Positions 1 through 64,000 of a DNA stretch of 64,000 nucleotides are shown one piece after another. Origin of the DNA: Acidobacteriota bacterium (GTDB lineage Bacteria; Acidobacteriota; Thermoanaerobaculia; Multivoradales; JAHZIX01); assembly GCA_039191605.1 (NCBI GenBank), contig JBCCXL010000017.1:19457-83456 (forward strand). The letters are read 5' to 3'. How positions within the stretch are numbered: position 1 is the stretch's first letter; every line of letters starts with the position of its first letter. The position numbers and the translations under genes were made by a program. The notes beneath the pieces are model-generated. The model did no database searches and was not told where the DNA came from. It saw only the letters and a program-made list of their open reading frames with translations.

Positions 1-569
1 CGGTCACCACGTCCATGGTCCCTCCTGGCTGCGGGTGGGCACGCCTCCGGAGGTGGCCGAAGCGCGACTTCTGTCCACTCTGGCGGCGGTTTCCAGGGGG
101 GAGGAGGGCAGCGCGACGGCGGCGGGCCTCGATTTGCGGTGGCTGCCGACGGCGGGCGTCTGGGAAGTGCTCTGGAGTGGGCGAGGCCGGAGGCAGGGCG
201 ACGAGTCGCAGGCCGATCGAGAGCCTGGGGATGCGCAACCGCCGCGACTCGTTGCCCTCAGCGGTGGGGAGTCCCAGGCGCCGGTTTGGCTGCAGGCCGG
301 AGCAGCGCTTCGGGAGGAGGGCACCTGGCGCTGGCGACTCTCGTCGCCGCCGGGGATGCCCTCCCTCGGTCCGTGGCTCGCGGTGACCCTCCACGATCCC
401 CAAGAGAGCGCCGCGGAGGCGTTGACGGCGGCGCCGCTGAGGGTGGAGTTGCGGCGAGAGGATCGGTAGACGAAAAAAGCCGCGGAGGGAGCACCTTCCG
501 CGGCGATTCGAAGCTGCCTTGCCCGGTCGGGTTCGGCAGAGAAAGCTGATCGACAGGAATCTTGAGGCT

Positions 570-3047
570 TCAGGCGATGGCGGTGAGGTTTTCCTCCACC
601 TGCTCGGCGGGGAGGGGTAGCTTCTCGGCGGCCGTCCCGGCGGGGCTCCAGAGGTCGCTCAAGAAGGCCTCCCAGGTGTGCTCGCGAGCGGTCTTGAGGC
701 CCATGCGGGAGAGCTGACGCCGCAGCTCCTGCTGTCCGGCGATGTCGCGCATCGCCTGGGTCAGTCGGTCGGGGGCGGTGACGTCGACGATCAGGCCGGC
801 GTCGTGGGGAGCGACGATCTCCCGGGGGCCGCCCTCATTGCTGACGATGACCGGGATTCCGGAGGCGCAGGCTTCCAGCACCGCGTTGCCGAAGGTGTCG
901 GTGCGGCTGGGGAAGACGAAGGCGTCGGCGCTGGCGTAGGCGCGGGCCAGCTCTTCGCCCTCCAGGGTGCCGGTGAAGAGGGTGTCCGGCCCGCTGTAGC
1001 GCTCCTTGAGCTCCTCCAGGTAGGGTCCTTCGCCGACGATGGACAGCGTGGCCGCCAGGCCTTCTTCTCGCAGCTGGCGGAAGCTCTCGAAGAGCACGTC
1101 GAGGTTCTTCTCCTTGGAGACTCGTCCGACGTTGAGGAAGCGGAAATGGCGCTCCGGCAGGCCGCGGCTACCCCAGAAGCCGGGCTCTCGGCGGCCCGGG
1201 GCGAAGAGCTCGCGGTCGACGCCGCGGGGCATGATGCGCAGCTCGGTGCCGTCGAAGCCGCGGGCGGCGAGGTCGTCGAGATAGGCCTGGCTGGGCACGT
1301 AGAGCACGTCCATGCCGTTGAAGAACCAGCGCATGAAGGCCCAGGCGCTGCGCTCCAGAGTGGCGCTTCCGGTGAGGTGCCGCACGTAGACCGGGAAGTC
1401 GGTGTGGTAGATCCCGGTGACCCGCAGGTTGAGCAGGCGGGCGGCGAGCAGGCCGGCGACGCCCACCGGACCGGGGGTGCTGAGCACCACCTCGTCGAAG
1501 GCTTTTTCCTCGCAGTGACGCACGATGTCCAGCAGCGGCGGGAAGGCCAGCTGCTGGGAGCGATATTCCGGCAGCTCGAAGGTGTCCACCGGAGTGAAGT
1601 TGAGGTGGTCGAAGCCCTCCAGCTGCTCGCCCTCAAAGCAGGAGATGACCTGCAGCTCGCGACCGGAATGACAAGCCGCGCCGGCGGCGGTGCGCACGGT
1701 GCGGGCGACGCCGTTGATCTCGGTGAGGGTGTCGGTGAACCACGCCTTGCGCTCGCTCTTGTGGCGCATCGGGGCCGCCGCCGGGAAGCGCTCGGCGATC
1801 TGCTGGATGAATTTCTCATCCTTGTGCTGGGTGATGAAGGCGGCGAGATAGGGAGTTGCCGCCAGGGCCGCCGGGGCGAGCTTCGGCAGCGACTCCAGGG
1901 CGGCGAAGAGATTGCCGGAGAGCAGGCTCTCGAGCATTCGCTGGACGGTGCGCTGACCCAGGCGGTGGGAGAGGGTAGCGGCGGAGCGGAAGCTCGCTGG
2001 CGCGGAATCTTCAGTCTCCGGCAGCGCCCGGCGTCCGGCGAGGGTGCGGGAGATCTCCTGCAGATCGCCGCGGCTGAGGATCGAGGTGACGCCGCTGGAG
2101 TGCTCGCCCCCGAGGGCCCCCACCAGGGTGGTACGAGCCAGGGAGATGATGCTCTTGGAAGGCTTGAGGGAATCTGGCACCTCACCGTCCAGCATCATGT
2201 TCAGCAGGTCTTCGAAGCGCTCGCCGCCGGTGCTCTGGGCGGCAGCGGAAGTCTGCTCGCGGCGGCGGCGGTTCCACAGTCGGCCGATGGAGGAGAAGGA
2301 GCGCCCGAGCCTCAGGCTGTCGCCGTGAACGCCGCCGGGCAGGTGGCGGCCGCGGCGCAGGTGGCCGAGGAAATCCTCCACCCGCTCGGCGTCCGGGGTC
2401 TCGGTGTAGGCGGAGGCGATGTAGAGGCCGCTATGGTCATCGCTGCCGCCGGTGAAGTGCTTGATCCACGGCCGCATCATCAGCGGCTCGAGGCCCTGGC
2501 GCTCCGCCATTACCGCGAGGTCTTCTGCGGTGAGGCTTTGGAGGATGGCCTGCACCATGGTGCAGGCCCGGGGGTCGCGGGTTCCGTTGATGCCCTCGAA
2601 GCGGTCGAAGAGCAACAAGAGCTTCTCGAAGTGATCGACGCTAAAGGCGGTATTCACCCGGAAAAGGGCGTGGGCCACCGAGTGGAGGATGCGCTCTTGC
2701 CGCAGGTAGAAGGCCAGCTGGTAGAGGTCGTTGCGCAGGGAGTCGATGATTTTGAACTGCTGCTCGGTGATGCCGATCACCAGCAGGTGGATTTGGGCCT
2801 CGTCCTGGGGAAAGGAGGCGGTGACCTCGCAGGAGATGAAGGTGCCCGGCAGATGGGCGATCTCCAGGGCGCCGTCGATGGTGTCGTGGTCACTGATGGT
2901 GACGAAGTCCATCCCGCGCTCGCGACAGGTGTGGTAGATGTGCTCCGGCTCGGTGAAGCACTCCGGGGATCCCAGCTTCTTGAGGATCCATTCGGTGGGG
3001 TTGTCGGAGTACTTGCTGTGGACGTGGAGATCCGCTCTGGCTGTCAT
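570..3047 (-). CDS. PHP-domain phosphoesterase fused to a family 1/4 (GT-B) glycosyltransferase. The start is trimmed to the internal ATG with an upstream GGAG.
   Basis: The N-terminus reads MTARADLHVHSKYSDNPTEW...DFVTISDHDTIDGALEIAH, a PHP His/Asp metal motif. The C-terminal third reads EACASGIPVIVSNEGGPREIV...GLIVD, the typical GT1/GT4 EX7E region. The longer track ORF (to 3395) adds 116 aa with no support. Confidence 0.75.
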   Translation of the reverse strand: MTARADLHVHSKYSDNPTEWILKKLGSPECFTEPEHIYHTCRERGMDFVTISDHDTIDGALEIAHLPGTFISCEVTASFPQDEAQIHLLVIGITEQQFKIIDSLRNDLYQLAFYLRQERILHSVAHALFRVNTAFSVDHFEKLLLLFDRFEGINGTRDPRACTMVQAILQSLTAEDLAVMAERQGLEPLMMRPWIKHFTGGSDDHSGLYIASAYTETPDAERVEDFLGHLRRGRHLPGGVHGDSLRLGRSFSSIGRLWNRRRREQTSAAAQSTGGERFEDLLNMMLDGEVPDSLKPSKSIISLARTTLVGALGGEHSSGVTSILSRGDLQEISRTLAGRRALPETEDSAPASFRSAATLSHRLGQRTVQRMLESLLSGNLFAALESLPKLAPAALAATPYLAAFITQHKDEKFIQQIAERFPAAAPMRHKSERKAWFTDTLTEINGVARTVRTAAGAACHSGRELQVISCFEGEQLEGFDHLNFTPVDTFELPEYRSQQLAFPPLLDIVRHCEEKAFDEVVLSTPGPVGVAGLLAARLLNLRVTGIYHTDFPVYVRHLTGSATLERSAWAFMRWFFNGMDVLYVPSQAYLDDLAARGFDGTELRIMPRGVDRELFAPGRREPGFWGSRGLPERHFRFLNVGRVSKEKNLDVLFESFRQLREEGLAATLSIVGEGPYLEELKERYSGPDTLFTGTLEGEELARAYASADAFVFPSRTDTFGNAVLEACASGIPVIVSNEGGPREIVAPHDAGLIVDVTAPDRLTQAMRDIAGQQELRRQLSRMGLKTAREHTWEAFLSDLWSPAGTAAEKLPLPAEQVEENLTAIA

Positions 3048-3594
3048 CTTGTGGTGCTCCCGGAGTTCAGCGGCGTGATCGAGTCGCGGCTCATCAGGGG
3101 CAGGAGGGCCGGTACTGAGAGAGGACCGTGCGCTCGAGATCGCTCCCTGCGAGGTGCCCTTGGAAGGGGCCGAAAAGGGGACGACAAAGAAAATGGCGAA
3201 GCCCTCTGCCGAGACTCGAACAAAGCGCTCCCGGGATAGCAGCCTAAGAACGGGAGGTGGAATGACAATGGTCGCCCGGTCACGTAGGGGCGACGAAGTC
3301 GAGCGCTTTTGCCATAGGGATTCCGGGCGTTTGGCCGCACAGTGACAGCGGAATGAACATCCTCCAGGTTCCTGCTGCGGCAAACTCAGCGTCACATCCC
3401 GGAGCTACGGTGATCCTGCACACGCCCTGACTACCGCTGCAATGGAGTGCCGAAACCGATGACCGCTACCGCAGTTTCCCCGTCGCCCTCCGCTTCTGCC
3501 GTCAACGGCTCCCGGTCCGCTGGGGCGTCTGAGGCATCCACCTTCCCTTTCTCGCTATGGCAGCCAAAACAAGACTTCAAGACAAGCATCCCGA

Positions 3595-3633
3595 GCCCAA
3601 ACAAAAACCCCGAGCCGCTGGCTCGGGGTTTTG
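3595..3633 (-). terminator. Rho-independent terminator downstream of msrA
   Basis: A GC hairpin CCCCGAGCC-GCTG-GCTCGGGG lies immediately after the msrA stop. It is followed on the minus strand by TTTTTGTTT. Confidence 0.6.
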
Positions 3634-3671
3634 CTTCAAGGGCCCGGTTTTGAACAGGCTGTAGCGGGGTT

Positions 3672-4334
3672 TCAGCCGCTGACGGCGGCGCCCAGACCCA
3701 CCGGGCAGCTCACCCCGGTTCCCCCGATACCGCAATAACCTCCGGGATTCTTCGCCAGGTATTGCTGGTGATAGGCCTCGGCAAAGTAGAGCTTGGGAGC
3801 TTTTAGGATCTCGGTGGTGATCTCGCCGTAGCCGGCGCCCTGCAGCTGCTGCTGATAGAGGTCGCGGCTGGCCTCCGCCGCCTGCTTCTGGGCCTCGGAA
3901 GTGACGTAGATGCCGGAACGGTATTGCGTGCCCTGATCGTTGCCTTGGCGCATGCCTTGGGTGGGATCGTGGCTTTCCCAGAAGCGCTGCAGCAGGCTTT
4001 CGAAGCTGAGGGTCGCCGGATCGAAGACCACCAGCACCACCTCGTTGTGGCCGGTGAGGCCGGAGCACACTTCCTCATAGGTGGGGTTGGGGGTGAGGCC
4101 GGCGGCGTAGCCCACGGCGGTGGTGAACACTCCCTCGGCTTGCCACATCACCCGCTCTGCACCCCAGAAGCAGCCCATGCCGAAGAGCACTCGCTCGGTG
4201 CCTTGGGGATAGGGAGGGGCTAAGGGGGCGTCGAGGACGTGGTGCTTCGCAGGAACCGGGATGGCGGTCTCGCGGCCAGGGAGAGCCTGATTGGCGGTAG
4301 GAAGGACGAGTTTCTTGGGTGAGGTGAAGAACAT
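3672..4334 (-). CDS. msrA: peptide methionine sulfoxide reductase MsrA
   Basis: The GMGCFWG active-site motif is followed by the conserved MsrA core ([38 protein letters not shown]). Confidence 0.92.
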
Positions 4335-4531
4335 GGAAAGCCTCCTGGGGAATGGGGCTGATTGGGTCAGTCTAAGAGGTCAGCTGGATGTGCCCGTCCG
4401 GGGGGGGCGAGACTCGCAGGTTGCTGAGCTCAAGAAAATCGGGGCTGCTGCTGCCGGCCTGAGGCCCCTGGGGTGGGGGCTTCCCTAGGTCGGTGCTTCT
4501 CTGGAGGGTTGTGCTTCCTAAGGATTGTGCG

Positions 4532-4560
4532 TTGACGAGAGTCTGGGGATCGGTACTCTA
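4532..4560 (+). promoter_or_regulatory. candidate sigma70-like promoter (TTGACG-17-TACTCT) in the divergent msrA/CHAT intergenic region
   Basis: A -35 consensus TTGACG sits 17 nt from a weak -10, about 115 bp upstream of the CHAT gene start. This is sequence pattern only. Confidence 0.2.
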
Positions 4561-4672
4561 GGGCAGACCTAGACCTCTTTGTTTTGAGCATGAACGAGAT
4601 CGCTCGATCCATGGTTCATCGGTGGACCACAGGATCCTGGGATCCTGATCTTAGTCGAGGGAGTGTTGTCTT

Positions 4673-7600
4673 ATGTCCCGAGTCTTCCTGCGCACCCACA
4701 GCAGCTCTTTGGTGTGGGAGGTCGAGGGGGAGCATCCCCGCTCTCGCGATCTCACGCAAGAGGATACGCAGAAGCTGCGCCTGTGGATCGCCCGCTATGG
4801 GCGGCTCACGGCGAGACGCCAGGGGCTAGCGATCTCTGGCGCGGCGGCGGTCCAGCAGCTACGGGATCTCGGGCATTCCCTCTACCGCTGGCTCGACGGC
4901 TCCCAGCGCTGGCTGGAGCGGGTGCTGGCGGAGTCGATGGACCTGGATCTGGAGATCGTGGCTTCGGAAGTTCCCGAAGAGCAGGAGCTGCTGCTGCTGG
5001 ATCTTCCCTGGGAGATCCTCGCCCGGGACGGCGCGTTCCTGGCAGAGAATCCGCGGCGGCCCTTCAGCCCGGTGCGCCGGGTCGGTAGGGGAGGAGCGCC
5101 GCGGGCCCCTTCGGAGCATCGGCTGTCGATGGTCTTCATGGCCGCGGCGCCCGAAGGGCACGCGCAGCTGGACTTCGAAATCGAGGAGGCGGCGATTCTC
5201 GAAGCGGCCAGCGGCTTGGGGGCCGACCTGGCGGTGGAGGAGACCGGCAATCTGAGGCAGCTGGAGCTGCTGCTGCTGCGCCGCGGATTGCATCGGCAGT
5301 GCATCGACGTGGTGCATCTCTCCTGTCACGGTCTCGGGGGAGAGGACCCTCACCTGCTGCTGGAGGGAGAAGATGGCGCGGTTCAAAAGGCTTCTCCCCA
5401 GGAGCTTTGCACCAGCCTTCAGCCGGGACAGCTGCGGCTGATCTTCCTCTCTGCCTGCGAGACGGCGATGTCGAGCGCGCGGCCCACCTTGAGCCATGGC
5501 GCTTTTGGGTCGATGATCGCGCCGCTAATCGCCGACGGTGCCCCGGCGGTGCTGGGGTGGGGAGCCTCGGTGAGGGATCAGCAGGCCCTTCGATTCGCTT
5601 CTTGTCTCTATCAGCGGCTCTCCCGTCAGAGCACGCTGGAAGACGCGGTGGAGGACGCCAGGGCGGAGCTGATGGAGCGCTTCGGGGCCGGCAGCGATTG
5701 GCACCTGGCGCGGCTTTTTCTCGGAGCCGAGGGAGGGGGACGCCTCACCGTTGGCACTACCTCCCGGTGGTTGGGGAGGGGGGGCAGCGTAGCCGAGGCG
5801 GAACGATGGTTCGTCGGCCGCCGCCGGGAGATTCAAGAGTCGCTGCGCTACCTGGACCCCGATCGTGCCGACGGCGCTGGCGTTCTGCTCTTTGGCGCGC
5901 CGGGGATCGGCAAGTCCCGCCTCGCCCAGCGCCTCGCCCAGCGACTGGTGGGCAGTGAGCGAATGCGCCATCTATCCCTGAAGGAGGTGCAGGGGGAGGA
6001 GGATCTGCTGGCGAGACTGGCGCGCTTCGGGGGGCTCAATGTCGAAGAGGCGCTGGCGAAGCTGAACCGGCGGGAGCTCCGGCCTTCTTTGGAGCAGCGG
6101 CTGCGCAGCCTGCTGGATACTTTCTTTCATCGCGGAGATCCAGAGGCTAAACCCCTCTTGCTGGAGCTGGATGCCTTGGAGAGCTATTTGGAGCCTCAGG
6201 GTTTCGCGCCGCGGCGGGTGTTGGAGCAGCACGTAGATTGGCTCCACGATCTCATCGCCGCCTTCAGCGCCCACCGCTTGGGCAGTCGTCTGCTCTTGGT
6301 CAGTCGGCTTCAGCCGCAGCTGGAGGTTGGCAGGCGCTGTGTCTCGCAACATCTTCGCTATCTCTCGGTGCCGGCGATGAAGCCCTACGAGAGAGACAAA
6401 CTGACGCGGGCAGCGCTCGCCGCCAGCGGCGAGGATCACTCTCACTTGGCGACGGTGAAGGATTGGCGGCAGCGTTTGAATGCCGCCGCCGGTGGGCATC
6501 CCGGTCTACAGGAACTCTTGCTGCGGGCGCTCCAGGGTGCGCCTGGGGCCGAAGCTCTGGAGACCTTGGAGAGCTACCTGCAGCATCGCGAAGCTCCGCA
6601 ACAAGGTGCTGGAAGCTGGTGGCCCTATCTCGAGCAGATGGGCCTCCAGGAGCTCTACTCTCGGCTCCCTCCTGCGTCTCGTCGCCTGCTGCAGCTCCTC
6701 TCTCTTTCTCCCCTTCCGGTTCCGGCAGGGGAGCTGGTGGCGGCGGTGCGGCATGTGGGGATCTCGAACCCCGAGGAAGCGTCTCGGCCGCTGCTGGGCA
6801 GCGGCTTATTAGAGCGACTCTGGGCTCCCGGCTGGGATGGAGGCAAGGGGGCCGATGCTCTGGAGTGGTCGCCGACCCCTTGGGTGCGTCCGCTGCTGCC
6901 GAAGGCGGATGCCGATCAGGAGCGCCGATTCGCCGAGCAGCTGGGGCATCGTCTCGACCATCGGTGGTCCAATGAGCGCCCCGCATCTCGGGAGCAGAAG
7001 CAGGAGGTGGTGCGCCTCGCCGTTCTCGGGGCGGATCTCGAGCTGCTGAAGCGGCGGGGAGAAGATGAGCTGCTGCAGCTCTATTGGCAGGGGAGTTTCC
7101 GCCGAGCCCGAGATCGAGCGGAGGCGATGATCGCCGCCTTTGAACAGGCGCGACGATCGCCGCCGCCGGGGTTTCGATTGCGGCTCTCGGAAGCCCTCCA
7201 GCGTCTCGGGGAGCCGGTGGAGGCATTGCGTGCCTTCGAGCCTCTGGAGGACTCGCTATCGCGGTACCTGGTAGCAGAAGATCTAGTAGCAGAAGACCTG
7301 ACAGCAGAAGGCCCGTCGGCAGAAGACCGTTCTGCAGAAGCCCTGCCGGAAGCAGCCCGATCGGAAGCAGCTCAACTGGAACAAGCCCAACTGGAACAAG
7401 CTCAACTGGAACAAGCCCAATTGGAACAAGCCCAATTGGAACAAGACAGCGCCGGCGCGGCGCAACAGGAGGGGCTGAGGCCCGCAGATATTCCCAGCCT
7501 GCTGGTACACCTGGGCCGATTGCGCCTGCGGGCCGGTGAGCCCCAGCCTGCCCAGGAGGCCTTCGAGCGTGCGCTGAACGCCTGGGGAGCGCCGCAGGTC

Positions 7601-8482
7601 GAGGATTCCGGAGCTCGCCACGTCATCGAGGGAGAGCTCGGGCAGCTCTACCAAATCTTTGGCTGGTGGGAGCGGGCAGAGAAGATCTTCCGCCAGAAGG
7701 TGCAGGCGGCGAAGAGCAGAAAATACGGCGTCGATGTCGCCGCTGCGGGCCGGGTACAGCTGGGCCGGCTGCGGCTTCAGCGGGGAGACTTCGAGCAGGC
7801 GGAGGAGGAGCTGCTAGAGGCTCTGAGCCTGTTCCAGCGGGCCGGCCGTCGCCGCGATCTCGCGGTGGTGAGCTGGGACCTCGGAACTCTCGAGCTGTGG
7901 CGTGGGCAGGGAGAGCAGGCGCGGCGGCGCTTCGAGGCGGCTGCCCAGCATCTGAGGGAGAGCGATCGATTGGATCTCGCTCGGCTCGGCTGGCGCTGGG
8001 CTCGCTACCATCGACAATTCGGCGCCGCGGGAGAGGCCTTGGCTCAGGCGCAGGCAGCCGCTGAGGAGCTGCGCCGGCTCTACCCGCTGGAGTCCGCCCA
8101 CGCCGAGATCGAGGTCGCGCGCTGTGCCCTGAAGACATCCCGAGGGTCGTTGGGCGAGGAGGCTCTGGAGCGGGCGGAGTCGATCTTTACCTCTCACCGC
8201 GCGGCCCTCGGAGGGCTGGTGGTGCGGACAGTACGCGCGGAGCAGGCATTGCAACGCTCTCTCCGGGCGACCTCGATAGCGGAGCGAGAGATGCTGCTGA
8301 GATCCCAGCTGCTGGATCTAGCAGCTCTTTACGAGGACCTCCAAGAGCTGGGAGCTAGGGCCTATAGTGCTGCGACCCTTCGACTCTCCGCCGCGCTGCA
8401 TGCCGCCCTGGGAGAGCAGGCGAGAGCGCGAGATCTGGAGCAGCAGGCGCGTCAGGCACACCCCTCCCGAGCCGCTCCATAA
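4673..8482 (+). CDS. CHAT-domain (caspase-like peptidase) / P-loop NTPase (STAND-like) / TPR-repeat protein, 1269 aa
   Basis: CHAT His/Cys dyad context: VVHLSCHG and LIFLSACETA. Walker A: LLFGAPGIGKSRLAQRL. The C-terminal half is alpha-helical and TPR-like (EAEKIFRQKVQAA..., LGRLRLQRGDFEQAEE...). It contains an internal pentapeptide repeat block. Confidence 0.8.
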   Translation: MSRVFLRTHSSSLVWEVEGEHPRSRDLTQEDTQKLRLWIARYGRLTARRQGLAISGAAAVQQLRDLGHSLYRWLDGSQRWLERVLAESMDLDLEIVASEVPEEQELLLLDLPWEILARDGAFLAENPRRPFSPVRRVGRGGAPRAPSEHRLSMVFMAAAPEGHAQLDFEIEEAAILEAASGLGADLAVEETGNLRQLELLLLRRGLHRQCIDVVHLSCHGLGGEDPHLLLEGEDGAVQKASPQELCTSLQPGQLRLIFLSACETAMSSARPTLSHGAFGSMIAPLIADGAPAVLGWGASVRDQQALRFASCLYQRLSRQSTLEDAVEDARAELMERFGAGSDWHLARLFLGAEGGGRLTVGTTSRWLGRGGSVAEAERWFVGRRREIQESLRYLDPDRADGAGVLLFGAPGIGKSRLAQRLAQRLVGSERMRHLSLKEVQGEEDLLARLARFGGLNVEEALAKLNRRELRPSLEQRLRSLLDTFFHRGDPEAKPLLLELDALESYLEPQGFAPRRVLEQHVDWLHDLIAAFSAHRLGSRLLLVSRLQPQLEVGRRCVSQHLRYLSVPAMKPYERDKLTRAALAASGEDHSHLATVKDWRQRLNAAAGGHPGLQELLLRALQGAPGAEALETLESYLQHREAPQQGAGSWWPYLEQMGLQELYSRLPPASRRLLQLLSLSPLPVPAGELVAAVRHVGISNPEEASRPLLGSGLLERLWAPGWDGGKGADALEWSPTPWVRPLLPKADADQERRFAEQLGHRLDHRWSNERPASREQKQEVVRLAVLGADLELLKRRGEDELLQLYWQGSFRRARDRAEAMIAAFEQARRSPPPGFRLRLSEALQRLGEPVEALRAFEPLEDSLSRYLVAEDLVAEDLTAEGPSAEDRSAEALPEAARSEAAQLEQAQLEQAQLEQAQLEQAQLEQDSAGAAQQEGLRPADIPSLLVHLGRLRLRAGEPQPAQEAFERALNAWGAPQVEDSGARHVIEGELGQLYQIFGWWERAEKIFRQKVQAAKSRKYGVDVAAAGRVQLGRLRLQRGDFEQAEEELLEALSLFQRAGRRRDLAVVSWDLGTLELWRGQGEQARRRFEAAAQHLRESDRLDLARLGWRWARYHRQFGAAGEALAQAQAAAEELRRLYPLESAHAEIEVARCALKTSRGSLGEEALERAESIFTSHRAALGGLVVRTVRAEQALQRSLRATSIAEREMLLRSQLLDLAALYEDLQELGARAYSAATLRLSAALHAALGEQARARDLEQQARQAHPSRAAP
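7268..7447 (+). repeat. 15-bp tandem repeats within the CHAT gene, encoding pentapeptide repeats
   Basis: The block (VAEDL/TAEGP/SAEDR)x5 is followed by (LEQAQ)x5. The DNA reads gcagaagacctgaca... and caactggaacaagcc... Confidence 0.8.
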
Positions 8483-8590
8483 GGGGCGCAAGGGAGAGGT
8501 CCATATTGTCTGTTGGTCGGGTTCGTAGGCTGAGTTCTTCGCTGGGGCTCTTCGTTCAGAGCGCGGCGACGGAGCTCGGCAGGAAGAAAC

Positions 8591-9061
8591 TCATTTGGTC
8601 GCGGTGAAGGCGACGGCAGAGCTGAGGTTGGGAGGGTGCGGCGTGGCGAGAGGCGGAGGCGACTGGTCCGCTGGCCGCTGTAGTCGAATGAGGTGGAACC
8701 AGGCCAAGAAGGCGTCGAGCATGCGGAGAAAGACTTCGGCCTCTTCAGCGGATACCTGCTCGATTCCGAGGGCAGCGAGAACCTCACTCTGGGGCTTGCG
8801 CTTGCCTTCACCGATGGCCGAAAGATCTCGTGTCGCGCGGCCGTTGACCTCTTCCAGGGCGTTCAGCAGATCGAAGCGATCGGCTCCCATGGCGTCGAGG
8901 ATTTGGCCCACCGTCTCGAAGGTCGGCAGGGTCTTTTCGGTTTCATAGGCGCTGACCAGCGCCTTGGTCTTTCCGGCTCGTTCGGCTACGTCCTTTTGTA
9001 ACAAGTTGCGTTCGGTGCGAAGGTAGCGCAGGGCTCTGCCCAGGCCGTCGAATTCACCCAT
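8591..9061 (-). CDS. XRE-family helix-turn-helix transcriptional regulator
   Basis: The N-terminal LRYLRTERNLLQKDVAERAGKTKALVSAYETEKTLPTFETVGQIL is a classic HTH_XRE. Confidence 0.75.
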   Translation of the reverse strand: MGEFDGLGRALRYLRTERNLLQKDVAERAGKTKALVSAYETEKTLPTFETVGQILDAMGADRFDLLNALEEVNGRATRDLSAIGEGKRKPQSEVLAALGIEQVSAEEAEVFLRMLDAFLAWFHLIRLQRPADQSPPPLATPHPPNLSSAVAFTATK

Positions 9062-9234
9062 GAGTCAGGATCCGATAGTAGAGGAACGTGGGAGGGGGGA
9101 GCACTCATTGCGAATGACCATCAGATTGGATCGCTACCGATTAGCCGTAATTGACTTATGGCAGGCGTAGATTTTCTGTCCTGGAAAGTATACCGGATTT
9201 TGATTCGTCTGGCATTGAATCCTAAGAAGCAAAT

Positions 9235-9807
9235 TCATCCCTGCTCGGGAGGTACATCTTTTTCGTTGTTCGCGAGGTCCTCGAGGTCGGCGGGGGTGTA
9301 TTCCCCGGGGGGTGGGGGCGGTGCCAGGGTGTCGCTGACCTCTTGATCATCGGGAGCGGGGACGTCCCCTCCTGCGCCCGCGCCGCCTCCGCCTCGCTGT
9401 CCCGGTGCGCCGCCACCGCCCGGTGCCGAGGCTAGGGCCGGATCGTCGCCGGCTTCGTTGGCGGAGATGCCCAGCGCATCGAGAATTCGACTCGGATCAT
9501 CATCCCGGGCCTCCCGGGCCTCCGCGGCGCTGTCGTCCTCGTTGAGGCTGGGGTCGATGACGAAGTCCTCTGGATCGAAATCTGGAGACTCGTTCACCGC
9601 TTCCTGTCTCTCACCGGCCGGCGTAGCGTCGTTCACCGTCTCTTCGGCGGTGCTCCCTTCGCCCGCTGTGGATTCCACATCCTCCGCGGGAGGTGGGGAG
9701 CTACAGCCGGAGGCGAAGAGAAGCACCAGGAGAGGAGTAGCGAGGAGCGAGAGGGCGCTCAGCGGTGATCGCGGAGCGTCGAGAGGGGAGAGTTTTCGTA
9801 GCTTCAT
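9235..9807 (-). CDS. acidic low-complexity lipoprotein
   Basis: The trimmed start MKLRKL...LLVLLFASGCSS gives a lipobox signal peptide. The rest is D/E/P/G-rich and disordered. Confidence 0.5.
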   Translation of the reverse strand: MKLRKLSPLDAPRSPLSALSLLATPLLVLLFASGCSSPPPAEDVESTAGEGSTAEETVNDATPAGERQEAVNESPDFDPEDFVIDPSLNEDDSAAEAREARDDDPSRILDALGISANEAGDDPALASAPGGGGAPGQRGGGGAGAGGDVPAPDDQEVSDTLAPPPPPGEYTPADLEDLANNEKDVPPEQG

Positions 9808-9923
9808 GGGGTCGAGGGTCTCATCGCAAGGTGGGTGAGTGCTCAGGGTCACGGTGGGAATAGTGGCGAGTGGTGAAATAGCGGGGATTCGGGCCTTGAG
9901 CGAAGGTTTAGGGTGGTGGGCGA

Positions 9924-10409
9924 TCACGGCTGGCGGCAGAGCTGACTCAGCCCGTTGGCGGTAAAGAAGAGCAGCAGGCCGCCGCGCAGGCTCCAAGCTA
10001 CGGTACGAATCCAGTTGCTCGCCACCAGGCTTGCGTGGACAGCGGGATCAAAACCGGCGGCGAGACGCCCGTGAAGGGGGATCTGGATCAGGGCGGTGGA
10101 GAGCCAGATGACGGCCAGCAGCGCGATTCCGGCGAGCACCGCGGCGCGGGGCAGGAAGGGGGGGCGAGCGACTAGCAGCAGGCCTGCGGTGATCAGCTCC
10201 AGGAGCATCGCCGGGGCGACGATGGTGGTGATGCGCATCGCGTGGAGGCGCTCGTATTCCGCGAATCCGGCGGCGCCGACGGAGCCGAAGAGAGGGTAGT
10301 GAACCACCTGGATGGTCCAGATCAGGCCCACCAGGAAGAGAGTCGAACCCAGATGGAGCACGAAGGTGGCGTTGGCCAGAGTGTCCGGTGTGGGGGCGGA
10401 GGCGTTCAT
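9924..10409 (-). CDS. small multi-pass membrane protein (about 4 TM helices)
   Basis: Four hydrophobic helices are present. The start is trimmed to MNASAP so the gene does not overlap ligA. Confidence 0.5.
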   Translation of the reverse strand: MNASAPTPDTLANATFVLHLGSTLFLVGLIWTIQVVHYPLFGSVGAAGFAEYERLHAMRITTIVAPAMLLELITAGLLLVARPPFLPRAAVLAGIALLAVIWLSTALIQIPLHGRLAAGFDPAVHASLVASNWIRTVAWSLRGGLLLFFTANGLSQLCRQP

Positions 10410-10425
10410 GTGTCGGGCAATCCCG

Positions 10426-13403
<2,978 letters not shown>

Positions 13404-13441
13404 GTGGGCATCATCGCGGGGTGTGGTTCTCGGTTCGGGGC

Positions 13442-14350
13442 TCAGGCTGCGCTCGGCTGAGCGGAAGAGACGTCAGCGAGAGTCTTGCCGCGAGCCTTTT
13501 CGATGCGCTGGCTACGCTTCTGGAATTGGCCGATGGCGTATTCCGTGAACTGCTCTAGCTCGAGGCCGAAGGGCAGGGTGTCGTAGGCGGCGAAGAGCTC
13601 CTGGATCAGCAGGATGGCGGGGCCCAGCAGCTCCGCCAAGCGCTCTTCGATGGCTCGCCACACGCCGTCCCCGTGCTCCGCCACCAGGCGAGAGAGGAGG
13701 TAGACGCCGTAGGCCATATGACGGCTCTCGTCCCGCTGGAGATGGCGGACCGCCTGCTGCATGCCCGGCAGGATGCCGTTGCGCTCCAGCATGTGGCGGT
13801 AGGCGTGGTAGCCGGTCTCCGCCAGCACCCCCTCGACGATCATGTTGTAGGTCACCGAGGCGCGGGCCTGGGCCTCGGGAGAGGCGTCCTGTCGCAGCTG
13901 GGCGAGGGCGGTGGGCAGCTCCTGCTCGAAGATGATGCTGTAGCTGGGGGTGAAATAGCCGGAGAGGTCCCCCTGGTATTGGGTCACCTCCCGCAGGAAG
14001 CGATCGAAGAGCTCTACGTGCTTGGCTTCTTCCCACAGGAAGGAGGTGAGGTACATCTCTTCTTCCAGCCGTCCCTCGGAGGCGATCACGCCGATCAGCG
14101 GCAGCAGATCCACGGTGACGCTCTCCTCGCCGGCCTGGAAGAGAGTCGAGAGGCGCAGCAGCACGTCGCGCTCCAGCTCGTTGAGCTTCTCCCAATCCCG
14201 GCGATCCTGCTCGAAATCGATGTCCTGAGGATTCCAGATCCCGTGAGCCTTGGCCTTGGCCCAGAGTCGCATCGGGAAGGTTCCGTGGTCGAGGCCGCGG
14301 CGCGTGGTGTGCAGGCGGGGAGGCGTAGGGGACGTAGTCATGGGCGGCAC
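13442..14350 (-). CDS. R2-like ligand-binding oxidase / ferritin-like diiron-carboxylate protein (ribonucleotide reductase R2 fold)
   Basis: EEAKHVELF and DESRHMAYG carry the paired E..H motifs of the RNR-R2 / R2lox family. Confidence 0.65.
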   Translation of the reverse strand: MPPMTTSPTPPRLHTTRRGLDHGTFPMRLWAKAKAHGIWNPQDIDFEQDRRDWEKLNELERDVLLRLSTLFQAGEESVTVDLLPLIGVIASEGRLEEEMYLTSFLWEEAKHVELFDRFLREVTQYQGDLSGYFTPSYSIIFEQELPTALAQLRQDASPEAQARASVTYNMIVEGVLAETGYHAYRHMLERNGILPGMQQAVRHLQRDESRHMAYGVYLLSRLVAEHGDGVWRAIEERLAELLGPAILLIQELFAAYDTLPFGLELEQFTEYAIGQFQKRSQRIEKARGKTLADVSSAQPSAA

Positions 14351-14375
14351 CTCGTTGTGGTGAGAAAGGGGGGAG

Positions 14376-14438
14376 GCTTTGGCTTTCAGGGCTTGGCTTT
14401 CAGGGCTTGGCTTTCAGGGCTTGGCTTTCAGGGCTTGC
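14376..14438. repeat. 15-bp tandem direct repeat x4 (ggctttcagggcttg), intergenic
   Basis: Four perfect or near-perfect copies, read directly from the sequence. Confidence 0.9.
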
Positions 14439-14509
14439 TGATTGGGTGTCGGGGGCTGGGGTCGCGTGATCGGGGCTCGTGAATCAGGACGACGCTCAGG
14501 GAGATCCCG

Positions 14510-14974
14510 TCAGGACGACCAGCCCTCGGGGACGCTGGCCTCGAGATTGGCGGCGGTGCGCACCAGTTCGCGGGCGGCTTTGACCTGCGGAGTGAGCTTC
14601 GCCAGGCTGCCTCGGGCGAGGCGGATCTTGCCGCTCATCAGGGCAAGGAGGGGGTCGAGGTCAGATTCCAGCACTCGCTTCCACTGCGCCGGCTCGGCGG
14701 CGAGCACGAAGGGCGCCTCGGCGCGGTCTTCGTCGTTGGCCAGTCGGGCTTCGTGGCAGCGGCCGTGCTCGAGATCGAGGAAGACCGCCCGTTCACTGGG
14801 GATACCCAGATTGGGATCTGCGCTCATCACCAGCACCAGGGCTCCCTCCCAGCTGCTGGCAGCCTCGCGATAGGCCTCGCTGGTGTCCAGGGCGTCGCCC
14901 CAGGCCTGAGCCCATTCGGCGCTGAAGATCTCGGGAGGAGAGGAGGAATCGTCGCCTTTTATAGTTTGGTTCAT
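14510..14974 (-). CDS. SCP2 sterol/lipid-carrier domain protein
   Basis: The C-terminal LALMSGKIRLARGSLAKL is the SCP2 signature region. Confidence 0.65.
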   Translation of the reverse strand: MNQTIKGDDSSSPPEIFSAEWAQAWGDALDTSEAYREAASSWEGALVLVMSADPNLGIPSERAVFLDLEHGRCHEARLANDEDRAEAPFVLAAEPAQWKRVLESDLDPLLALMSGKIRLARGSLAKLTPQVKAARELVRTAANLEASVPEGWSS

Positions 14975-15064
14975 AGACCTGCTTTCCTACCACATTTTCG
15001 CCGAGGCCAGCACTCCGCCCTCGGCCCTGCTAGGATCGGCGCCCGAGGGAAGGAGAAGTACAGG

Positions 15065-16048
15065 ATGTCCGCAACCCAAACCAGCCCACCCCAGGCGCCG
15101 GCGCCGCCCCACGAGCGAACGCCGCAGGATCTCGAGTCCATGCCGTCGATGAAAGATGCCCGCCGCCGTGGCGATCGACCACCGGTCTCCGCCATCGTCA
15201 CCACCTTCAACGAGGAGCGCAATATCGCTGATTGCCTGCGCTCCATTCTGTGGTGCGACGAGATTTTGGTGGTGGATTCGTTTTCCACCGATCGCACTCC
15301 GGAAATCGTGCAGGCCTTCGAGGGCGTGCGCTTCATCCAGCGCACGTACTACGGATCCGCCGCGCAGAAGAATTGGGCGATGGATCAGGTGGAGCACGAC
15401 TGGATCTTGATCTTCGACGCCGACGAGCGCTGCATCGACGCGCTTCAGGACGAGATCGAATCCCTGCTCGCCCGAGGGCCCCGCCACGAGGCGTACACCA
15501 TTCGCCGCCGGGTGTATTTCATGGACCACCTGATCCGCTTCTCCGGCTGGCAGCACGACCAGGTGGTGCGGCTGATCCGCAAGGGCTCGGGTCGCTACCC
15601 CAACCGCCGAGTGCATGCGGACATGAAGACCAAGGGCCCGGCGCCGCTGTTGCGCAACCCGATGTTGCACTACATGGCGGACTCCTTCGACGAGTACTAC
15701 CCGCGGATCATGAAGTACAGCCTGTGGGGTGCCGCCCAGGCCTGGAAGGAAGGCAAGCGCGCGGGGGTGGCGGAGGTCTTCGGCCGCTCGGTGTGGCGCT
15801 TCCTGCGCACCTACCTGATTCAGGGAGGGATCCTGGACGGCATGTACGGCCTCGTCTTCTGCATGCTGCAGGCTTACGGGACCTACCTGAAGTGGTCGAT
15901 TCTCTGGGGCTGGAGAGTCAACGAGAGCCGCGGCATTCAGCCTGCCCTGCCGCTCTTCGATGACGACGAGAGCACCTGGCGCGGATTGGGGGAGGGGGCG
16001 GAATCCCCTGACTCTGCCGAGGGGGATGGCGGGGACGCTGCGTCCTGA
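15065..16048 (+). CDS. family 2 glycosyltransferase
   Basis: VSAIVTTFNEERNIADCL, VVDSFSTDRT and FDADER are the GT2 DxD context. The start is trimmed to the ATG after GGAGAAG. Confidence 0.8.
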   Translation: MSATQTSPPQAPAPPHERTPQDLESMPSMKDARRRGDRPPVSAIVTTFNEERNIADCLRSILWCDEILVVDSFSTDRTPEIVQAFEGVRFIQRTYYGSAAQKNWAMDQVEHDWILIFDADERCIDALQDEIESLLARGPRHEAYTIRRRVYFMDHLIRFSGWQHDQVVRLIRKGSGRYPNRRVHADMKTKGPAPLLRNPMLHYMADSFDEYYPRIMKYSLWGAAQAWKEGKRAGVAEVFGRSVWRFLRTYLIQGGILDGMYGLVFCMLQAYGTYLKWSILWGWRVNESRGIQPALPLFDDDESTWRGLGEGAESPDSAEGDGGDAAS

Positions 16049-16174
16049 CTCGGACCCCTCGCCATCGGCCTCATTGCACTTCGTCCAGAGGGTGAGTCAG
16101 CTCAGAGGAGCGTTCAACAGAGGCCGTGTAGCCAGAACCCTTTAGCGCCTGAAGTAGCTAGCAGAACCGGTTAG

Positions 16175-16456
16175 CTAGCAGCTGGCTCCCCAATTGGGGT
16201 GGTCCAGGGTGAAGCCTTCGTCACCGTCGTAATCCAGGGTGGCTCCATCCAGTTCCCGGGCGGCCATCGCGTCGAGCAGCAGCGGCAGGCCCGACGAGGT
16301 CTGGAGACTGAGATCGTCTTCCTGGGGGCGGCGGGAAACGTGGAGCCGAAAGCCCATGGCGCCGCAGCCACCGGCGAAGGCGATGCGCAGCGTTTCGTCG
16401 TCCCGCAGGTCGCGGTGGGCGGCATGGTGGGCGGCTTCGGTGCAGTGAATCCTCAT
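16175..16456 (-). CDS. HesB/IscA-like Fe-S cluster insertion protein (tentative)
   Basis: A 94-aa protein. MRIHCTEAAHHAA...LRIAFAGGCGAMGFRLHV resembles the IscA fold. The C-terminal Cys context is atypical. Confidence 0.45.
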   Translation of the reverse strand: MRIHCTEAAHHAAHRDLRDDETLRIAFAGGCGAMGFRLHVSRRPQEDDLSLQTSSGLPLLLDAMAARELDGATLDYDGDEGFTLDHPNWGASC

Positions 16457-16819
16457 AGTTATTGAGTTTATCTCAGCGCTTGCCGCGGGGCATTTGGCAC
16501 CTCTTTGGGGGCGATTCAGACCGCCATCTCTTCTCTGCCTTCGGAAGCCTTGAATAGGGTCTAGTGGGTAGTGGTAGCATGTTCTTCTGGGGCCCCGACG
16601 CAGCGTGCAAACGCTCCGTCGCCGCTCTCCTGGCGTCTGGTCCAGCGCTCTGAGACGCAACGCCGGTTCCGCAACTTAGACGCGCTGCGGCGTCCAAATC
16701 GGCGATCTCAAAGCTCAATCGAAGTCCAGGCGGTTTGCAGTCTGAGCTCTCCGTCCGACCCCTCAACCCCTTAGCGGTACCTCACCTGCATCGCCGAACA
16801 CACTGCATCGCCGAGAATC

Positions 16820-18703
16820 ATGTCCTCAAGTACGCTATCCCCAAGCTCCCCTTCCGCCGAACCGCCCCAGCTGCAGGTTGTCGATGACGTCGTGATCCGC
16901 TTTGCCGGAGACTCCGGCGACGGGATGCAGCTCACCGGGAACCAGTTCACCAATACCTCGGCCCTGGTGGGGAACGATCTATCCACGCTGCCAGACTTTC
17001 CCGCCGAAATCCGCGCACCAGCGGGCACTTTGCCCGGTGTCTCGGCATTCCAGGTGCGGATTGCGGACTTCGACATTCACACTCCGGGGGACGCGCCGGA
17101 CGTGCTGGTGGCGATGAATCCGGCGGCGCTGAAGAAGAACATCGGGGAGCTCAAGCCCAACGGCGTGATCATCGCCAACACGGATGAGTTCAACACTCGG
17201 AACTTCAAGAAGGCAAAGATCGAGTCGAATCCCCTGGAGGACGGCTCGCTGGACGGTTTCCGGCTCTTTCAGGTGGAGCTCACCACCCTGACCCGGAAGA
17301 CCCTGGAGTCGAGCCCGCTGGATACTCGCTCCAAGGACCGCTGCAAGAATCTCTTCGCCTTGGGGATGGTGTATTGGCTGTTCTCCCGGCCGCTGGAGAC
17401 CACCGAACAGTGGTTGGGCAAGAAGTTCGCGTCGAAGCCGGAGGTGGTCGAGGCGAACCTCGCTGTGCTGCGGGCCGGCTGGAATTACTGCGATATCACC
17501 GAAGCGTTCCAGATTCGCTATCAGGTGGAGCCCGCGCAGCTGGAGACGGGAACCTACCGGAACATCCACGGGAATAGCGCGATGGCGCTGGGGCTGGTGG
17601 CTGCCGGCCATCTCAGCGGTCTCCAGCTGTACCTCGGGGCCTACCCCATCACTCCCGCCAGCGACCTGCTCCATGAGTTGGCGCGGCACGCGAACCACGG
17701 GGTGATGACCTTCCAAGCGGAGGATGAGATCGCCGCCGTATGTGCTGCGATCGGTGCTTCCTATGGCGGGCATCTCGGCGTCACCGCGTCCAGCGGCCCA
17801 GGGATCGCCCTCAAAGGCGAGGCGATGAATCTGGCGGTGATGGTGGAGCTGCCCCTCGTGGTCGTCAACGTGCAGCGCGCGGGCCCCTCTACCGGAATGC
17901 CGACGAAGACCGAGCAGAGCGATTTGCTGCAGGTGCTCTTTGGACGGAATGGCGATTCGCCAGTGCCGGTGCTGGCGGCGGCGACGCCCGCCGACTGCTT
18001 CGATGTTGCCATCGAGGCCTGTCGCATCGCCCTGCGCTACATGGTGCCGGTGATGGTGCTCTCGGATGGCTACATCGCCAATGGCTCGGAACCCTGGAAG
18101 CTGCCGGATCCCGAGGTGCTGCCGGATTTGCGGCCGACTTTTCAGCCGCCGCCGGAGGAAGACAGTCCGCCCTTCGCTCCCTATTCCAGGGATGCCGAAA
18201 CCCTGGCCCGACCCTGGGCTCGACCGGGAACTCCTGGGCTGGAGCATCGCATCGGCGGCCTCGAGAAGGAAATGGGTAGCGGGAATGTCTCCTACGATCC
18301 CGCGAACCATGGGCAGATGACTCGGCTTCGGGCGGACAAGGTGGCTAGAGTGGCCCGCGAGATTCCTCCTCTCGAAGTGGATGGCCCCGACAGCGGTCGA
18401 TTGTTGGTTCTCGGTTGGGGGAGCACTGCAGGCCCGATCCAGGCGGCGGTGCGCATCGCGCGCAAGGAAGGGATCCCGGTTTCCCGAGCTCATTTGCGCT
18501 ACATCAACCCGTTCCCGTCGAACCTTTCCGAGGTTCTGAGCCGTTTCGAAACGGTGCTGGTTCCGGAGATGAACTCTGGACAGCTCGCTCTGCTACTGAG
18601 GGCCCACACCCTCAAGCCGGTGGAGAGTTATCCCAAGGTCGAGGGACGCCCCTTTACCCGAGACGAGATCGTCACCAAGATTCGCGAGCTCTTGGCAAGC
18701 TAA
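16820..18703 (+). CDS. korA: 2-oxoglutarate/2-oxoacid:ferredoxin oxidoreductase alpha subunit
   Basis: VIRFAGDSGDGMQLTGNQF and the pyruvate-flavodoxin oxidoreductase core domain are present. It is followed by the beta-subunit gene. Confidence 0.85.
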   Translation: MSSSTLSPSSPSAEPPQLQVVDDVVIRFAGDSGDGMQLTGNQFTNTSALVGNDLSTLPDFPAEIRAPAGTLPGVSAFQVRIADFDIHTPGDAPDVLVAMNPAALKKNIGELKPNGVIIANTDEFNTRNFKKAKIESNPLEDGSLDGFRLFQVELTTLTRKTLESSPLDTRSKDRCKNLFALGMVYWLFSRPLETTEQWLGKKFASKPEVVEANLAVLRAGWNYCDITEAFQIRYQVEPAQLETGTYRNIHGNSAMALGLVAAGHLSGLQLYLGAYPITPASDLLHELARHANHGVMTFQAEDEIAAVCAAIGASYGGHLGVTASSGPGIALKGEAMNLAVMVELPLVVVNVQRAGPSTGMPTKTEQSDLLQVLFGRNGDSPVPVLAAATPADCFDVAIEACRIALRYMVPVMVLSDGYIANGSEPWKLPDPEVLPDLRPTFQPPPEEDSPPFAPYSRDAETLARPWARPGTPGLEHRIGGLEKEMGSGNVSYDPANHGQMTRLRADKVARVAREIPPLEVDGPDSGRLLVLGWGSTAGPIQAAVRIARKEGIPVSRAHLRYINPFPSNLSEVLSRFETVLVPEMNSGQLALLLRAHTLKPVESYPKVEGRPFTRDEIVTKIRELLAS

Positions 18704-18801
18704 TCCCAGCCCTCGAAGGGCACTACGACCTTCGATATTCTGGCTACGGCCGTTGAAGATTCGTTCAACGCGGTTTATCCAACGCCTCGACGAGGTTTTT
18801 C

Positions 18802-19818
18802 ATGAGCAAGCCCCCAGCCCTGAAACTCAAGGATTTCCAGTCGGATCAGGATGTCCGCTGGTGCCCTGGATGCGGTGATTACGCCATTTTGAAGGCGGTG
18901 CAGGCGGTGTTCCCGACCCTCGGGATTCCGAAAGAGGAATTTGTCGTAGTCTCCGGGATTGGCTGCTCCAGCCGCTTCCCTTACTACATGAATACCTACG
19001 GCTTCCACACCATCCATGGCCGAGCGCCGGCGGTGGCCACCGGCCTGAAAATGAGCCGGCCAGAGCTGGAAGTCTGGGTGGTGACCGGCGATGGTGACGC
19101 GCTCTCCATCGGCGGCAATCACTTCCTGCATATGTTGCGGCGCAATGTAGGGCTGAAGGTGCTGCTCTTCAACAACCGAATCTACGGTTTGACCAAGGGC
19201 CAGTACTCGCCCACCAGTGAAGTGGGGAAGCGCACCAAGTCGACTCCCGACGGCTCGCTGGACAACCCCTTCAACCCGCTGGCGGTAGCTCTTGGAGCAG
19301 GCGCGACCTTCGTCGCCCGCGGAGTCGATATTTTTGTGCCGCATCTCAAGGCTGTGCTCCAGCGCGCCGCCGCCCATCGCGGAACGGCCTTTATCGAGAT
19401 CTATCAGAACTGCAACATCTTCAACGATGGGGCCTTCAAGAACGTCACCGACAAGGCGGTGAAGGACGAAGACGTGCTCTATCTGGAGCACGGCAAGCCG
19501 CTGGTCTACGGCAAGGAGAATCGTCGCGGTCTGCGCCGCAGAGGGTTTGGCCTCGAGGTGATTGAGCTCGGTCCCGACGATGCGGGGGTGGAGGAGTGCC
19601 TAGTCTTTGATGAGACCTGCTCCGACCCTGCCTTGGCCTTTGCTCTCGCCCACGTAATGCCGCCGGATGGACCTACTCCAGTAGGCGTGCTGCGGTCGGT
19701 CGAGGCGCCGACCTATGAATCGGGAGTACTCCAGAAGATGGAGGCCGCCGCGGATGAGCGCGGCCAAGGTACCCTTCAAGGTTTGCTTCATGGCGGCGAC
19801 ACCTGGACCGTCGACTGA
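18802..19818 (+). CDS. korB: 2-oxoglutarate/2-oxoacid:ferredoxin oxidoreductase beta subunit (TPP-binding)
   Basis: WCPGCGDYAIL and the GDGD..SIGGNH TPP motif. Confidence 0.85.
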   Translation: MSKPPALKLKDFQSDQDVRWCPGCGDYAILKAVQAVFPTLGIPKEEFVVVSGIGCSSRFPYYMNTYGFHTIHGRAPAVATGLKMSRPELEVWVVTGDGDALSIGGNHFLHMLRRNVGLKVLLFNNRIYGLTKGQYSPTSEVGKRTKSTPDGSLDNPFNPLAVALGAGATFVARGVDIFVPHLKAVLQRAAAHRGTAFIEIYQNCNIFNDGAFKNVTDKAVKDEDVLYLEHGKPLVYGKENRRGLRRRGFGLEVIELGPDDAGVEECLVFDETCSDPALAFALAHVMPPDGPTPVGVLRSVEAPTYESGVLQKMEAAADERGQGTLQGLLHGGDTWTVD

Positions 19819-21565
19819 CGGTTCCGAAGCATCCAATCCAGCATCTCCGGGCTCACCCGGAGACGGGGCTCCTAGGGCGTCCCGGGACGGCGTCCAGGAT
19901 CCGGCGGATTCCCGTCTCTGGCTGAAGATTGCCTGTGGTGTGGGCCTCAGCGTGGCGGTGCTTCACGCCGCCGCGGCGATCAGTGCCGGGGAGGTTTTCC
20001 ACAACGACGGGCTAGATTACGCGCAGATCGCCCGGGAGCTGGTGCGGGGGGAGGGTTTCGCCTCCCGTCAGGCGATCTATGCTCTGCATCTGGAATGGCT
20101 GTTGGCGGCGGATCAGCTGGAGCAGCCTTGGGCCAATCTTCACCGTTTCCCCCTGCCTTCCCTGACCCTGGCCCTGGCCTTTTGGCTCTTCGGGGCTTTG
20201 AGCTGGGTGATTCAGGTGCACTCTGCCCTCTGGGTGGGGGGGACGGCGGGTCTGCTGTGGTTGTGGGGGCGACGGGCTCTCGGCCGCTGGGGGGCGTGGG
20301 CCGCGGCCGGAACGGTAGCGGCCTCGGCGGGGCTGATGGAGGGGGTGCAAGGAGGAACGCCGGAGCCCCAGAGCGCCTTTCTCGCCACCCTCGCGCTCTA
20401 TCTGCTGTGGCGGCCCTCGACGCAGCGGGAGGGACCGCTGCCGCCGGGGCGACTGGCCTTCGTGGGGATGCTCGGTGGAGCGCTACTGCTCTCCCGCACC
20501 AACGCGGTGACCCTGCTTCCGGGGCTGATGTTGCTGGCGATGGAGTGGCGCTCCCGGCGAGACGGCCGGTGGTCCCGCCGCGCCCGCCCGCTAGCGGCTC
20601 TCTGCCTCTTGTTGTGGTACCTGGCGGCGGCGGCGCCGTGGATGGCGCGTAACGCAGCCCTCACCGGCAGCCCCACCTTTTCCCTGCACTCTTACTATCT
20701 GATGCCCTCCGGCGCGGTGCCGGGGGAAACCAAGAAGGATTTCACCCTGCCTTGGGTGCGTACCTTCGTGTCGCCGGCGGAATACTTTGCCGAGCATCAA
20801 GAGGAGGTTGTGAAGAAGTGGTGGGTGCGCACCAAGGTGCTGGCGCAGGACTTCCCGACCTTCGGCGGGGCGGTGCTGGCTTTGCCCCTGGCGCTACTGG
20901 CGCTGCGACGACGCTACGGCGGGGAGCTGGTCTCGACCCTGGGGGCCACCTTCTTGGCCTTCGCCGGAAACGCCTTGCTCTGTGGCTTTACCGACGTGAA
21001 TCCCGAGCGCTACTACTACTTCCTGCTGCCTCCCCTGCTGCTGGGGGCGGTGGCGGCCCTGGTGGGTTGGACCGGGGTAGAGCAGCGCGGGGCGGCGTGG
21101 CGGCAGCGGGCTCTGTTTACCGCGACGGCGTTGTTGCTGGCGGGGATCCCTCTGTTCATCGAACGCTGGCAGTTCCTCTCGACCAAGGCGTCCACCCGCA
21201 TCGATCTCGAGCAGTTGGCGGAGGTCACCGCGGCGACGGAGGCGGGGGACGTGGTGTTGAGCGATCGCTCGGCCCAGGTGGTTTGGCATACGGATCGCCG
21301 CTCTGTCCGCGCCCACTACGCCACCTGCGCCACTCATCCCTGCAGCGGCCTGCCGGTGGTTGCGGCGCTGGAGATGGATAACGCCTACGGCATCGTTGAT
21401 GCGGTCTACCTGACGCCCTTCTGGAGCCGGAAGCCGGAACGAGCGGCGATGGTGGAGAGGCTGCTGGCCCGGCCAGAGTTTCGGGCCCGCTACGATTGTG
21501 AGGATAGTGCTCCACCCTTCGACGACGGAGCGATCTTTTGTCGCCGTCACCGTGGGCCTCCATGA
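19790..21565 (+). CDS. polytopic membrane glycosyltransferase, ArnT/PMT-like (GT39/GT83-type), tentative
   Basis: There are about 12 TM helices. The N-terminal loop DGLDYAQIARELVRGEGF resembles the ArnT/PMT catalytic loop. The start is uncertain and overlaps the korB end. Confidence 0.45.
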   Translation: MAATPGPSTDGSEASNPASPGSPGDGAPRASRDGVQDPADSRLWLKIACGVGLSVAVLHAAAAISAGEVFHNDGLDYAQIARELVRGEGFASRQAIYALHLEWLLAADQLEQPWANLHRFPLPSLTLALAFWLFGALSWVIQVHSALWVGGTAGLLWLWGRRALGRWGAWAAAGTVAASAGLMEGVQGGTPEPQSAFLATLALYLLWRPSTQREGPLPPGRLAFVGMLGGALLLSRTNAVTLLPGLMLLAMEWRSRRDGRWSRRARPLAALCLLLWYLAAAAPWMARNAALTGSPTFSLHSYYLMPSGAVPGETKKDFTLPWVRTFVSPAEYFAEHQEEVVKKWWVRTKVLAQDFPTFGGAVLALPLALLALRRRYGGELVSTLGATFLAFAGNALLCGFTDVNPERYYYFLLPPLLLGAVAALVGWTGVEQRGAAWRQRALFTATALLLAGIPLFIERWQFLSTKASTRIDLEQLAEVTAATEAGDVVLSDRSAQVVWHTDRRSVRAHYATCATHPCSGLPVVAALEMDNAYGIVDAVYLTPFWSRKPERAAMVERLLARPEFRARYDCEDSAPPFDDGAIFCRRHRGPP

Positions 21566-22127
21566 TCGGTGAGCGCGGCATAGCCGTCAGCTCTCGCTGT
21601 TTTTAGGTACTGAAATTTGGCAGGAAGTTAAGTTGAACGAATGCATTTGAAGTTGGACAAAAGTTTGACGAGCCGGAGGTTGCTTCGACATGGCCGACTT
21701 CGTGTGTTAAAACAGCGGACGATCTCGACAACGCGGAGCAGATTCTCGGCCGTTACCGCCGGTGTTGGTAAGAGCTCTTCCTCAGCGCTCGCTCCCTTCC
21801 AGATATCGAGCAGGTACCCAGCCTCGGGATTCTCGAGGCCGCTGCCCACTGAGGCTGCCTGCCGAAGCTTCCTGGCTCCCTGGTTTTGCCCCCGCTTCTC
21901 GGGGAACGCTACGTCTCGGGATCGTGATTCACGACCTCTTGTCCGCCGCCGCTCTGCTCTACGGTGCCCCGTTTGATGGCGCCTTGGCCCAGCGTCTCGG
22001 CCTTCCACTCGCTTCCCCTTCCGGATCGCTCAGCGGTCCCTGAGCTCTTCCAGTCGACGAGGGCTCGGCGCGTCGCCTCGGCACGCGACACCCTTGCTGG
22101 AACCCTAAGCTACGGAGCCCCCGCACG

Positions 22128-24308
22128 ATGAACTCCCTTCGCATTCCCACTCTGCAAATCGCCGACATCGAGCTGCCCCGGGAGGTCGCCAGGCTAGGAG
22201 ATCTGGCCTACAACCTGTGGTGGACCTGGTCTCCTGAGGCTCGCCAGCTCTTCTCGTCCATCGATGGCGAGACCTGGGCGCGCTACCGCAGTCCGATTCA
22301 GCTGCTGATCAACGTCGACGCCTCCCGCTGGGAATCGCTGGTCTCCAGCTCCACCTTCATGGCCAAGTATGGCGCGGTGGTCCAGGAATTCGATCGCTAT
22401 ATGAACGAGCTGGACAACACGTGGTTCCATCGTCGCTTCCCGGACCACGGCAAGGACGTGGTGGCCTATTTCTCGATGGAATACGGGGTTCATAGCTCCC
22501 TGGCGGTGTACTCCGGCGGCCTCGGGGTGCTCTCCGGAGATCATTGCAAGAGCGCCAGTGACCTCGGCCTACCCTTCATTGCGGTGGGTTTGATGTATCG
22601 CCACGGCTATTTCCAGCAGACCATCGATGCGGAAGGGCTGCAGCAGCATTCCTATCCGGAATACGACTTCAGCCGCTTGCCGATCCGCCCAGCGCTGACC
22701 CCCAACGGCCGCCCCCTCACCGTCGAGGTACCGCTGCTGGATCGCTCCATCTTCGCCAAGGTTTGGACCGCCCAGGTGGGGCGCGTTCCCCTGCTGCTGC
22801 TGGATACGGATGTCCCGCGCAACGATCCGGCGGATCGTCCGATCACCGACCTGCTCTACGTTCAGGGCCGCGAGATGCGCCTGATTCAGGAGATGGTGGT
22901 GGGCATCGGCGGGGTGAAGGCTCTGGAGGAGCTGGGGGTCAAGCCCTCGGTTTGGCACATCAACGAGGGGCATTGCGCCTTCCTGCAGCTCGAGCGCCTG
23001 CGGCGCCGGCTGGGTTCCGGCCAGTCTTGGGGAGAGGCCTTCGAGGACGTGCGCCGGAGCACCGTATTCACCACTCACACGCCGGTCACCGCCGGCAATG
23101 AGCAATTCGACCGAGATCTCGCCGGCCGCTATTTGCAGCCCTGGGGGGAGACCCTGGGCCAGAGCACCGAGACCCTGCTGGATCTCGGCGCCGAGCGTGA
23201 GGGGCTGAATCATCCCAACCTCAACCTCACCGCTCTGGCATTGCGCACCAGCTGCCACGCTAACGGCGTTTCGCAGCTCAATGGGGAAGTAGCGGACCGT
23301 ATGTGGCGTCACCTCTTCCCCCATGTTTCGGAGTCCGAGCCGGTGATCTCCGGGATCACCAACGGGGTGCATACCGGAACCTGGATCGGTACCGAGACCC
23401 GCAGTCTGCTGGAGCGTCATCTCGGGCGCCGCTGGCCCGAGCTGCTGTCGGATCCGGGCAACGCCTGGGAACAGATCCGCGCGATTCCGGATCGCGAGCT
23501 GTGGGAGGTCCACCTCGCTCAGAAGGCGCGCCTGGGCCGCTTTACGCTGTCTCGGACCCGCGAGCAGCTCTCTCGCCACGGGGCATCCCCGGGGCAGCTG
23601 CGGCGAGCGGCGGAGCTCTATGATCCCAACACTCTGACCATCGGCTTTGCCCGCCGCTTCGCCACCTACAAGCGGGCCAACCTGGTGTTCTCGGACCTGG
23701 ATCGATTCCGCCGCTTGATCACGGCCATCGATCAGCCGGTGCAGCTCTTCTTCGCCGGCAAGGCCCACCCGGCGGATCGCCCCGGCCAGGAGCTGATCCA
23801 GCGGATCTTCGAGCTCACCCGGGACTCGTCGCTGGAGGGTAAGGTCTTCTTCATCGAGAATTACGACATGCGGGTTGGGGCGATGCTGGTGCAGGGGGTC
23901 GACATCTGGCTCAACAACCCGCGCAAGCCTCTGGAGGCCAGCGGCACCAGCGGTCAGAAGGCGGCGATGAACGGGGTGCTGAACTTCAGCATCCTCGACG
24001 GATGGTGGCCGGAAGGCTACGATGGCCTCAACGGCTGGGCCATCGATCCGGGGCAAGATCATGGCGATGCCGGAGCGCAGGACGCGGCGGATGCCGCGGC
24101 TCTCTATGACCTTCTGGAGTTCGAGATCAAGCCTCTCTACTATCAGCGCGATGGCGAGGGGTTGCCCACCGGCTGGGTGCGCCGCATGAAGGACGCCATG
24201 GCCACGATCATTCCTCGATTCTCCGCCAACCGCATGGTGCGCGACTACGTGGAGCGCGCCTACCTGCCCACCGTTCGCAGCCATGGTGCGGTCCTGAGCT
24301 CCAGCTGA
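22128..24308 (+). CDS. glgP: alpha-glucan phosphorylase (GT35, GlgP family)
   Basis: YFSMEYG...SGGLGVLSGDHCKSASDLGLPFIAVGLMYRHGYFQQ and the C-terminal PLP region. Confidence 0.9.
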   Translation: MNSLRIPTLQIADIELPREVARLGDLAYNLWWTWSPEARQLFSSIDGETWARYRSPIQLLINVDASRWESLVSSSTFMAKYGAVVQEFDRYMNELDNTWFHRRFPDHGKDVVAYFSMEYGVHSSLAVYSGGLGVLSGDHCKSASDLGLPFIAVGLMYRHGYFQQTIDAEGLQQHSYPEYDFSRLPIRPALTPNGRPLTVEVPLLDRSIFAKVWTAQVGRVPLLLLDTDVPRNDPADRPITDLLYVQGREMRLIQEMVVGIGGVKALEELGVKPSVWHINEGHCAFLQLERLRRRLGSGQSWGEAFEDVRRSTVFTTHTPVTAGNEQFDRDLAGRYLQPWGETLGQSTETLLDLGAEREGLNHPNLNLTALALRTSCHANGVSQLNGEVADRMWRHLFPHVSESEPVISGITNGVHTGTWIGTETRSLLERHLGRRWPELLSDPGNAWEQIRAIPDRELWEVHLAQKARLGRFTLSRTREQLSRHGASPGQLRRAAELYDPNTLTIGFARRFATYKRANLVFSDLDRFRRLITAIDQPVQLFFAGKAHPADRPGQELIQRIFELTRDSSLEGKVFFIENYDMRVGAMLVQGVDIWLNNPRKPLEASGTSGQKAAMNGVLNFSILDGWWPEGYDGLNGWAIDPGQDHGDAGAQDAADAAALYDLLEFEIKPLYYQRDGEGLPTGWVRRMKDAMATIIPRFSANRMVRDYVERAYLPTVRSHGAVLSSS

Positions 24309-24387
24309 GGAACGCCTGAGGCGGCGGGCGCCAGGAGCCCGCCGCGCTTCGCGTTGGGCTCCGGCATCTTGCGGGAGATTTCAGCCA

Positions 24388-25983
24388 GTGTCTTCAAGCG
24401 TCGACTCCACCGCTCTTCCGTCCCCCTCTTCCTCTACTCTCTCGCCGCGGCAGCGGGAGTTGCTGGAGCGATGGGGAGAAATCCGTGATCTGGACGCCGC
24501 CACTGCCGTTCTGCAGTGGGACCAGGAAACTCAGATGCCGCCGCAGGGGGTCGAGCCTCGGGCCCGGGTGCTCGCGACCCTAGCCGGCCAGCGCCACCGG
24601 CAGCTGACGGATCCGCGCCTGGTGGATCTGGTAGAGGCCTGCGCTGACGAGCTCAACACGGGGGAGCTGGCGGCCCAGGAGCTAGAGCAGGGGGAGGCTG
24701 CCGCCGCCGCTCGGGTGCGCGAGGCGCGCAAGCTGATTCAGCGCACCGCGGCGGTGCCGGAAACCCTGGCCCGGGAGCTGGCGGAGGTCGAGGCGCGAGG
24801 CATGGTGGCGTGGGAGCAGGCCCGAGAGCAGGGGGACTTCGAGCTGTGGCGGCCTCTGCTGGAACATATGGTGGCGCTGAAGCACGATCAGGCCCGCTGC
24901 TGGCTGGACTGCACCGAGGGGGCCGACGGGCCCTACGACACCCTGCTGGAGAGCTTTGAGCCGGGGGCTCGGGAGCGAACTCTAGCGCCCCTCTTTGAGC
25001 AGCTGACGGATGAATTGGTGCCCCTGGTGCGGGCGGTGGCGGAGAGCGGAGTGGAGGTCGATGAGTCTCCCGCCCGCGGCGACTTCCCGGAGGCCGCCCA
25101 GCGCGCCTTGGGCTTTGAGGTGGCGAAGGCCATCGGCTTTGATTTTCAGCGCGGCCGTCTCGATCTCTCAACCCATCCCTTCTGTGTCGGATTCTCCCCT
25201 TCGGACGTGCGCCTCACCTGGCGATTCGAAGAGCAGGATTGGCGCCCCGGGCTGTACGGGATCCTCCACGAAGCCGGCCACGGTCTCTACGAGCAGGGGC
25301 TGCCGGAGGAGGAGTCCGCCTCGCCTCTCGGCGTCGCCGTCTCTCTGGGGATTCACGAATCCCAGTCTCGCCTCTGGGAGAACCTCGTCGGGCGTTCCCG
25401 TCCTTTCCTGCGCTGGCTGCTGGGGCCGCTGCGTCGTCATCTCGATCTCGGTGATGGGGTCAGCGTCGAAACCCTGTGGCCGGCTCTCCACACCGTCAAA
25501 CCGACCTTGATTCGGGTGGAGGCGGATGAGGGCACCTACAACCTCCACGTCGCTGCCCGCTTCGATCTCGAACGACGCCTGTTCCGCGGCGAGATCTCGG
25601 TCGGCGAGCTGCCGGAGCTCTGGGACGAGACCTATGAGCGCCTGCTGGGGATCCGAGCAGAGAATCCAGCGGATGGCGTGCTCCAGGACGTGCATTGGTC
25701 GATGGGAGCCTTCGGCTACTTCCCGACCTACACTCTGGGCACCCTCGCCGCCTCCCAGCTCTACGCCGCCGCCGAGTCGGAGCTAGGTGATCTTCCGGCG
25801 GCCCTGGAGCGTGGGGAGTGTGCCGAGCTGCTGGCCTGGCTGCGGCGGCATATCCACCGCTGGGGCAGCCAATACTCCGCTGATCAGCTACTGCAGGAGG
25901 CCACCGGCGCTGAGCTGAGCCCGCAACCCTTCCTGCAAGATCTGCGGGCCAATGCGCGGGCGGTCTACGGCGTCAGCGTCTGA
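24388..25983 (+). CDS. M32 carboxypeptidase (carboxypeptidase Taq family)
   Basis: HEAGHGLYEQG (HExxH), HESQSRLWEN and GTYNLH are M32 signatures. Confidence 0.85.
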   Translation: MSSSVDSTALPSPSSSTLSPRQRELLERWGEIRDLDAATAVLQWDQETQMPPQGVEPRARVLATLAGQRHRQLTDPRLVDLVEACADELNTGELAAQELEQGEAAAAARVREARKLIQRTAAVPETLARELAEVEARGMVAWEQAREQGDFELWRPLLEHMVALKHDQARCWLDCTEGADGPYDTLLESFEPGARERTLAPLFEQLTDELVPLVRAVAESGVEVDESPARGDFPEAAQRALGFEVAKAIGFDFQRGRLDLSTHPFCVGFSPSDVRLTWRFEEQDWRPGLYGILHEAGHGLYEQGLPEEESASPLGVAVSLGIHESQSRLWENLVGRSRPFLRWLLGPLRRHLDLGDGVSVETLWPALHTVKPTLIRVEADEGTYNLHVAARFDLERRLFRGEISVGELPELWDETYERLLGIRAENPADGVLQDVHWSMGAFGYFPTYTLGTLAASQLYAAAESELGDLPAALERGECAELLAWLRRHIHRWGSQYSADQLLQEATGAELSPQPFLQDLRANARAVYGVSV

Positions 25984-26159
25984 GAGCGCGGCGACGTAGC
26001 GTCCGCAGGCTGCTGCTCAATCTATTGGTCTGATCCCCGGAGGCTGGTTTCGCCTCCCGGGGAGGGCCTGGCCATGGGCGAGCGATGGGTTGCTCGGAGA
26101 GGTTTTGGTTGGGGAGGTGTGGGTAGGGGAGAGGAGATGTGGTTCGGGGGATAGAAAAA

Positions 26160-26196
26160 GCGCCTCTCGGCCCGGTGTTTCGGGCTGAGAGGCGCA
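26160..26196 (-). terminator. Rho-independent terminator (minus strand) downstream of the DUF2911 gene
   Basis: A 13-bp stem GCCTCTCGGCCCG / CGGGCTGAGAGGC with one mismatch is followed on the minus strand by CTTTTTCTAT. Confidence 0.5.
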
Positions 26197-26220
26197 ATGC
26201 TGAGGCTAGGAATCCTAGAG

Positions 26221-26290
26221 CTGGCCATGCTGAGACTGGCCATGCTGAAACTGGCCATTCTGAAACTGGCCATTCTGAAACTGGCAACCT
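26221..26290. repeat. 15-bp tandem direct repeat, about 4.5 copies (ctggccatgctgaaa), intergenic
   Basis: Read directly. It also generates a spurious antisense ORF beginning MPVSEWPVSEWPVSAWPVSAWP. Confidence 0.9.
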
Positions 26291-26312
26291 CTAGGATTGA
26301 GTCGTCCGCTAC

Positions 26313-27200
26313 TCAGGCTTTGTTCTGCCATTTGTCGACCTGCTGCTGCAGGATGGTGAGATCCTGGCCAACTCCCGGAGAGTTGGTGTCGGCCATATCT
26401 GCCGCCTGGCTAGCGGTGTCGATGGCGGCGTCGACCTGGTCGGTGGCGGCGAGGATGCGAGCCTTGAGGGCGAGGGTCCAGTACATCGGAGCGTTGTTGG
26501 CGAGGCCCGTGACCCACTCCAGCGCCTCATCGAGGTTGGTGCGCTCCTGGTAGAAATACTGGGCCCAATTCCACACCATACGGCCTTCTGCGGGGGTCGC
26601 AGCGGCGACCTGCTCGCGGGCGGTTTCGACGACGATCGCGGAGGTGTCGAAGCTCACCGTGAAGGGCACGCGGGTGGTGCCCCAATGCACCGCTACCGTC
26701 GCGGATTCAGTGTCCTTAGGCTCGATGGCGATGTGGAATTGCTCCTGGTGGGGGGCCTCCTCCGCCTTGGCTTCCACCCGCAGGACATCGAGCTTCGAGT
26801 CGTATTGGAAGGCTCCCCACTGGGCGGCGTCGGAGTTGAAGATCACCGTCCAGCCCTTTTCGCTGGGGATCGTGAACACGCCGTAGAGCCCGGCCCGCAG
26901 CACCTTGCCCTGGATCTTGGCGTCGTGGCTGAGGGTCAGCGTGGTGGCCTCGTTGGCGCCGGTGCGCCAGACCTCGCCCCAGGGCACCAGCTCGCCCCAG
27001 ATTTCGCGGTCGCGGGCGAAGGGACGGCTATAGCTGATCTCGACGGTCGACAGACCGACGGTCTGCGACACGGTGGCCGCAGGGCTGACCCGAGGCGGTC
27101 CGGCCTGGGCCGCTACCAGGGCGGGGACCACGAGGGCGAGCAGCGCTAGCAGCGCGATACTGCGGCGCAGGGAAAGAGGAAGGTGACGGACTGTGTTCAT
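26313..27200 (-). CDS. secreted DUF2911-family protein
   Basis: Signal peptide IALLALLALVVPALVAAQA. GELVPWGEVWRTGANEATTLT is the DUF2911 core. Confidence 0.65.
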   Translation of the reverse strand: MNTVRHLPLSLRRSIALLALLALVVPALVAAQAGPPRVSPAATVSQTVGLSTVEISYSRPFARDREIWGELVPWGEVWRTGANEATTLTLSHDAKIQGKVLRAGLYGVFTIPSEKGWTVIFNSDAAQWGAFQYDSKLDVLRVEAKAEEAPHQEQFHIAIEPKDTESATVAVHWGTTRVPFTVSFDTSAIVVETAREQVAAATPAEGRMVWNWAQYFYQERTNLDEALEWVTGLANNAPMYWTLALKARILAATDQVDAAIDTASQAADMADTNSPGVGQDLTILQQQVDKWQNKA

Positions 27201-27603
27201 GGGAAGTCTCCTTGAGGGATTTTCTATGAGAAGGACCAGGGCCTAAGGAAAGATGTAGGGGTGCGACACTTTGCGGTCTGTCGTCGATTCAAATCAGTTG
27301 GCTGGTAGCCGAGAGCAGCCTTAGGAGGCTAAGCTCAACGCGAGTTCTGCCGTGGTGACTCGACTCACCTTGGCTCAGCTATTTATCATTATCTGTGGAC
27401 GAAGCTCGAGGTTCCTTAGCAACTATCTACGGCGGGGAGGGCCTGAAGTTCGTCGCAGCTCTCACTGCTTACGAGCTTCGGCCGCTGGCTGCGGCTGTCG
27501 CAACCCATGCGGCGCCAACGTCCTCAATCGCGGCTCGGGCTCATTCTCGGTGCTTCGAAGCCCTTTGGGGTATCAGGAGTTTCCCGGACCCCGTTCCCGG
27601 GCC

Positions 27604-27642
27604 CTGAGCTCCCGGAGCCTGAGCTCCCGGAGCCTCACCTCC
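27604..27642. repeat. 15-bp tandem repeat x2 plus a partial copy (ctgagctcccggagc)
   Basis: Read directly. It lies upstream of the gene at 27680. Confidence 0.7.
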
Positions 27643-27679
27643 ACCCGATCTTCCACTTCCTGACGCCCCTTCAGCTACC

Positions 27680-28546
27680 GTGACCCAGCCGTTGACTCCA
27701 GCCTCCCGCGATGGATTTCGCCGCACCGTGTTTTACAGCCTGATGGCCGGGATGACGCCGCTGATCCCGATTCCCTGGGTGGACGATCAGGTGCTGGGAT
27801 GGGTGCGCGCCCGCATGGTGCGGACCCAGGGCCGCAGCGCCGGCTACGAGATTGGAGATCGGGCGCAGGCGGCGCTCCTCGGCCAGGAGCGAATCGATGC
27901 CGTCGGTGGCTGCTTCGGGTGGATGTTGAGCCTGCCCTTTCGGGTGGTCTTCTATCTGCTGAAGAAGATCTTCAAAAAGCTGGTGTTGATCTTCACCCTG
28001 AAGGATTGCGTCGACGTCTTCTCGACGACCTTCCACGAGGGATACCTACTCACCCGAGCGATGGAGCGGCGAGTGGTGGCGCCGGAGGAGCTGGCGCCGC
28101 GGGCCGAGATCTATGCGGCGCGCCACCTGCGTTGGGCGGTGGCGGCGACCTGTGAGCAGGTTGATACTTCCCCGGTCCGCCGTCTGGTCAAAGGGGTCTT
28201 CGGCGGCTCCCGCCGCGTGCTGCTGCGCGGCGCTCGGCTCTTGGTAGTGCTGCGCAACCGTCTGCGGCGCCTTCCCCAGGAGCCGGATGCCGGCGGTGAT
28301 GGAGCTCGGGTAGGTGGCGTTGGGGCAGGTGGAGCCGCAGTGAGGGCTGGAACGGAAGAGGCTATCGCTGCCGCGGAGGCCGAGGAAGAGGGGCTCACCG
28401 GCGGTTTGGTGGATCGGCTGACCAAGGCGCTGAGCGAGGAAGGGGAATACCTCAAGCATCTCGACGAGGTCTTCCTCGAGCGCTGGTCTTTGGAGTCTGG
28501 GGGTGGGCGGCCTGGGGACGGGCGCGATTCGGGCGCGATGTCTTGA
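27680..28546 (+). CDS. hypothetical protein (hydrophobic N-terminal segment, G/A-rich C-terminus)
   Basis: ORF with coding-like composition. No recognisable motif. Confidence 0.4.
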   Translation: MTQPLTPASRDGFRRTVFYSLMAGMTPLIPIPWVDDQVLGWVRARMVRTQGRSAGYEIGDRAQAALLGQERIDAVGGCFGWMLSLPFRVVFYLLKKIFKKLVLIFTLKDCVDVFSTTFHEGYLLTRAMERRVVAPEELAPRAEIYAARHLRWAVAATCEQVDTSPVRRLVKGVFGGSRRVLLRGARLLVVLRNRLRRLPQEPDAGGDGARVGGVGAGGAAVRAGTEEAIAAAEAEEEGLTGGLVDRLTKALSEEGEYLKHLDEVFLERWSLESGGGRPGDGRDSGAMS

Positions 28547-28647
28547 GGGAGCGGTATCTTAAGTAGCGATACCTCGAGGGAGCTTTGGGAGCGATGAGGC
28601 GGAGCCCGTTGCCCTGCTTCCTGTGCTGTCCCTATTCCCTCTGGCGC

Positions 28648-29898
28648 TCAGGAATCCGCCTCCTGCCGGAGGGTGCCACCCGCCCCCAGGGAGCCTAGAA
28701 CCTTCTCCAACAGCGCCATTTCCTCCGCCGACGCCAGGCGCCAATGGCCGGTGTTGCGGCGGCGCTCGATGGCCGGCTGGGTGTAGCGTACCGAGGTCAC
28801 CAGCTTGCCTTCCTGGTTGAAGACGTGGGCTCGCCCCCGTTCGCCGAGGACCACCAGGGTTTGGCGACGGGTGTCGTAGAGAATGTCCTGACGCCCGGCG
28901 CGGTGAAGGTCCCGCAGCGCCATAGGGGTGGGGCGATCGCCCTGAAGATGCCGCTGCTGGGCATGCTCGGTGCGCCGGGAGCGGGCGCGGCGGGTGCGTT
29001 CCAGGCGGCGAGCGAGGCCGGCGAGGATCGCCTCGACCCGCTCGTCTAGGCGGCTGGCGGAGAGCCGCTTGCGGCGGGCTCCGAGGCTGTCCAAAGCCTT
29101 CTGAGCCCAGCGCAGGGCGCTGCCCCAGGGCAGGCGGCCGAGGCGCGTGTAGAGCTGCTCCAGGGATTCGTCCCCGAGGTTGGCGACGACGACGTTGAGG
29201 GTCATGCGCCGCCGTCGCTGTTGCTTACCGCCGCCTCGGGATGAGAGAGCCTGGAAGGTCACGCCGACAGACCCGAGGGTGCCGTCGGCGGCGGGAAGGC
29301 TGTACCAGCCGGCCATCACCTGGCCGTGGAGCCGGTAGCCGCTGTGGGGATCGTGGTATGCCTCGATGAGGTCGCGCATCAGCTCTTGCCCGGCGACAAC
29401 CCGGGTGAGGAAGCGAGAGGGAGTGGTGTAGAGGGCCTCGACTTCCGGATCCTGCCGCGCCAGCAGGTATTGGCCGAAGTCTTCGAAGCGAGGAATGCCG
29501 GTGCTGCCGTAGCCGGCGAAGATCTGGCGCGGGTCCAGCGGTCGGGAGTGGGCGCAGTCGGCGCTGGCGCAGCGCAGGCAATAGACCCGCCCCGGCTGGG
29601 CTACGGAGCGATGGGTGATGAGTGCCTGGAGGGCATTGTCGACGCTGTGCTGGAAGGCCTCTCGGGCCTTGGTGATGGAGTCCCCGCGACCGTCCAGGGG
29701 CAGGCTCCAGTCGAGATGAAGGGCGTCTCTCTGGGTCTCCAGCAAATGCCCCCAGGGGTGACTCTCGATGCGCTTGCGGGCCTGGCGGGAGAGCTCTTCG
29801 AGGGCGGCGGTGAGGGCGTCCCGGGGAGGGCCTGAATTCTGCCGCGAGTTGCCGTCTCCGGATGGGGCAGGGGTTGGTCGAGGTCTGTGACGCTTCAT
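28648..29898 (-). CDS. hypothetical protein, Arg-rich
   Basis: Start trimmed to MKRHRPRPTP. No recognisable domain. Confidence 0.4.
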   Translation of the reverse strand: MKRHRPRPTPAPSGDGNSRQNSGPPRDALTAALEELSRQARKRIESHPWGHLLETQRDALHLDWSLPLDGRGDSITKAREAFQHSVDNALQALITHRSVAQPGRVYCLRCASADCAHSRPLDPRQIFAGYGSTGIPRFEDFGQYLLARQDPEVEALYTTPSRFLTRVVAGQELMRDLIEAYHDPHSGYRLHGQVMAGWYSLPAADGTLGSVGVTFQALSSRGGGKQQRRRRMTLNVVVANLGDESLEQLYTRLGRLPWGSALRWAQKALDSLGARRKRLSASRLDERVEAILAGLARRLERTRRARSRRTEHAQQRHLQGDRPTPMALRDLHRAGRQDILYDTRRQTLVVLGERGRAHVFNQEGKLVTSVRYTQPAIERRRNTGHWRLASAEEMALLEKVLGSLGAGGTLRQEADS

Positions 29899-30240
29899 GG
29901 CAGCTGCGATGGGGATACAGGGGGAAGCCTGCGGAGGTGGAAGAAGCTTCCTGGGAGTCTCCACCGTGAAGCGGTGGATGGATTCCTCCGGGTGACTCCC
30001 GAGGGCTAGACCAGTGTACCGCCTGAGCTTCTCGCGGAGCCGGCTCGGGAGCCTTACGGAGGGTCGCGAGAGGAGCCTGAAACCTTCGGATCTTCCTCCT
30101 CGTTGTCCTCTATATCCCCCTGCTGGTATTCGCTGGCGTCGGGGCGGAGGATGAGCGCGCCGTCGCCGACCTGAGGATCGGGAGAGTAGCGGCGAGGTAC
30201 AATAGAAAGGTCGGCTCGGCCGACGACACTTCCCGCTGAA

Positions 30241-30349
30241 GATCACAGCGATCTGAAGATCGCGGCGTTTGAAGATTGCGGCATTCGAAGATCATCGCGT
30301 CTGAAGAGCACCGCGTCTAAAGAGCATCACGTCTGAAGATCACCGCATA
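30241..30349. repeat. 16-bp tandem direct repeat, about 6.8 copies (tgaagatcgcggcgtt and variants)
   Basis: Read directly. It lies 75 bp upstream of the SPFH gene start. Confidence 0.9.
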
Positions 30350-30424
30350 GAGCGCGACCGCCGCCGCGTCCGCCCCGCGAACCCGGTGGCACCCAGCGCT
30401 GAACCCCCCTACGGAGGATTCAAT

Positions 30425-31615
30425 ATGGGCCTGATGGATAAGCTCCGCGCCGAGCTCATCGACATCATCGAGTGGATCGATGATTCGCAGCACACCTTGG
30501 TTTGGCGATTCCCTCGCTACCACAACCAGATCAAGAACGGCGCTCAGCTCATCGTGCGTCCGGGGCAGAAGGCGATCTTCGTCGATCGCGGACAGATCGC
30601 CGATGTTTTCGACCCGGGGCAATATCAGCTCACCACCGCCAATCTGCCGATCCTCAGCACCCTTCAGGGATGGAAGTACGGCTTCGAGAGCCCGTTCAAA
30701 TGCGAGGTGTACTTCATCTCCACTCGACAGCTGACGGATTTGAAGTGGGGCACCCCGAATCCCATCATGATGCGGGATGCGGACTTCGGGCCGATCCGCA
30801 TTCGCGCCTTCGGTACTTACGCCCTGAAGGCGGTGGAGCCCAAAGCGCTGCTGGAGCAGCTGGTGGGGACGGACGGCAATTTCGAGGCCGACGAGCTCAG
30901 CGAGCTGATGCGTTCGATGATCACCTCCAGCTTCGCGGATCTGCTGGGGGAGTCCCAGATCGCCGCCCTGGATCTGGCAGCCCGCTACAGCGAGCTCTCC
31001 GAGAGTCTGCGGCGCAAGGTGCTGGAGCGGGTGGATGACGAGTACGGTCTAGATGTAACCCAGCTCTTCATCGTTAACATCTCCCTGCCGGAAGAGGTGG
31101 AGAAGGCCCTCGATACCCGCACCAGCATGGGGGTGATCGGGGACATGAACCGCTTCCAGCAGTATCAGATGGGGCAGGCGATGACCGCCGCCGCCAACAA
31201 TCCCTCCGGCGGTGGCGCTGCGGAGGGCATGGGCCTGGGCATGGGCTTCGCCATGGCCAGTCAGATGATGGGGCAGATGCCTCAGGCCGGCGCTGCCGGC
31301 GCTGGTGGTTTCCCTCAGGCCGGGGGAGCGGCTCCGCCGCCGGTGGCTCCGCCGCCCCAATGGCACGTGGTCTCCGGTGGCCAATCCGCGGGGCCCTTCA
31401 CTCCGCAGCAGGTGGTGCAGGGCATCGGGGCGGGGCAGGTGAATCCCCAGACCCTGGTTTGGACCGCCGGGATGGGGCAGTGGACCCCTGCGGGGCAGGT
31501 GCCGCAGCTGGCGGGCTACTTCCGCAGCGCTCCGCCGCCAGCTCCGCCGTCGCCGCCGACCCCACCGGCCGGTGGCGGTGCTGTCGGTGGCGGAACGGTG
31601 GGCGGAAGCGAGTAA
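30425..31615 (+). CDS. SPFH/band-7 domain protein with Gly/Pro-rich linker and C-terminal GYF-like (DUF4339-type) domain
   Basis: MGLMDKLRAELIDIIEW...QLIVRPGQKAIFVDRGQI matches the SPFH family (annotated in databases as virion core protein-like). The C-terminal WHVVSGGQSAGPFTPQQV...LVWTAGMGQWTPAGQVPQL is GYF-like. A GGAGGA RBS is present. Confidence 0.7.
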   Translation: MGLMDKLRAELIDIIEWIDDSQHTLVWRFPRYHNQIKNGAQLIVRPGQKAIFVDRGQIADVFDPGQYQLTTANLPILSTLQGWKYGFESPFKCEVYFISTRQLTDLKWGTPNPIMMRDADFGPIRIRAFGTYALKAVEPKALLEQLVGTDGNFEADELSELMRSMITSSFADLLGESQIAALDLAARYSELSESLRRKVLERVDDEYGLDVTQLFIVNISLPEEVEKALDTRTSMGVIGDMNRFQQYQMGQAMTAAANNPSGGGAAEGMGLGMGFAMASQMMGQMPQAGAAGAGGFPQAGGAAPPPVAPPPQWHVVSGGQSAGPFTPQQVVQGIGAGQVNPQTLVWTAGMGQWTPAGQVPQLAGYFRSAPPPAPPSPPTPPAGGGAVGGGTVGGSE

Positions 31616-31619
31616 AGGG

Positions 31620-32786
31620 ATGAGCGCTCCCAGCGCTCCCGCTGCCGCGGCGGATGTCGCGGCGGCAGATGTGACGCAGAGCGAAGCGGTCCCCCGGCCC
31701 TCCATCGAGAAGGGGCGGGGGCATATCTTTCCCTGCGAATCCTGCGGCGCCGACCTGGAATTCCACATCGGGCAGCAGCAGCTGCGCTGCCCCTTCTGTG
31801 GCTTTTCCAAGGAGCTGGTGTTTGGCGAAGAGGAGAGCATCGACGAGCAGGACTTCAGCGCCATGCTGGAGCGGCTCGTGGAGCTGCGGCGGGAGAAGGG
31901 GACGGGGGAAGAGAGCCTCAAAGCGCAGGAGGTGGATTGCGCCTCCTGCGGCGCGAAGGTGGAGTTCACCGGCACTCTGACCTCTACCCGATGTCCCTAT
32001 TGCGGCTCGCCGATTCAGCGCGAGGGGGTGCACCGCACCAGCTCGCGGATCCCGGTGGATGGCGTGGTGCCCTTCCGCATCGAGAAGCGCCGCGCTCAAT
32101 CCAATCTCAAGCGCTGGGTGGGGAAGCTGTGGTTTGCTCCCAACGCCTTTAAGAAGGCGGGGATCGACGGCAAGTTCGACGGCGTTTACCTGCCCTATTG
32201 GACCTTCGATTCGATGACCTTCACCCGCTATCGCGGCAAGCGGGGAGAGCATTATTACGTCACCGTCGGCACCGGCAAGAACCGCACTCGCACCCGCCGC
32301 ACCCGCTGGTATCCGGCTTCCGGTCGCTTCCAGCTCTTCTTCGACGATGTACTCTCGGTGGCCCACACGGCGCTGCCGGAGAACCTGATTCGGGCGCTGG
32401 AGCCGTGGCCGCTGGAGGAAGCCAAGCCCTTCCACGAGGACATCTTGGCGGGGCATACCGCCCGCACCTACGACATTCCGCTGGATCGCGGCTTCGAGGA
32501 TGGCCGGCAGCGCATCGATGAAGCGCTGCGGGAGCAGGTGCGCACCCGAATCGGCGGTGACACTCAGCGTATCGACGACATCGACACCCATTACGACGCC
32601 ATCACCTACAAGCACATGCTGCTGCCGGTGTGGCTGTTGTCCTACCGCTACAGCGGCAAGGTCTACCAGGTGGTGGTGAACGCCGCCACTGGGGAAGTGC
32701 AGGGGGAGCGCCCCTACAGCATGTGGAAGATCGCCTTCACCGGGTTGGCGGTGCTGATGCTGGTCTTCTTGATCCTGTCGGTCTGA
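31620..32786 (+). CDS. double zinc-ribbon protein with C-terminal TM anchor
   Basis: Two zinc-ribbon pairs: CESCGA...CPFCG and CASCGA...CPYCG. A conserved roughly 250-aa domain follows, then a terminal TM helix (IAFTGLAVLMLVFLILSV). The start lies 5 nt after the SPFH stop. Confidence 0.6.
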   Translation: MSAPSAPAAAADVAAADVTQSEAVPRPSIEKGRGHIFPCESCGADLEFHIGQQQLRCPFCGFSKELVFGEEESIDEQDFSAMLERLVELRREKGTGEESLKAQEVDCASCGAKVEFTGTLTSTRCPYCGSPIQREGVHRTSSRIPVDGVVPFRIEKRRAQSNLKRWVGKLWFAPNAFKKAGIDGKFDGVYLPYWTFDSMTFTRYRGKRGEHYYVTVGTGKNRTRTRRTRWYPASGRFQLFFDDVLSVAHTALPENLIRALEPWPLEEAKPFHEDILAGHTARTYDIPLDRGFEDGRQRIDEALREQVRTRIGGDTQRIDDIDTHYDAITYKHMLLPVWLLSYRYSGKVYQVVVNAATGEVQGERPYSMWKIAFTGLAVLMLVFLILSV

Positions 32787-32926
32787 GCTCCGCTCGTCTT
32801 CCAGAGCTCCGCCCTGTTGAAGGGAGTCTCTCTATACCGGCGGCCTCTCGAGGCCGCCGGGTGCTTTCACTCTAGGGGAGGGTCTTGCTGGGGGACGGCC
32901 CTACCCGGGAGCGGGTTCGGCCGGGC

Positions 32927-35227
32927 TCAGCTGGGGGGGAGGACGGGCTTCAGGGTCTCGCCGTCATCTTGCAGCAGCAGGAGGTGGAAGCCGCGGCGGG
33001 AGCTCATGCGCACGAAGCCCTCGTAGCCGGTGAAGGTCTCCTCGAAGAACCAGCCGCCTTCCTGTTTGGCGGTGATCTCCTTGTAGGCCTGCAGCACCTC
33101 CGGCGAGAAGTCCGGAGCGATGAGCAGGGCGCCGCCGATGTCGCCGGTTTTGACCCGGGCGGTCTTGGCGCGGACCACTTTGTCGCAGAAGTCCTGCAGT
33201 CCCTGCGGATCCAGGTAGCCGCAATAGTCCGCCACGTGGAGCACCTTGCCCTTCTCGTCGAAGGTCACCAGATCGAAGGAGTCGGAGCGGGCGTCGTCGG
33301 TGGGGTGCGGCAGGGTGTGATGCAGCAGCGCGCGACGAACCAGGAAGATCCAGGCGACGAGATATTTCCAGCTGCGATCCTTGTCCCTCTCGTGGAAGTA
33401 GGACGGTAGCTCCTTCAGCAGGTAGTCGAGGAATCGGTAGACCGGATCCGTCGGCAGCAGGCCGGAGCGCATCGCCGCGGTGAGGCCTTCGCCGAGGTGG
33501 GGGGTGATGCGGAAAGAGAGCACCCGCTGAATGCCGCCGGTCTGCTTGAGCAGGGCGAGCACCTTGGAGGTGGTCGACGCGGTGGCCCCGAGGTCGGTGT
33601 TGCCGGAGAGGCTCACCGGCTCGACTTCCAGCTCCACGTCCTCGAGGCGCTGGCGCAGGGAGATGAGCAGAGGCTGGGTGTGACGCTCCTCGACCCAGGC
33701 GCGAACGGCGACGTCGGAGACCCACTCCTGCCAGGGCTGATCGAGGGCCACGTCGCTCCAATCTCCGGCGTAGAGGGTGAGCACGATTCGGCCGCGATCG
33801 AAGAGCAGGTAGCCGCAGCCCTCGCCGCGGCGCAGCCGCATCTGCCCCGAGAAGCTCTCGTTGGCCAGCTTGTCCGCCAGCGCCGGAAGATGGGTGTAGG
33901 AAGAATCGAGATCCGCATGACGAGCAGGGCCAGGGCTCAGGAGCGACGCCAGGTTCTGCATTACCCCGGTGGGGATGGAGTCCGGCAGCGGGTGCAGAAC
34001 GGGCTCGGAGATCTGCGAGAGACGGGCGGTGGCGGCGTTGCCGGTGAGGCTGGGATCGGTGGTGTCCACCGCGCCGATGATCAGGCCTCCCTCCACCAGC
34101 AGGCAGACGGAATCGACGAAGGCGGCCCCGGCGTAATAGGGAGCGTTGAGGGGCTGTTCCTGAAGTCTCTGCAGCAGCTGATCGGTGGATTGGCGATCGA
34201 GGCGCCGCTCCGGCCAGTTCTTGACGATCTCCAGCACCATGGCGCCGCGGTCCCCCGGCAGGTTGAGCACCATCGGGGTGGTCTTGGTGAGATCCGTTTG
34301 ATCCGTGGTGACCGTTCCGCCCCCCGCCGGAGGCAGGGTCTCGAGGCGCAGGGTCTGGCCGGGGCCGGTGCTGGCATCGCACAGCGGGCGCAGGGCGTCG
34401 GCCATCTCCCGGGCGTTCTCGTAGCGCTCCTTGCGGTCTTTCTTCAGCGCCCGGTGGAGCACTGCCTGCAGTGCGGCAGGCACGTCCGGCAGGTGATCCT
34501 CCAGCGGTCTCGCCGGCTCCCGCAGGATGGCGTTGGCGACCTCCATGAAGCTCTTGCCGTCGAAGGGGTAATGACCGGTGAGCACGTGGAAGAGCAGCAC
34601 GCCGCTGGCGAAGAGGTCCGAGCGACCGTCGATATCTTCTGCCCGCAGCTGCTCCGGGCTGGCGAATTTAGGCGTCGCCAACACCAGGCCCGCCTGGGTC
34701 TGCACCAGATCCGAGCCCTGCACGTGGGCAATTCCGAAATCGGTGACCTTGAGTCGGCCCTCGCCGACGATCATCAGATTGGAGGGCTTGATGTCGCGGT
34801 GGATTACGCCGCTGCGGTGGGCGAGATCCAGCGCCTCGAGAAGGTCCACGATCACTCGGCAGGCGCGGGGAATGTCCAGCGGTCCGCGCTTCTCGAGGAT
34901 CTCCTCCAAAGTAAGTCCATCGAGCCATTCCATGGCGATGTAGGGAACGCCGTCCTCTTCGCCGATGCCATAGATAGTGGCGACGCCGGGGTGAGCGAGG
35001 GCCGCGGCGGCTCTCGCCTCCTGGAGAAATCGCTTGCGCGCCTCCTCCGCCACTTTCGGCTGCTGGCTTTCGAGCAGGTGGGGGCGCAGGGCCTTGATCG
35101 CCACTCGGCGCTTGAGCAGAGGCTCCTCAGCGCGGAAGACGAGGCCCATGGCTCCTTCGCCGATCTGGGCATCGATGCGGTAGGGGAAGGTGCGGGTCGG
35201 GGTCTTGGGGGGCGGAAATTGCGTCAT
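32927..35227 (-). CDS. Ser/Thr protein kinase with large C-terminal domain of unknown function
   Basis: GEGAMGLVFRA...VAIK, HRDIKPSNLMI, VTDFGIA and SPEQ are Hanks kinase subdomains I-VIII. Confidence 0.85.
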   Translation of the reverse strand: MTQFPPPKTPTRTFPYRIDAQIGEGAMGLVFRAEEPLLKRRVAIKALRPHLLESQQPKVAEEARKRFLQEARAAAALAHPGVATIYGIGEEDGVPYIAMEWLDGLTLEEILEKRGPLDIPRACRVIVDLLEALDLAHRSGVIHRDIKPSNLMIVGEGRLKVTDFGIAHVQGSDLVQTQAGLVLATPKFASPEQLRAEDIDGRSDLFASGVLLFHVLTGHYPFDGKSFMEVANAILREPARPLEDHLPDVPAALQAVLHRALKKDRKERYENAREMADALRPLCDASTGPGQTLRLETLPPAGGGTVTTDQTDLTKTTPMVLNLPGDRGAMVLEIVKNWPERRLDRQSTDQLLQRLQEQPLNAPYYAGAAFVDSVCLLVEGGLIIGAVDTTDPSLTGNAATARLSQISEPVLHPLPDSIPTGVMQNLASLLSPGPARHADLDSSYTHLPALADKLANESFSGQMRLRRGEGCGYLLFDRGRIVLTLYAGDWSDVALDQPWQEWVSDVAVRAWVEERHTQPLLISLRQRLEDVELEVEPVSLSGNTDLGATASTTSKVLALLKQTGGIQRVLSFRITPHLGEGLTAAMRSGLLPTDPVYRFLDYLLKELPSYFHERDKDRSWKYLVAWIFLVRRALLHHTLPHPTDDARSDSFDLVTFDEKGKVLHVADYCGYLDPQGLQDFCDKVVRAKTARVKTGDIGGALLIAPDFSPEVLQAYKEITAKQEGGWFFEETFTGYEGFVRMSSRRGFHLLLLQDDGETLKPVLPPS

Positions 35228-35603
35228 CGCTTGGAGCTTACGGAGGTAAGGGGCGGTCGGATCACCCGGAGCAGAAAGCTCGTGGGGGAATCGTGGCCGA
35301 GAAAATGGGCAAAGAGGGCCGCTGCCGCGGTGGCGGGAAGCTCGGCGCTTCCATCGCCAGACCGAGGTCAGGGGCCAGTAGTTTACCGAATGCGATGCAA
35401 CGGCGCTCGTTATGAATCCATCAACGCTGCAACGATCTCTCCCTTGGCGTCGCCAAGGGGCTGTTTGGAGGCGGTCAGGACAGGTTCGTTAGGACAGGCA
35501 GTCAGGGCAGAGGCGTTTGAGACATGAGGCGGAGGGCGGGGTTTAGGCGCGGTCGAAGGGGTGCGTAGGTCTTCGGGGTGTCCGCTGCGATAGTCTTGAC
35601 GAT

Positions 35604-38600
35604 GTGGCGACAATCCCGGGACCCTCAGCGGATCCGTCCTCAGCGGTGGAAGAGCTCGATCCTGAAGATCGAGGCGAGGAGAGGAGTGCGTCCACAGAGG
35701 CGGAGGATGCCGGCTGGCGCCGGGTTAGCGCGCAGCTAGAGGCGGTCATCGATCAGCTCGATGGTCTGCGCGGAGAGGTCTCCACCCTGCGGCGCAGGCT
35801 CGACGTGCTGGAGGAGCAGAGAGAGGCGCAAGGAGCGGCGGACTCTGCCCTCGAAGGTGTTGCGGCCCAGGGCTCCGCCACGGTTGTCTCGACGGGCGAA
35901 CCTTCGGCCGATGGCGATTCCCTGGCGACGGTGACCAACGAGGCGGCCAGCCTTGAGACCGTCGGCATTGATACGGCCAGTGCGGAGAGGACCAGCGCTG
36001 ATTTAACCGGTGCTGATTTAGCCAGTCTTGGGGCAGCCGATGCGGAGACCGTCAACGGCGAGACCTCGAGCCCCGACGGAGCCGTAGAGGACGGGCAGCA
36101 GGAAGGGAAACCCTCCAAGGGACGGATGGCGGAAGCGGTGGCCGCGGCGCGAAAACGCGTGGTGGCGGCGGCGCCGTCGCCGCCGCCGGAGCGGGCCCAG
36201 GCGCTGGAGACCACCATCGGCGCGGTGTGGTTCAGTCGAGTCGGCCTGGCGCTGTTGATGGTCTTCTTCGCTCTCTTTGCGCGCTGGGTGGTGCCGGCTC
36301 TCTCGCCGGCCCTACGGGTCACCGCCAGCTACCTGGCGGCGGTGCTGCTGGGCTTTGTCGGCCTGCGTCTCTCGCAGCGCCTTCCGACCTTCGGTCGCTC
36401 GGTAGTAGCGGGGGGGCTGGCGGTGGCCTTCTTCACCTCCTTCGCCGCTCATTTCGTTCCCCCCATGGCCTGTCTGCCGCTGGTGGCCTCACTGCTCTTG
36501 ATGGCGGCCTTCGTGGTCGCTCTCTTGATCTGCGCGGAGCAATGGGACGCCCCGGGGATCGCAGGCCTGGCGCTCACTTTGGGCTACGTCGCCGCCTTTG
36601 TCGCCAGCTACGACGCCGAGATCTTTTCCATGGCGGCCATCGTCTTCCTCGCCGCCGCGGCGGTGGGGTTGGTGGTGCGCCACGACTGGCTTCCCCTGGG
36701 CTTCTACTCGGTTCTCGCTACCTTCAGCTTCAACCTGCTGACCTGGTTGGCGAACCCCGCCTTGGCGGCGAACGAGGACCGCTTCGCCCTCAATCTCGCC
36801 GCCCTGACGGCGTATTACCTGCTCTACGTCTCCGTCGATCTGGTGTTCCATCATCGCCTGGCGCGGCGCGGGATCGCCGCCTTCCCGCAGCGAGATCGGG
36901 TCGCCGGGCGCTGCATCGGAGCGACGGCGGTGGCCGCCTTCGGCGTGCAGGGGGTGCTGCTCTTCCACTCCATCCCCAGCCATTGGCAGCAGGTTCACCT
37001 CTTCCTCGCCGCCGCGGCCCTCTTCCAGCTGGTGCTCACGGTCGTTCACCGCATCTTCGACGGTGGGGAGCGCATGCTGCACCTCACTTCGGCGGTGACC
37101 TTCGTCACCCTCGCGCTCTTCGCTTCGGTGGGGGGGCTGGCCCTCAACATGGCGCTGGCGGCGGAGGCGCTGCTGCTGCTGGTCCTCGGCAGGACCACCG
37201 GAAATTGGTTCCTGCGGCCTTTGTCCCAGAGCGTCTTGGTGGTGAATTTCTTCCACTTCTGGTTCTCCGAGGCGCGGGAGGTCAACAGCTGGCCCCTCTT
37301 CCTCGGGGCGGTGGTGATGGCCTCGGTGTACTTCGTCAAATCCCACCACAACGACACCTGGGCGCCGGTGCCGGACGAGGCGCGCTTTTCGCCGGTGGGG
37401 GGCTTCTCCCGCTGGTGGCGCAAGGCCTACGGCCGCGCCAGCACGCCCATCGCCTATTGGCAGACCCTCTCCGGCGCGGCGCTGATCTCCTATCAATGTG
37501 ACCTCTTTCTGGCCGCTCCCTACAACGCGCTGATGTTGGTGGGGCTGGCGGCCATTACCTTCGCCGCCGGGATCGCATTTCATAGCGCGCCGATTCTGCA
37601 GGGCGTGGCGCTGATGCAGATCTCCGCCGCCATTCTGCTCCTGCGCCAGCTCATCGAGGCGCCGGCCCGATGGCCTTCGTGGACCCGGGAAGTGAACCAG
37701 GGGGTGGTACTGGCCCTCGCCCTCCTCGCCCTGGCGGCGGTTTGGGTCGCCCGGCATCGCCATCGCCGCACCTATATGCGCTTCGCCAGCGCGGCCTTGC
37801 TGGCCACCGGCCTCGGGGCCTTGGGGGCCGGGCTGACCCCCGCGGTGGCGAGCCACCGCCTTCTGGCCCTCGGCCTGCCGGCGGTGGTGGCGGTGGTGAT
37901 GTGGATCTCCATCGAGATCTGGCCTTCGGCGCCGCGGCCGGTGGCGGAGCTGTCCCGCCGCCTGGCTCGCTTCTATCGCGGCACCCGCCGCCGCCGCGCC
38001 GTATTTGCCGCCTTTGCGGCGACCGCACCCTTCGCTTCGGCGGGAGCGGTGCTGGAGCCCTTCTCCGCCCTCGCCTGGCTCTCCCTCTGGGGACTTGCCC
38101 TCGCCGCTGCGGCGCTGGTTCGCGGCAGCGCCTATCTGCTGCTCGGCGTGCTGATTCATCAGCTGGTCTCCGGGGCCCTGGTGATCTTCCACCTCTCCAC
38201 CGGATCCGCCGCCCACAACCTGCTGAAGTGGTGGGTGGTGACGGCGATGGTGGTGGTGGCGGCGGCCCTCTTCCATCGTGCCGGAGCGGTGCGTCGGGCC
38301 TCCTTCGGGGTGGTGGGCTTCGTGGTCTTCTTCGAGAGCCTGCTGATCCTCGCCATCACCGCCGTGGCTCCGGAGCAGCGATTCGACCCGGTGTGGATCT
38401 GGGCGCTGCCGCTGGCGGGGCTGTGGTGGGTGATCGAAGCGCTGCGGGCCTGCCCGGTGCGCTGTCCGGTGACCACCAGCTCCTGGCAGGACCGCTGGGG
38501 GAGCCGCTGGCTGCCCCGCTGGTGCCACCCCGGCGCCGGGGTGGGATCGATCCTCACCGCGGCGGTGCTGGGCTGCATCCTGGGCCGTGCTCTGCCCACC

Positions 38601-40100
38601 GCCGCCGAGGCTCTGGGAGCGATGGCGCTGGCGGCTCTGCTGCTGCTGGCGGCGACGGTATTGCGCAGCAGCCCCTACCTGATGGCCGGTCTGCTGACTC
38701 TCCTCGGGCTGATGCTGGGGCACCGCACCCTTTACCTCGGCGACCTCAGCGGCGGCACTCTGCTGGAATGGACCACGGTGTCGACGCCGGTGCTGGCCGC
38801 CGCCGCTCTGCTCTGGGCGGCGCCGCGGTGGCGCCGGGGGTCCTTCTTCTGGGGCGGCCTGGTGGCCCTCACCCTCGGCCTGGTGGCCCTCGCTCAGCTG
38901 ATCTTCGAGGCGCCCACCGGGGGAGCGCCGCGCTGGCTGTGGGGCCTGAGCTTCGCCGCCTGCTGGCTGGCTTTGGAGCAGCTGCAGCGGGGCGTGGTGG
39001 CGGCTTCGGAGGGCGCCACGGCGGACTGGCGGGACGAGCTGGATCTTCGCCGGCTGCTGCAATGTGGCCGCGGACTGGCGGTGGCGCTGTCGGCGGTGAC
39101 GGCCCTGCTGCTGGTGGCGATGACCTGGCGTCAGGTGCCGGATCCCATCGTGATGGTCTCGGTGGTGCTGGCCTACGCGATCTTCTTTGTCGCTTTGACC
39201 GCGTGGTGGAAGAGCCCGCCCCTGGCGGCGGCCTTCGCGGTGTGCTTGCTGGTAGTCCATCCGCTGATTTACTGGCGGGTGGGTGCACGGGATGCGGCGG
39301 GGGAATCGCCGCTGCTGGCGGCGGCGGTGCTGGTGGTGACGCTGGTGGCGGGGGCGGCGGTGGAGGCGATCTTCCGCGCCCAGGAGGTCGCCGGTCAGCG
39401 GCGTCCCGCCTGGTGGGGGGCTTGGTATCCCTACGCCTCTGGCTTTGCTCTTTCCGCCTTGGTGCTGGCGGCGATGGGGGAGGAATTCTTCGGCGCGCCG
39501 GCCTACGCAACCCCTCTTCAGCTGGTGCCGGCGGTCCTCGCCCTGGCGGCGGCCCTACGCTTCGAGCTGCGATGGCTGGCGCGGGCTAGTCTGCTCTACG
39601 CAGCGCTGATGGTCCTCGCCCAAGCGGTGCTGGCGGCGTGGCTGCCGGCGTGGCGGGCGGAGCTCGCCCATGCGACCTTGTTCACCCTCGCCCTGCTGGT
39701 GCTGATGGAGCGCCTGGTGGCTTGGGTGCCCGCGGAGCGACTCTCCGAGGGGCAGCGAGCCTTGGCCTTGACCTATCGCTGGGGTTTGGTAGCTGGGGGC
39801 GGAGTACTGGCGGCGTGGTGCTTCTCCTGGGCAGAGGAGGTCGGTGGCCTGTGGGCGACCGCCAGCTGGAGCCTGCTGGCCCTGTTGTGGATGGGGCTGG
39901 GCTTTGCCTGGCGCAGCGTAGAGTACCGGCGGGTGGCGCTGGTTCTCTTCTTCGCCGCGATCCTTCGCCTCTTCTTCCTCGATGTCCCGAGGCTGGATCT
40001 GATTTACAGCATGATGGCCTTTCTCTGCCTGGGAGTGACCATGGTTCTCGCTTCGTACCTCTACAACCGCTACCGAGAAGAGATCGGACGATGGTTATGA
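35604..40100 (+). CDS. giant polytopic membrane protein (DUF2339-like). It has an N-terminal coiled coil followed by more than 30 predicted TM helices.
   Basis: Coiled coil: LEAVIDQLDGLRGEVSTLRRRLDVLEEQ. Hydrophobic helices then run for about 1300 aa. Confidence 0.6.
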   Translation: MATIPGPSADPSSAVEELDPEDRGEERSASTEAEDAGWRRVSAQLEAVIDQLDGLRGEVSTLRRRLDVLEEQREAQGAADSALEGVAAQGSATVVSTGEPSADGDSLATVTNEAASLETVGIDTASAERTSADLTGADLASLGAADAETVNGETSSPDGAVEDGQQEGKPSKGRMAEAVAAARKRVVAAAPSPPPERAQALETTIGAVWFSRVGLALLMVFFALFARWVVPALSPALRVTASYLAAVLLGFVGLRLSQRLPTFGRSVVAGGLAVAFFTSFAAHFVPPMACLPLVASLLLMAAFVVALLICAEQWDAPGIAGLALTLGYVAAFVASYDAEIFSMAAIVFLAAAAVGLVVRHDWLPLGFYSVLATFSFNLLTWLANPALAANEDRFALNLAALTAYYLLYVSVDLVFHHRLARRGIAAFPQRDRVAGRCIGATAVAAFGVQGVLLFHSIPSHWQQVHLFLAAAALFQLVLTVVHRIFDGGERMLHLTSAVTFVTLALFASVGGLALNMALAAEALLLLVLGRTTGNWFLRPLSQSVLVVNFFHFWFSEAREVNSWPLFLGAVVMASVYFVKSHHNDTWAPVPDEARFSPVGGFSRWWRKAYGRASTPIAYWQTLSGAALISYQCDLFLAAPYNALMLVGLAAITFAAGIAFHSAPILQGVALMQISAAILLLRQLIEAPARWPSWTREVNQGVVLALALLALAAVWVARHRHRRTYMRFASAALLATGLGALGAGLTPAVASHRLLALGLPAVVAVVMWISIEIWPSAPRPVAELSRRLARFYRGTRRRRAVFAAFAATAPFASAGAVLEPFSALAWLSLWGLALAAAALVRGSAYLLLGVLIHQLVSGALVIFHLSTGSAAHNLLKWWVVTAMVVVAAALFHRAGAVRRASFGVVGFVVFFESLLILAITAVAPEQRFDPVWIWALPLAGLWWVIEALRACPVRCPVTTSSWQDRWGSRWLPRWCHPGAGVGSILTAAVLGCILGRALPTAAEALGAMALAALLLLAATVLRSSPYLMAGLLTLLGLMLGHRTLYLGDLSGGTLLEWTTVSTPVLAAAALLWAAPRWRRGSFFWGGLVALTLGLVALAQLIFEAPTGGAPRWLWGLSFAACWLALEQLQRGVVAASEGATADWRDELDLRRLLQCGRGLAVALSAVTALLLVAMTWRQVPDPIVMVSVVLAYAIFFVALTAWWKSPPLAAAFAVCLLVVHPLIYWRVGARDAAGESPLLAAAVLVVTLVAGAAVEAIFRAQEVAGQRRPAWWGAWYPYASGFALSALVLAAMGEEFFGAPAYATPLQLVPAVLALAAALRFELRWLARASLLYAALMVLAQAVLAAWLPAWRAELAHATLFTLALLVLMERLVAWVPAERLSEGQRALALTYRWGLVAGGGVLAAWCFSWAEEVGGLWATASWSLLALLWMGLGFAWRSVEYRRVALVLFFAAILRLFFLDVPRLDLIYSMMAFLCLGVTMVLASYLYNRYREEIGRWL

Positions 40101-40957
40101 GCACAGCAAGGCTAGTGATTCTTGGACCGCTCCTCTTCGCAGGCGTCGCTCTCGCGCTGCCGGTGGAGCAAGCTCTCGCGGCGTCGGCTGCGTCGTCGTC
40201 GGTGGAGGAGGCCGGGCTGCAGCCGGGGTCGGTGGTGCGCTGGCCCGGCGCCGCTACCGCCTGCGCTATCGACGGTCAGGCTGTGGAGCCGGTGGCGGGG
40301 GAATGTCTCTTTCCGGTGGATCTACTGGCTACCGGCTCGGTGACCCTGGAGCGCACGGTGGCGGGGAAGCGGCAGCGCACCACCGCCACCATTGGCGACT
40401 ACCCCTATCCGCAGCAGCATATTCAGCTCAAGGACACCTCGAGGGTGAACCTTTCCCCCGCCAACCAGCAGCGCGCGGCGCGGGAGCGCCAGCGTATCGA
40501 TGTGCTCTGGGATCGCCCCGCCGAGAGGCGATTCCGCCTTCCCCTGGCGGCGCCCCTGGACCCCTTGCCGGAAGGTGGCCGCTTCGGGTCCCGGCGGGTG
40601 TTCAACGGGGAGCCCCGAAATCCCCATACCGGATCCGATTACGCGGTGCCGGCGGGAACCCCGGTGCTCTCCGTCGCGGCGGGAAGGGTGATGCTGGCGG
40701 AGGAGCATTTCTTCGCCGGCAACAGCGTGTTCATCGACCATGGGGACCAGCTGGTGAGCATGTACTTCCACCTTCGAGACCTCGAGGTCGAGGCCGGTGA
40801 CGAGGTGGAGCGAGGCCAGCTGGTGGGTACCGTGGGGTCCACCGGGCGGTCGACGGGGCCCCATCTGCACCTCGGGCTGCGGTGGAAGAACCGCCGGGTG
40901 GATCCGGCGGTGATGATGACGCCCCCGGCGGAGCTCACGACCCTAGCGCAGCCCTGA
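40097..40957 (+). CDS. M23 family (LytM-type) metallopeptidase, secreted
   Basis: Signal peptide MSTARLVILGPLLFAGVALA. HTGSDYAVPAGTPV and GSTGRSTGPHLHLGLR are the HxxxD and HxH M23 motifs. Its ATG overlaps the upstream stop (ATGA). Confidence 0.8.
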   Translation: MSTARLVILGPLLFAGVALALPVEQALAASAASSSVEEAGLQPGSVVRWPGAATACAIDGQAVEPVAGECLFPVDLLATGSVTLERTVAGKRQRTTATIGDYPYPQQHIQLKDTSRVNLSPANQQRAARERQRIDVLWDRPAERRFRLPLAAPLDPLPEGGRFGSRRVFNGEPRNPHTGSDYAVPAGTPVLSVAAGRVMLAEEHFFAGNSVFIDHGDQLVSMYFHLRDLEVEAGDEVERGQLVGTVGSTGRSTGPHLHLGLRWKNRRVDPAVMMTPPAELTTLAQP

Positions 40958-41150
40958 GGCATCGCTCAGAGACTTAGCGCCAGAGATCCAGCACCAGAGA
41001 CGTCGCGCAGCCCGGAGGGCATCGCGGAACCTGCTGCTGCCCAGGTTCTGCTCACCCCAGGCTCAGCCGCCTAGACTCAGCCGTGTGGGCTGCTGTTCCT
41101 GAGCGATTATTTTTCTTCGGCGAGCTTCTGCGAGAAGCCGGCGCGGGGGA

Positions 41151-41645
41151 TCAATTCCCGCCGGGCGGTCGGGCGGTGCGGAACTCCAGGCTGGTGCCGG
41201 CGGCGATCTCCTCGACCTCCACCACCCGCATCGGGGTGTCCGAGTCCCAGTCCACCTCCAGCTGAATCTGCACCTTGTCGCCGATCTCGATACCCTCGAG
41301 CTGCTCGTCATCGCTCACCGGGAAGGGCATGGTCATGGAGTCCATGCCGCTGACCTCACCCTGCCAGTTGACGAAGTCGTCGATGGCCTCATGGTGGATC
41401 ATCAGCTCCGAGGCGGGGTTTTCCTCATCGGGAACCTGACGCACCTCGCCCCGCACCTCGTAGCGCTGCACGTCGTCATCTCCCGCCGCGCCGTGAGAGC
41501 TCGAGGAGTCCGCGCAGCCGGGGGCGAGGAGAAGGGGGAGGAGGGCGAGGGAGAGGAGGCCGCGAAAGATGAGGGAGCGCCAGCGAGTTGCAGCCGTCTG
41601 AATCAAAGCGGCAGAGGAGAAGCAGGACCGGGCTGAATGATGCAT
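41151..41645 (-). CDS. small lipoprotein, possible metal-binding (Met/His-rich motif)
   Basis: The LLAPGCADSS lipobox and a MIHHEA...MDSMTMPF motif. Only the 164 C-terminal codons of a 507-aa track ORF are supported. Confidence 0.45.
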   Translation of the reverse strand: MHHSARSCFSSAALIQTAATRWRSLIFRGLLSLALLPLLLAPGCADSSSSHGAAGDDDVQRYEVRGEVRQVPDEENPASELMIHHEAIDDFVNWQGEVSGMDSMTMPFPVSDDEQLEGIEIGDKVQIQLEVDWDSDTPMRVVEVEEIAAGTSLEFRTARPPGGN

Positions 41646-41786
41646 CTTGAGCTCCGACAGCGTCGTACAGATGGGTGAGGGGGAGCGATTGCCGAGAACC
41701 GGCGGAATCGAGCCCACATGGTAATCTGAGAGCCTGCGGCGTGCTATCAGAAAGACCAAAAAGACCACGACCGCAAGGAGACTCCC

Positions 41787-42701
41787 ATGACTTCGAAGTC
41801 GCGTTCGCCCTGGATGCTTCGCTCTCTCGGTTCTCTCACTGTCGGCGCCTTCACCCTCGGCTTGATCCTGTGCTGCGGGGTGCCGGCGGAGGGCTCTCCG
41901 GAAGCTGCTGCCGAGGGGGATGGAGAATGGCGCACGGCGTCGATCTGGGACGACGGGCTCGCGGAATTCGCGGCCTATTCGGTGGACTGGTTCCACTACG
42001 GACGCTCTTATCCCGGGCGAGCCCTGTTGATCACCGTCAAGGAGCCCTGGGCTCCAGATCTGGAGGTCAAGGCCGACTACGCGCGGAAGGATGGCTTCGA
42101 GGTGCTGAAGCTGAATCACGTGCGCGACGTGGCGACGGGGATCTACACCTATCACCAGATGGGTAGCCTCTTCTGGCGTCGCGACGACGGTGAGCTGCGC
42201 AAGGCGGCCTTCACCAGCTCGGAGGCCTGCGGCATCACCACCGCGGAGGTGCTCGGAGGCCAGCTGGAGACCCGCTCCTACTTCGATGGTCAGGGGAACC
42301 GCAAGCAATCGCTGCCGGAGGGAGCCCTGCTGCGGGATGGTCTCGCCGTCAGTCTGCGCTCTTACGTCGATGCGGAGTCGGGGGAGGGAACCCTGAGCGT
42401 CTTTCCCACCCTGCTGGCGGCGCGGCTGCCGTCGTTGGAAGGCTACGAGGTCAAGCTCTCCCGCTCTCCTCGTCCGGGCTTCGAGACCGGCGCTGGGACC
42501 TTCGATGCGGTAGAGATCCGGCTCGAGGGAGCCTCGGGTACGGATTCCTACATCTTCGACGCCGCGGTGCCCCACCCTCTGCTGGAGCTTCGGCAGGCGG
42601 ACGGAACCACCTACCGTCTGGAGAAGATCGAGCGCCTGCCCTATTGGCAGATGAGCGCGCCGGGAGCCGAGCACTGGCTACCGGAAGGGGTTCGACACTG
42701 A
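41787..42701 (+). CDS. secreted hypothetical protein
   Basis: The N-terminus has a signal or TM segment (LGSLTVGAFTLGLILCCGVPA) and coding-like composition. It is preferred over the antisense ORF. Confidence 0.45.
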   Translation: MTSKSRSPWMLRSLGSLTVGAFTLGLILCCGVPAEGSPEAAAEGDGEWRTASIWDDGLAEFAAYSVDWFHYGRSYPGRALLITVKEPWAPDLEVKADYARKDGFEVLKLNHVRDVATGIYTYHQMGSLFWRRDDGELRKAAFTSSEACGITTAEVLGGQLETRSYFDGQGNRKQSLPEGALLRDGLAVSLRSYVDAESGEGTLSVFPTLLAARLPSLEGYEVKLSRSPRPGFETGAGTFDAVEIRLEGASGTDSYIFDAAVPHPLLELRQADGTTYRLEKIERLPYWQMSAPGAEHWLPEGVRH

Positions 42702-42724
42702 GCGCGGCGGCCCCCGCCCAAGCC

Positions 42725-43654
42725 TTGTCGGAGACCCTCTTCTACCTCAATCGACGGGCCGGGAGCGGCCGCGCCGCCGAGGTCTGGCGGCGCCTGGTCG
42801 CGGCGCGACCGGAGCTGGCTTCGGCTCGCTGTATTGACGCCCACGATCCACAGGCTGGCGCCGCGGCGCTGGAGTCCCATCTCTCTTCTGCCGAGCCCCC
42901 GGCCGGCGCCGGGAGGCGAGTGATCGCCATCGGCGGTGACGGCACCCTCCATTGGGTGATCCAGCGGCTGCTCGCCCAATCTCCCGGCTCTCGGCCGGCG
43001 GTGGGGATTGTCCCCGCCGGCACCGGCTCGGATTTCGCCCGCCATCTCGGTCTGCCGAAGGGGCCGGAGGCGGCTCTCCATCGCGCGCTGTCGGCGGCGC
43101 CGCGGCCCATCGACGTGATCGCCGCCGAGACCCTAGGTGAAGACGGCGCCGTGACGGGCTGCCGCTACGTCTTCAACGTCGCCTCCCTGGGGCTCTCAGG
43201 GATGGTGGCGGAGCGAGTCAACGCGATGGGGGATCGCGGGGCCTTTCCCTTCGTCCGGGCTACGGTGCACGGAATCCTGCGCTACCGTTCCCGCCGCTGC
43301 CGAATCCGCATTGATGGCGAGGATTCTTACGAGGGCGGACTCTTTCTCTTGGCGGTGGCCAACGCGCCCTACTTCGGCAAGGCGATGCACATCGCTCCCG
43401 GAGCTCAGATCGACGACGGCCTGCTGGACGTGGTGCTGATCGAGCCCCTGAGCCGCGCCGAGTCTCTGCTGCGGCTACCGCAGATCTTCTTTGGTGCCCA
43501 CGTGAGCTCGAAGAAAGTGCGCTGTCTTCGAGCCCGGACGGTAGAGGTCGAGCCGCTGGAGGCGATGCCCTCGCTGGAGCTCGACGGGGAGCTTTGGGAT
43601 CCGCCGCCGCTGCGCTTCCGGGTGCTGCCGCAGGCGGCGGCCTTCCTCTACTAG
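42725..43654 (+). CDS. diacylglycerol kinase-family lipid kinase (YegS/BmrU type)
   Basis: VIAIGGDGTLHWV is the GGDGT motif and a C-terminal accessory domain is present. A TTG start was chosen to avoid overlap. An alternative ATG lies at 42644. Confidence 0.75.
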   Translation: MSETLFYLNRRAGSGRAAEVWRRLVAARPELASARCIDAHDPQAGAAALESHLSSAEPPAGAGRRVIAIGGDGTLHWVIQRLLAQSPGSRPAVGIVPAGTGSDFARHLGLPKGPEAALHRALSAAPRPIDVIAAETLGEDGAVTGCRYVFNVASLGLSGMVAERVNAMGDRGAFPFVRATVHGILRYRSRRCRIRIDGEDSYEGGLFLLAVANAPYFGKAMHIAPGAQIDDGLLDVVLIEPLSRAESLLRLPQIFFGAHVSSKKVRCLRARTVEVEPLEAMPSLELDGELWDPPPLRFRVLPQAAAFLY

Positions 43655-44041
43655 CCCTCCTAGAGGGCCTAGGGAGCCGTTCTCAAGGCATAGGCAGCGA
43701 CCTGGTACTCCAGGGCCGAAAGGCGAAGCCATCGCCCGTGGGTCTGACGAGGCTGGATTCAGGACCCTGAGGCTTCCTTGGGGTAGAAGTGCGTTATGCT
43801 ATCGGCTGATTCAATCAGAGTCTAAAGCTATCTACCGGGCTTGCCCCGGCATCCCTTTCCCTGTCATTTCCTGAAGCTCGCCAACCGGCTCCACCCTACC
43901 GGGCATCCAGAGACCCATACGGATCATTCACGTCGCGTCGAACCGACCGCAACGCGGCCCCCCCGCTGCGCCGGGTCTCAGATCGGCAGCCCTGCCGCCG
44001 ATCCTTAAATAGCGAGGGGACGCAAGGAGGATTTCGAGACC

Positions 44042-44677
44042 ATGAAGAAATGTATCTTGTCCGCAGCGGCGCTTCTGCTGGCGGCGATGCTCTTGCCCGC
44101 GACGGCGGAGGCACAGTCGAGCTCTGAGAGCCGTCGTGGAGCCGACTCCGCCGAGGAGAGCTCGAAGGTCGCCCTCGGCATTGGCGTGGGTATCGTCAAG
44201 CCGGAGAGCGATTCCGATATGTACCTCACCGCGAGCCTTCGCTTCCGCATCGGCGAAGGCTGGGAAGACGAGGACGATCGCCGCAGCTACAACCGTCGCG
44301 GCGACCGCGGGATCCGCGGCTACCTGGAGCCCGAGATCGGCTACTGGAAGCAGGACGGGACGGCCAATCGACCGGACACTGAAGATCTGCTGCTCGGCGT
44401 CAATCTGCTGGGGGTGGTGCCGACCCGCAATGCCGAATATTTCATCGGCGTTGGCTTCGGCGTTCACTTCATCGACACTGAGTTCACTCCCGCGGATACC
44501 AGCTTCGAGGCGATCGACGACTCGGATACCGCCATCGGCGCGAACCTTCAGGTGGGCCTGGACGTCAACATCAGCCAGAACGTCGCTCTCTTCGGAGTCG
44601 GCCGCTTCGATCTGGTGGAGGACGTGCGGGATGAAACTCAGCTGAAGGTCTATGGCGGCCTGCGCTTCAAGTTCTGA
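44042..44677 (+). CDS. outer-membrane beta-barrel protein (OmpA-like / OMP_b-brl)
   Basis: Signal peptide, alternating amphipathic strands and a C-terminal GGLRFKF ending in Phe. An AAGGAGGA RBS is present. Confidence 0.7.
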   Translation: MKKCILSAAALLLAAMLLPATAEAQSSSESRRGADSAEESSKVALGIGVGIVKPESDSDMYLTASLRFRIGEGWEDEDDRRSYNRRGDRGIRGYLEPEIGYWKQDGTANRPDTEDLLLGVNLLGVVPTRNAEYFIGVGFGVHFIDTEFTPADTSFEAIDDSDTAIGANLQVGLDVNISQNVALFGVGRFDLVEDVRDETQLKVYGGLRFKF

Positions 44678-44815
44678 GGTGCTCGAGCCAGCGCTGCTGC
44701 ACCTTGCAGCGGATCAAGAAGAGCCCAGCATCCTTTAGGGAAGCTGGGCTCTTTTCGTTTTCGTAGTTTCGTTTCGCCTTTGTCGAGGCGCAGGGTGCTC
44801 GGTCAAGAGTCCTGA

Positions 44816-46544
44816 TCAGGAGTCGAGGATCAGCTCCGCATCCTCTTCCAGCGCTCCCCGCTGGTGCAGGTGGATCCAGTGGGCCTCCACCTGGCGGGTG
44901 GCCACCGGTACCACCTCCGGCGCTAGCCCTTCGTAGACCTGGGGCACCAGCTCGTCGAGTCGCCGGATGCCGGCGTTCCAGGCTTTGAGCACCAGATGCT
45001 CTCGCCACTGCCGGTGCCGCCGGGTCTCCCGCAGCCGCTGGCTGCCGTCGGTGGTCGGCGGGCCGTGGGAGGGGAAGAGAGTGCGCGGAGCGAGGTCTTC
45101 CATGCGCTGCAGGGAGGCGAGGTATTGGCCCATGTCTCCGTCCGGCGGATCGATGACGATGGTGCCGAGACCGGCGATGAGGTCTCCAGCCAGCAGAGAG
45201 CCGAAGGTCTCGTCGTAGAAGCAGAGATGCCCCGGAGCATGGCCGGGGGTGTGGAAGACTCGCACCGGGAAGGGGCGTTTTCCGCCGAGAACGACTCGAT
45301 CCCCTTCGTGCAGCAGCTCGTCCACCTCAAGGCCGACCCGCTGCAGCCGCTGGGCGGTGAGGGGATGGGCGGAGACCGGTAGATTGAAGCGAGTGCGCAG
45401 CGCCTGCACTCCGCCGACGTGATCTGGATTGTGGTGGGTGATCCAGATGCCCCGCAGGGTGATGCCGTGGTGTTCTTGGAGATCTTCCATCGCCGCGATC
45501 AGGGCATCGATCTCCCGCTCGAAGGGCGAGCCGGGGTCTACCAACACCGCTTCTTCCAGGCCCAGCACGAAGGCGTTGATGTGGGTCGCCGGGGGTAGGG
45601 TGGGGCAGAACAGGGGCAGGGTGACCACCCCTGGCCGCAGCTCGAAGCGACGGAAGGGGCCCAGGAGGGTCTCCCGGGGGTTGCGCAGTCGCTCGAGGCT
45701 CCTTTCCGGCGGGGTTTCCGCCAGCACCCGAAGGATATGGAGGATCGGTGGAGAGGTGATCACTTCTCCCGCCTCCCAGGCGGCCAGACCCTGGTGGGGT
45801 TCGATCCACTCCCCCTCCACCAGCTCGCCGCCGTCGACCTCCGGCTCGGCGTCCGCCTCGACTTCGAGGAGAAAGAAGCGATTGTCGAAGCGCACCGGCA
45901 TGAAGGGGGGAGTCATCCACCGTCCGGCGAAAATCAGTCGTCCAGCGTCGAGATGAATAGGCTCGAGATCCAGCCGGCGCAGCGCTTCCGGGAAGGCGAG
46001 GCGATCGGTCAGCAGCTGGCGCCGCACCTCCTCTCGCCGCCCCGCCTCGAGGGCGGGCGCAGAGGGCAGCAGGGGCAGCAGCCCGACCTCCTCGAAGAGC
46101 TCCCGCAGCGCCCCGACGGCGACCCCCGGAAGGGCGTCCGGCTCGGGGCTCTGCTCTCGCAGGTGAGAGCTCGGCTGGGTTTGGCCGGGGGGGATGAGGT
46201 CTAGCCCCTGGGGCTGGGCGCTGAGGGAGATCTCGGCGTCTTTGGCCTCCAGCCGTCCGCCGGGGAAGGCGTGCCAGCCACCCATGAAGCGCAGCCGCGG
46301 ATTACGGCGCACCCAGTAGACCTCCAAGGTGCCGTCGTCGCGCCTCCGCCAGGGCACCACCGCCGCTGAAGGACGGGTGCTGGGGGGCTTTTCCTTGATC
46401 GCCTCCCGAGCGCGGTCCAGCAGGCGTTCGTAGAGCGTGCGGCCGGCGGGGGTGGAGAGCTCCGAGGCCTGGCCGGCCCCCTGGGGAGAGGAAGAATCCA
46501 TCGCGTCAGCGGGGGCGGAAGGTCGCTTCTGGGTATCGCTCATG
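44816..46544 (-). CDS. NUDIX-like hydrolase domain fused to an MBL-fold metallo-hydrolase
   Basis: The N-terminal WHAFPGGRLE...ELFEEVGL has a NUDIX-box-like GX5EX7REUXEEXGU pattern. The C-terminal ITHHNPDHVGG (HxHxDH) and downstream His/Asp mark the MBL fold. Confidence 0.65.
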
Positions 46545-46818
46545 AGGGTGTTCGAGCAGCGGAAAAGGCTGCCGCGCCGTCGGGAACGGCGAAGAAATGA
46601 CCCTACCACGGGCCTGCCGTCGCGCCGGGAAGTGTCGATGCCGTGGCGGCCGGTGCTGTTGCGGTCGGTGCTTCTTCGGGGGATGGCTAAACCACAACGC
46701 CCCCGCCGGGGCGGGGGCGTTGGGAACCGGGGCTTTCCCCGGCCGCCGATGGCTCAATGACGATGCCTGTCAGTAGCTACATCGGTCAGGAGCCCTCTCG
46801 GTATGTAGCGACGGTCGT

Positions 46819-47745
46819 TCAGCGAGCTGCCGTGGCAGGAGCGGCCTCGATCAGCATCTCGGTGACGCCGCCGGCGGGGGTGCGCAGGAAGGTGGCGCTG
46901 CCCTTGACCTCGTCGTAGAGGCAGGCGATGACGCTCGTACCGGCGTCACAGCGATCTTCCAGGCTGGCGGCGAAGCGAGTCTGCCAGTCTTCGCATACGG
47001 TGGCGACGCGCTCGACGGTGGAGGCGCCGGAGCCCGGCACCAGGATCTCTTCCCGCAGGGCCTGGGCCACCAGCTCACCGGCCTGTCGCCCGCAGAGGTC
47101 CTCGGAGAGGTCGACGAAATAATCCGGATCGTCGTCCCCGGCCTCGTGGTGGCAGTAGTGATCGTAGAACTGGAACGAGGCGGCCATGGAGAGCAGACTG
47201 GCGACCTCACGGCCAAGATGCCAGCCGGCATCCTCGGTGGAGAGCAGAGCGCGGGCCGCCTGGCCCAGCTCCGAGTCCACCGCCGCCCCCTCCTGGGCGG
47301 GCTCCAGCAGCGCCCGGCTCCACAGCTCGGTGCTGTCCGCCAGGGCCTGGAGATCCTCGTGGCCCAGGGCGGAGCCGAGGCTGCGGGGAGTGCAGATGCC
47401 GTCACAGATGCCGCCGGCCCAGCCCGGCTCTTCCCAGATCACGTCGCAGCCGGTGCCGATGTTGCCGCTGGGTTTGTTGACCCGGAAGTTGCAGATGTCC
47501 TCGACGGTGAAGGAGCCGGGACCGTAATTGCAGCGATCCGCCGGCTTGCAGTCGCCGGAGAAGTAGCAGGTGCAGTTGGGCATATCCGGCCACACGCTAG
47601 CGTCCCAGCCGCGGGCGTTGCCGCCCTCGAACTCGTCGTCGAAGATGGTGGTTTGGGCCTGCGCCGGAGCGGCGAAGAAGGCGAACGAGGCCAGCGCCAA
47701 CAGGGCGATGGCAAAGCCAGTGAAGGCATATCGAGAGAGTTTCAT
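46819..47745 (-). CDS. secreted Cys-rich hypothetical protein
   Basis: Signal peptide AIALLALASFAFFAAPAQA and an N-terminal Cys-rich region (NCTCYFSGDCKPADRCNYGPG). Confidence 0.5.
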   Translation of the reverse strand: MKLSRYAFTGFAIALLALASFAFFAAPAQAQTTIFDDEFEGGNARGWDASVWPDMPNCTCYFSGDCKPADRCNYGPGSFTVEDICNFRVNKPSGNIGTGCDVIWEEPGWAGGICDGICTPRSLGSALGHEDLQALADSTELWSRALLEPAQEGAAVDSELGQAARALLSTEDAGWHLGREVASLLSMAASFQFYDHYCHHEAGDDDPDYFVDLSEDLCGRQAGELVAQALREEILVPGSGASTVERVATVCEDWQTRFAASLEDRCDAGTSVIACLYDEVKGSATFLRTPAGGVTEMLIEAAPATAAR

Positions 47746-47911
47746 TACGGGACTCCCCCCCTTTTTGGACAGAGACTAGATGGGATGGTCGACAGAATCG
47801 GTGCGTAATGCTAACACCCTTCGAAGCGGACTGTGCCTCGTCTAGCTCTCTAAGATCGAAAAATCTGCTTGAATGCGCAATTTGTAACCCGTCGACGCCC
47901 AGCGCCCTTGT

Positions 47912-48565
47912 TTATCGGCCCGGCTTAGGGCGTGAGATCGCAGTCGTGGTGGCCGCATTCGATGTCGTTGCAATAGCAGCAGGTGAACTTTGGCCCCACG
48001 CATTCTTCGCATTCCTCCCGCACATGCCTTCTAGGGCACAGGGGCTGCTGCTGCAGTGCTTGATGACCTTGTTGCGGATTTCGCTCGTAGGTGTGGCTGG
48101 CACACTGGGGTCGGAGAGACTGACCTCGAATTCAAATTGTCTCAGATCAGTCTTTGCGTCGGCGATGAGCTCGGCGTTCTCGCCGGTGAGGGTCCACACG
48201 GCGATTCGGTCATCGCTAGCCTGAGGCCATAGTCCTCCCAGGGAGGGAGCGCCGCCGGGCATGGTTGTCGTCACCACGGCGGTGCGCTGGGTCACTTCGG
48301 TGTCGCCTCGAAGCGTTTGGCCTTCCGAGGTCTTGGCGTAGTCGATACCCAATACCAGTGCCAGCAAGGTATGACTGGGTTCGGAGTAAATCTTGGCCCC
48401 GTGTTGGAAGGCCTCGCCGAATTCCAGGCGCAGCTGGAGATCCCCATTGGCGGAGCTCGAGCCGATCACGATTAGATCGGCCTCGGCGGTGGAGCCCTGA
48501 GCAGAGACGGGCACCGTGGCGAAGCTGAAGCATAGGAAAAGCGCGGCGGTGAGCTGATAGCGCAT
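47912..48565 (-). CDS. secreted hypothetical protein
   Basis: Signal peptide MRYQLTAALFLCFSFATVPVSAQ. The 3' end is uncertain. Confidence 0.35.
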   Translation of the reverse strand: MRYQLTAALFLCFSFATVPVSAQGSTAEADLIVIGSSSANGDLQLRLEFGEAFQHGAKIYSEPSHTLLALVLGIDYAKTSEGQTLRGDTEVTQRTAVVTTTMPGGAPSLGGLWPQASDDRIAVWTLTGENAELIADAKTDLRQFEFEVSLSDPSVPATPTSEIRNKVIKHCSSSPCALEGMCGRNAKNAWGQSSPAAIATTSNAATTTAISRPKPGR

Positions 48566-48645
48566 AGATTTGAGCCTCCTCTAAGACATTAGGCCAGCTA
48601 TTTATCAAAAATGGTAGCAGATGGTTTTTTTGGGGATGTACCTAG

Positions 48646-48685
48646 AGCAAAAAAGAAAACGCCGCGCCCCCGAAGGGAGCGCGGC
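48646..48685 (-). terminator. Rho-independent terminator downstream of the ornithine aminotransferase gene
   Basis: Hairpin GCCGCGC-(loop)-GCGCGGC, followed on the minus strand by TTTTCTTTTTTG. Confidence 0.6.
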
Positions 48686-48759
48686 ATTCTGAGTTGAGAC
48701 GTCGAGCGAGGCAAGGCGTCGAGCGAGTCGGCCGGATCAGCAGACCCTAGCTCAGCAGA

Positions 48760-50028
48760 TCAGACGGTGACCGGCTTGAGAACCTGGGTCTCCATGAGGT
48801 CGGTTTCGGCCTCCTCGGTGCTGCGGGCGAGGACGGAGATGATCTTCTCCAGCGCCCAGTCCAGCTCCTGACGGGTGATGGTGAGGGGCGGAGCGAGACG
48901 GATGACGTGCTCGTGGGTTTCCTTGCACAGGATGCCGTCCTGCTGCAGAGACTCGCAGAAGCGACGGGCGCCGCCGGCCTCGGCCTTGAGCTCGATGCCG
49001 ATCCACAGGCCCTTGCCGCGAATTTCGTGGACGTAGGGGCTGTCGATGGCCTTCAGGCGCTCGATGGCGTACTCGCCGAGGATGGCGGAGTTCTCGATCA
49101 TGCCTTCGTCTACCAGCGCCTGCATGGCGGCGCGGGCCACCGAGGCGGCGACGGGGTTGCCGCCGTAGGTGGAGCCGTGATCGCCGGGGTGGAAGACTCC
49201 CATCACCTCGTCGTCGGCGAGCATCGCCGAGACCGGGTAGAGGCCGCCGGAGAGGGCCTTGCCGATCACCACGATGTCCGGGCGAATGTTGGAGTGCTCG
49301 TAGCAGAAGAGCTTGCCGGTACGGCCCAGGCCGCTCTGGATCTCGTCGCAGATCAGCAGGGAGTTGTAGTCGTGGGTGAGCTGGCGCACTCGGGACAGGA
49401 AGTCGGTCTCCGGCACGATGATGCCGCCCTCGCCCTGGATCGGCTCCACCATCACCGCGGCGACGTTGGGGTGCATGGCGGCGGCCACCGCGTCAGCATC
49501 GCCGTAGGGCAGAATGCGAAAGCCCGGGGTGAAGGGGCCGAAGCCGCTCTTGTACTGCTCCTCCGAAGAGAAGCCCACAATGGTGGTGGTGCGGCCGTGG
49601 AAGTTGTTGTCGAAGACCAGGATCTCCGCCTGATCCTTCGGCACGCCCTTCACCGTGTAGGCCCACTTTCGGGCCGCCTTGATGGCGGTCTCCACCGCCT
49701 CGGCGCCGGTGTTCATGGGCAGCACCTTGTCGAAGCCGGTGAGCTGCGAGAGCTCCTTATAGAAGATGCCCAGCTGATCGTTGCGGAAGGCGCGGGAAGT
49801 CAGAGCCATGCGGCAGCTCTGCTCGATCATCACCTTCAGCAGGCGAGGGTGACAATGGCCCTGGTTCACCGCGGAGTAGGCGGCGAGACAGTCCATATAG
49901 CGTCGCCCTTCCACGTCCCAAACCCAAACCCCGTCGCCGCGAGTCAGGACGACGTCCAGCGGGTGATAGTTGTGGGCGCCGTAGCGATCTTCCAGAGCGA
50001 TGTAGTCGGCGGTGCTGTGGGCCTTCAT
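48760..50028 (-). CDS. rocD: ornithine--oxo-acid aminotransferase (class III PLP aminotransferase)
   Basis: HNYHPLDVVLTRGDGVWVWDVEGRRYMDCLAAYSAVNQGHCHP closely matches the OAT N-terminus. The PLP Lys context DIVVIGKALSGG is present. Start trimmed to MKAHST with a GGAGG RBS. Confidence 0.88.
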   Translation of the reverse strand: MKAHSTADYIALEDRYGAHNYHPLDVVLTRGDGVWVWDVEGRRYMDCLAAYSAVNQGHCHPRLLKVMIEQSCRMALTSRAFRNDQLGIFYKELSQLTGFDKVLPMNTGAEAVETAIKAARKWAYTVKGVPKDQAEILVFDNNFHGRTTTIVGFSSEEQYKSGFGPFTPGFRILPYGDADAVAAAMHPNVAAVMVEPIQGEGGIIVPETDFLSRVRQLTHDYNSLLICDEIQSGLGRTGKLFCYEHSNIRPDIVVIGKALSGGLYPVSAMLADDEVMGVFHPGDHGSTYGGNPVAASVARAAMQALVDEGMIENSAILGEYAIERLKAIDSPYVHEIRGKGLWIGIELKAEAGGARRFCESLQQDGILCKETHEHVIRLAPPLTITRQELDWALEKIISVLARSTEEAETDLMETQVLKPVTV

Positions 50029-50294
50029 GGGGGCTACCTCCGGTGGGATTTGTCGAGAATTCTCTCGAGAGGGTTCCTTCAACGGGCTCCGGCGGGGAGA
50101 AGATGAGGGCAGGGGAGGGCCGATGGACGGCCGAGGGAGTGTGCCGGAGGCGGGGTGTACGGTTAGCGCTGTTGATGACGCCGACCCAGGATCCTATACG
50201 TGCTGACCCCTCGGAAGATAGAGGTACCGGCGAAGGAAAGAGAAAGCCGGCAGGAATCCTCTGTTCGTATCCTCCGTAGTATGATCTGGAGGCT

Positions 50295-51377
50295 GTGATG
50301 AAGGACCCGAATACTCCCCCCGACCCCCTCGCCCCGCAGGACGCCCGTGACCCGGAAGCGGTCACCTCTGGAGCTCCCACCGCTGCTGGAGCCGACCCGG
50401 TCGTCGACCAGGCTGCCGAGGATGCCGCGGCCAGCGTGGCGCCAACCAGCAACGTGGCGACGGACAGCAGCGTGGCGGCGGGCGCCGCGGATGCGCAAAC
50501 CGTCATGACTCTGGAGGGCTCCCTGCAGCCGTCCGAGACAGGCTTCTCAGAGACAGACGCTGGGAACGCCGCGGTGGAAACCTCAGATCTAGCGGCGGAA
50601 GCTGAGTCTTTCGCAGCTTCGGGCGCCGCCTCGACGCCCGGGGTGCCGGTACCCATTCCGCCGACGCTGCGGGCGGTGAACTCCGCGACGGCGATCTGGC
50701 GGGACTGGATCGCCCCTTTGGTGATCATCCTCGCCCTGGTGCTCTCTTTCCGCTCCGCGCTGGCGGACTGGAACGACGTGCCCACCGGCTCGATGCTGCC
50801 GACGATCATCGAGGGCGACCGGATCTACGTCAACAAATTGGCCTATAGCCTGCGCTTCCCCCTCTCCACCGTGCATTTGGTGAGCTGGGATGGTCCTGAG
50901 CGGGGAGACATCATCGTCTTTCTCTCGCCGGAAGACCGCAAGCGGCTGGTCAAGCGGGTGGTGGGCGTGCCCGGGGACGTCATCGAGCTGCAGGACAACC
51001 GGCTGATCCTCAACGGCGAGCCGGTGACCTACGATCACCTGGACGAAACGATTTACCACACCGAGACCGTCGAGCGCCTGGAGCGCCTCAACGTGCTGCT
51101 GTGGCAGGAAGATCTCGGGGACCGTAACCACGCGGTGGCCTTGCAGCCCTTCCCCCGGGCCTCGGTGCTGAGCGATACCTTCGGCCCGGTAGAAGTGCCC
51201 GAAAACGAATATTTCGTCATGGGCGATAACCGAGACGTCAGCCGTGATTCCCGATTCTTCGGCACCGTCGATCGCTCCCTGATTCTCGGCGAGGCGACGG
51301 CGGTGATGTTCTCGAACCCGCCCGCCGATCCCTTCTACTCGATGCGCGGCGATCGTTGGTTCGTCTCCCTCGACTGA
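50295..51377 (+). CDS. lepB: signal peptidase I with a long acidic N-terminal extension
   Basis: A TM segment, then GSMLPTI (catalytic Ser), KRVVGVPGD (Lys) and GDNRDVSRDSRFFG (box E). Confidence 0.85.
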   Translation: MMKDPNTPPDPLAPQDARDPEAVTSGAPTAAGADPVVDQAAEDAAASVAPTSNVATDSSVAAGAADAQTVMTLEGSLQPSETGFSETDAGNAAVETSDLAAEAESFAASGAASTPGVPVPIPPTLRAVNSATAIWRDWIAPLVIILALVLSFRSALADWNDVPTGSMLPTIIEGDRIYVNKLAYSLRFPLSTVHLVSWDGPERGDIIVFLSPEDRKRLVKRVVGVPGDVIELQDNRLILNGEPVTYDHLDETIYHTETVERLERLNVLLWQEDLGDRNHAVALQPFPRASVLSDTFGPVEVPENEYFVMGDNRDVSRDSRFFGTVDRSLILGEATAVMFSNPPADPFYSMRGDRWFVSLD

Positions 51378-51421
51378 TCGCGCGGGCGAGGTGATGCCCT
51401 CCCGGCAGGGGCTGCGGCACT

Positions 51422-54400
51422 GTGTCTTTAATGTGCCCTGTGTCTCCTAATCTAGGGTCAGCTGACGTCGATGGGCTCCTGGGGCTCGACGCCCTGGAGT
51501 CGGCGGTTGATGAGCACCCTAAATTAGGGCCGACGGTGGTGCATCGAGCGCGCCTCGAGGCCCAGCCCCGGCGTTCGGGGACTTTGGAGAAGGAGCTGCC
51601 GGAAGCGCTGCTGCAGATCCTGCGGGAGCGCGGGGTGGAGAATCTGTGGAGCCACCAGGCGGAGGCCCTGGATCTCGCCCGCCGGGGAGAGGACGTGCTG
51701 GTGACGACCCCCACCGCGTCCGGCAAGTCCTTGGTCTTTCAGCTGCCGGTGCTGGAAGAGGCGCTGAAGGGAGGGGAGGGCAGGGCTCTTTGGCTCTTCC
51801 CCCTCAAGGCCTTGGCCCAGGATCAGCGCGCCAAGCTGATGGAGATGGCCTCTGCCGTGGGGGTAGAGGAGAACTTCTGCGCCATCTATGACGGCGATAC
51901 GCCGCGCTCGCTGCGGCCGAAGATCCGCGCCGATCCGCCGCGGGTGCTGATCACCAACCCCGACATGCTGCACTTGGGTTTGCTGGCCCACTGGAATAGC
52001 TGGCGGCCCTTTTTCGCCTCGCTGCGCTGGCTGGTGCTGGACGAGCTGCACACCTATCGCGGCGTTTTCGGCAGCCACTTTCATCACGTGCTGGCGAGGC
52101 TCCAGCGCTTGTGTGCTCGGCTCGGCGCTCGCCCCGCGGTGATCGCCTCCTCCGCTACCGCCGACAACGCTGAGAGCTTCGCCGCGACCCTGATTCGGCG
52201 CCAGCTCACCACCATCGAGACCAGCGGCGCCCCGCGGGAGGCCCGCCGCTTCGTGCTGCTGCGCCCCTCCGCCAGCCCCTACACCGCGGCCCTGGACCTG
52301 CTCTGCCTGTGCCTGGAGCACGGCATGAAGACCATCGTCTTCACCAAGGCCCGGCGCATCACCGAGCTGCTCTATTCCTGGCTGCGGCGGCGGGATCCGG
52401 CGCTGGCGGCGCGGGTGCGCTCCTATCGGGCGGGCTTCCTGCCGCAGGAGCGCCGGCGAATCGAGGGCCGCCTGGCTTCGGGGGAGCTGGATGGGGTGAT
52501 CTCCACCTCGGCGCTGGAGATGGGGATCGACATCGGAGGCCTGGATGCCTGCATTCTGGTGGGTTACCCCGGCAGCGTGATGGCCACCTGGCAGCGCAGC
52601 GGCCGGGTAGGGCGCAGCGGGCGGGAATCCCTCACCGTGATGGTGGCGCTGCCGGATGCTCTGGACCAATACTTCCTCGATCACCCCCAGGAGCTGCTGG
52701 AGCGGCCCTGCGAGCGGCTGATCATCAACCCGAGGAACCGCCCGGTGGCGGAGGCCCACCTGCGCTGTGCGGCGGCGGAGCTGACGCTTTCCCGGGAGCT
52801 GGACGAGGATTACCTGGCCGACCAGGAAGAGGCGGTGGAGGCTCTGGTGGCGGCAGGAGATCTGCTGGAGGACGCCTCCGGCAGCGAGCTCTTCTGCGTT
52901 CGCCGTCGGCCCCACCGAGATGTCGCTCTGCGCGGCAGCGGCGGGACCCTCGAGGTGCGCCTGGATGGTGGCGAGGGAGCGGTGGTCGGCACTCTGGACG
53001 CCGGCCGAGCGCTGCGGGAGGCGCACCCCGGGGCGATCTATCTTCACGGCGGGCGCTCCTTTCGAATCGAGGCGCTGGATCTAGACTCCCAGCGCGCCCT
53101 GGCGGTGGCGGAAGAGGCGGATTACTTCACCACGCCGATGGCCCATAAGGAGACGGAGATCCTGGAGGTCCTGGAGCGGCGGGACGATGGTCCCCTCACC
53201 GCCTGGTTGGCGAGGCTGCAGGTGCGGGAACAGGTCACCGGCTACGAGCGCAAGCGGCTGCTGGATCAGGAGGTGCTCACCCGGCGGGACCTGGTGATGC
53301 CGAAGACCGAGATGGAGACGGTGGGGCTGCTCTTCGCCGCGGGGCCCGCCATCGAGGATGCCCTGAGGCGGGCGGAGCAGGGCTTCATGGGGGCGCTCCA
53401 CGCTTCGGAGCACGCCGCGATTTCTCTGATGCCGGCCTTCGCTCTGTGCGATCGCGGGGATATCGGCGGCATCTCGATCCCCTTCCACCCCCAGGTGGGA
53501 GCCGGGGCGGTGTTCATCTACGACGGGCATCACGGCGGCATGGGGCTGGCGCAGGAGGCCTTCCAACGCTTGCCGGAGCTGCTGTTGCGGGTGCGGGAGC
53601 TGCTGGACGCCTGCCCCTGTGAAATCGGCTGTCCCAGCTGTATCCAGAGCCCGAAGTGCGGCAACGGGAATCGACCCCTAGACAAGGCCGGAGCGGCCCA
53701 CCTTCTGCGCCTGCTGCTGGCGGAAGAGGCCCTTCCGGAGCCTTCTGATCCGCGCCTGGAGATCACCTTCGCGGCGCCGGAGGACGAGTCCAAGAAAGGC
53801 GAGGAAGGGGCCTCGGCCCCCGCCTGGGGAGGGATTCTTCGAGAGCCGGGGGCGAAGGTGGATTCGGCTCCGGTGGAAGAGCCCGCAGCGGTTGCGCAGC
53901 GCACTCTGCCGGTGGGAGAGCTCTCTCATCGCGAGGGTTCACGGTGCGGTAGTGAAGGGGGCCCGGCGGCGGTCGGCGCGTCGACGAGCCCCGAGGTGCC
54001 TAAGGCGAAGGCTGGATCATCGAAGACCGGCTCATCGAAGAAGGGGACATCCAAAGCTGGCTCATCCAAGGGTGGCTCATCCAAGAGCGGGCCATCGAAG
54101 GCCGTCTCGTCGGGGTCTGCGTCTCCAAGCCCTGCGTCTCCAAGCCCTGGGCCGTCTGGATCCGCGTCGTCGGGTTCTGGCGACTTACCTCTCACCGTGC
54201 TTTTCGACCTCGAGACGAAGCGCTCGGCGCAGGAGGTGGGGGGGTGGAATCGAGCCCACCGCATGGGCATCGCCATCGGCGTCGTCTGCTTCCTGGAGGA
54301 AGGCCGATTGGAGGTCTATCCCGAGGATCGGGTGGGGGAGCTTCACGCCGATCTCCGCCGGGCTTCTCTGGTGATCGGCTTCAACAGCCGGCGCTTCGAT

Positions 54401-54727
54401 TACGCGGTGCTCTCCGGCTATACCGGGGAGGACTACAGCCGCACCTTACCGACGCTCGATCTGCTGGAAGACCTGCAACGGCGCATCGGTCGCCGGGTGA
54501 GCCTCGATAGCCTCACCGCCGCCACTCTCGGCGCCAAGAAGAGCGCCGACGGGCTACAGAGCCTGGAATGGGTGAAGCAGGGGCGGCTGGACCTGGTGGA
54601 ATCCTATTGCCGCCGCGACGTCGAGCTGCTGCGAGACCTCTATCTCTTCGGGCGCCGGGAGGGCTACGTCCAGTTCACCCGCCGCAAGACCGGCGGCGAG
54701 GTGGAGAGAGTGGAGGTCGATTGGTGA
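51422..54727 (+). CDS. MrfA/YprA-like DEAD/DEAH-box helicase with DUF1998 (4-Cys) domain, fused through a Ser/Gly/Lys repeat linker to a DnaQ-like 3'-5' exonuclease (MrfB/YprB-like)
   Basis: Helicase motifs: TPTASGKS (motif I) and VLDELH (motif II). DUF1998 Cys cluster: CPCEIGCPSCIQSPKCGN. C-terminal exonuclease motifs: FDLET (Exo I), FNSRRFDYAVL (Exo II) and YCRRDVELLRDLY (Exo III). Confidence 0.8.
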   Translation: MSLMCPVSPNLGSADVDGLLGLDALESAVDEHPKLGPTVVHRARLEAQPRRSGTLEKELPEALLQILRERGVENLWSHQAEALDLARRGEDVLVTTPTASGKSLVFQLPVLEEALKGGEGRALWLFPLKALAQDQRAKLMEMASAVGVEENFCAIYDGDTPRSLRPKIRADPPRVLITNPDMLHLGLLAHWNSWRPFFASLRWLVLDELHTYRGVFGSHFHHVLARLQRLCARLGARPAVIASSATADNAESFAATLIRRQLTTIETSGAPREARRFVLLRPSASPYTAALDLLCLCLEHGMKTIVFTKARRITELLYSWLRRRDPALAARVRSYRAGFLPQERRRIEGRLASGELDGVISTSALEMGIDIGGLDACILVGYPGSVMATWQRSGRVGRSGRESLTVMVALPDALDQYFLDHPQELLERPCERLIINPRNRPVAEAHLRCAAAELTLSRELDEDYLADQEEAVEALVAAGDLLEDASGSELFCVRRRPHRDVALRGSGGTLEVRLDGGEGAVVGTLDAGRALREAHPGAIYLHGGRSFRIEALDLDSQRALAVAEEADYFTTPMAHKETEILEVLERRDDGPLTAWLARLQVREQVTGYERKRLLDQEVLTRRDLVMPKTEMETVGLLFAAGPAIEDALRRAEQGFMGALHASEHAAISLMPAFALCDRGDIGGISIPFHPQVGAGAVFIYDGHHGGMGLAQEAFQRLPELLLRVRELLDACPCEIGCPSCIQSPKCGNGNRPLDKAGAAHLLRLLLAEEALPEPSDPRLEITFAAPEDESKKGEEGASAPAWGGILREPGAKVDSAPVEEPAAVAQRTLPVGELSHREGSRCGSEGGPAAVGASTSPEVPKAKAGSSKTGSSKKGTSKAGSSKGGSSKSGPSKAVSSGSASPSPASPSPGPSGSASSGSGDLPLTVLFDLETKRSAQEVGGWNRAHRMGIAIGVVCFLEEGRLEVYPEDRVGELHADLRRASLVIGFNSRRFDYAVLSGYTGEDYSRTLPTLDLLEDLQRRIGRRVSLDSLTAATLGAKKSADGLQSLEWVKQGRLDLVESYCRRDVELLRDLYLFGRREGYVQFTRRKTGGEVERVEVDW
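54016..54120 (+). repeat. 15-bp tandem repeats x7 inside the helicase gene, encoding the (G/S)SSK-type linker
   Basis: The DNA reads gctcatcgaagaccg / gctcatcgaagaagg / ggacatccaaagctg ... This encodes GSSKTGSSKKGTSKAGSSKGGSSKSGPSKAVSS. Confidence 0.8.
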
Positions 54728-54883
54728 GATCCGAGGGAAAATCTCGGATCTCGGCTGGGCACCCCTAACCTGGAATGCTGCCGCTGACGGCATGCCGCCG
54801 CCTGGATTTTTCTGAATTGCTTCCGCCGACCGACTTCCGCTGAAAAGGGGGAGCGGAGACCGGCCCGACCGACTCAGCTGCAC

Positions 54884-55243
54884 TCAGAGGTTGTCGACCA
54901 CCTCGAGGAGCTGCTGCAGGTCGAAGGGCTTCTTGATGTACGCCGCGGCGCCCCCGTCCAGCGCTCGCTGGGTGTCTTCTTCCTTGCCCTCGGTGGACAC
55001 CACCACCACGGGAATCCCCGCCAGGGCGTCGTCGGACTTGACTCGGCCGAGGAACTCCAGGCCGTTCATGTTGGGCATGTTGATGTCGAGCAGGATGGCG
55101 TCCACATCCGGGTGGTCGCTGAGCATGCGGAGCCCCTCCACGCCATCATTGGCGTGGACCAGATCGTATTGACGCAGCATCACGCCGAACATCTTGTGGA
55201 TCAGCTTCGAGTCGTCGACGATGAGGAACTTTTTCTGCGCCAC
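54884..55243 (-). CDS. cheY: CheY-like single-domain response regulator
   Basis: FLIVDDS, LLDINMP, VVVVSTEG and KPF are the REC signatures (Asp, Asp, Thr, Lys). Confidence 0.85.
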   Translation of the reverse strand: MAQKKFLIVDDSKLIHKMFGVMLRQYDLVHANDGVEGLRMLSDHPDVDAILLDINMPNMNGLEFLGRVKSDDALAGIPVVVVSTEGKEEDTQRALDGGAAAYIKKPFDLQQLLEVVDNL

Positions 55244-55881
55244 GGTGAATGGGCCTCCAATTCACGGCCTCTGAAGGTGTCCGGCGGCCAGATCTAGCTC
55301 AGTGGGGTTTTGAAATGCCCTGAGAACGATCTGCTAGGGGTCTGTAGCCCCGGCGGTCGGCGGACGTTGGCCATTTCGACAAACCGCTCGATTCCTGCCC
55401 CTGGAGTAGGCAGCCAGGGAGCGCTCTCCCTGGGACGTTCTTTGGCGTCCTATGCCGTTGGGGAATGGAATCGAGGGAAGGGACCAGGCAAGAGCGCCTG
55501 GAATCGCCGGTAGACTAGCCTAAGGCCTGTTTCTACGCAAGCTTCGACCTGCGCTGCGATCCCTCTCCGAAGGGGTTGTTGGGAGGGCGCTGCCGGATCC
55601 TTCTTAGGCGAGCCTCAGACCTTCATCGACGAGTGCTCGTCTCTTGACATGGGGCGATGGCGGCGGGAGACTCTTCGTCTCTGTTTCGACACGGTTCCCA
55701 GCTTTGCGCCGCGCATCTCGCGGGGCCCGCCTCTCGATGTCCGGTTTCGTCTCTTCGCGCCCCAGCCGCGCCATTCGGTGCCTTCGCTTCGAGCTTCCTT
55801 TCGCACCGGAGGCTCCGTCGGCCGCCCTAGGGACCCTCCGTCGTCGGGACCTTTCACCCATTCCTCAAGGTTGAGAGCGCC

Positions 55882-57591
55882 ATGGACAGCGCATTCAAGG
55901 AGTTATTAGAAGACTTCGTCCTGGAGGCGCGAGAGCGCGCCGACACGGTAGAGGAGATGCTGCTGTCGCTGGCGGAGGCCAGTGCCGAGGAGCGAGAGCA
56001 GAAGGTCGCCCGGGCGAAGCGCCAGCTCCACACTCTGAAGGGCAATTCGGGGATGATGGGCTTTGGCGAGCTGCAGACGCTGGCCCACGAGATCGAGGAC
56101 GCCGTCGAGGCGCTGGATCTGGAGTCGCCGGAGATCGACGAGCTCCTGCAGCAGCTGGATCGCTTTCGGCTGCTGTTGCGCCAACAGGTCGCGAGTCAGC
56201 TGGAGGGAGGGGAAGACTCCGACGAGGACAGGACCCGGGCCGGTGACGAGCCCTCCGAAGCGGACGGGGTCTCGGCTGGGGAATCCGCTGAACAGGAGAC
56301 CGGTTCCGACGACGAAGGAGCCGAGGCCCGGGCGGATAGCCCCGGCGAGGATCCGCAGGAGCAAGAGCAGGAGCAGGAGGAGGTCAGCCGAGAGCTCGCC
56401 TCCGGCGGCGTTCGGGTGCTCTTCAGCGAGCTGGACGGCCTGGTAGAGCTGCTGGCGGAGGTTCTGCTCTATCGCAACCGCCTGGGGGATTCCCTCGGAC
56501 AGGTTCGCCAGCTGCTGCCGGGGGAGAACCGGGAACAGAGCGACGCCTGGGACGAGAGCGAGGCGGTGCGTCAATCTCTGGAGCAGGTGCTGGATTTTCT
56601 TCAGGAGCGCATTCTGCGGCTGCGTATGGTGCCGCTGGCGACCCTCTTCCGCCATCTGTCTCGCATCGTTCATGACGAGTCCCGTCGGGAGCAGAAGAAG
56701 GTGCGCTTCGTCACCGACGGTGGCGATACCCCGCTGGACAAAGCTCTTCTGGAGCTCGCCAGCGAGGCCCTCGGACACCTGGTGCGCAACGCCGTGAACC
56801 ACGGGGCGGAGCGCCCCGCGGAGCGCAAGGCGGCGGGGAAGGACGAGACCGCCGTGCTGCGGCTCTCGGCGGCGGTGAAGGGCCAGGAGGTCCATATCGA
56901 GGTCGAGGATGACGGCGGCGGGATCCACTACGAATCCCTGGAGGCGCTAGCGCGAGCGCGCGGCTTGCCCCACCGCACCCGGGCGGATCTCGACGCCCTG
57001 ATTTTCGAGGCGGGGGTTTCCACCCGTTCATCGACCTCCCTCTCGGCGGGGCGCGGCGTCGGCCTGGCGGCGGTGGCTTCGGCGGTGCGGCGCCACGGCG
57101 GGCGCATCGACCTTTCCTCGATGCCGGGGGAGGGGACTCGCTTCCTGCTTCGCCTGCCTCTGTCGGTCTCCATCACCCGGGCTTTGCTGCTGCGGGTGGA
57201 TGGCGAGGTCTACGCTCTGCCGCTGGGGGCGGTGATCGAGAGCCTGCGCCTGGAGATCGACGCCCTGGAGCGGGTCGGCGGGCGAGAGATCTTCCGCTGG
57301 CGGGGGCAGCTGGTGCCGGTTCTCGATCTCGGACAGTGGTTCCGCACCGCTATCGATCCACGAAGTCAGGGCTTCGTGGTGATCGTGGAGGCCCTGGGGC
57401 GCCACCGTGCGGTGGTGGTAGACGAGCTGGTGGGGATCCGGGACATCGTGGTGAAAGGCCTCGATCCCCTGCTCGGCTCTCCGCCGGGACTCTCCGGCTC
57501 CACCATCCTCGGCGATGGGCGAGCGGTGCTGATTCTCGATCCTTCGGCGCTCACCGAGCAGATCTCGACAGATTCGGCGGCGGTGGGGTGA
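55882..57591 (+). CDS. cheA: CheA-type histidine kinase (Hpt-dimerisation-HATPase-CheW)
   Basis: Hpt: QLHTLKGNSGMMGF. HATPase: LVRNAVNHGAE, DDGGGI and GRGVGL. The C-terminal CheW-like domain is present. Confidence 0.9.
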   Translation: MDSAFKELLEDFVLEARERADTVEEMLLSLAEASAEEREQKVARAKRQLHTLKGNSGMMGFGELQTLAHEIEDAVEALDLESPEIDELLQQLDRFRLLLRQQVASQLEGGEDSDEDRTRAGDEPSEADGVSAGESAEQETGSDDEGAEARADSPGEDPQEQEQEQEEVSRELASGGVRVLFSELDGLVELLAEVLLYRNRLGDSLGQVRQLLPGENREQSDAWDESEAVRQSLEQVLDFLQERILRLRMVPLATLFRHLSRIVHDESRREQKKVRFVTDGGDTPLDKALLELASEALGHLVRNAVNHGAERPAERKAAGKDETAVLRLSAAVKGQEVHIEVEDDGGGIHYESLEALARARGLPHRTRADLDALIFEAGVSTRSSTSLSAGRGVGLAAVASAVRRHGGRIDLSSMPGEGTRFLLRLPLSVSITRALLLRVDGEVYALPLGAVIESLRLEIDALERVGGREIFRWRGQLVPVLDLGQWFRTAIDPRSQGFVVIVEALGRHRAVVVDELVGIRDIVVKGLDPLLGSPPGLSGSTILGDGRAVLILDPSALTEQISTDSAAVG

Positions 57592-57595
57592 GCCG

Positions 57596-58132
57596 ATGAG
57601 CGCAACTCCCGAAGTAGGCGCTAGCGCCTCTGCCCTGTCGCCGACCCTGGCATCGGGCTCAGCCCAGGAGCCCGCCGAAGAGAGCCGGGCACAGTCTCCC
57701 TGGGTACTCTGCGAAAGCGGAGGGATGGCCTTCGCCGTCGATCTGGATCGGGTGGTGGAGGTCTTTGGCGCTTCCTCTCTGCTGCCGGCTCCCGACGACG
57801 CCCCGGAAGCGGTGATCGCCATCGCCCAGGGAGGCGGCCTGCGGGTTCCGGTGGTGTCTTTAGCTCGCCAGCTGGGGGTGGAGGAGGCGGTGGAGGCGAA
57901 TCGGCGGCGAGTGCTGGTGGTGTCCTCCCAGGGTCGCGCCATCGGTCTGGAGGTGGATCGGGTGCGCAGCATTCTGGCCCTGGAGCGCGCCGGCCGGCAG
58001 CCGGTACCGAGGGTTCTAGCCGGCATCAGCGGCGGGCTTCCGGCCATTGCTGGCTTCGCTTTTCACCAGCAGCGCTGGCTGATGTTGTTGGAGGTCGACG
58101 GTCTGCTCTCGCCGCGATGGGGCCGGTCTTGA
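57596..58132 (+). CDS. cheW: CheW-like coupling protein
   Basis: WVLCESGGMAFAVDLDRVVEV and the downstream beta-sandwich pattern. The start lies 4 nt after the cheA stop. Confidence 0.7.
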   Translation: MSATPEVGASASALSPTLASGSAQEPAEESRAQSPWVLCESGGMAFAVDLDRVVEVFGASSLLPAPDDAPEAVIAIAQGGGLRVPVVSLARQLGVEEAVEANRRRVLVVSSQGRAIGLEVDRVRSILALERAGRQPVPRVLAGISGGLPAIAGFAFHQQRWLMLLEVDGLLSPRWGRS

Positions 58133-58565
58133 TAGGCTCGCCAGCCTGGCTCGCGGGAAGGGATCGAAGGAGCGGCTCTCGGTCCGATGAATCCCTTGCC
58201 CGAGACCATCGGTTGGCTTCCTTCCTGCACTGCTTTCCCCTACCTTCTCTCGTGGCGGCCATCGGCGCCGCGATCCGGGTCTCTCATCCCCTGCGTCCCG
58301 CAGATGAATCCTGCATCCACGGCGCCCCTCGGGGCCTGTCGACGGTGGTCCCGACGGAGATTTCCGCTCTTCGCGGGGTCCTGCGGCAGCCCAAGGCCTG
58401 CGCTCTCTAGGGAGCCGGGCCATTCCGCAGCTGCGGTCCTCGGGTCCTCTCGTTTCGACCTTCCCGGGCTCAAAGATCCTGCAGGTAGCGATGACAGAAG
58501 ATGGGCAGGACAGAAGACGGATCGGCAGAAGAGCTTCAAGCATCGGCATCTCAGACTTCGAAATT

Positions 58566-58700
58566 CAAAGACATCGACGGCCAAGACAGTGATGGCCAAG
58601 ACAGTGATGGCTAAGACAGTGATGGCTAAGACATCGACGGCCAAGAAAACGACAGTCAAGAAAACGATAGATAAGACAGCGACAGTCAAGACATCGACAT
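58566..58700. repeat. 15-bp tandem direct repeat x9 (ccaagacagtgatgg and variants), between cheW and the HEAT-repeat gene
   Basis: Read directly. The spurious ORFs over it encode KTVMAKTVMAKTV repeats. Confidence 0.9.
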
Positions 58701-58872
58701 CCCTGGGAGAGCGCCGCGGTGCACCTTCGCCGCGACGCAGCTTCAGCAGGTGGATTGTTCACCCGACTTTCCTCCTAGTGGTTCCAGCGGCGGTGGTTCC
58801 GGGGACCATGCTCCGGCGCCCACCCCGAGCCCACCGATCGATAGTGACGACGTAGCGAGAGGATCATCGACC

Positions 58873-60789
58873 ATGGCCCAATCCAATCCCCAGAGCGAAC
58901 CCAGCTGGGAGGAGTGCATCGAGCTACTCGAGCGCCTGCCCTCTATGTCCGTGCCGGAGCGTGTCGAGGCCATCGCGCTTCTCGTGCGCAACTCCAGTCC
59001 CGGAATCCGGGGGCGGGCTCTGCGGATGGGGGCTGCGGCCCTCTCCGACGACGTCCTCACCAGCTACTTGCGCAACGACGATGACGGCGTGCTGCGCAAC
59101 GCCGGTCTCGAGATGCTCAAGATGCGGGGTAATCGCGGCTTTTCCCTCGCTATCCACCTGCTCAAGGACCCGGACTACGACGTCGCCCTGCAGGCGGTGC
59201 TGATCCTCGACCACCTCAAGGATCCCCGCGCCCTCGAGGCGCTGCGGGGCCAGCTCCGCCACGAGGACATCAACGTCGTGCAGGCGGTGATCGTCGCTAT
59301 CGGTCACCTCGGGGACGCTCGCACCATTCCCGACCTGCTGCCCTACCTGGAAGGGGAATCGTGGCTGCAGGTAGCGGCGGTCGAGGCGCTGGGAGATATT
59401 CGCTCGCCGGTGGCGGTGCCTCATCTCGCCCAGCTGCTGACGGATCTGATGGTGGGGCCGATGGCCGCCGAGGCGCTGGCGCGCATCGGTGGCGAAGAGG
59501 CCTACCGCTTCCTCGCCGAGCACTGGCTGCGCTTCCGCCAGGAGCTGGACACGGAGACCACCCTGGGCCTGCTGGCCCACGTGCTGGAGGGGCTGCCGAA
59601 GTTCCCGGAGGAGGCCGAGGGGCTGCGCCCCGCGCTGGCGCAGCAGCTTCAGGGCGAGAGCGCCTCGATCCGCCTGCCGGCGGCGCGCTGTCTGCTGGCC
59701 CTGGGGCCCGGCAGCGAAGATCGCGCGGCGCTGGAGCAGCTGGTCGACCAGCAGCTGGATCCGCTGCTGCTGCCGGCCTGTCTGTCCGGGCGCCGCGATC
59801 TCATCGCCCGCCTGCTGCTCTCGCCGGATCAGCGCCGCGCCTGGGGCTTCCTGCTCTGCGCCCGCTTCCCGGAGCACATCCCCACCGAGGAGCTGGTGAC
59901 GGCTCTCTCCCGGCCGATGGAGCCGGAGTGGCTGGAGCTCTTGGTGAGGACCCTGTCGAAGGTGGAGAGCCGGCGGGTGGCGTCCGCCCTGCTGGACCTC
60001 TACCGCTCCCTCGGCAGCGGCGAGCGCTCGGCGCTGGCGCCGGTGCTCACCGCCCACGGCAGCCACCTGCGAACCCTGCTCAGCGAGCGAGACGACCTCC
60101 AGACCAAGACTCGGCTGGTGCTCTCGGTGCTGCTGGAGGAGCGGGTGGAGACCGCGGCGGCGGAGATTCAGCAGCTGCCGGAGGAAGACCGTCTCGAAGT
60201 GTTGGCGCAGATCACCGATCGCTCCGCCCTCACCCGGCTGCTGCCCTGGCGCCAGTGGATCGAACTCAGCCCCGACCGCTATGGCCCCATCGCCGCCGAG
60301 GTGGCGGTTCACGGCGGCCCCCGGGACCTGCGGCCGCAGCTGCGCTCCCTGCTGGAGCAATTCCCCGGCCCAGAGCTGGTGCGGGCGATGGGCGAGCTGG
60401 GGGATTCGGAGAGCGTTCCGACGCTAGTGGCCCTGCTGCAAGGCGGGGACGGCGCGCTGGATCTCATCGTGCTGGAATCCCTGGGGCGCATCGGCGGACC
60501 CCAGGTGCGGCGCACCCTGCGGGATGTGGCGGAGGGCAGCGGGGACGCCAAGCGGGCCCGCATCGCGTACCGCGCCCTCTCGCTCTGCGCCACCGATGAG
60601 GACGACGCCTTCTTCCGCGATGCGGCGGATCACGGAGATTGGTATGTGCGCTTGGCCTGTGCCGAGGTCCTCGGCCGGTTCCAGCGGCCGGAGAATCTCT
60701 CGGTGCTGGCTCAGCTAGCCTCGGACCCGGTCTCCATCGTCGCCCAGCGGGCGATGGCTCTGCTCGAATCGGAGGGTGTCGGCAAGTGA
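58873..60789 (+). CDS. HEAT/PBS-lyase-like repeat protein of the chemosensory cluster
   Basis: Recurrent ...R..A...LG......V..L..LL.D.. HEAT-like units (VPHLAQLLTD, VPTLVALLQGGD, DWYVRLACAEVLGR). Start trimmed to MAQSNPQ. Confidence 0.7.
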   Translation: MAQSNPQSEPSWEECIELLERLPSMSVPERVEAIALLVRNSSPGIRGRALRMGAAALSDDVLTSYLRNDDDGVLRNAGLEMLKMRGNRGFSLAIHLLKDPDYDVALQAVLILDHLKDPRALEALRGQLRHEDINVVQAVIVAIGHLGDARTIPDLLPYLEGESWLQVAAVEALGDIRSPVAVPHLAQLLTDLMVGPMAAEALARIGGEEAYRFLAEHWLRFRQELDTETTLGLLAHVLEGLPKFPEEAEGLRPALAQQLQGESASIRLPAARCLLALGPGSEDRAALEQLVDQQLDPLLLPACLSGRRDLIARLLLSPDQRRAWGFLLCARFPEHIPTEELVTALSRPMEPEWLELLVRTLSKVESRRVASALLDLYRSLGSGERSALAPVLTAHGSHLRTLLSERDDLQTKTRLVLSVLLEERVETAAAEIQQLPEEDRLEVLAQITDRSALTRLLPWRQWIELSPDRYGPIAAEVAVHGGPRDLRPQLRSLLEQFPGPELVRAMGELGDSESVPTLVALLQGGDGALDLIVLESLGRIGGPQVRRTLRDVAEGSGDAKRARIAYRALSLCATDEDDAFFRDAADHGDWYVRLACAEVLGRFQRPENLSVLAQLASDPVSIVAQRAMALLESEGVGK

Positions 60790-61631
60790 TCCGAGAGATC
60801 GCGCCGCTGACGCGCGAGGAGCAGGCCCTCTTCAACGAGGTGCTCTCCAAGGAGTTCGGGCTCTATTTTCCGGAGTCCAAACGGCAGATCCTCGAGTCTC
60901 GCCTCGAGCCGAGGGTGCGTGAGCTGCGGCTGCGTCGGTTCTTCGACTACTACCTCAAGGTGCAGGTGGATCTCGCCCAGGAGGCGCCGTATCTGGTGCG
61001 CCTGGTGACCAATAACGAGACCTACTTCTTCCGCGAGAAGGCTCAGTTCGAGGCGCTCTTCGGCCCTGCCCTGCAGGATTGGGTGGCCGGGGCGGTGACG
61101 CCGGGTGTGGTGCGCATTCTCTCTGCCGGCTGTTCCTCCGGGGAGGAGCCCTACACCCTGAACATCTACGCCAAGCAGGCGCGCTTTCGCCTCGGCACCA
61201 CCGAGATTCAGGTCGAGGCCTTCGATATCGACACCGAGCGCCTCCACATGGCGCGCAGCGGGATCTATCGGGAGCGTTCCTTGCGGGCGATGTCCGACGA
61301 GCTGGTGGAGCGCTACTTCCGCACCCACGACAACGGGTTGTGGGAGCTCAAGCCGGCCTTTCGCCGCGGGGTGAATTTCCGCGAGGGCAACATCATCACC
61401 AGCGATGCCTACCGCACCTCGGTGGGCTACGACGCGATCTTCTGCCGCAACGTGCTGATCTACTTCTCCGAGGTGGCCCTTCACCAGGCGATCGAGAATT
61501 TCGCCAGCGCCCTGCGCCCCGGCGGTCTGCTCTTTCTCGGGCATTCGGAATCCATCATCGGGCTGTCCCGTCACCTGGAGACCGTGCGCTTGGATAACTG
61601 CATCGCCTATCGCAAGGTAGCGGAGCGGTGA
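60786..61631 (+). CDS. cheR: CheR-type chemotaxis protein methyltransferase
   Basis: The N-terminal helical domain plus ETYFFRE, RILSAGCSSGEEPYTL and IFCRNVLIYF SAM-MTase motifs. The GTG start overlaps the HEAT gene stop (GTGA). Confidence 0.85.
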   Translation: MIREIAPLTREEQALFNEVLSKEFGLYFPESKRQILESRLEPRVRELRLRRFFDYYLKVQVDLAQEAPYLVRLVTNNETYFFREKAQFEALFGPALQDWVAGAVTPGVVRILSAGCSSGEEPYTLNIYAKQARFRLGTTEIQVEAFDIDTERLHMARSGIYRERSLRAMSDELVERYFRTHDNGLWELKPAFRRGVNFREGNIITSDAYRTSVGYDAIFCRNVLIYFSEVALHQAIENFASALRPGGLLFLGHSESIIGLSRHLETVRLDNCIAYRKVAER

Positions 61632-62845
61632 ATAGCTCCTCCAGCAGCGGGCCGCTGCGCGTTGCGGTGGTGGATGACTCGAGCTTCGTGCGCAAGGCCA
61701 TCAGCCGCATGCTGGAGAACGACGAGCGCATCGATATCGTCGGACAGGCGGCGAGCGGTGAGGAGCTGCTCACCCATCTGCTGGAATGGGCGCCCGACGC
61801 CATCACGCTGGATCTCTCGATGCCCGGCATGGGCGGCCTGCAGACCCTCGATCGGGTGATGGCGGTGCGCCCGACGCCGGTGATCATCCTCTCTACCCAC
61901 TCGGCGAAAGATGCTCCGCTGACCATCGAGGCGCTGCACCGCGGCGCCATGGACTTCATCGACAAGCAGCAATACTCGCTGGTGGATTTCGAGTCTCTGC
62001 GGGCGGTGATCCTCGAGAAGCTGCTTTCGGTGCGCTCGGCGAGTCTGCCGTCGCCGCGCCGGGGCGGTACCGGTGAGCAGCCGGCGGCGAAGACCAGCCC
62101 GCGGTCTTCGAAGCCCACGGCGCGGGGAAAATTGGGGAAAAGCCCCCAGTCCCAATCCCAGTCTCGATCTCGAACCGGGCCCCAATCCCGGGCACAGCCC
62201 CGGACTCGAGGCGAGGCCGGCGCCGTGCGCCGAGCCCCGGTGCAGCCCTCCCCGCGCTTCGACGTGCTGCTGGTGGGGGCCTCCACCGGGGGGCCGCCGA
62301 CGATCCAGAAGCTGCTAGAAGATCTCGGCGCTACGGTGTCGGTCCCGGTGCTGGTGGTGCAGCACATGCCCAAGGGGTTCACCCGAGCCTTTGCCGACCG
62401 CCTCAACTCTCACCTCGAGGTCAGCGTGCGGGAAGCCTCCGACGGCGAGCGATTGGAGCTCTCCACGGTGTATCTCGCCCCCGCGGGCATGCATCTGCGG
62501 GTCGCCCGCCGCGAGGATCAGCTCTTCGCCCAGCTCACCGAGAGCCCCCGCCACCTCACCCACCGCCCCTCGGTGGACGTGCTCTTCGAATCCGCCGCGC
62601 GGGTGGTGGGACGCCGCTGTCTCGCCGCCCTGCTCACCGGCATGGGCAGCGACGGTGCCCAGGGGATGGCCCGCATCGCCGATGCTGGAGGCTACACCGT
62701 GGTGCAGGATATGGAATCCTGCGTCGTCTACGGCATGCCGCGGGCGGCGAAGAATCTGCGAGCGGTGCGCGAAGAGCTCTCCCTGGACGTTCTCGGAGGA
62801 CGCCTCCAGCAGCTCCTCGGCGCTCCGCAGCCGGGCTCCGGGTAG
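61628..62845 (+). CDS. cheB: CheB-type methylesterase with N-terminal receiver domain
   Basis: REC: VAVVDDS, TLDLSMP and KQQ. CheB catalytic region: LLVGASTGGP, VLVVQHMPKGFT and GMGSDG. The GTG start overlaps the cheR stop. Confidence 0.9.
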   Translation: MNSSSSSGPLRVAVVDDSSFVRKAISRMLENDERIDIVGQAASGEELLTHLLEWAPDAITLDLSMPGMGGLQTLDRVMAVRPTPVIILSTHSAKDAPLTIEALHRGAMDFIDKQQYSLVDFESLRAVILEKLLSVRSASLPSPRRGGTGEQPAAKTSPRSSKPTARGKLGKSPQSQSQSRSRTGPQSRAQPRTRGEAGAVRRAPVQPSPRFDVLLVGASTGGPPTIQKLLEDLGATVSVPVLVVQHMPKGFTRAFADRLNSHLEVSVREASDGERLELSTVYLAPAGMHLRVARREDQLFAQLTESPRHLTHRPSVDVLFESAARVVGRRCLAALLTGMGSDGAQGMARIADAGGYTVVQDMESCVVYGMPRAAKNLRAVREELSLDVLGGRLQQLLGAPQPGSG

Positions 62846-63002
62846 TCCCGGGGGGACACGACGGCCACAGGCCTGAGGGGGGGCGACCTGGAGAGGTCTC
62901 GAGGGGTGAGTTCTGGGGCGATGGGTCTGCTAACATCCGCCGTGAGCTACCCCTTCCGAAGTCCCCCAATATCCCTCTGACCCTAGGAGCGTTCCTGCCG
63001 CG

Positions 63003-63680
63003 ATGGCCGCACGAAAGAAAGGCTCTTCCCGCTCTGCCTCCGCCGGATCCCGTTCCCGAGGCAAGGCCCCGGCGAAGAAGGACGAAGAACAGACCGTGAG
63101 CCAGGGCGAAGGTTCGGCGGACGAGGCGTCGTCAGAGGAGACGGCGCAGCCGGAGATCGACTCGGAGCTGGATCGGGTCTTTCAGCTGGCGGACGAGCTC
63201 AACGAGGCGGAGATCGAGCAGGAGGCACAGGAGAAAGCTAGCTCTTGGGTCACCTTCCGGGTAGCGGAGGAGATCTACGCCCTGCCGGTAGCGAGGGTGC
63301 AGGAGGTGATCAAGGTGGGGCCAGTGACGCCGGTGCCCCACACCCCGGTCTCGGTGCGCGGGGTCACCAACCTGCGAGGGCGAGTGCTGACGGTGGTGGA
63401 TTTGAGAATCCGCTTCGGCTTGGCGGAGAACGCCCTCAGCGAGCACCACCGGATCCTGGTGAGCCTCACCAGCAGCGGCCCGGTGGGGCTGCTGGTGGAC
63501 TCCGTCAGCCAGATGATCGCCGTGCGTCCCAGCGAGGTGGTGCCGCCGCCGGACGACGCCGCCACCGACGATGCGATTACCGGAGTGGTCTCTCAGCGCG
63601 ACGAGCTCACCTCTCTGCTCTCTCTAGAAGCTTTGCTACAAAGTCTGACCGCCGCCGCCAGCGCCAGTCACGGCGCCTAG
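63003..63680 (+). CDS. cheW: CheW-like protein with a charged N-terminal extension
   Basis: WVTFRVAEEIYALPVARVQEVIKVG...VRGVTNLRGRVLTVVDLR is a CheW domain. Confidence 0.7.
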   Translation: MAARKKGSSRSASAGSRSRGKAPAKKDEEQTVSQGEGSADEASSEETAQPEIDSELDRVFQLADELNEAEIEQEAQEKASSWVTFRVAEEIYALPVARVQEVIKVGPVTPVPHTPVSVRGVTNLRGRVLTVVDLRIRFGLAENALSEHHRILVSLTSSGPVGLLVDSVSQMIAVRPSEVVPPPDDAATDDAITGVVSQRDELTSLLSLEALLQSLTAAASASHGA

Positions 63681-63709
63681 TCGTCCCGCCCTCCGCAGCG
63701 CTATCTTTT

Positions 63710-63790
63710 GAGAGGCTATGTCTTGAGAGGCTTATGTCCTAGGCAGGCTATGTCCTGGGCAGGCTATGTCCTGGCGAGGCTGTGTCTTGG
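63710..63790. repeat. 15/16-bp tandem direct repeat, about 5 copies (ggcaggctatgtcct), intergenic after cheW
   Basis: Read directly. Confidence 0.85.
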
Positions 63791-63919
63791 GAAGAGATCT
63801 GGCCCCAGCAGGAGATGTCGTCCCAGCAGACCTGGGACTTCGCGGCGACCTCATTAATTGATCTCTTGGAGAGTGACTGAAGGTCCTCTTCATCGCATTC
63901 CCACGTCCGGAGAAAGCTC

Positions 63920-64000
63920 ATGGAATCACCTGATCAGCCCTCTTCTCCATCCGCTAGTTCGTCGCCTTCCTCGAGCTCGTCGGCTTCCTCTGGTTCGTCG
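63920..64000 (+). CDS. 5' end of a Ser/Pro-rich protein, truncated by the window edge
   Basis: An ATG follows GGAGAAAG. The sequence is MESPDQPSSPSASSSPSSSSSASSGSS. Confidence 0.3.
   Translation, partial: MESPDQPSSPSASSSPSSSSSASSGSS

Follow-up and report, generated by a model that had tools for sequence, protein, structure and literature searches.

The window (the whole 64-kb stretch of DNA analysed, from an Acidobacteriota bacterium) contains on its forward strand a 3.8-kb gene encoding a deduced protein of 1269 amino acid residues, in which a predicted caspase-like CHAT protease region, a predicted STAND-type NTPase and a putative TPR sensor follow one another, and which is faced by a convergent gene for an XRE-family HTH protein. 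The features of the locus are given below in window coordinates.

4335-4672, no strand: divergent intergenic region between msrA and the CHAT gene, with tandem palindromic CAGGATCC/GGATCCTG units at 4630-4647 (sequence, inverted repeats, shared 9-mer)
4673-8482, forward strand: gene for the predicted CHAT protease-STAND NTPase-TPR protein, 1269 aa (ORF and translation; gene call on the source contig)
4673-5797, forward strand: N-terminal caspase-like (CHAT) region, residues 1-375 (PF12770, AF2 model, Foldseek)
5327-5329, forward strand: codon of the predicted catalytic His219, in VVHLSCHG (motif position, family alignments)
5456-5458, forward strand: codon of the predicted catalytic Cys262, in LIFLSACETA (invariant in 44 and 60 aligned members)
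5798-6892, forward strand: predicted STAND-type nucleotide-binding oligomerisation domain, residues ~376-740, with NBD, helical domain and winged helix
5894-5917, forward strand: Walker A/P-loop GAPGIGKS, residues 408-415
6155-6181, forward strand: Walker B region LLLELDALE, residues 495-503, with D500 and E503 kept and Ala at 501
6950-8479, forward strand: C-terminal helical-repeat (TPR) putative sensor, residues ~760-1269, highly divergent from relatives (TPR_12, TPR_8)
7273-7445, forward strand: in-frame 15-bp tandem repeats inside the sensor, a low-complexity insertion (Tandem Repeats Finder, peptide repeats)
8591-9061, reverse strand: convergent XRE-family HTH gene, 156 aa (HTH_3, E 5e-11; PADLOC capH, E 1.9e-8)
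9062-9234, reverse strand: region upstream of the XRE gene, with a sigma-70-like promoter match at 9215-9187 and one CAGGATCC copy at 9066-9073

The open reading frame starts with ATG, a GGGAG Shine-Dalgarno-like sequence being located 8 nt upstream, and the ORF list and translation bear out exactly the coordinates, strand and length given by the first-pass annotation. The codon-position GC pattern (0.77/0.48/0.74), together with more than 400 homologues, shows that the ORF is a genuine gene rather than a shadow frame of high-GC DNA. The identical protein at NCBI (P0001) is named 'AAA family ATPase [Acidobacteriota bacterium]'. The motifs quoted initially were located at residues 213-220 (VVHLSCHG), 256-265 (LIFLSACETA) and 408-415 (GAPGIGKS), and the proposed order of CHAT, NTPase and TPR proved correct by profile searches, high-confidence AlphaFold models and fold searches.

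The assignment of the N-terminal region to CHAT proteases was substantiated by the Pfam profile PF12770 which, when the N-terminal 370 aa were scanned alone, matched residues 107-335 (nt 4991-5677) above its curated threshold (E 5.5e-18; 65.9 bits, cut-off 24). A Pfam scan of the full-length protein gave no CHAT match; since the match appears once the N-terminus is scanned alone, this negative result is a filter artefact. As modelled by AF2 (pLDDT 92.2, pTM 0.92), the region has a caspase-hemoglobinase fold, and Foldseek placed Csx29/TPR-CHAT (8eey_B, E 4e-10), DdvA, SAVED-CHAT and separase at the top of its matches, followed by gingipain and caspases, and also retrieved MALT1. Both motifs of the predicted His-Cys dyad are found (H219-G220 and S260-A261-C262). 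Position 219 is His in at least 90% of the members in alignments of both 44 and 60 sequences, and the CHAT region as a whole is 36-51% identical to those of relatives. The closest solved structures to the protease region, namely Csx29 (the TPR-CHAT protein of type III-E Craspase), SAVED-CHAT and the anti-sigma factor DdvA (Foldseek E 4e-10 to 1e-8), likewise belong to the CHAT type of caspase-like proteases and are activated through an upstream sensor. However, in Csx29 the TPR is N-terminal to CHAT and activation is by gRAMP/RNA, whereas the window protein has the order CHAT-NTPase-TPR; SAVED-CHAT, in turn, is activated by cyclic oligoadenylate, whereas here a STAND-type NTPase sits between CHAT and TPR. 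Unlike in Craspase and SAVED-CHAT systems, no CRISPR, CARF/SAVED or Cas7-11/gRAMP components lie near the gene, and no Cas-like products were found among the ORFs scanned within ~20 kb. HetF-type proteins of cyanobacteria also carry a CHAT domain, but with the opposite layout: their CHAT domain is C-terminal and they have no STAND NTPase.

The suggestion that the NTPase belongs to the STAND rather than the AAA class was favoured by fold searches, but not by sequence profiles. Only one Pfam NTPase model, the generic AAA_16, passes its threshold (E 9.5e-11), and none of the STAND-specific models does so (NACHT, 17-21 bits against 26.7; nSTAND3 and nSTAND6, sub-threshold); some relatives match nSTAND1 (PF20703) or NACHT (PF05729). 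When the PDB was searched by sequence, with either the family profile or the single sequence, nothing but TPR or P-loop matches came up, those of the single sequence being confined to the P-loop of ClpC and ClpB, so that fold searches were needed. Using the NTPase model, which like that of the CHAT region has a pLDDT of at least 90, these ranked CED-4 and plant NLR NB-ARC modules first, in alignments of 300-315 residues that take in the helical and winged-helix domains; ORC/Cdc6 and classical AAA+ proteins ranked below them. The model supports an NBD, helical and winged-helix (NOD) architecture of STAND type. The Apaf-1/CED-4 apoptosome and plant NLR resistosomes are thus the best structural neighbours of the module (NBD-HD1-WHD), at an identity to the window protein of only 13-17% and with the NB-ARC Pfam model unmatched. 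They would also share its logic, in which oligomerisation activates a caspase-type protease; unlike in these systems, the protease is fused in cis and not recruited via CARD, and the putative sensor is TPR and not WD40/LRR. Published STAND clades number 589. The residues G413, K414 and S415 of Walker A, D500 and E503 of the Walker B region, and R545 are invariant in the family, as are G220 and C262 of the protease. Residue 501, the second acidic position of Walker B, is Ala in the window protein and Asp in 93% of relatives in the family alignment. Binding of ATP is likely; its hydrolysis is uncertain.

The C-terminal part, scanned alone, matches TPR_12 (38.9 bits, cut-off 30.1) and TPR_8 (28.3 bits, cut-off 25.7), and the family profile matches TPR structures in the PDB, e.g. 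LGN/GPSM2, KLC and AfsR. The tandem repeats inserted in this putative sensor encode (A/S)AEDL-like units and QLEQA five times, with peptide repeats at residues 901-920; for positions 7369-7445, Tandem Repeats Finder reported a period of 15, with 5.1 copies and 93% matches. In an alignment of 44 members, it is the window protein that diverges most: it departs from the consensus at 38 of 185 conserved columns (median 10), and 21 of these deviations lie in the sensor region. Given this divergence, which includes the changes D501A in Walker B, T543V and N609H, the protein could be functionally altered or decaying.

Homology searches with the 1269-aa protein yielded at least 420 matches. Among representatives of clusters at 50% identity, 5349 matched with E ≤1e-3 and 547 with E ≤1e-30, the latter collinear over CHAT and NTPase; the figure of 547 clusters, distributed over many phyla, is a lower bound. 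At least 346 relatives were found in species-representative genomes, again from many phyla. The family has its main concentration among bacteria of complex lifestyle (Streptomyces, Actinoplanes, Myxococcota, Desulfobacterales, cyanobacteria and Azospirillum), whose genomes encode several paralogues each. In phage records no family member was found, and matches on plasmids are rare, being CHAT-only and restricted to five large plasmids. The window protein is a divergent member of a large bacterial family that has already been described, and its architecture is not new. The first-pass annotation had been aware of no characterised defence family in which the domains are arranged in this way; the architecture appears both in Kaur et al. 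2020 and, as a CHAT-STAND-type arrangement, in Lee et al. 2026 (PMC13581612), and a system of this design was reconstituted by Evans et al. 2025.

Kaur, Burroughs, Iyer and Aravind (2020, eLife, 'System 4'; PMC7159879, section 33) described a two-gene conflict system composed of EACC1, encoded by the 5' gene, and a protein whose N-terminal caspase is joined to STAND NTPases and repeats, and tied this system to a multicellular habit. In the preprint of Evans et al. 2025 (PMC12642450), caspase-Avs12 cuts EACC1 at Asp49 to give a pore-forming fragment, in a reaction that needs the catalytic Cys and is triggered by a phage structural protein. Fusions of EACC1-protease to DnaK-like chaperones, noted in the same work, suggest stress roles. 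The family analysed here resembles the EACC1-caspase system in joining an N-terminal caspase-superfamily peptidase to a STAND NTPase and superstructure-forming repeats, and in its occurrence among actinobacteria, proteobacteria and further bacteria of complex lifestyle. Next to about half of the relatives, moreover, is encoded a protein of ~130 aa that fits the description of EACC1. A same-strand gene of this kind, often with a 4-bp overlap, is adjacent in 36 of 83 related loci; of the 55 loci whose flanks are both intact, about 29-32 have it. In its product, short alpha+beta extensions accompany one conserved hydrophobic helix, and just before the helix lies a near-invariant Asp, usually Asp-Pro, near residue 50, in agreement with the cleavage site reported at Asp49. 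No match to this partner was found in Pfam, NCBIfam, PADLOC, the PDB or a profile search of 5.8 billion proteins, and an exact-sequence look-up returned 'hypothetical protein' as its every public name. The partner is thus a putative EACC1, matched to the published protein by description only (size, helix, Asp at ~50); the partner gene lies downstream as often as upstream, whereas EACC1 is the 5' gene in Kaur et al. Compared by description with caspase-Avs12 of Ktedonobacter racemifer (KrAvs12), in which the catalytic Cys is residue 152, the window protein, with Cys262, has a longer N-terminal extension.

Unlike the EACC1-caspase loci, the window has no such partner: a partner HMM run against the six-frame translation of all 64 kb detected neither an EACC1-like gene nor a remnant flanking the CHAT gene. 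The nearest relatives by distance mostly have the partner. Whole partner-less clades nevertheless exist, in Actinoplanes and Magnetococcales, which indicates that partner-less members can be stable. The other conserved neighbour clusters of related loci are TPR fragments of split genes, common two-component genes and opposite-strand shadows of the partner.

The locus had been described as an insertion flanked by msrA and ligA. The gene msrA does lie immediately upstream, but ligA is set apart: between it and the XRE gene lie two genes, for a putative lipoprotein of 190 aa and a membrane protein of 161 aa. The closest ligA elsewhere is 60-64% identical, and with a best identity of 64% there is no near relative of the source genome for a comparison of synteny. 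The one usable comparator (L085) shares only the small RNR subunit, acyltransferase, ligA and membrane-protein genes, synteny breaking after the latter two, and another (L086) has ligA alone in common. The GC3 values of the CHAT gene (0.74) and the XRE gene (0.72), against 0.80-0.88 in flanking genes and a window mean of 0.775 (sd 0.078), are only mildly atypical and too weak to call horizontal transfer. The neighbours of the CHAT gene in the window are housekeeping genes, and the locus lies outside any defence island. Scans of the locus with NCBIfam and PADLOC gave no defence-system assignment. The idea of an Avs or bNACHT system found no backing in these surroundings or in PADLOC-DB 2.0, where the CHAT protein matched neither and hit only mad8 (E 1.4e-4) and IetA, in each case along the P-loop stretch, in a collection that has no models of the newer Avs6-24 families. 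Around family loci in general, known defence genes are not enriched: PADLOC gave single-member matches only, both for 124 proximal genes and for 116 distal control genes.

The XRE gene is real (HTH_3) and convergent with the CHAT gene, as first noted, 108 bp separating the two stop codons. Its proposed role as part of a module is not borne out, for an XRE-like gene lies within 5 kb in no more than 2 of 83 related loci, and the gene in the window is convergent and has its own upstream region. No CapP-type metallopeptidase is encoded by the genes adjacent to it. The palindromic units upstream of the CHAT gene lie 26-43 bp before its ATG, and four of the nine strand-specific matches to the CAGGATCC core in the window fall within the 511 bp of the two upstream regions. 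As a shared operator this core was rejected, being chosen post hoc and not significant (by chance alone, ~1.7 8-mers and 0.4 9-mers would be shared); a 12-mer palindrome showed no enrichment.

On balance, the gene is probably a divergent, partner-less member of the widespread CHAT-STAND NTPase-TPR family, whose relatives serve as the Avs/NLR-like protease and sensor of the EACC1-caspase conflict system. The window protein shares with Avs and other bacterial NLR-like proteins (Gao et al. 2020 and 2022; Lee et al. 2026) an N-terminal effector, a STAND NOD and a C-terminal TPR-like sensor; it differs from them in lacking a PADLOC 2.0 Avs match and in its position outside a defence island. This layout, with an effector on a STAND scaffold and a dyad intact and conserved family-wide, makes the signal-activated protease put forward initially the most reasonable reading, and the protein is most likely a ligand-activated protease switch. 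At rest, the C-terminal TPR and the nucleotide-bound NOD would keep it monomeric and its protease inactive. By analogy with Avs, the TPR sensor would bind a ligand, for which a foreign (phage) protein or some other signal of conflict or stress is the most likely candidate, and nucleotide exchange would then lead to oligomerisation of the NOD, as the STAND fold suggests. Oligomerisation would bring the N-terminal CHAT domains together and activate the His219/Cys262 dyad, for which caspases and KrAvs12 offer a precedent, and the active protease would cut a substrate, whereupon the cell would die or stop growing. At about half of the related loci, this substrate is probably the adjacent EACC1-like protein, cut at its near-invariant Asp before the hydrophobic helix; with no EACC1-like gene in the window, the substrate would be encoded elsewhere or be a host protein.

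The divergence of the window protein could instead mark an orphaned, decaying remnant, in which loss of an EACC1-like pro-toxin relaxed selection and signalling was lost while the frame stayed open. Such an outcome would fit the highest count of consensus deviations among the 44 members, the changes at the second Walker B acidic residue and at two positions invariant in all others, the low-complexity insertion in the sensor and the absence from the window of a partner that the nearest relatives mostly carry. It is nonetheless rather unlikely, as the 3.8-kb frame is intact, the dyad, the Walker A Lys, the first Walker B Asp, E503 and R545 are all kept, both domain models fold with high pLDDT, the CHAT region retains its identity to relatives, and the partner-less clades of Actinoplanes and Magnetococcales argue that such members can be stable. 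Similarly unlikely is a signal-activated protease with a role in development, stress-induced cell death or kin discrimination instead of anti-phage immunity. The concentration of the family in complex-lifestyle bacteria, with its several paralogues per genome, the housekeeping context, the lack of defence-gene enrichment beside family members, the link to multicellular habit (Kaur et al., PMC7159879) and the chaperone fusions (Evans et al., PMC12642450) all point in that direction; yet the sole reconstituted relative of this design, caspase-Avs12 with EACC1, is triggered by a phage structural protein (PMC12642450), and phage proteins are what most TPR-STAND sensors examined to date bind.

A two-gene module, in which the XRE protein would repress the CHAT gene or, by analogy with CapP-CapH or Craspase-Csx30, be a CapH-like target of the activated protease whose cleavage turns on a transcriptional response, is very unlikely. 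The genes are immediately adjacent and both slightly below their neighbours in GC3, the XRE protein matches PADLOC capH over most of the profile length, and the CAGGATCC core occurs twice before the CHAT start and once beside the XRE start; however, the genes are convergent and not co-transcribed, the pairing is rare among related loci, the shared motif is not significant, and XRE HTH genes are very common, with no CapP-like peptidase present. It is equally hard to credit, though conceivable, that this lineage has been rewired so that the STAND-activated CHAT protease cuts the CapH-like XRE protein, with GGATCC palindromes as operators, or essential host proteins, D501A producing a hydrolysis-deficient one-shot switch. 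That the NTPase is a generic AAA+/P-loop domain and the NLR analogy wrong is extremely improbable: the lone AAA_16 assignment by Pfam and the ClpC and ClpB P-loop matches are what it would predict, but the structural neighbours extend through the helical and winged-helix domains of CED-4 and plant NLR NB-ARC modules, relatives match nSTAND1 or NACHT, and the NTPase stands between an N-terminal effector and a C-terminal TPR.

If the rewiring were true with the XRE protein as target, it would constitute a proteolysis-gated transcriptional switch in place of the release of an EACC1-like pore-former. On the favoured reading, a partner-less member of the CHAT-STAND NTPase-TPR family, a protein publicly named only 'AAA family ATPase' is a predicted caspase-like protease on an NLR-type switch, and the family, which links conflict systems of bacteria with the apoptosome logic of eukaryotes, gains an example from the Acidobacteriota. 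Two points at the level of the family are of more use than this one gene. The ~130-aa partner of roughly half of the related loci, for which Pfam, NCBIfam and PADLOC have no model, is probably a protease-released pore-former. The sizeable partner-less clades, together with the gene in the window, raise the question of what a partner-less protease-NLR cleaves, and the answer would tell whether such proteins kill directly, act in trans or serve in signalling.

The 1269-aa open reading frame proposed in the first-pass annotation was confirmed by ORF calling and translation on the plus strand, with an ATG start codon preceded, 8 nt to the 5' side, by a Shine-Dalgarno-like GGGAG. The window has approximately 65% G+C, and spurious long ORFs are common there (for example, an 853-aa shadow opposite the gene at 570-3395). 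Despite this, the CHAT ORF represents a real gene, because its GC content by codon position (0.77/0.48/0.74) follows a coding pattern and because it has hundreds of homologues. The public record of an identical protein, located on a 157,759-bp contig, is named 'MAG: AAA family ATPase [Acidobacteriota bacterium]', since the precomputed public annotation lists PF13191 as its sole domain. The features of the locus and of the encoded protein are as follows:

3672-4334, divergent and directly upstream of the CHAT gene: msrA (PMSR, E 1e-59)
4673..8482, plus strand: CHAT protease-STAND NTPase-TPR gene
8591..9061, minus strand: XRE gene
10426-12609, minus strand: ligA
residues 107-138 (window 4991-5085): CHAT region with P112, W113, E114, R135 and R136
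residues 213-220: motif VVHLSCHG
residues 256-265: motif LIFLSACETA
residues 408-415: motif GAPGIGKS

A Pfam scan of the full-length protein recovered AAA_16 (E 9.5e-11) and weak TPR matches, and no CHAT domain. When residues 1-370 and the C-terminal part were scanned separately, CHAT (PF12770) was recognized at residues 107-335 with an E-value of 5.5e-18 and 65.9 bits (cut-off 24), while TPR_12 rose to 38.9 bits (cut-off 30.1) and TPR_8 reached 28.3 bits (cut-off 25.7). This protein is an example of how whole-protein hmmscan can miss real domains in long, compositionally biased multidomain proteins. AlphaFold2 models, built from alignments of 60 sequences, had pLDDT 92.2 and pTM 0.92 for residues 1-375, and pLDDT 90.1 and pTM 0.90 for residues 376-800. 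The best structural match of the protease model was Csx29, the TPR-CHAT protein of Craspase (8eey_B, E 4.4e-10); the other top matches were the CHAT-containing anti-sigma factor DdvA, SAVED-CHAT and separase, with gingipain, caspases and MALT1 ranking next. All STAND-specific Pfam models remained below threshold for the NTPase (NACHT 17-21 bits vs 26.7). Judged by fold, it is nevertheless a STAND NOD, consisting of NBD, helical domain and winged helix, because the best Foldseek matches of its model were CED-4 (E 1.5e-9), the plant NLR resistosomes ZAR1, Sr35 and NRC4, Dark and MalT. The scans of isolated parts, the structural models and the fold matches thus bear out the CHAT-NTPase-TPR interpretation of the first-pass annotation, with a STAND-type NTPase and the CHAT catalytic residues in place.

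A word-index search returned at least 420 homologues, and among the matches listed the closest was 31% identical over its full length and nearly all combined PF12770, PF13191 and TPR. With residues 1-756 as query, an exhaustive HMMER search returned 5349 representatives at E ≤1e-3 and 547 at E ≤1e-30, collinear over CHAT and NTPase; the window protein clusters with no other sequence at 50% identity. At least 346 relatives occur in species-representative genomes, where Actinoplanes and Streptomyces carry several paralogues per genome, and the hosts among the matches listed include Desulfobacterota, Myxococcota, Planctomycetota, Acidobacteriota, Actinomycetota, Alphaproteobacteria, Gammaproteobacteria and Cyanobacteria. 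Residues C262, G220, G413, K414, S415, D500, E503 and R545 are invariant in alignments of both 44 and 60 sequences, in which H219 is conserved at ≥90%. In the CHAT region, the window protein retains P112, W113, E114, R135 and R136, all invariant in the 44-member alignment and ≥90% conserved in the 60-member one, as well as R330 and R347, invariant in both. By analogy with caspases, the conserved CHAT arginines could make up a pocket for an acidic P1 residue (Asp).

The neighbourhoods of 83 related loci were surveyed by calling ORFs and clustering all of those up to 5 kb away from the large gene. One cluster stood out, formed by a protein of approximately 125-135 aa encoded on the same strand, directly up- or downstream of the large gene and often overlapping it by 4 bp. 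An HMM of this partner matched 36 of the 83 loci, and the gene was adjacent in about 29-32 of the 55 loci with 600 bp or more to either side. According to its alignment, the partner begins with a beta-alpha element and a variable linker. Next comes an Asp that hardly varies and is mostly part of an Asp-Pro pair; the hydrophobic helix behind it contains an invariant Pro and leads into a basic stretch and a C-terminal part rich in beta structure. Examples from four related loci are:

L039:13315-13689, partner gene
L058:13591-13989, partner gene
L003:5130-5606, partner gene
L019:9570-10004, partner gene

The partner had no match in Pfam, NCBIfam, PADLOC or PDB, is always named 'hypothetical protein' in RefSeq/UniProt, and, when its profile was run against 5.8 billion proteins, retrieved nothing but unannotated relatives. 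The remaining neighbour clusters represented split genes (TPR fragments), common two-component genes, and ORFs shadowing the partner on the opposite strand. An actinobacterial locus (L074:9923-19380) harbours two tandem CHAT-STAND paralogues and two partner copies, one of them frameshifted. At another (L002:13474-16735), the strand that carries the partner-less relative P0007 goes on to encode a 425-aa protein without Pfam match and a 660-aa Peptidase_C14 (caspase) + Y4kD_C protein, which may constitute an alternative downstream module.

The first-pass annotation regarded this domain order as uncharacterised; the kind has in fact been described, and at least one relative has been studied experimentally. 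Kaur et al. 2020 (PMC7159879, section 33) reported a two-gene 'EACC1' system, enriched in bacteria of multicellular habit. One gene product is small and has one conserved hydrophobic helix plus short alpha+beta extensions; the other joins an N-terminal caspase-superfamily peptidase to any of up to 50 C-terminal modules, STAND NTPases and superstructure-forming repeats among them. One example, EACC1 beside a caspase-like protease-Avs12 fusion, was reconstituted by Evans et al. 2025 (PMC12642450): toxicity was set off by a phage tail connector protein and depended on both the catalytic Cys and EACC1. Cutting at Asp49, the protease split EACC1 into fragments of 5.7 and 7.1 kDa, of which the C-terminal one permeabilised liposomes. 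Compared by description, the partner of the relatives and EACC1 are alike in size, in the hydrophobic helix, in a conserved Asp near residue 50 and in the adjoining caspase-STAND gene. On these features the partner corresponds to EACC1 as published and is a candidate EACC1 protein.

The XRE gene is also real (HTH_3, E 5e-11 in Pfam) and matches the PADLOC capH model over most of the profile length (E 1.9e-8), with no CapP-like peptidase nearby. Its proposed association with the CHAT gene in one module found no support: the two genes are convergent, with 108 bp between XRE and the CHAT stop codon, and XRE-like neighbours lie within 5 kb in 2 of the 83 related loci. The three annotated family contexts all differed, holding a HicAB pair, transposases, a second Peptidase_C14 gene and a Schlafen/AlbA_2 gene, and XRE was seen in none of them. 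A separate upstream region of 173 bp, containing one sigma-70-like match, precedes the XRE gene. A palindromic core, CAGGATCC/GGATCCTG, occurs in two tandem copies ahead of the CHAT start codon, at a distance of 26-43 bp (window 4630-4647), and once adjoining the XRE start codon on its upstream side (window 9066-9073). Of its nine strand-specific matches across the window, four lie inside the 511 bp that the two upstream regions comprise. The core was found post hoc by comparing all k-mers of these regions, a comparison in which chance alone would give about 1.7 shared 8-mers and 0.4 shared 9-mers, and the extended 12-mer palindrome was not enriched; the core looks operator-like, yet is not statistically significant post hoc, and counts as a lead, not as evidence.

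The locus had further been viewed as an isolated insertion flanked by msrA and ligA. The former is indeed the direct upstream neighbour, whereas ligA is separated from XRE by two genes, for a 190-aa putative lipoprotein and a 161-aa membrane protein, all on the minus strand. The neighbourhood is of housekeeping character (PHP-glycosyltransferase fusion, msrA, ligA, acyltransferase, RNR small subunit, 2-oxoacid:ferredoxin oxidoreductase, glucan phosphorylase and M32 carboxypeptidase). Past msrA, one gene from the CHAT gene, the 941-aa ORF at 570-3395(-) fuses a family 4 glycosyltransferase to an N-terminal part that reads as PHP-type phosphoesterase-like and has no Pfam match; besides strong generic GT1/GT4 matches, it hits the Pfam 'GT4-conflict' model PF20706 with 39.3 bits (cut-off 26). 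The database holds no ligA more than 64% identical to that of the window, hence no near relative of this genome. The best comparator, the nearest available Acidobacteriota relative, shares one block at 55-70% amino acid identity:

window 9924-14350 and L085:8138-12486: RNR small subunit, acyltransferase, ligA and the small (161-aa) membrane protein

Synteny ends directly after the membrane protein, and L085 has no counterparts of the lipoprotein, XRE, CHAT and msrA genes, which puts the CHAT and XRE genes beyond the break; a second comparator shared ligA only. At this evolutionary distance such a break says little. The GC3 values of CHAT (0.74) and XRE (0.72), compared with 0.80-0.88 in the flanking genes, lie within about one standard deviation of the window genes (mean 0.775, sd 0.078). 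The proposed insertion is not supported. No defence-island association was seen when PADLOC was run on the 124 nearest-flank and the 116 most distant proteins of the family loci: both sets gave single-member matches only, the proximal ones mostly from one Ser/Thr kinase (many PD-T4-6 models) and a sigma-54 activator, and the distal ones including one type I restriction enzyme. No relatives were found in phage records, and just five large plasmids encode relatives, matched over the CHAT part alone.

The window gene itself lacks the partner: its HMM had no match in the six-frame translation of the entire 64 kb, and the intergenic DNA flanking the CHAT gene contains no partner remnant. In a neighbour-joining tree the protein lies on a deep, long branch, and its nearest relatives by distance are mostly partner-bearing. 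It is the most divergent member of the 44-sequence alignment, deviating at 38 of the 185 columns in which the others are ≥85% conserved (the median is 10 deviations and the next highest count is 30), with 21 of these deviations in the TPR region. In the NTPase, T543V and N609H affect positions invariant in the 43 other sequences, and D501A puts Ala in place of the second Walker B acidic residue (93% Asp). In STAND/NLR proteins this residue promotes hydrolysis, not binding; the substitution may thus slow resetting rather than abolish switching. The sensor region includes 15-bp in-frame tandem repeats (7273-7445; 5.1 copies, 93% identity) that encode QLEQA five times, preceded by degenerate AEDL-like units, and this tract is a possible site of length variation. 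With such substitutions and no partner, the gene could be a decaying orphan. The protein keeps its catalytic dyad, the Walker A Lys, the first Walker B Asp, E503 and R545, and whole clades in Actinoplanes and Magnetococcales have no partner, which indicates that partner-less members can be stable. The protein is a new, unusually divergent, partner-less example of a known architecture.

For this architecture, the best-supported scheme, by analogy with the precedents, is a ligand-activated protease. The TPR region would sense a ligand, upon which the STAND module would exchange nucleotide and oligomerise, bringing together and so activating the N-terminal CHAT domains, and the activated protease would cleave its target. 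In the relatives, this target would most likely be the adjacent EACC1-like pro-toxin, cut at the conserved Asp to yield a membrane-active fragment; that of the window gene might be the product of a gene elsewhere in the genome, or a host protein. More useful than the single gene are two by-products of this analysis, namely an unannotated partner family and the question which substrates the partner-less members cleave.

Follow-up and report, generated by a model that had tools for sequence, protein, structure and literature searches.

Short tandem repeats of similar unit length and unrelated sequence at scattered sites in a segment of an Acidobacteriota genome

Why should many sites in one stretch of bacterial DNA carry tandem repeats whose units are nearly the same length and differ entirely in sequence? 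The question is raised by a 64,000-nucleotide segment of a metagenome-assembled genome (MAG) of an uncultured Acidobacteriota bacterium (GCA_039191605.1, JBCCXL010000017.1:19457-83456), hereafter the window. The original prediction was that at least six intergenic and two coding arrays share a period of 15-16 bp, and that each is locally homogeneous. Using Tandem Repeats Finder (TRF), followed by reading of the arrays in register, we recovered all eight at the places given for them. The common period holds generally, the exception being the array at 14379, whose unit is 14 bp, and three weaker intergenic arrays were also found. The arrays are as follows (no strand is assigned to intergenic arrays; copies and identities of A to F are from TRF):

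14379-14437, array A, intergenic: 14 bp unit TTGGCTTTCAGGGC, 4.2 copies (4 + TTG), 100% identity
26221-26285 (core; whole array 26198-26298), array B, intergenic: 15 bp unit CTGGCCATGCTGAAA, 4.3 copies, 96% identity
27595-27642 (core; in register over 27580-27654), array C, intergenic: 15 bp unit TCCCGGAGCCTGAGC
30236-30346, array D, intergenic: 16 bp unit CTGAAGATCACCGCGT (units 15-17 bp), 6.9 copies, 75% identity
58568-58698 (to 58702 in register), array E, intergenic: 15 bp unit AAGACAGCGACGGCC, 8.7 copies (~9), 81% identity
63700-63789, array F, intergenic: 15-17 bp unit GGCTATGTCYTGRGAG, 5.7 copies, 73% identity, with indels
7264-7448, plus strand, coding array: 12 copies of 15 bp, in frame
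54004-54153, plus strand, coding array: 15 bp, two unit types, 10 copies, in frame
26096-26134, weak intergenic array: 15 bp, 2.4 copies, 75% identity
40967-41001, weak intergenic array: 14 bp, 2.5 copies, 76% identity
58712-58744, weak intergenic array directly 3' of array E: 16 bp, 2.1 copies, 82% identity

Successive units adjoin directly, head to tail and without spacers, so these are not CRISPR arrays; as direct copies of a unit of at least 10 bp, present at least three to four times, they have the form of minisatellite- or VNTR-type repeats. Copies per array number 2.7-8.7 in the six main intergenic arrays (TRF) and 10-12 in the coding arrays (in register), and the eight arrays with at least three copies are scattered from 7 to 64 kb. 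Array C has about three copies in its core and five in register over 27580-27654, at 89-92% identity (two overlapping TRF rows). Degenerate copies flank the core on both sides in B and in C. TRF also reports higher-order structure, at 30 and 60 bp in array E and at 32 bp in array F. Local homogeneity is a property of A, B, and C, and does not extend to the remaining arrays. Short inverted repeats flank only B and C and differ between the two; that around B is a perfect 10 bp repeat.

Given that the source is a short-read MAG, it is natural to ask whether the arrays are artefacts of assembly or binning. Contigs from an independent assembly of the same sample (Logan, SRR22824305) are 100% identical to the window over arrays B, C, D, E, F, and the 7264 array, the part of the set that this check covers; the 54004-54153 array and A lie outside it. 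A Logan contig breaks off within the perfect array A, which a k=31 graph would lead one to expect, and the copy number of A rests on one assembler. This break would fit an artefact. Against one stand the Logan agreement, the reading frame kept through the coding arrays, and the lengths of the arrays, which run from 48 to 185 bp and exceed ~100 bp in four cases (D, 111 bp; E, 131 bp; 7264, 185 bp; 54004, 150 bp). An artefactual origin is thus hardly credible. No close relative was found in the collections searched, the nearest proteins having no more than 64% (LigA) or 75% (SPFH) amino-acid identity.

To what extent is the shared period unusual? For comparison we used ~1.97 Mb from 163 loci of other bacteria, a phylogenetically heterogeneous set (Planctomycetota, other Acidobacteriota, and others) with ~309 kb of intergenic DNA, and counted intergenic TRF arrays with a score of at least 30 under identical thresholds in both. 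Periods of 14-16 bp account for 10 of the 15 intergenic arrays in the window and for 21 of the 229 from the comparison set (Fisher p = 5e-7). Expressed as density, this is 973 versus 68 such arrays per Mb of intergenic DNA, a difference of ~14 times (Poisson p = 4e-9), whereas other periods show no enrichment (487 in the window versus 674 in the comparison loci per Mb of intergenic DNA). A separate detector of adjacent duplicates gave eight loci at lags of 14-16 against 0.9 expected, and none at lags of 17 or more against 1.3 expected. The claim that the shared period is out of the ordinary is borne out, relative to these comparison loci, by both detectors.

It could be argued that these are ordinary bacterial VNTRs, and that their common period is an accident of sampling, with TRF thresholds and codon periodicity favoring units of 12-15 bp. 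In the comparison loci, 15 bp is indeed the commonest period (at least three copies, score at least 50), ~44% of non-coding-like arrays of 10-40 bp have units of 14-16 bp, and some Planctomycetota loci are just as rich in arrays (e.g., L062, with five in 21 kb). We nevertheless find this explanation rather doubtful, as the intergenic excess is strong and limited to 14-16 bp, and arrays with at least four copies number five in 10.3 kb of intergenic DNA in the window versus five in ~300 kb of comparison intergenic DNA. The published record points the same way: in the survey of Subirana and Messeguer (2019; PMC6749651), median satellite densities of bacterial groups are 0-3 per Mb and the maximum is 23, which the window's apparent ~110 per Mb (at least four copies) surpasses for every bacterium surveyed, although detection criteria differ and only 64 kb was sampled here. 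All of this concerns the window plus 4.8 kb, and a bias toward 14-16 bp as a trait of the whole lineage would be an extrapolation from these ~69 kb of one MAG.

In general character, the arrays resemble prokaryotic satellites and the VNTR loci on which strain typing by MLVA relies. Those are head-to-tail direct repeats of 10-30 bp present a few times over, in many cases unique in sequence and ascribed to errors of replication. Satellites are far more abundant in some few lineages (Methanosarcina, Burkholderia, and Chloroflexus) than elsewhere, and Acidobacteriota are absent from the satellite-rich species in Table 1 of the same survey (PMC6749651). The 12-16 bp units of Burkholderia and Chloroflexus, which group into sequence families, are each a doubled microsatellite of 6-8 bp (PMC6749651). 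Unlike these, the units here have no internal periodicity (TRF reports no shorter period for any array) and form no families, and a microsatellite-derived satellite of that type can be set aside.

The sequences of the units are mutually unrelated, with pairwise similarity and shared k-mers at the level of chance as judged from shuffled units. Beyond chance near-matches, there are no extra copies of any unit elsewhere in the window, so that each is specific to its locus, and the dispersed copies that would characterize REP or MITE elements are absent within the window. Rfam covariance models gave no match at the gathering threshold anywhere in the window; the folding of arrays A, D, E, and F did not surpass that of shuffled sequence, and no common RNA fold was found. 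The proposal that the arrays expanded in situ, rather than deriving from a dispersed mobile repeat, agrees well with units that are unique to their loci and unrelated to one another, with the flanking copies, and with the higher-order structure at 30 and 60 bp.

The intergenic arrays occupy diverse settings. Array A lies 38-97 bp upstream of the ATG at 14341 (minus strand) of a ribonucleotide-reductase-small-chain-like gene and downstream of a minus-strand gene of 154 aa. Array B is found between convergent genes (stops at 25983 and 26313), just 3' of a terminator-like hairpin (26160-26195). Array C is in the divergent region between the start of a DUF2911 gene (27200, minus) and a GTG at 27680 (plus), and array D in a divergent region of 526 bp, ~80 bp upstream of the ATG (30425) of an SPFH/Band-7 gene. 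Array E falls in a 740 bp gene-free gap within a chemotaxis operon, ~175 bp upstream of the start of a HEAT-repeat gene (58873), and array F begins 20 bp past a CheW stop codon and sits ~130 bp upstream of the ATG (63920) of an M28 peptidase. From the reading of ORFs, the 40967 array is apparently also between convergent gene ends (the minus-strand gene is putative). The neighbors of the arrays are unrelated housekeeping genes. By our estimate, arrays dropped at random into intergenic DNA would lie upstream of a start codon about as often as the main ones do (five of six), and with B, and apparently the 40967 array, between convergent genes, placement has no tie to promoters.

A regulatory role had been suggested in two forms, as arrays bound by a periodic DNA-binding protein and as modulators of promoter spacing in the manner of phase variation. 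More broadly, the arrays might be cis-regulatory, either as platforms of repeated sites for transcription factors or a nucleoid protein, or as spacers of variable copy number that tune or switch the promoter downstream, akin to contingency loci. Such a role would suit the placement of five arrays (A, C, D, E, and F), each of which precedes a start codon, in gene orientation, by 38-175 bp, and also the short core (AAGA...) that is invariant within D and E where other positions vary. In its favor, too, is that in a distant relative (L001) a 13 bp array precedes the SPFH gene and a perfect 14 bp array stands ~45 bp ahead of a different gene. However, because the units share no motif, a separate factor would be needed for each array, yet one unit length prevails throughout. 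Moreover, 14-16 bp is 1.3-1.5 helical turns, placing successive sites on different faces of the helix, and it is on these two grounds that the binding-protein proposal lacks support. The promoter-spacing proposal fares no better, given that there are no sigma-70-like hexamers in or beside any array and given the convergent settings noted above. Furthermore, the unit length recurs in coding regions, where a promoter role is impossible, and tandem repeats upstream of SPFH orthologues (6 of 79 loci) are near the baseline estimated from comparison intergenic density. Overall, we regard a cis-regulatory function as improbable.

Two familiar classes of regulatory or replicative repeats can be compared directly. 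Phase-variable contingency loci likewise consist of slippage-generated tandem repeats near gene starts, but known phase-variable promoter repeats have units of 1-7 bp, and such loci lie between or beside promoter hexamers, or else in ORFs, where they are out of frame. The units in the window are 14-16 bp, promoter hexamers were not found, coding copies are in frame, and some arrays lie between convergent genes, and the class is rejected on unit length, hexamers, and the in-frame coding arrays. Iterons and tandem operator arrays (plasmid Rep; ParR/ParG centromeres; OmpR/PhoB-type) are also short non-coding direct repeats in tandem. These use one unit sequence per system, helically phased at ~11 or 21-22 bp, beside the cognate rep or par gene, whereas units here differ per array, the period is 1.3-1.5 turns, and no rep- or par-type genes are nearby.

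Of the coding arrays, that at 7264-7448 belongs to a gene for a 1269-aa ATPase and encodes LVAED.../AQLEQ pentapeptides within the linker that joins its AAA_16 and TPR regions. That at 54004-54153 comprises ~7 copies of SSKxG-type pentapeptides (within the 72-81% identity range as the TRF array at 54006), followed by a perfect 2.2-copy CTGCGTCTCCAAGCC (the 54117 array, 100% identity), in the C-terminal tail of an MrfA-like DEAD/MZB helicase, past the last Pfam domain. Coding units measure exactly 15 bp without exception, keep the reading frame, and fall in linkers or tails rather than in Pfam domains, with ORFs unbroken, whereas intergenic units span 14-17 bp (14, 15, 15, 16, 15, and 16 bp in A to F). 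It should be noted that a period of 15 bp is common among coding arrays in the comparison loci, so that finding three of them here is only mildly unusual.

The explanation that we favor, in which we place slightly more trust than doubt, is that the arrays are locus-unique minisatellites, born in place by slippage with a unit size particular to the lineage, and that selection does nothing more than remove frameshifts. In the first step, the nascent strand would misalign between direct repeats of 2-6 nt, by replication slippage or misaligned repair synthesis, giving the initial duplication of ~15 bp. Further slippage or unequal exchange would then add units and multi-unit blocks, and point mutations and 1 bp indels would erode the array. 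Such a process would be blind to sequence and gene boundaries, with selection merely filtering the outcome: 14, 15, and 16 bp units could all survive between genes, and in genes only five-codon units, only in linkers and tails. Identities do spread as for arrays of different ages, from 100% (A and 54117) through 96% (B) to 73-81% (D, E, and F). Both perfect arrays end in a 3 nt partial copy (A, 59 = 4 × 14 + 3; 54117, 33 = 2 × 15 + 3, the extra CTG), a pattern that slippage between microhomologies would leave and that would arise in both by chance with a probability of ~(1/64)^2.

Under this slippage reading, we infer that the narrow unit size and high density would reflect some property of the lineage's replication or repair machinery and would not mean that the arrays serve a function. 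Of the two options in the original prediction, a peculiarity of replication or repair is the better fit in that the unit size recurs in genes (15 bp, in frame). To our knowledge, no slippage mechanism predicts a narrow optimum at 14-16 bp, which counts against the reading; published slippage frequencies drop smoothly with distance. So does the fact that five of the six main arrays (A, C, D, E, and F) precede start codons by 40-175 bp, which leaves some room for a role in cis.

A fixed size is what a molecular ruler would give. The first duplication could be the footprint of a double-strand cut staggered by ~15 nt, filled in and rejoined, with slippage expanding it afterward; the source might be the target-site duplication of an excised transposon or casposon-like element, or a nuclease combined with end-joining. 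A transposase or integrase yields duplications of fixed length irrespective of sequence, which would account for the narrow size range with unrelated sequences, and casposons leave target-site duplications of 14-15 bp. Still, we consider this route quite improbable: a Pfam scan of 30 large ORFs in the window revealed no transposase, integrase, or Cas1 gene, the 3 nt partial copies that end the perfect arrays are not predicted by fill-in, units range over 14-17 bp and vary even inside one array, and excision footprints are rare in bacteria.

By analogy, the closest counterpart to these in-place minisatellites is the pervasive tandem repeats of Borgs, which are unique, occur between genes and in frame in ORFs, have flanking partial repeats, and show a typical unit length for each genome (PMC9879509, Schoelmerich et al. 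2023). The likeness extends to many independent loci with a unit sequence unique to each (here, within the 64 kb window), to genic units divisible by three (those between genes in Borgs mostly are not) that keep the frame and lengthen linkers or termini with low-complexity or disordered stretches, and to partial repeats at array flanks (the extra TTG of A, the extra CTG of 54117, and the degenerate copies of B and C). Density is of the same order, ~50-60 per Mb in Borgs (PMC9879509) versus ~110 per Mb here (64 kb sampled), and the typical intergenic unit is 14-16 bp here versus a mode of 17-20 nt in Black Borg (PMC9879509). There are also clear differences. Borg units are 9-54 nt or more, a range far wider than ours, and Borg repeats are almost all perfect and recent, whereas only two to three of nine are so here (A, 54117, and B), the others being at 73-81% (72-81% for the range that includes 54006). 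In Borgs, copy-number variation within a population has been shown (PMC9879509). Borgs are AT-rich, linear, archaeal extrachromosomal elements, whereas the window is a GC-rich segment of a bacterial chromosome. It carries housekeeping genes (LigA, PFOR, signal peptidase, and the chemotaxis operon). With these genes, and with proteins recorded as Acidobacteriota MAG proteins, carriage on an archaeal Borg is ruled out. As a last point of likeness, there may be a weak A-bias on the sense strand.

All of the arrays listed in the original prediction were recovered by Tandem Repeats Finder (TRF) and then read in register, so the observation itself is confirmed. The proposed period of 15-16 bp also holds, except for array A, which has a 14 bp unit; this is the sole factual correction. 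Placement relative to genes was read from the gene calls on the Logan contigs of run SRR22824305, a second assembly of the same sample.

Tandem-repeat arrays in the window and their placement (A-F, the six main intergenic arrays)
Array A, 14379-14437: 14 bp unit, 4.2 copies, perfect; upstream of a ribonucleotide-reductase-small-chain-like gene, 38-97 bp from its ATG
Array B, 26221-26285: 15 bp unit, 4.3 copies, 96% identity, degenerate copies on both sides; between two convergent stop codons, adjoining a terminator-like hairpin
Array C, 27595-27642: 15 bp unit, about 3 copies, 89-92% identity; about 40 bp before a gene that starts with GTG
Array D, 30236-30346: 16 bp unit (units of 15-17), 6.9 copies, 75% identity; about 80 bp upstream of the SPFH/Band-7 (SPFH) gene (ATG 30425)
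Array E, 58568-58698: 15 bp unit with higher order of 30/60 bp, 8.7 copies, 81% identity; in a 740 bp gap of the chemotaxis operon, with a HEAT-repeat gene starting about 175 bp downstream
Array F, 63700-63789: 15-17 bp unit, 5.7 copies, 73% identity; an M28 peptidase gene starts about 130 bp downstream
Coding array, 7264-7448, plus strand: 12 x 15 bp, in frame; linker between the AAA_16 and TPR regions
Coding array, 54004-54153, plus strand: 10 x 15 bp, in frame; helicase tail past the MZB domain
Weaker intergenic arrays of the 14-16 bp class: 26096 (15 bp), 40967 (14 bp; apparently between convergent gene ends, by our own ORF reading) and 58712 (16 bp)

Both coding arrays lie outside Pfam domains. 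The MrfA-like DEAD/MZB helicase (51422-54727) carries a tail of about 360 aa after its last Pfam domain, and this includes Lys/Ser-rich pentapeptide repeats (SSKxG) built from 15 bp arrays. The gap that holds array E (58133-58872, from CheW to the HEAT-repeat gene) has no convincing gene. A Logan gene call on the minus strand at 58016-58543 is probably spurious, because it overlaps CheW and its translation is Arg/Pro/Gly-rich. At the end of the window, the N-terminus of the M28 peptidase contains a Ser-rich array, in frame and of 18 bp x 3.2 (63956-64000; 2523-2579 of the fetched locus L081). The two intergenic regions in the 4.8 kb past that end have no further arrays; other repeats in this stretch are limited to one of 24 bp x 2.1 and one of 9 bp x 3.0, both inside the peptidase gene.

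The arrays covered by Logan contigs are real DNA rather than assembler artefacts. The Logan assemblies were made with a different assembler from what are probably the same reads, and their contigs are 100% identical to the window across arrays B, C, D, E and F and the coding array at 7264. One Logan contig starts at 14408, within the perfect array A, as a k=31 graph is expected to fail on a 59 bp perfect repeat; the copy number of array A therefore comes from the MAG assembler alone.

On a Pfam-based reading, the gene content is that of an ordinary chromosome: NAD-dependent DNA ligase (LigA), MsrA, 2-oxoacid:ferredoxin oxidoreductase, glycogen phosphorylase, M32 carboxypeptidase, an SPFH/GYF operon, a Ser/Thr kinase, signal peptidase, the MrfA-like helicase and a CheA/CheW/CheB cluster. 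G+C content is about 65% along the whole window and the GC skew is steadily positive. By exact-sequence match, the proteins are MEM9293041-MEM9293083 of an Acidobacteriota MAG, on a 157,759 bp contig. Eight of the proteins are their own cluster representatives, and in a set of about 15 billion proteins each of these eight stands alone in its 90% identity cluster. Even the best relatives are distant, at most 64% identical for LigA (protein search), 75% in amino acids for SPFH (scan of genome contigs) and 49% for the DUF2911 protein (scan of metagenome contigs).

For comparison, we used loci from other bacteria (L001-L080; mostly Planctomycetota, with some Acidobacteriota and others) and unclassified metagenome contigs encoding a DUF2911 homologue (L083-L162), which together with L166-L168 comprise about 1.97 Mb, processed with identical TRF settings and a crude gene mask. 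Arrays of at least 4 copies with a unit of at least 10 bp number 5 in 10.3 kb of intergenic sequence in the window (487 per Mb), versus 5 in 300 kb in the comparison set. At a TRF score of at least 30, periods of 14-16 account for 10/15 intergenic repeats in the window and 21/229 in the comparison loci (Fisher p = 5e-7), which corresponds to intergenic densities of 973 and 68 per Mb (Poisson p = 4e-9). The excess is period-specific, because the other periods are not enriched (487 per Mb intergenic in the window vs. 674 in the comparison). A second detector, which counts adjacent duplicates at 88% identity or more by lag, found 8 loci at lags 14-16 (0.9 expected), 6 at lag 12 (1.7 expected) and none at lags of 17 or more (1.3 expected). 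Inside the window, the observation is statistically robust.

In a published survey, the 119 bacterial reference genomes had group medians of 0-3 satellites per Mb and did not exceed 23 per Mb; values of up to 89 per Mb were reached in Methanosarcina (PMC6749651). The window has about 110 per Mb, although under detection criteria that are not the same as the survey's. The 14-16 bp pattern is absent from the three contigs retrieved for the nearest LigA relatives (60 kb). Their only likely intergenic arrays are one of 13 bp x 3.4 in L167 and a block of 18/78 bp repeats with which L166 begins; L166 also has several genic arrays of at least 3 copies (12, 18 and 21 bp). Several Planctomycetota loci are rich in arrays, but their period distributions are broad. 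Roseimaritima sediminicola (L009), for example, has seven tandem arrays with periods of 15-37 in 21 kb (1730-18528); among them is a dispersed family that contains a hairpin, CTTTCGCGGAGCGAAAGGCGACA, located at 7553-7785 and 9834-9927.

The unit sequences were described at the outset as unrelated, and this stands: the best cyclic matches among window and comparison units fall in the range of shuffled units. No k-mer is common to the six intergenic units above expectation, and within the window the units recur elsewhere only as chance near-matches. CTGAA/AAGAC-like cores, considered as a shared motif, and the 12-13/15 match of array B with one from Roseimaritima were both at chance level in shuffling tests. 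The 7-mer CAAGCCC/GGGCTTG occurs in the otherwise unrelated units of the arrays at 14379-14437, 7369-7445 and 54117-54149, and is the only nominally significant core (p = 0.005 before correction for 8 k-mer tests). A microsatellite origin is ruled out, as TRF finds no internal half-period; units in Burkholderia and Chloroflexus, in contrast, are dimers of 7-8 bp microsatellites.

It had been suggested that the arrays bind a periodic DNA-binding protein or vary promoter spacing in the manner of phase variation. The first idea gains no support from the six intergenic units, which share no k-mer above chance, nor the second from the sequence in or beside any array, where sigma-70-like promoter hexamers are lacking. 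Neither a promoter nor a terminator consensus was found at the arrays. The whole window has no match to an Rfam family, and folding of arrays A, D, E and F is no stronger than in shuffled sequence. The regions of arrays B and C do fold much more strongly than their shuffled versions (z = -6.4 and -3.5), but only owing to a terminator hairpin next to the array and to short inverted repeats on the flanks, which differ between the two arrays, so RNA structure was also set aside. Array B is preceded by a terminator-like hairpin with a 15 bp stem (26160-26195) and enclosed by a perfect inverted repeat of 10 bp, AATCCTAGAG / CTCTAGGATT (within 26160-26298); array C lies between the arms of a 12 nt inverted repeat of 83% identity (27567-27578 / 27658-27669). 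Coding of small proteins by arrays C and E was rejected too, as the enclosing ORFs give implausible Arg/Pro/Ser-rich translations, do not have the raised GC3 of real genes and received no Logan gene call.

Positional conservation fared no better. Of 79 orthologous loci, 6 have a tandem repeat in the 400 bp preceding the SPFH gene, which is about the baseline that we estimate from intergenic array density. One Deltaproteobacteria-labelled MAG locus (L001) has the same gene pair next to SPFH and two arrays (9907-9949 and 13021-13072): one of 13 bp x 3.3, which precedes the SPFH gene by about 50 bp, and a perfect one of 14 bp x 3.7, which precedes the ATG of another gene by about 45 bp and shares the geometry of array A, with an unrelated sequence.

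Expansion in situ, as originally proposed, is supported by units that are unique to their locus, flanking degenerate copies and higher-order blocks (30, 32 and 60 bp). One unit size appears in both settings (14-17 bp between genes, only 15 bp within them), and array ages are spread, from perfect down to about 73% identity. All of this fits a single sequence-blind process that would duplicate and expand DNA in place, with selection filtering out frameshifts. Both perfect arrays end in a 3 nt partial copy (4x14+3; 2x15+3), which favours microhomology misalignment over staggered-cut fill-in. The suggested peculiarity of replication or repair fits better than the alternatives, and we infer that the 14-16 bp size is set by some property of the replication or repair machinery in this lineage. 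A bolder version, which we consider possible but rather doubtful, is that a molecular ruler of this lineage makes tandem duplications of about 15 bp anywhere in the chromosome, yielding sharp-sized Borg-like repeats and a new mutational signature that seeds pentapeptide-repeat linkers. Such a ruler might lie in a peculiarity of the replisome or of flap processing, or in an enzyme that cuts with a stagger of about 15 nt.

The closest analogue is found in Borg elements, archaeal extrachromosomal elements with pervasive tandem repeats (PMC9879509). As in Borgs, each locus has its own unit, arrays are intergenic and, in frame, within ORFs, partial repeats flank the arrays, and the typical intergenic unit is genome-specific (17-20 nt in Black Borg). 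Sense-strand A is 28% in the arrays and 16-18% in coding strands and upstream sequence, while T stays the same. This enrichment, weak and drawn from only seven independent units, is in the same direction as the Borg A-bias. Unlike Borgs, the host is bacterial and the DNA chromosomal and G+C-rich, most arrays are imperfect, and the unit-size range is narrower. We rate the arrays as a variant of minisatellites or Borg-like pervasive tandem repeats.

If the pattern holds genome-wide, this would be a bacterial chromosome matching Borgs or Methanosarcina in tandem repeats, with an unusually sharp unit size, and the same mutational process would be seen outside Borgs creating disordered pentapeptide repeats in proteins. 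A sharp, sequence-independent size preference would point to a mechanistic ruler in replication or repair, which could be sought among the genome's polymerase, nuclease and end-joining genes. If it fails, the arrays are a handful of ordinary VNTRs. In practice, they are ready-made strain markers and a reason for caution in short-read assembly of the lineage.

Incidentally, ARAGORN calls a tRNA-Pro(cgg) at 38978-39061, within a gene for a 1484-aa DUF2339 membrane protein; this is probably a false positive, because Rfam shows no tRNA there at the gathering threshold. A strong T-over-A skew on the plus strand at 36000-40000 (AT skew -0.31 to -0.43) coincides with the same gene.

Follow-up and report, generated by a model that had tools for sequence, protein, structure and literature searches.

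In Bacillus subtilis, the SPFH protein YdjI (SamI) and the zinc-ribbon protein YdjG (SamG) act with the TPM-domain protein YdjH (SamH) during envelope stress to recruit PspA, an ESCRT-III protein, to the membrane. Both YdjI and YdjG have been studied experimentally in this organism (PMC8581546; bioRxiv 10.64898/2026.02.06.704340), further functional data on the Bacillus homologues are found in PMC9239133 and PMC11153139, and the architecture of YdjG has already been described (PMC11237479). Deletion of ydjG or ydjH leads to the loss of the membrane foci of YdjI and PspA, recruitment of PspA requires YdjI, and alkaline and phage stress switch the operon on by way of sigma-W. The mutual dependence for membrane localization and the induction by envelope stress are known from B. 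subtilis only (PMC8581546). Two-hybrid experiments in B. subtilis revealed binding of YdjI to YdjH, of YdjI to PspA and of YdjG to YdjH; a direct contact between YdjG and YdjI was not reported.

We compared with this system a pair of genes on the forward strand of a 64-kb stretch of acidobacterial DNA, hereafter the window. Gene 1 (positions 30425–31615, ATG start) encodes a soluble SPFH protein of 396 aa, assigned by Pfam, BLASTP and hydropathy to the YdjI/SamI (Band_7_1) family. Gene 2 (31620–32786, ATG start) encodes a tail-anchored double-zinc-ribbon protein of 388 aa, assigned by BLASTP to the YdjG/SamG family. The separation of 4 nt between the two, as given by an earlier reading made from the sequence alone (the sequence-only reading), was confirmed, and the source contig, when its genes were called independently, gave the same two products. 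The start of gene 1 is placed at its ATG and not at an upstream GTG (30386), because a Shine-Dalgarno sequence, GGAGG, lies at 30413–30417 on the same strand, 7 nt 5' of the ATG; the independent gene call agrees. Scans for a sigma-70 promoter and an intrinsic terminator around the pair were uninformative. A 16-nt tandem repeat is found upstream of gene 1; the closest relative lacks it, and it was dropped as a part of the module.

The first gene product has the three parts that the sequence-only reading had described, namely an SPFH core, a low-complexity linker and a GYF-like tail. The SPFH domain (residues 26–237; 30500–31135) matches the Band_7_1 profile (PF13421) with E 6e-101 and 336.8 bits, against a Pfam gathering cut-off of 24, and the full profile is covered (positions 1–211 of 211). 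In the AF2 model, the pLDDT of this region is mostly 62–86, with a single dip to 49. The linker that follows, rich in Gly, Met and Ala (residues about 262–303; 31208–31333), is disordered in the model and occurs in all tail variants of the family, including Bacillus YdjI. A first proline tract (PPPVAPPP; 31334–31357) stands directly before the GYF_2 domain and is kept in 36 of 36 full-length metagenome orthologues and in the SPFH partners from Vibrio, Paracoccus and Tsukamurella. The GYF_2 domain itself (residues 313–362; 31361–31510; PF14237, E 3e-18) is modeled with pLDDT 84–90 and matches the solved structure of the GltJ GYF domain (PDB code 7z3c, E 1e-6). A second proline tract, PPPAPPSPPTPP (31532–31567), lies after the GYF domain near the C-terminus. 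A C-terminal polyproline tract is kept in all GYF-tailed orthologues examined, and polyproline is present on both sides of the domain in all of them. The AF2 model of the protein showed no confident contact or docking between the GYF domain and polyproline. The tail has no cysteines: the C-terminal zinc ribbon of YdjI type is absent, and GYF_2 stands in its place. No transmembrane segment was found in gene 1, in which no 19-residue window reaches a Kyte-Doolittle hydropathy of 1.6. The same architecture is seen in all 120 orthologues among the matches listed.

The product of gene 2 likewise has the parts described before, two zinc ribbons, an uncharacterized body and a C-terminal transmembrane helix. 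Ribbon 1 (C39, C42, C57 and C60; 31734–31799) and ribbon 2 (C107, C110, C125 and C128; 31938–32003) align with ribbons 1 and 2 of YdjG, respectively. The Pfam zinc-ribbon matches are all below threshold, those of the second ribbon being weakly of RpoP/DZR type, and all eight cysteines are invariant in an alignment of 41 homologues. The conserved body domain (residues about 145–365, some 220 aa; 32052–32714) may be weakly PepSY/YpeB-like, and residues about 140–365 match no family in Pfam or NCBIfam. The single helix (residues 368–387 in the AF2 model; 32721–32780) leaves just one residue ahead of the stop codon. Residues 366–388 are the sole Kyte-Doolittle window to exceed the threshold, and the helix is kept in all homologues, including YdjG. 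From this topology, the ribbons and the body are predicted to be cytoplasmic. A search of the PDB with the protein sequence returned nothing but zinc ribbons of RpoP type. Neither Pfam nor NCBIfam gave an NfeD or peptidase match in gene 2, so the earlier statement that the partner is not a protease holds; nor is the protein a fragment of any known enzyme. Clustered at 50% identity, the family has 6835 representatives. An exact match to gene 2 exists in an Acidobacteriota MAG as "hypothetical", and the other annotations met in the family ("rubrerythrin", "RPC12/RpoP", "DUF1610", "TFIIB-type zinc ribbon") are as uninformative or misleading as had been suspected.

Comparison with the Bacillus pspA-ydjGHI locus, retrieved by way of a published ydjG primer sequence, relates both proteins to the Sam system. 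Gene 1 aligns with YdjI at 31% identity over 311 aa (BLASTP E 2e-45), reaching into the Gly/Met linker. Gene 2 aligns with YdjG (BLASTP E 6e-34) from residues 37–386 to residues 5–337 of 341, so that both ribbons and the helix are covered, and tblastn in the reverse direction gave E 4e-32. Identity to the Bacillus proteins is low, at 25–31%. SamI and the gene 1 protein are alike in their Band_7_1 SPFH domain, their Gly/Met-rich linker and the small adaptor domain at the C-terminus, and both lack a membrane anchor; SamG and the gene 2 protein share two N-terminal zinc ribbons and a C-terminal transmembrane helix, and the body between them may be YpeB/PepSY-like in both. In both systems, the genes lie in one operon. 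There are also differences. The SPFH gene precedes the zinc-ribbon gene here, whereas the Bacillus order is zinc ribbon, TPM, SPFH. In place of the zinc ribbon of SamI (Zn_ribbon_3), the SPFH protein of the window carries a GYF_2 tail flanked by polyproline. The Bacillus system includes pspA and a TPM gene (samH), and neither was found in the operon or in the window here. A tblastn search with Bacillus PspA, a single-sequence query of limited sensitivity, matched neither the window nor any of 80 related loci, and the PspA family was not among the Pfam matches of the genes scanned over roughly 4.7–57.6 kb of the window. Bacillus and Enterococcus TPM proteins likewise gave no tblastn match, nor was a TPM domain found by Pfam on the neighboring genes. 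On these alignments and domain assignments, genes 1 and 2 are stripped-down relatives of the B. subtilis membrane-stress proteins SamI and SamG, with another tail domain. The view that the function of such pairs is unknown is thus outdated, as both proteins are homologous to ones studied experimentally, and the proposed role in membrane stress is consistent with this homology.

The same homology raises the question of which protein controls the other. In B. subtilis, the phenotypes of a samI deletion are suppressed by co-deletion of samH, and the authors of this 2026 preprint conclude that SamI restrains signaling by SamGH, with PspA dispensable for these phenotypes (bioRxiv 10.64898/2026.02.06.704340). 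By extension, the zinc-ribbon membrane protein could be the active signal, for example a tethered factor that contacts nucleic acid or a regulator, with the SPFH protein as a brake that a disturbance of the membrane would release; transcriptional or physiological reprogramming would then be the outcome, and not membrane repair by a recruited effector. The match of YdjG ribbon 1 to the TFIIB-type Zn_Ribbon_TF family, the helix-turn-helix (HTH_17) tail of the SPFH partner in Comamonas and the wide occurrence of the pair without pspA all fit such a reversal. But the main suppressor in Bacillus is the TPM protein SamH, and this locus lacks it; YdjG is not known to bind DNA or RNA; the ribbon matches of gene 2 stay under the Pfam thresholds; such ribbons bind protein as often as nucleic acid; and any action on DNA would need release of a tail-anchored protein from the membrane. 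We regard reversed control as a possible but rather unlikely account of this pair.

The sequence-only reading had proposed that the two genes form a conserved module, and the pair is indeed found widely outside the source genome. An SPFH gene followed by a zinc-ribbon gene was seen in 37 of 57 testable metagenome loci, in all five annotated plasmid or chromid loci inspected (four phyla) and in three of the four loci from a reverse look-up with three SPFH-GYF orthologues. The SPFH gene lies directly upstream of the YdjG-like gene in Enterococcus (where a TPM gene is also present), Comamonas, Tsukamurella, Vibrio and Paracoccus. In the phage collection, where homologues occur in only 8–9 of 50,697 records, five records match both proteins close together on one strand, with the SPFH match upstream. 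This pairing is far beyond chance. Linkage is common and not obligatory, since the other 20 of the 57 testable loci have a zinc-ribbon gene without an SPFH gene within 6 kb, and since one SPFH-GYF orthologue, 77% identical (locus L093), heads a different operon (AdoMet_dc, DUF4178, DUF350, spermine synthase and amine oxidase). These two observations are what could be said for an incidental adjacency of unrelated neighbors with no functional coupling. Against it, the same order comes back, with short gaps and unrelated flanks, across no fewer than seven lineages (Acidobacteriota, Planctomycetota, Alpha-, Beta- and Gammaproteobacteria, Actinomycetota and Bacillota), and the B. subtilis homologues depend on each other for localization. 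Chance adjacency is effectively refuted by the cross-phylum linkage, and we give it almost no credence.

The operon of the L093 orthologue is of a type described before, the polyamine-linked PspA-type operons (Ravi et al. 2024, PMC11237479), where a band-7 protein takes the place of the CesT/Tir-PspA dyad. The band-7 protein of that report carries 2TM and SHOCT in place of GYF, and gene 1 of the window lies outside such an operon.

The genes around the pair bear on both the extent of the module and its purpose. A convergent Ser/Thr kinase gene adjoins the pair, and a 416-aa gene, a DUF2339 gene and a 288-aa gene are the other flanking genes. All four were rejected as members, as none of them is conserved beside the pair beyond one close Acidobacteriota relative; the flanking genes are not conserved with the pair, and therefore the module consists of these two genes. 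The sequence-only reading had also suggested a defense function. As an anti-phage or abortive-infection module, the pair would sense infection at the membrane through its SPFH scaffold and zinc-ribbon protein. In B. subtilis, infection by phage SPP1 induces the homologous operon, and a CBASS cyclase comes to use PspA as a conjugation target (PMC11153139). The adjacent kinase also matches the PD-T4-6 kinase profiles of PADLOC, profiles that also match generic Hanks-type kinases. However, against PADLOC-DB 2.0, gene 1 had no match, and gene 2 had only sub-threshold ribbon noise, with E values of 1e-4 to 7e-4 confined to the zinc-ribbon region. The kinase does not travel with the pair: the closest relative (L094) lacks it at that position, and a kinase-domain match was found in one of 80 metagenome loci, about 5 kb away. 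The neighborhood consists of housekeeping genes (LigA, PFOR, glycogen phosphorylase, signal peptidase and CheA), and the phage records with homologues are as few as stated above. The gene 1 orthologues are 70–77% identical across phyla, a degree of conservation that fits core physiology better than defense genes, which evolve fast. A defense function is thus unsupported, and we judge it very improbable. The pair is a variant of a partly studied system, neither a module without a known relative nor a defense module.

The arrangement of an SPFH scaffold gene beside the gene of a dedicated membrane partner is shared with HflK/C-FtsH, QmcA-YbbJ (SPFH-NfeD) and flotillin-YqiJ/YuaF, and the logic expected to be common to all of them is that of an oligomeric SPFH assembly that organizes a membrane client. 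Unlike in these systems, the SPFH protein of the window is soluble, and its partner is neither a protease nor of NfeD/YqiJ type. In HflK/C and flotillin, a long coiled coil after the SPFH domain forms the wall of the cage. Gene 1 differs from both in having no such coiled coil, its residues beyond about 260 being of low complexity.

For the tail of gene 1, the nearest comparison is GltJ of Myxococcus xanthus, a protein with a cytoplasmic switch of the form zinc ribbon, linker, GYF, whose bacterial GYF domain has micromolar affinity for a proline-rich sequence (PMC11135422). GltJ and the pair share a bacterial-type GYF_2 domain, and in each system there are also zinc ribbons and flexible linkers on the inner side of the membrane. 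GltJ, a part of the gliding motor, has its ribbon and its GYF domain in a single polypeptide, whereas here the GYF domain is on the SPFH protein and the ribbons are on its partner; and none of the genes of the GltJ system (MglA, AglZ, Glt) is near the pair. Compared with the GltJ domain and its proline-rich sequence, the conserved polyproline tracts that flank the GYF domain of gene 1 are candidate ligands only. The proline-containing N-terminus of gene 2 was considered as another ligand and rejected, as the extension is variable and a PP motif occurs in just 54 of 120 homologues. Contrary to that idea, the zinc-ribbon proteins of Paracoccus and Vibrio lack the extension, and yet their partners are GYF-tailed.

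The reading that we favor, and consider reasonably probable, is that the pair is a translationally coupled operon for the apparent conserved core of the SamI/SamG module, with the gene 2 protein docking the gene 1 protein on the membrane. The gene 2 protein would be tail-anchored, its single C-terminal helix keeping the cytoplasmic ribbons and body on the inner face of the membrane, and would serve as the dock for an SPFH protein that is soluble and has no anchor of its own. Once docked, the SPFH protein would oligomerize into a scaffold beneath the membrane. Its flexible tail, a series of Gly/Met linker, polyproline, GYF and polyproline, may act as an adaptor, which would either cross-link neighboring subunits by GYF-polyproline contacts or recruit a proline-rich client; the equivalent client in Bacillus is PspA. 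We infer that the two proteins bind each other directly here without a YdjH/TPM partner, and the GYF ligand and the triggering stress in this organism are likewise inferred. A link to PspA is a conjecture for this locus, because the window holds no pspA or TPM gene.

A broader proposal goes beyond this docking reading and is offered tentatively, as the less probable part of our account. The dyad of an SPFH protein and a tail-anchored double-zinc-ribbon protein could be the ancestral, PspA-independent Sam core in most phyla, to which PspA and the TPM protein would be Firmicute additions. In the widespread GYF-tailed form, the GYF domain might then bind the conserved flanking polyproline either in trans, as a cross-link of the SPFH assembly beneath the membrane, or in cis, as an auto-inhibited switch that opens for a proline-rich client, a mechanism undescribed for any SPFH protein.

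Until now, the Sam/YdjGHI module has been regarded as a PspA-linked feature of Firmicutes. The present comparison shows that many Gram-negative and actinobacterial lineages keep its SPFH and zinc-ribbon components together with no pspA or TPM gene nearby. The SPFH tail varies with the lineage within the YdjI/SamI family (GYF_2, the double zinc ribbon DZR, the helix-turn-helix HTH_17 or a zinc ribbon), which suggests that the conserved core is the contact between SamI and SamG. This is the contact that the Bacillus two-hybrid data did not report, and Paracoccus, Vibrio and Comamonas are tractable species that carry the dyad. Binding of GYF to polyproline provides a concrete hypothesis for the tail of gene 1, and the YdjG-like body domain defines a large family, of thousands of 50%-identity clusters, that is without a Pfam model.

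The ORF listing and the gene calls of the source contig place the two genes on the same strand. Gene 1 (396 aa; Band_7_1, Band_7 and GYF_2 in the gene calls) runs from an ATG at 30425 to a stop at 31615 (+), with a GGAGG read in the sequence at 30413-30417 (+). After a gap of 4 nt, gene 2 (388 aa, +) starts with an ATG at 31620; an exact protein match from an Acidobacteriota MAG carries the annotation "hypothetical". Pfam assigns residues 26-237 of gene 1 to Band_7_1 (PF13421, E 6e-101) and residues 313-362 to GYF_2 (PF14237, E 3e-18). The tail also matches the GYF domain structure of GltJ (7z3c, E 1e-6), and a hydropathy scan found no hydrophobic segment in the protein. Zinc-ribbon families match gene 2 at sub-threshold scores only, and domain-family profiles and PDB sequences gave no family for its body. 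All eight cysteines of its two Cys4 ribbons are invariant across 41 aligned homologues, and its sole hydrophobic stretch, the final 20 residues, is a helix in the AF2 model. As the ORFs, the domain scores, the invariant cysteines and the C-terminal hydrophobic helix agree, the sequence-only reading, which had described an SPFH protein with a GYF tail and a two-ribbon protein with an uncharacterised domain and a C-terminal TM, is borne out in every element.

In pairing a soluble Band_7_1 SPFH protein with a membrane protein that bears zinc ribbons, the locus matches the B. subtilis pspA-ydjGHI operon, now pspA-samGHI. As a direct test, species-representative genomes were searched with the published ydjG primer sequence, and the operon was recovered from four species of the B. 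subtilis group; the B. stercoris locus encodes PspA, YdjG (341 aa), YdjH (253 aa) and YdjI (323 aa). Residues 37-386 of gene 2 align with residues 5-337 of YdjG (E 6e-34) over both ribbons and the C-terminal TM, and share the body motifs VIPF, YIPFW, LLPVWM.SY and NGQTGKV.G. The alignment of gene 1 to YdjI (E 2e-45) covers the SPFH domain and extends into the Gly/Met-rich linker. The tail of YdjI is a zinc ribbon, whereas that of gene 1 is GYF_2. YdjH has a TPM domain. By tblastn, neither a PspA nor a TPM homologue was detectable in the window or in 80 related loci, and both are absent among the Pfam matches for the window genes scanned (about 4.7 to 57.6 kb).

The zinc-ribbon family is large: among representatives of 50%-identity clusters, 6835 belong to it at a cut-off of E 1e-3 and 855 at a cut-off of 1e-30. 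Among 80 metagenome loci with close relatives of gene 2, 57 were testable, having enough upstream sequence: a same-strand Band_7_1+GYF gene lies upstream in 37, and an SPFH gene within 6 kb is missing in 20. Plasmid and chromid records gave 12 matches, and in all five loci inspected the YdjG-like gene is immediately preceded by an SPFH gene. The tail of this SPFH partner is GYF_2 in Tsukamurella, Vibrio coralliilyticus and Paracoccus, HTH_17 in Comamonas, and a double zinc ribbon in Enterococcus gallinarum, where a TPM gene follows the YdjG-like gene. Either gene is rare in the phage collection (only 8-9 of 50,697 records); five records match both proteins, close by on the same strand with SPFH upstream. 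Reverse look-up from SPFH-GYF orthologues found a YdjG-like gene immediately 3' in a Phycisphaeraceae genome and another Acidobacteriota MAG. The conserved pair proposed from the sequence thus co-occurs widely outside its source genome; the linkage is strong and crosses phyla, yet is not obligatory. Across the metagenome loci the flanking genes of the window are not conserved with the pair except in one close relative (L094, an Acidobacteriota MAG), which argues that the module consists of two genes.

Several loci depart from the simple order. In L093 (5001-11122), a third genome reached by the reverse look-up, an SPFH-GYF orthologue, its SPFH core 77% identical, is followed by no YdjG-like gene and leads an operon with genes for AdoMet decarboxylase, DUF4178, DUF350, spermine synthase and amine oxidase, a polyamine-linked type that hosts PspA/CesT dyads or band-7 proteins (PMC11237479). 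In some Planctomycetota-like loci a gene of about 220-250 aa stands between the pair (L027:1605-2306; L047:5244-5939; L066:3694-5720, in three tandem copies; also L030-L032). Its product, with an N-terminal zinc ribbon and two Zn_ribbon_TFIIB (PF13453) domains, may be a facultative third component. A ParE-toxin/antitoxin pair (PF05016, PF09720) is inserted at the same place in L050 (5415-5949), and the gap in L062 is equally wide, at about 740 nt. In one subgroup of YdjG-like genes (L056, L070, L073, L074, L078) no SPFH gene lies within 6 kb, and an ORF of about 350 aa comes before the gene instead; that of L056 matches T2SSF (type II secretion / type IV pilus protein F), and the N-terminal sequences of the other four resemble it. 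In Paracoccus ferrooxidans (L090:542-1717), TelA (toxic anion resistance) and DUF2927 genes directly precede the pair in the same orientation; together they may be a larger cluster for envelope stress.

Upstream of the pair in the window lie two conserved genes of no Pfam family, of 416 aa (28648-29898, -) and 288 aa (27680-28546, +); L094 has homologues at the same positions (48% and 40% identity, respectively), and neither was seen in other phyla among the loci compared. A 16-nt tandem repeat (30236-30346; consensus CTGAAGATCACCGCGT, 6.9 copies) sits about 80 nt before the gene 1 start, in a divergent intergenic region of 526 nt. Within the window the motif essentially occurs in this array alone (5 of 7 matches at <=3 mismatches), and it is missing from the equivalent region of L094; short 15-nt arrays occur in other nearby intergenic regions (26221-26285; 27595-27642). 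Just 3' of the pair, the window (35604-40100) and L094 (4902-8690) encode a multi-pass DUF2339 membrane protein of very large size (about 1480-1500 aa), directly after the pair on the same strand in L094 and beyond a convergent kinase gene in the window. This adjacency is probably lineage synteny, since the gene was not seen adjoining the pair in other phyla among the loci compared.

The intervening gene (32927-35227, -) encodes a Ser/Thr protein kinase whose C-terminal domain is DUF7527 and which also matches DUF4388 weakly; PADLOC PD-T4-6 kinase profiles recognise it, as they do generic Hanks-type kinases. The sequence-only reading had offered defence as one role for the pair. PADLOC gave no match for gene 1 and weak zinc-ribbon noise only for gene 2. 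The kinase matches generic profiles and is missing from L094, the closest syntenic relative; only 1 of the 80 metagenome loci has a kinase-domain match, about 5 kb from the pair. The Pfam scan of the neighbouring window genes (about 4.7-57.6 kb) shows ordinary housekeeping genes and no defence island. A defence module is unlikely, as PADLOC, kinase distribution and context all speak against it.

The GYF tail is a constant feature of the close relatives: Band_7_1+GYF_2 occurs in 120/120 of the closest gene 1 orthologues among the matches listed (69-77% identity). All 36 full-length orthologues recovered from the loci have the layout Gly/Met linker, polyproline, GYF, C-terminal polyproline, shared by the Vibrio, Paracoccus and Tsukamurella proteins. 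In the AF2 model of gene 1 the GYF domain is confident (pLDDT 84-90), and the linker and proline tracts are disordered. As the bacterial GYF domain of GltJ binds a proline-rich sequence at micromolar affinity via a non-canonical surface (PMC11135422), we infer that the conserved flanking tracts are obvious candidates for the ligand of the gene 1 GYF domain, whether in cis or in trans.

YdjI of B. subtilis is a soluble protein, PspA recruitment needs it, and deletion of ydjG or ydjH abolishes the membrane foci of both YdjI and PspA (PMC8581546). Alkaline stress and SPP1 infection induce the operon (PMC11153139). For the pair we favour a model of anchor, scaffold and adaptor, in which the tail-anchored zinc-ribbon protein would dock its soluble SPFH partner on the cytoplasmic face of the membrane, where the latter would oligomerise and its GYF/polyproline tail would cross-link SPFH subunits or recruit a client. 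The putative key step is direct contact of the SamI-SamG (YdjI-YdjG) type. Two-hybrid contacts in Bacillus are YdjG-YdjH, YdjH-YdjI, YdjH-PspA and YdjI-PspA, with no direct SamI-SamG contact reported (PMC8581546); such contact is argued for by the dyad being widespread without a TPM gene. In the main rival model the roles are swapped, with the zinc-ribbon protein as signaller and the SPFH protein as its brake; a 2026 preprint reports that SamG/SamH signalling is restrained by SamI, and that PspA is dispensable for SamI-related phenotypes (bioRxiv 10.64898/2026.02.06.704340).

Neither the two families nor the Bacillus system is new, and the YdjG architecture is published (PMC11237479). The searchable literature yielded no description of the cross-phylum dyad without PspA or TPM, of the lineage-to-lineage variation of the SPFH tail, or of the conserved arrangement polyproline-GYF-polyproline. 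Within this widespread GYF-tailed variant, the pair in the window is an ordinary member.

Follow-up and report, generated by a model that had tools for sequence, protein, structure and literature searches.

A single-gene fusion of an MrfA-family helicase and a predicted DEDDy exonuclease in an Acidobacteriota bacterium

In Bacillus subtilis, MrfA interacts with MrfB, and the two show epistasis in the survival of mitomycin C (10.1101/426304). MrfA is a 3'-5' translocase on single-stranded DNA and MrfB is a 3'-5' DNA exonuclease that binds it. The two are encoded by separate, adjacent genes, as the initial annotation of the present sequence had stated and as is seen at the B. subtilis locus (L082). 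No adjacent MrfB was found at two inspected loci of MrfA homologues (P0463, P0504). MrfB contains a TPR domain (PMC11194089), visible as weak TPR matches at residues 291-359 of the B. subtilis protein. The MrfAB homologues of Pseudomonas aeruginosa did not complement B. subtilis (10.1101/426304), therefore the function may differ between lineages. A 2025 preprint states that some YprA helicases of the repair branch are fused to MrfB/YprB homologues (bioRxiv 10.1101/2025.09.15.676423); neither the preprint nor its supplement describes a fused clade.

The gene described here lies in a window of 64 kb, the whole stretch of DNA analysed, and joins both activities, which interact as separate proteins in Bacillus, covalently in one polypeptide. 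Its forward-strand translation runs from a GTG start over 1101 amino acids in a single frame, with no internal stop (Table 1). The initial annotation had placed helicase motifs I and II, the cysteine cluster and exonuclease motifs Exo I to III in one such open reading frame, and all of them are located in the translation. In the NCBI call the gene starts at the GTG in position 51440 and encodes 1095 amino acids; the identical NCBI protein (P0001) is titled "MAG: DEAD/DEAH box helicase [Acidobacteriota bacterium]".

The gene product probably belongs to the repair branch of the YprA/MrfA family, as a helicase-nuclease in a single chain. It would consist of three parts: a helicase of SF2 DExH type (residues ~20-789) that includes winged-helix, OB/connector and 4-Cys MZB modules, a linker of about 130 amino acids that is intrinsically disordered, and a compact 180-residue DEDDy 3'-5' exonuclease, which falls in the RNase H-like, YprB-type family PF13482. 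Both globular parts are modelled with a confident fold, and their catalytic and ATP-binding residues are intact.

Table 1. Position of the fused gene and of its features in the window (residues numbered on the 1101-residue protein).
Feature	Position	Strand	Residues	Remarks
Whole gene	51422..54727	+		1101-codon ORF, GTG start, stop TGA 54725-54727
RecA1 / DEAD domain	51650..52171	+	77-250	Pfam
Motif I, TTPTASGKS	51704-51730	+	95-103	Invariant in 50 homologues
Motif II, DELH	52040-52051	+	207-210	Invariant in 50 homologues
RecA2 / Helicase_C domain	52301..52621	+	294-400	Pfam
Winged helix, Hrq1/MrfA type (WHD_HRQ1)	52724..52936	+	435-505	Pfam
Beta-rich region between winged helix and MZB	52937..53407	+	~506-662	Strands 509-640 in model
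MZB / DUF1998 zinc-binding domain	53408..53644	+	663-741	Pfam
Cys cluster CPCEIGCPSCIQSPKCGN	53612-53665	+	731-748	
Disordered linker	53789..54181	+	790-920	pLDDT 25-34; rich in S, G, A, P, K
Seven in-frame 15-bp units, K-x-G-S-S	54008..54112	+	863-897	
Perfect 15-bp x 2.2 duplication within SASPSPASPSPG stretch	54117..54149	+		TRF
C-terminal DEDDy 3'-5' exonuclease (predicted)	54182..54724	+	921-1101	PF13482
Exo I, LFDLET	54200-54217	+	D929/E931	Invariant acidic residues
Exo II, VIGFNSRRFDY	54371-54403	+	N988/D993	D993 invariant
Exo III, YCRRD	54599-54622	+	1062-1066 (Y1062/D1066)	Both invariant

Judged by sequence, the N-terminal part genuinely belongs to the MrfA/YprA family of helicases, in agreement with its first assignment as MrfA-like. 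It aligns end to end with B. subtilis YprA/MrfA (structure 6ZNP; 436 bits, E 1.4e-129), residues 39-743 being collinear with residues 21-732. Pfam models match the DEAD domain (PF00270) with 98.9 bits, the second helicase domain (PF00271) with 54.6, the winged helix WHD_HRQ1 (PF22982) with 36.4 and MZB (PF09369) with 73.7. The GKS of motif I occupies residues 101-103. The region of residues ~506-662 aligns with MrfA in 6ZNP at the OB and connector elements, the domain names being those of PMC7797055. The DExH core, winged helix, OB/connector and 4-Cys MZB are thus common to both helicases. In the latter module, C731, C733, C737 and C740, together with C746, are invariant in 50 homologues. The NCBIfam model TIGR03817, which describes an actinobacterial "helicase/secretion neighbourhood" DEAH helicase of the SftH type, covers residues 40-767 with 700.9 bits. 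Since this score is below the curated cut-off of 874.1, the protein is classed as related to the TIGR03817 subfamily, yet outside that equivalog.

The C-terminal domain keeps all four acidic residues of a DEDD nuclease. D929, E931, D993 and D1066, as well as Y1062, do not vary among 54 close or among 30 diverse relatives; Y1062 is also invariant in a set of 50 homologues. Because this tyrosine aligns with H258 of MrfB, the domain is predicted to be of DEDDy type, in contrast to the DEDDh enzyme of B. subtilis. The AlphaFold2 model of the exonuclease part has a pLDDT of 95.9 and places YCRRD in a predicted helix (residues 1056-1080), following the DEDDy pattern Y-x3-D on the long helix alpha-C. 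The strongest structural matches of the model are DEDDy enzymes. The chemistry and the GxNxxxFD and YCxxD-like motifs are shared with NrnC/diDNase and with the proofreading domains of family-B DNA polymerases; unlike the latter, the present domain is not joined to a polymerase. The conserved motifs GGW and KSADG are specific to this exonuclease family, whose minimal unit is about 175 amino acids.

Between the two globular parts, pLDDT stays below 50 throughout residues 790-920 of the full-length AlphaFold2 model. The initial annotation had described this linker as built of seven 15-bp repeats, probably variable in length and, by its look, recently expanded. TRF finds a first array of 15 bp x 7.1 copies (54006-54112, 72% matches), which reads in frame as KAGSS KTGSS KKGTS KAGSS KGGSS KSGPS KAVSS and is followed by GSASPSPASPSPGPSGSASS; the two readings agree on the repeats, although the array accounts for only 35 of the 131 linker residues. 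Its mean unit identity of 0.70 is matched by none of the 1066 other in-frame 105-nt windows of the reading frame. The second array comprises 33 bp with 100% matches. Recent expansion hence seems a fair description of this perfect duplication, but not of the seven-unit array, which has already diverged. Variability in length is borne out: the linker spans 52-209 amino acids in 64 genomes and 72-225 in 116 protein homologues, and its DNA contains tandem repeats in 18 of the 64 genomes. At least eight further short-period tandem arrays, several with a 15-bp period, occur elsewhere in the 64 kb, so that short arrays are a habit of the genome and not a peculiarity of the gene.

We surveyed the fusion in Acidobacteriota, Myxococcota and Desulfobacterota, including cultured relatives of Desulfovibrio; at least 443 genome stretches encode the exonuclease domain. 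A complete helicase and exonuclease in one frame are present in 67 of 80 species-level genomes, and nine more are in frame as far as the contig end. Identities of the helicase and of the exonuclease to the query are correlated across 65 species (r = 0.87). The two parts are co-inherited as one reading frame across the three phyla, and the gene is an ordinary example of a fused design found in hundreds of bacterial species. The novelty implied by the initial annotation was therefore overstated, since the architecture is widespread and is mentioned in bioRxiv 10.1101/2025.09.15.676423. What is documented only here, beyond the preprint, is the taxonomic range of the fused clade, its DEDDy chemistry, the absence of the TPR domain and the hypervariable linker.

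The two parts meet in repetitive, GC-rich DNA, where a sequencing or assembly error might have merged two adjacent genes, and some database entries list the exonuclease as a separate protein of 174-260 amino acids. The recurrence of the fusion in frame in so many independent species genomes, some of them complete and from cultured strains (L079, Nitratidesulfovibrio sp. HK-II; L075; L060), shows that it is almost certainly no such error; in addition, the best 120 full-length homologues all measure 981-1144 amino acids. Many of the short exonuclease entries sit on contigs of about 1-3 kb. On two longer, long-read contigs (L001, L085) the exonuclease adjoins pieces of the helicase, and neighbouring genes are broken as well. 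Naturally split versions among close relatives, which these entries seemed to offer, were rejected on these grounds. In a third long-contig case (L086) the upstream helicase gene call is absent. One true standalone exonuclease gene belongs to a member of the Myxococcales (L067) and has unrelated neighbours. As for the function of the intact protein, it could be sought in anti-phage defence instead of repair, with an effector that resembles YprA-family helicases from the defence systems DISARM, Druantia, Dpd and ARMADA. The PADLOC models BrxHI, SngC, DruE, DpdF and DrmA match at E-values from 1e-42 to 1e-13, and C-terminal nuclease domains are common in YprA helicases of the defence branch (bioRxiv 10.1101/2025.09.15.676423). 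These matches, however, fall mostly on the generic helicase core (residues ~65-410), and only DruE models reach the MZB region (696-771). The end-to-end alignment with MrfA lacks the extra zinc-module insertions of the defence branch, and we are dealing with a single gene that is conserved vertically across phyla. Its neighbours encode signal peptidase I (lepB), a class-III aminotransferase, a CheY-like regulator and a che operon (cheA/W/R/B); among them, none of the partners of YprA-family defence systems (DrmB/C, methyltransferase, PLD or Vsr nuclease, DruH) is found. A defence role is thus very improbable, and the gene neighbours give no hint of function.

By sequence, the C-terminal domain had rightly been called MrfB-like in so far as it belongs to PF13482, to which Pfam also assigns B. 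subtilis MrfB, but it is only a distant relative of that protein: its score of 22.4 bits stands just above the cut-off of 22, whereas MrfB scores 136.6. Searches of PDB sequences with the single exonuclease sequence, and with family HMMs at E <= 10, returned weak DEDDy matches and not MrfB (8UN9), and hhalign against B. subtilis MrfB gave a probability of 12.6% over an alignment limited to the Exo II region. Exo II and Exo III are separated by about 17 residues fewer than in MrfB. The protein has no TPR match and ends 35 residues past D1066; upstream of Exo I, the variable disordered linker of 52-225 amino acids takes the place of the N-terminal extension of ~100 amino acids found in MrfB. A DEDDy exonuclease akin to PolB proofreading domains or of phage type may have been recruited independently to a YprA helicase, and the protein would work like MrfAB or WRN without being a true fusion of mrfA and mrfB. 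The invariant replacement of MrfB His258 by tyrosine speaks for this convergence, as do the likeness of Exo II (GFNxxxFD) and Exo III (YCxxD) to the motifs of Pol delta and a structural ranking in which family-B polymerase exonucleases come first and MrfB 49th. The modelled fold is that of the MrfB catalytic core. A match to PHROG 403, "DNA polymerase exonuclease subunit" (45.5 bits), exceeds that to PF13482 (22.4 bits); some relatives are joined to a phage Gp157 domain (P0331, P0345), and the standalone gene L067 lies away from any helicase. A protein search of a phage collection gave a single distant match. No adjacent MrfB was found at two inspected loci of MrfA homologues (P0463, P0504). 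Against convergence, all 30 diverse members have PF13482 as their best Pfam match (E <= 0.001, best 4.3e-12), and a forced global hhalign brings all five catalytic positions into register with D107, E109, D172, H258 and D262 of MrfB. The likeness of MrfB to DEDDy exonucleases of PolB type was also noted by the MrfB authors, and those of bioRxiv 10.1101/2025.09.15.676423 regard the fused partners as homologues of MrfB/YprB. An independent recruitment is conceivable but on the whole unlikely. It is rather doubtful that the fused proteins form, as a distinct clade of three phyla, a bacterial counterpart of WRN, with a nuclease from a PolB-proofreading or phage-type lineage independent of Bacillus MrfB and a functional tether whose length and K/S/P-rich charge pattern, tuned by slippage of the in-frame 15-bp repeats, would vary among populations and determine how far the nuclease reaches or how strongly it binds DNA.

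The resemblance to human and mouse WRN is one of layout. Both combine a 3'-5' SF2 helicase (here by homology) with a DEDDy 3'-5' exonuclease in one chain, with a low-complexity separator; the WRN spacer also contains repeats. In WRN the exonuclease is N-terminal, whereas here it is C-terminal, and the helicase is of RecQ type there and of YprA/Hrq1 type here, Hrq1 being a RecQ4-like eukaryotic relative of MrfA. Evidence for common descent of the two fusions is absent. DinG of the S. aureus type (PMC12345164) differs in its 5'-3' helicase and its exonuclease, which is N-terminal and DEDDh.

We return to a repair-branch helicase-nuclease as the preferred reading. By analogy with B. subtilis MrfA, the helicase would load at a nick or gap and track in the 3'-5' direction, peeling away the damaged strand. 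The tethered exonuclease would then degrade the freed 3' end, on the model of the MrfA-binding exonuclease MrfB, and bulky adducts would be excised by a route independent of UvrABC. The flexible linker would merely hold the nuclease within reach; with this as its sole need, its sequence would be free to drift, and it would grow or shrink through replication slippage of short in-frame repeats. From the same analogy we infer that the fused protein may act in mitomycin or crosslink repair, with a presumably comparable substrate, polarity and lesion specificity.

The fused gene does not overturn the current understanding of these enzymes. It bears on annotation, as hundreds of entries titled just "DEAD/DEAH box helicase" also hold a predicted, active-looking 3'-5' exonuclease. 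The exchange of histidine for tyrosine at the general-base position is tolerated in the family. As the fused form lacks both the TPR domain and the N-terminal extension, neither is universally required for coupling. Its cultured, genetically tractable carriers, relatives of Desulfovibrio and Nitratidesulfovibrio, offer a one-gene system for helicase-nuclease coordination. A covalent linkage kept across three phyla constitutes "Rosetta-stone" evidence that this helicase family cooperates with a PF13482 exonuclease.

The fused gene is one ORF of 1101 codons with a GTG start in the ORF listing of the window, and its translation contains no internal stop codon. NCBI lists the identical protein as 'MAG: DEAD/DEAH box helicase [Acidobacteriota bacterium]' (P0001), with the start placed at a GTG six codons downstream and a length of 1095 aa. 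The ORF, domains and tandem repeats described in the initial annotation were all found where it had placed them.

Features of the fused gene and its surroundings in the window
Feature	Position	Strand	Remark
Class-III aminotransferase	48760-50082	-	upstream of signal peptidase I
Signal peptidase I	50295-51377	+	same strand as helicase gene, upstream
Helicase-exonuclease gene	51422-54727	+	
DEAD	residues 77-250		Pfam
Helicase_C	residues 294-400		Pfam
WHD_HRQ1	residues 435-505		Pfam
MZB/DUF1998	residues 663-741		Pfam
Linker array	54006-54112		15 bp x 7.1, 72% matches
Linker array	54117-54149		15 bp x 2.2, perfect
Inverted repeat	54728-54750		8 bp, perfect, 7-nt loop
CheY-like receiver	54884-55243	-	downstream
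che operon (cheA, cheW, HEAT-repeat protein, cheR, cheB)	55882-62845		downstream
222-aa ORF	58187-58855	+	between cheW and HEAT-repeat gene
Tandem array	7354-7445		period 14-18 bp
Tandem array	14379-14437		14 bp x 4.2, perfect
Tandem array	26221-26285		period 14-18 bp
Tandem array	27595-27635		period 14-18 bp
Tandem array	30236-30346		period 14-18 bp
Tandem array	58568-58698		15 bp x 8.7
Tandem array	63700-63789		period 14-18 bp
Tandem array	63956-64000		period 14-18 bp

The helicase half aligns over residues 39-743 with B. subtilis YprA/MrfA (crystal structure 6ZNP, residues 21-732) without large gaps (436 bits, E 1.4e-129). Motif I (TTPTASGKS, 95-103), motif II (DELH, 207-210) and the cysteines C731, C733, C737, C740 and C746 are invariant in an alignment of 50 full-length homologues. 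The closest NCBIfam model, TIGR03817 (actinobacterial SftH-type helicase), falls short of its equivalog cut-off (700.9 against 874.1 bits); the N-terminal half is therefore a YprA/MrfA-family helicase outside that SftH-type subfamily. The PADLOC defence models BrxHI, DruE, DpdF and DrmA match chiefly the generic helicase core, and among them the DruE models alone also reach the MZB region.

The C-terminal half belongs to the YprB-type family and is predicted to be an intact DEDDy 3'-5' exonuclease. In a scan restricted to the last 184 residues, PF13482 (RNase_H_2) scores 22.4 bits, just above its cut-off of 22, and PF01612 and PF10108 match more weakly; all 30 diverse relatives match PF13482 at E <= 0.001, the best at 4.3e-12. 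D929, E931, N988, F992, D993, Y1062, C1063 and D1066 are invariant in 54 close relatives, in the 30 diverse relatives, which include standalone proteins just 36-47% identical, and in the 50 full-length homologues. The domain is also matched by PHROG 403 ('DNA polymerase exonuclease subunit', 45.5 bits). Two database proteins, P0331 and P0345, carry this exonuclease domain with a Siphovirus Gp157 domain joined to its C-terminus, so the family also circulates in phages.

In B. subtilis (L082), mrfA and the 413-aa mrfB are separate adjacent genes. MrfB scores 136.6 bits on PF13482 and is matched weakly, below threshold, by TPR models further downstream; this Pfam family is thus common to both nucleases. 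Judged by sequence, their kinship is nevertheless distant. An hhalign comparison gives a probability of 12.6% and aligns the Exo II region alone, and HMMs of the exonuclease family, searched against the PDB at E <= 10, miss MrfB (8UN9) and weakly match Pol I exonuclease, NrnC/diDNase and Pol delta instead. That DEDDy enzymes match ahead of MrfB is partly expected, since MrfB crystallised in an inactive and partly disordered form and was described by its authors, though DEDDh, as structurally closest to DEDDy PolB-type exonucleases (PMC11194089). A forced global alignment brings all motifs into register: D929/E931 fall on MrfB D107/E109 and D993 on D172, with Y1062 opposite H258 and D1066 opposite D262. 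Compared with MrfB, the exonuclease lacks the catalytic His, the TPR domain and the N-terminal extension.

The best 120 full-length database homologues are all 981-1144 aa long with the same helicase domains, some with a precomputed PF13482 or PF01612. Among 1.84 billion cluster representatives searched with a profile, 3043 clusters matched at E <= 0.001, a mixture of fused proteins (~920-1176 aa), fragments and standalone proteins (~180 aa). In a scan of one genome per species, at least 443 genome stretches encode the exonuclease domain. The best 80 of these loci, with taxa as titled in the records, belong to Thermoanaerobaculia (30), other Acidobacteriota (21), Desulfobacterales and relatives (10), unspecified Deltaproteobacteria (5), Myxococcota (4), Desulfovibrionaceae (4), 'Multivoradales' (3) and Holophagales (2), with one unclassified; they include the cultured strains Nitratidesulfovibrio sp. 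HK-II (complete genome), Desulfovibrio sp. 7SRBS1 and Desulfoluna butyratoxydans.

A complete helicase precedes the exonuclease in the same frame at 67 of these 80 loci; nine are in frame up to the contig limit, two have no upstream sequence, one is frameshifted (L022) and one is a true standalone gene with unrelated neighbours. The last, in a Myxococcales MAG (L067 4893-5585), encodes a 230-aa family member beside a GAF-GGDEF protein, alanine dehydrogenase and an ABC-F ATPase, with no helicase within 5 kb. Close relatives also include short 'exonuclease-only' entries, many of them on contigs of ~1-3 kb. We inspected three on long contigs. In L001 and L085, both long-read contigs with neighbouring genes also fragmented, the exonuclease adjoins helicase pieces; in L086 there is no helicase gene call upstream of it. 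In these long-read metagenome contigs of one ENA project (L001 3410-6681, L085 1874-5085, L086), gene calling divides the fused gene into two to four pieces and splits neighbouring genes too, probably because of indel errors; such splits give rise to protein-database entries that list the exonuclease and the helicase spuriously as 'standalone'. Identity to the query correlates between helicase and exonuclease (r = 0.87, 65 species), consistent with the two halves being inherited as one gene.

Between the two halves, which are confidently folded in a full-length AF2 model (mean pLDDT 80.6), residues 790-920 have a pLDDT of 25-34. S, G, A, P and K are abundant in this linker, and its longer array, located with Tandem Repeats Finder like the shorter one, reads in frame KAGSS KTGSS KKGTS KAGSS KGGSS KSGPS KAVSS, then GSASPSPASPSPGPSGSASS; its unit-to-unit identity is higher than that of any of the 1066 other in-frame stretches of 105 nt in the ORF. 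The suggestion that linker length varies holds between species: taken as the distance between the Cys cluster's end and Exo I, it spans 72-225 aa in 116 homologues and 52-209 aa (median 117.5) in 64 species genomes, the window gene standing near the top with 177 aa. Recent expansion, also proposed, applies in part: only the shorter array, a 33-bp duplication, looks recent, and the seven-unit array has already diverged. Right after the MZB domain, a helix and a short strand-like segment are conserved; beyond these the linkers cannot be aligned, and in 18 of the 64 genomes the linker DNA carries its own, unrelated tandem repeats. Low pLDDT, length spread, unalignability and unrelated repeats together identify the linker as a fast-evolving disordered tether that has grown repeatedly by slippage.

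The linker repeat reflects a habit of this genome. At least eight other short-period arrays in the window score 60 or more, several sharing the 15-bp (pentapeptide) period of the linker, and arrays with periods of 14-18 bp are unusually frequent across the 64 kb. One encodes a Lys/Thr/Ala-rich stretch of the 222-aa ORF, a low-complexity basic protein within the chemotaxis operon that weakly matches histone-H1-like HC2.

No defence or repair partner genes occur among the gene's neighbours in the window. An aminotransferase of the same class lies upstream on the opposite strand in the related Acidobacteriota contig L085 (1-781, -), which suggests local synteny. The inverted repeat GATCCGAG ... 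CTCGGATC immediately follows the stop codon; no T-run comes after it, and it may form a transcript-end hairpin. In a Paenibacillus sp. L3-i20 relative (L083 3001-7361), the mrfA homologue stops early, at 652 aa and without the MZB domain. On the opposite strand, a gene for a large serine recombinase overlaps it and one for an S24 peptidase lies nearby, as if a prophage or intervening element had integrated into mrfA at its 3' end.

A 2025 preprint already mentions that repair-branch YprA helicases can be fused to MrfB/YprB homologues (bioRxiv 10.1101/2025.09.15.676423); our literature search found no other paper joining DUF1998, exonuclease and fusion in that sense. The architecture is known, abundant in databases, under-annotated and uncharacterised, with the window gene as an ordinary example. 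The new points are modest: how far the fused form ranges taxonomically, its invariant DEDDy chemistry, a linker that is hypervariable and prone to repeats, and the lack of a TPR domain and of an N-terminal extension.

In B. subtilis, MrfA is a 3'-5' ssDNA translocase; MrfB, a Mg-dependent 3'-5' DNA exonuclease, interacts with it, and both act in one UvrABC-independent pathway (10.1101/426304, PMC7797055, PMC11194089). Distant MrfAB homologues did not complement B. subtilis (10.1101/426304). Both catalytic modules of the fused protein are intact, folded, tethered and co-inherited. By analogy with MrfA, the helicase half would start at a nick or gap and unwind a damaged strand; the nuclease tethered to it, acting like MrfB, would meanwhile degrade the exposed 3' end.
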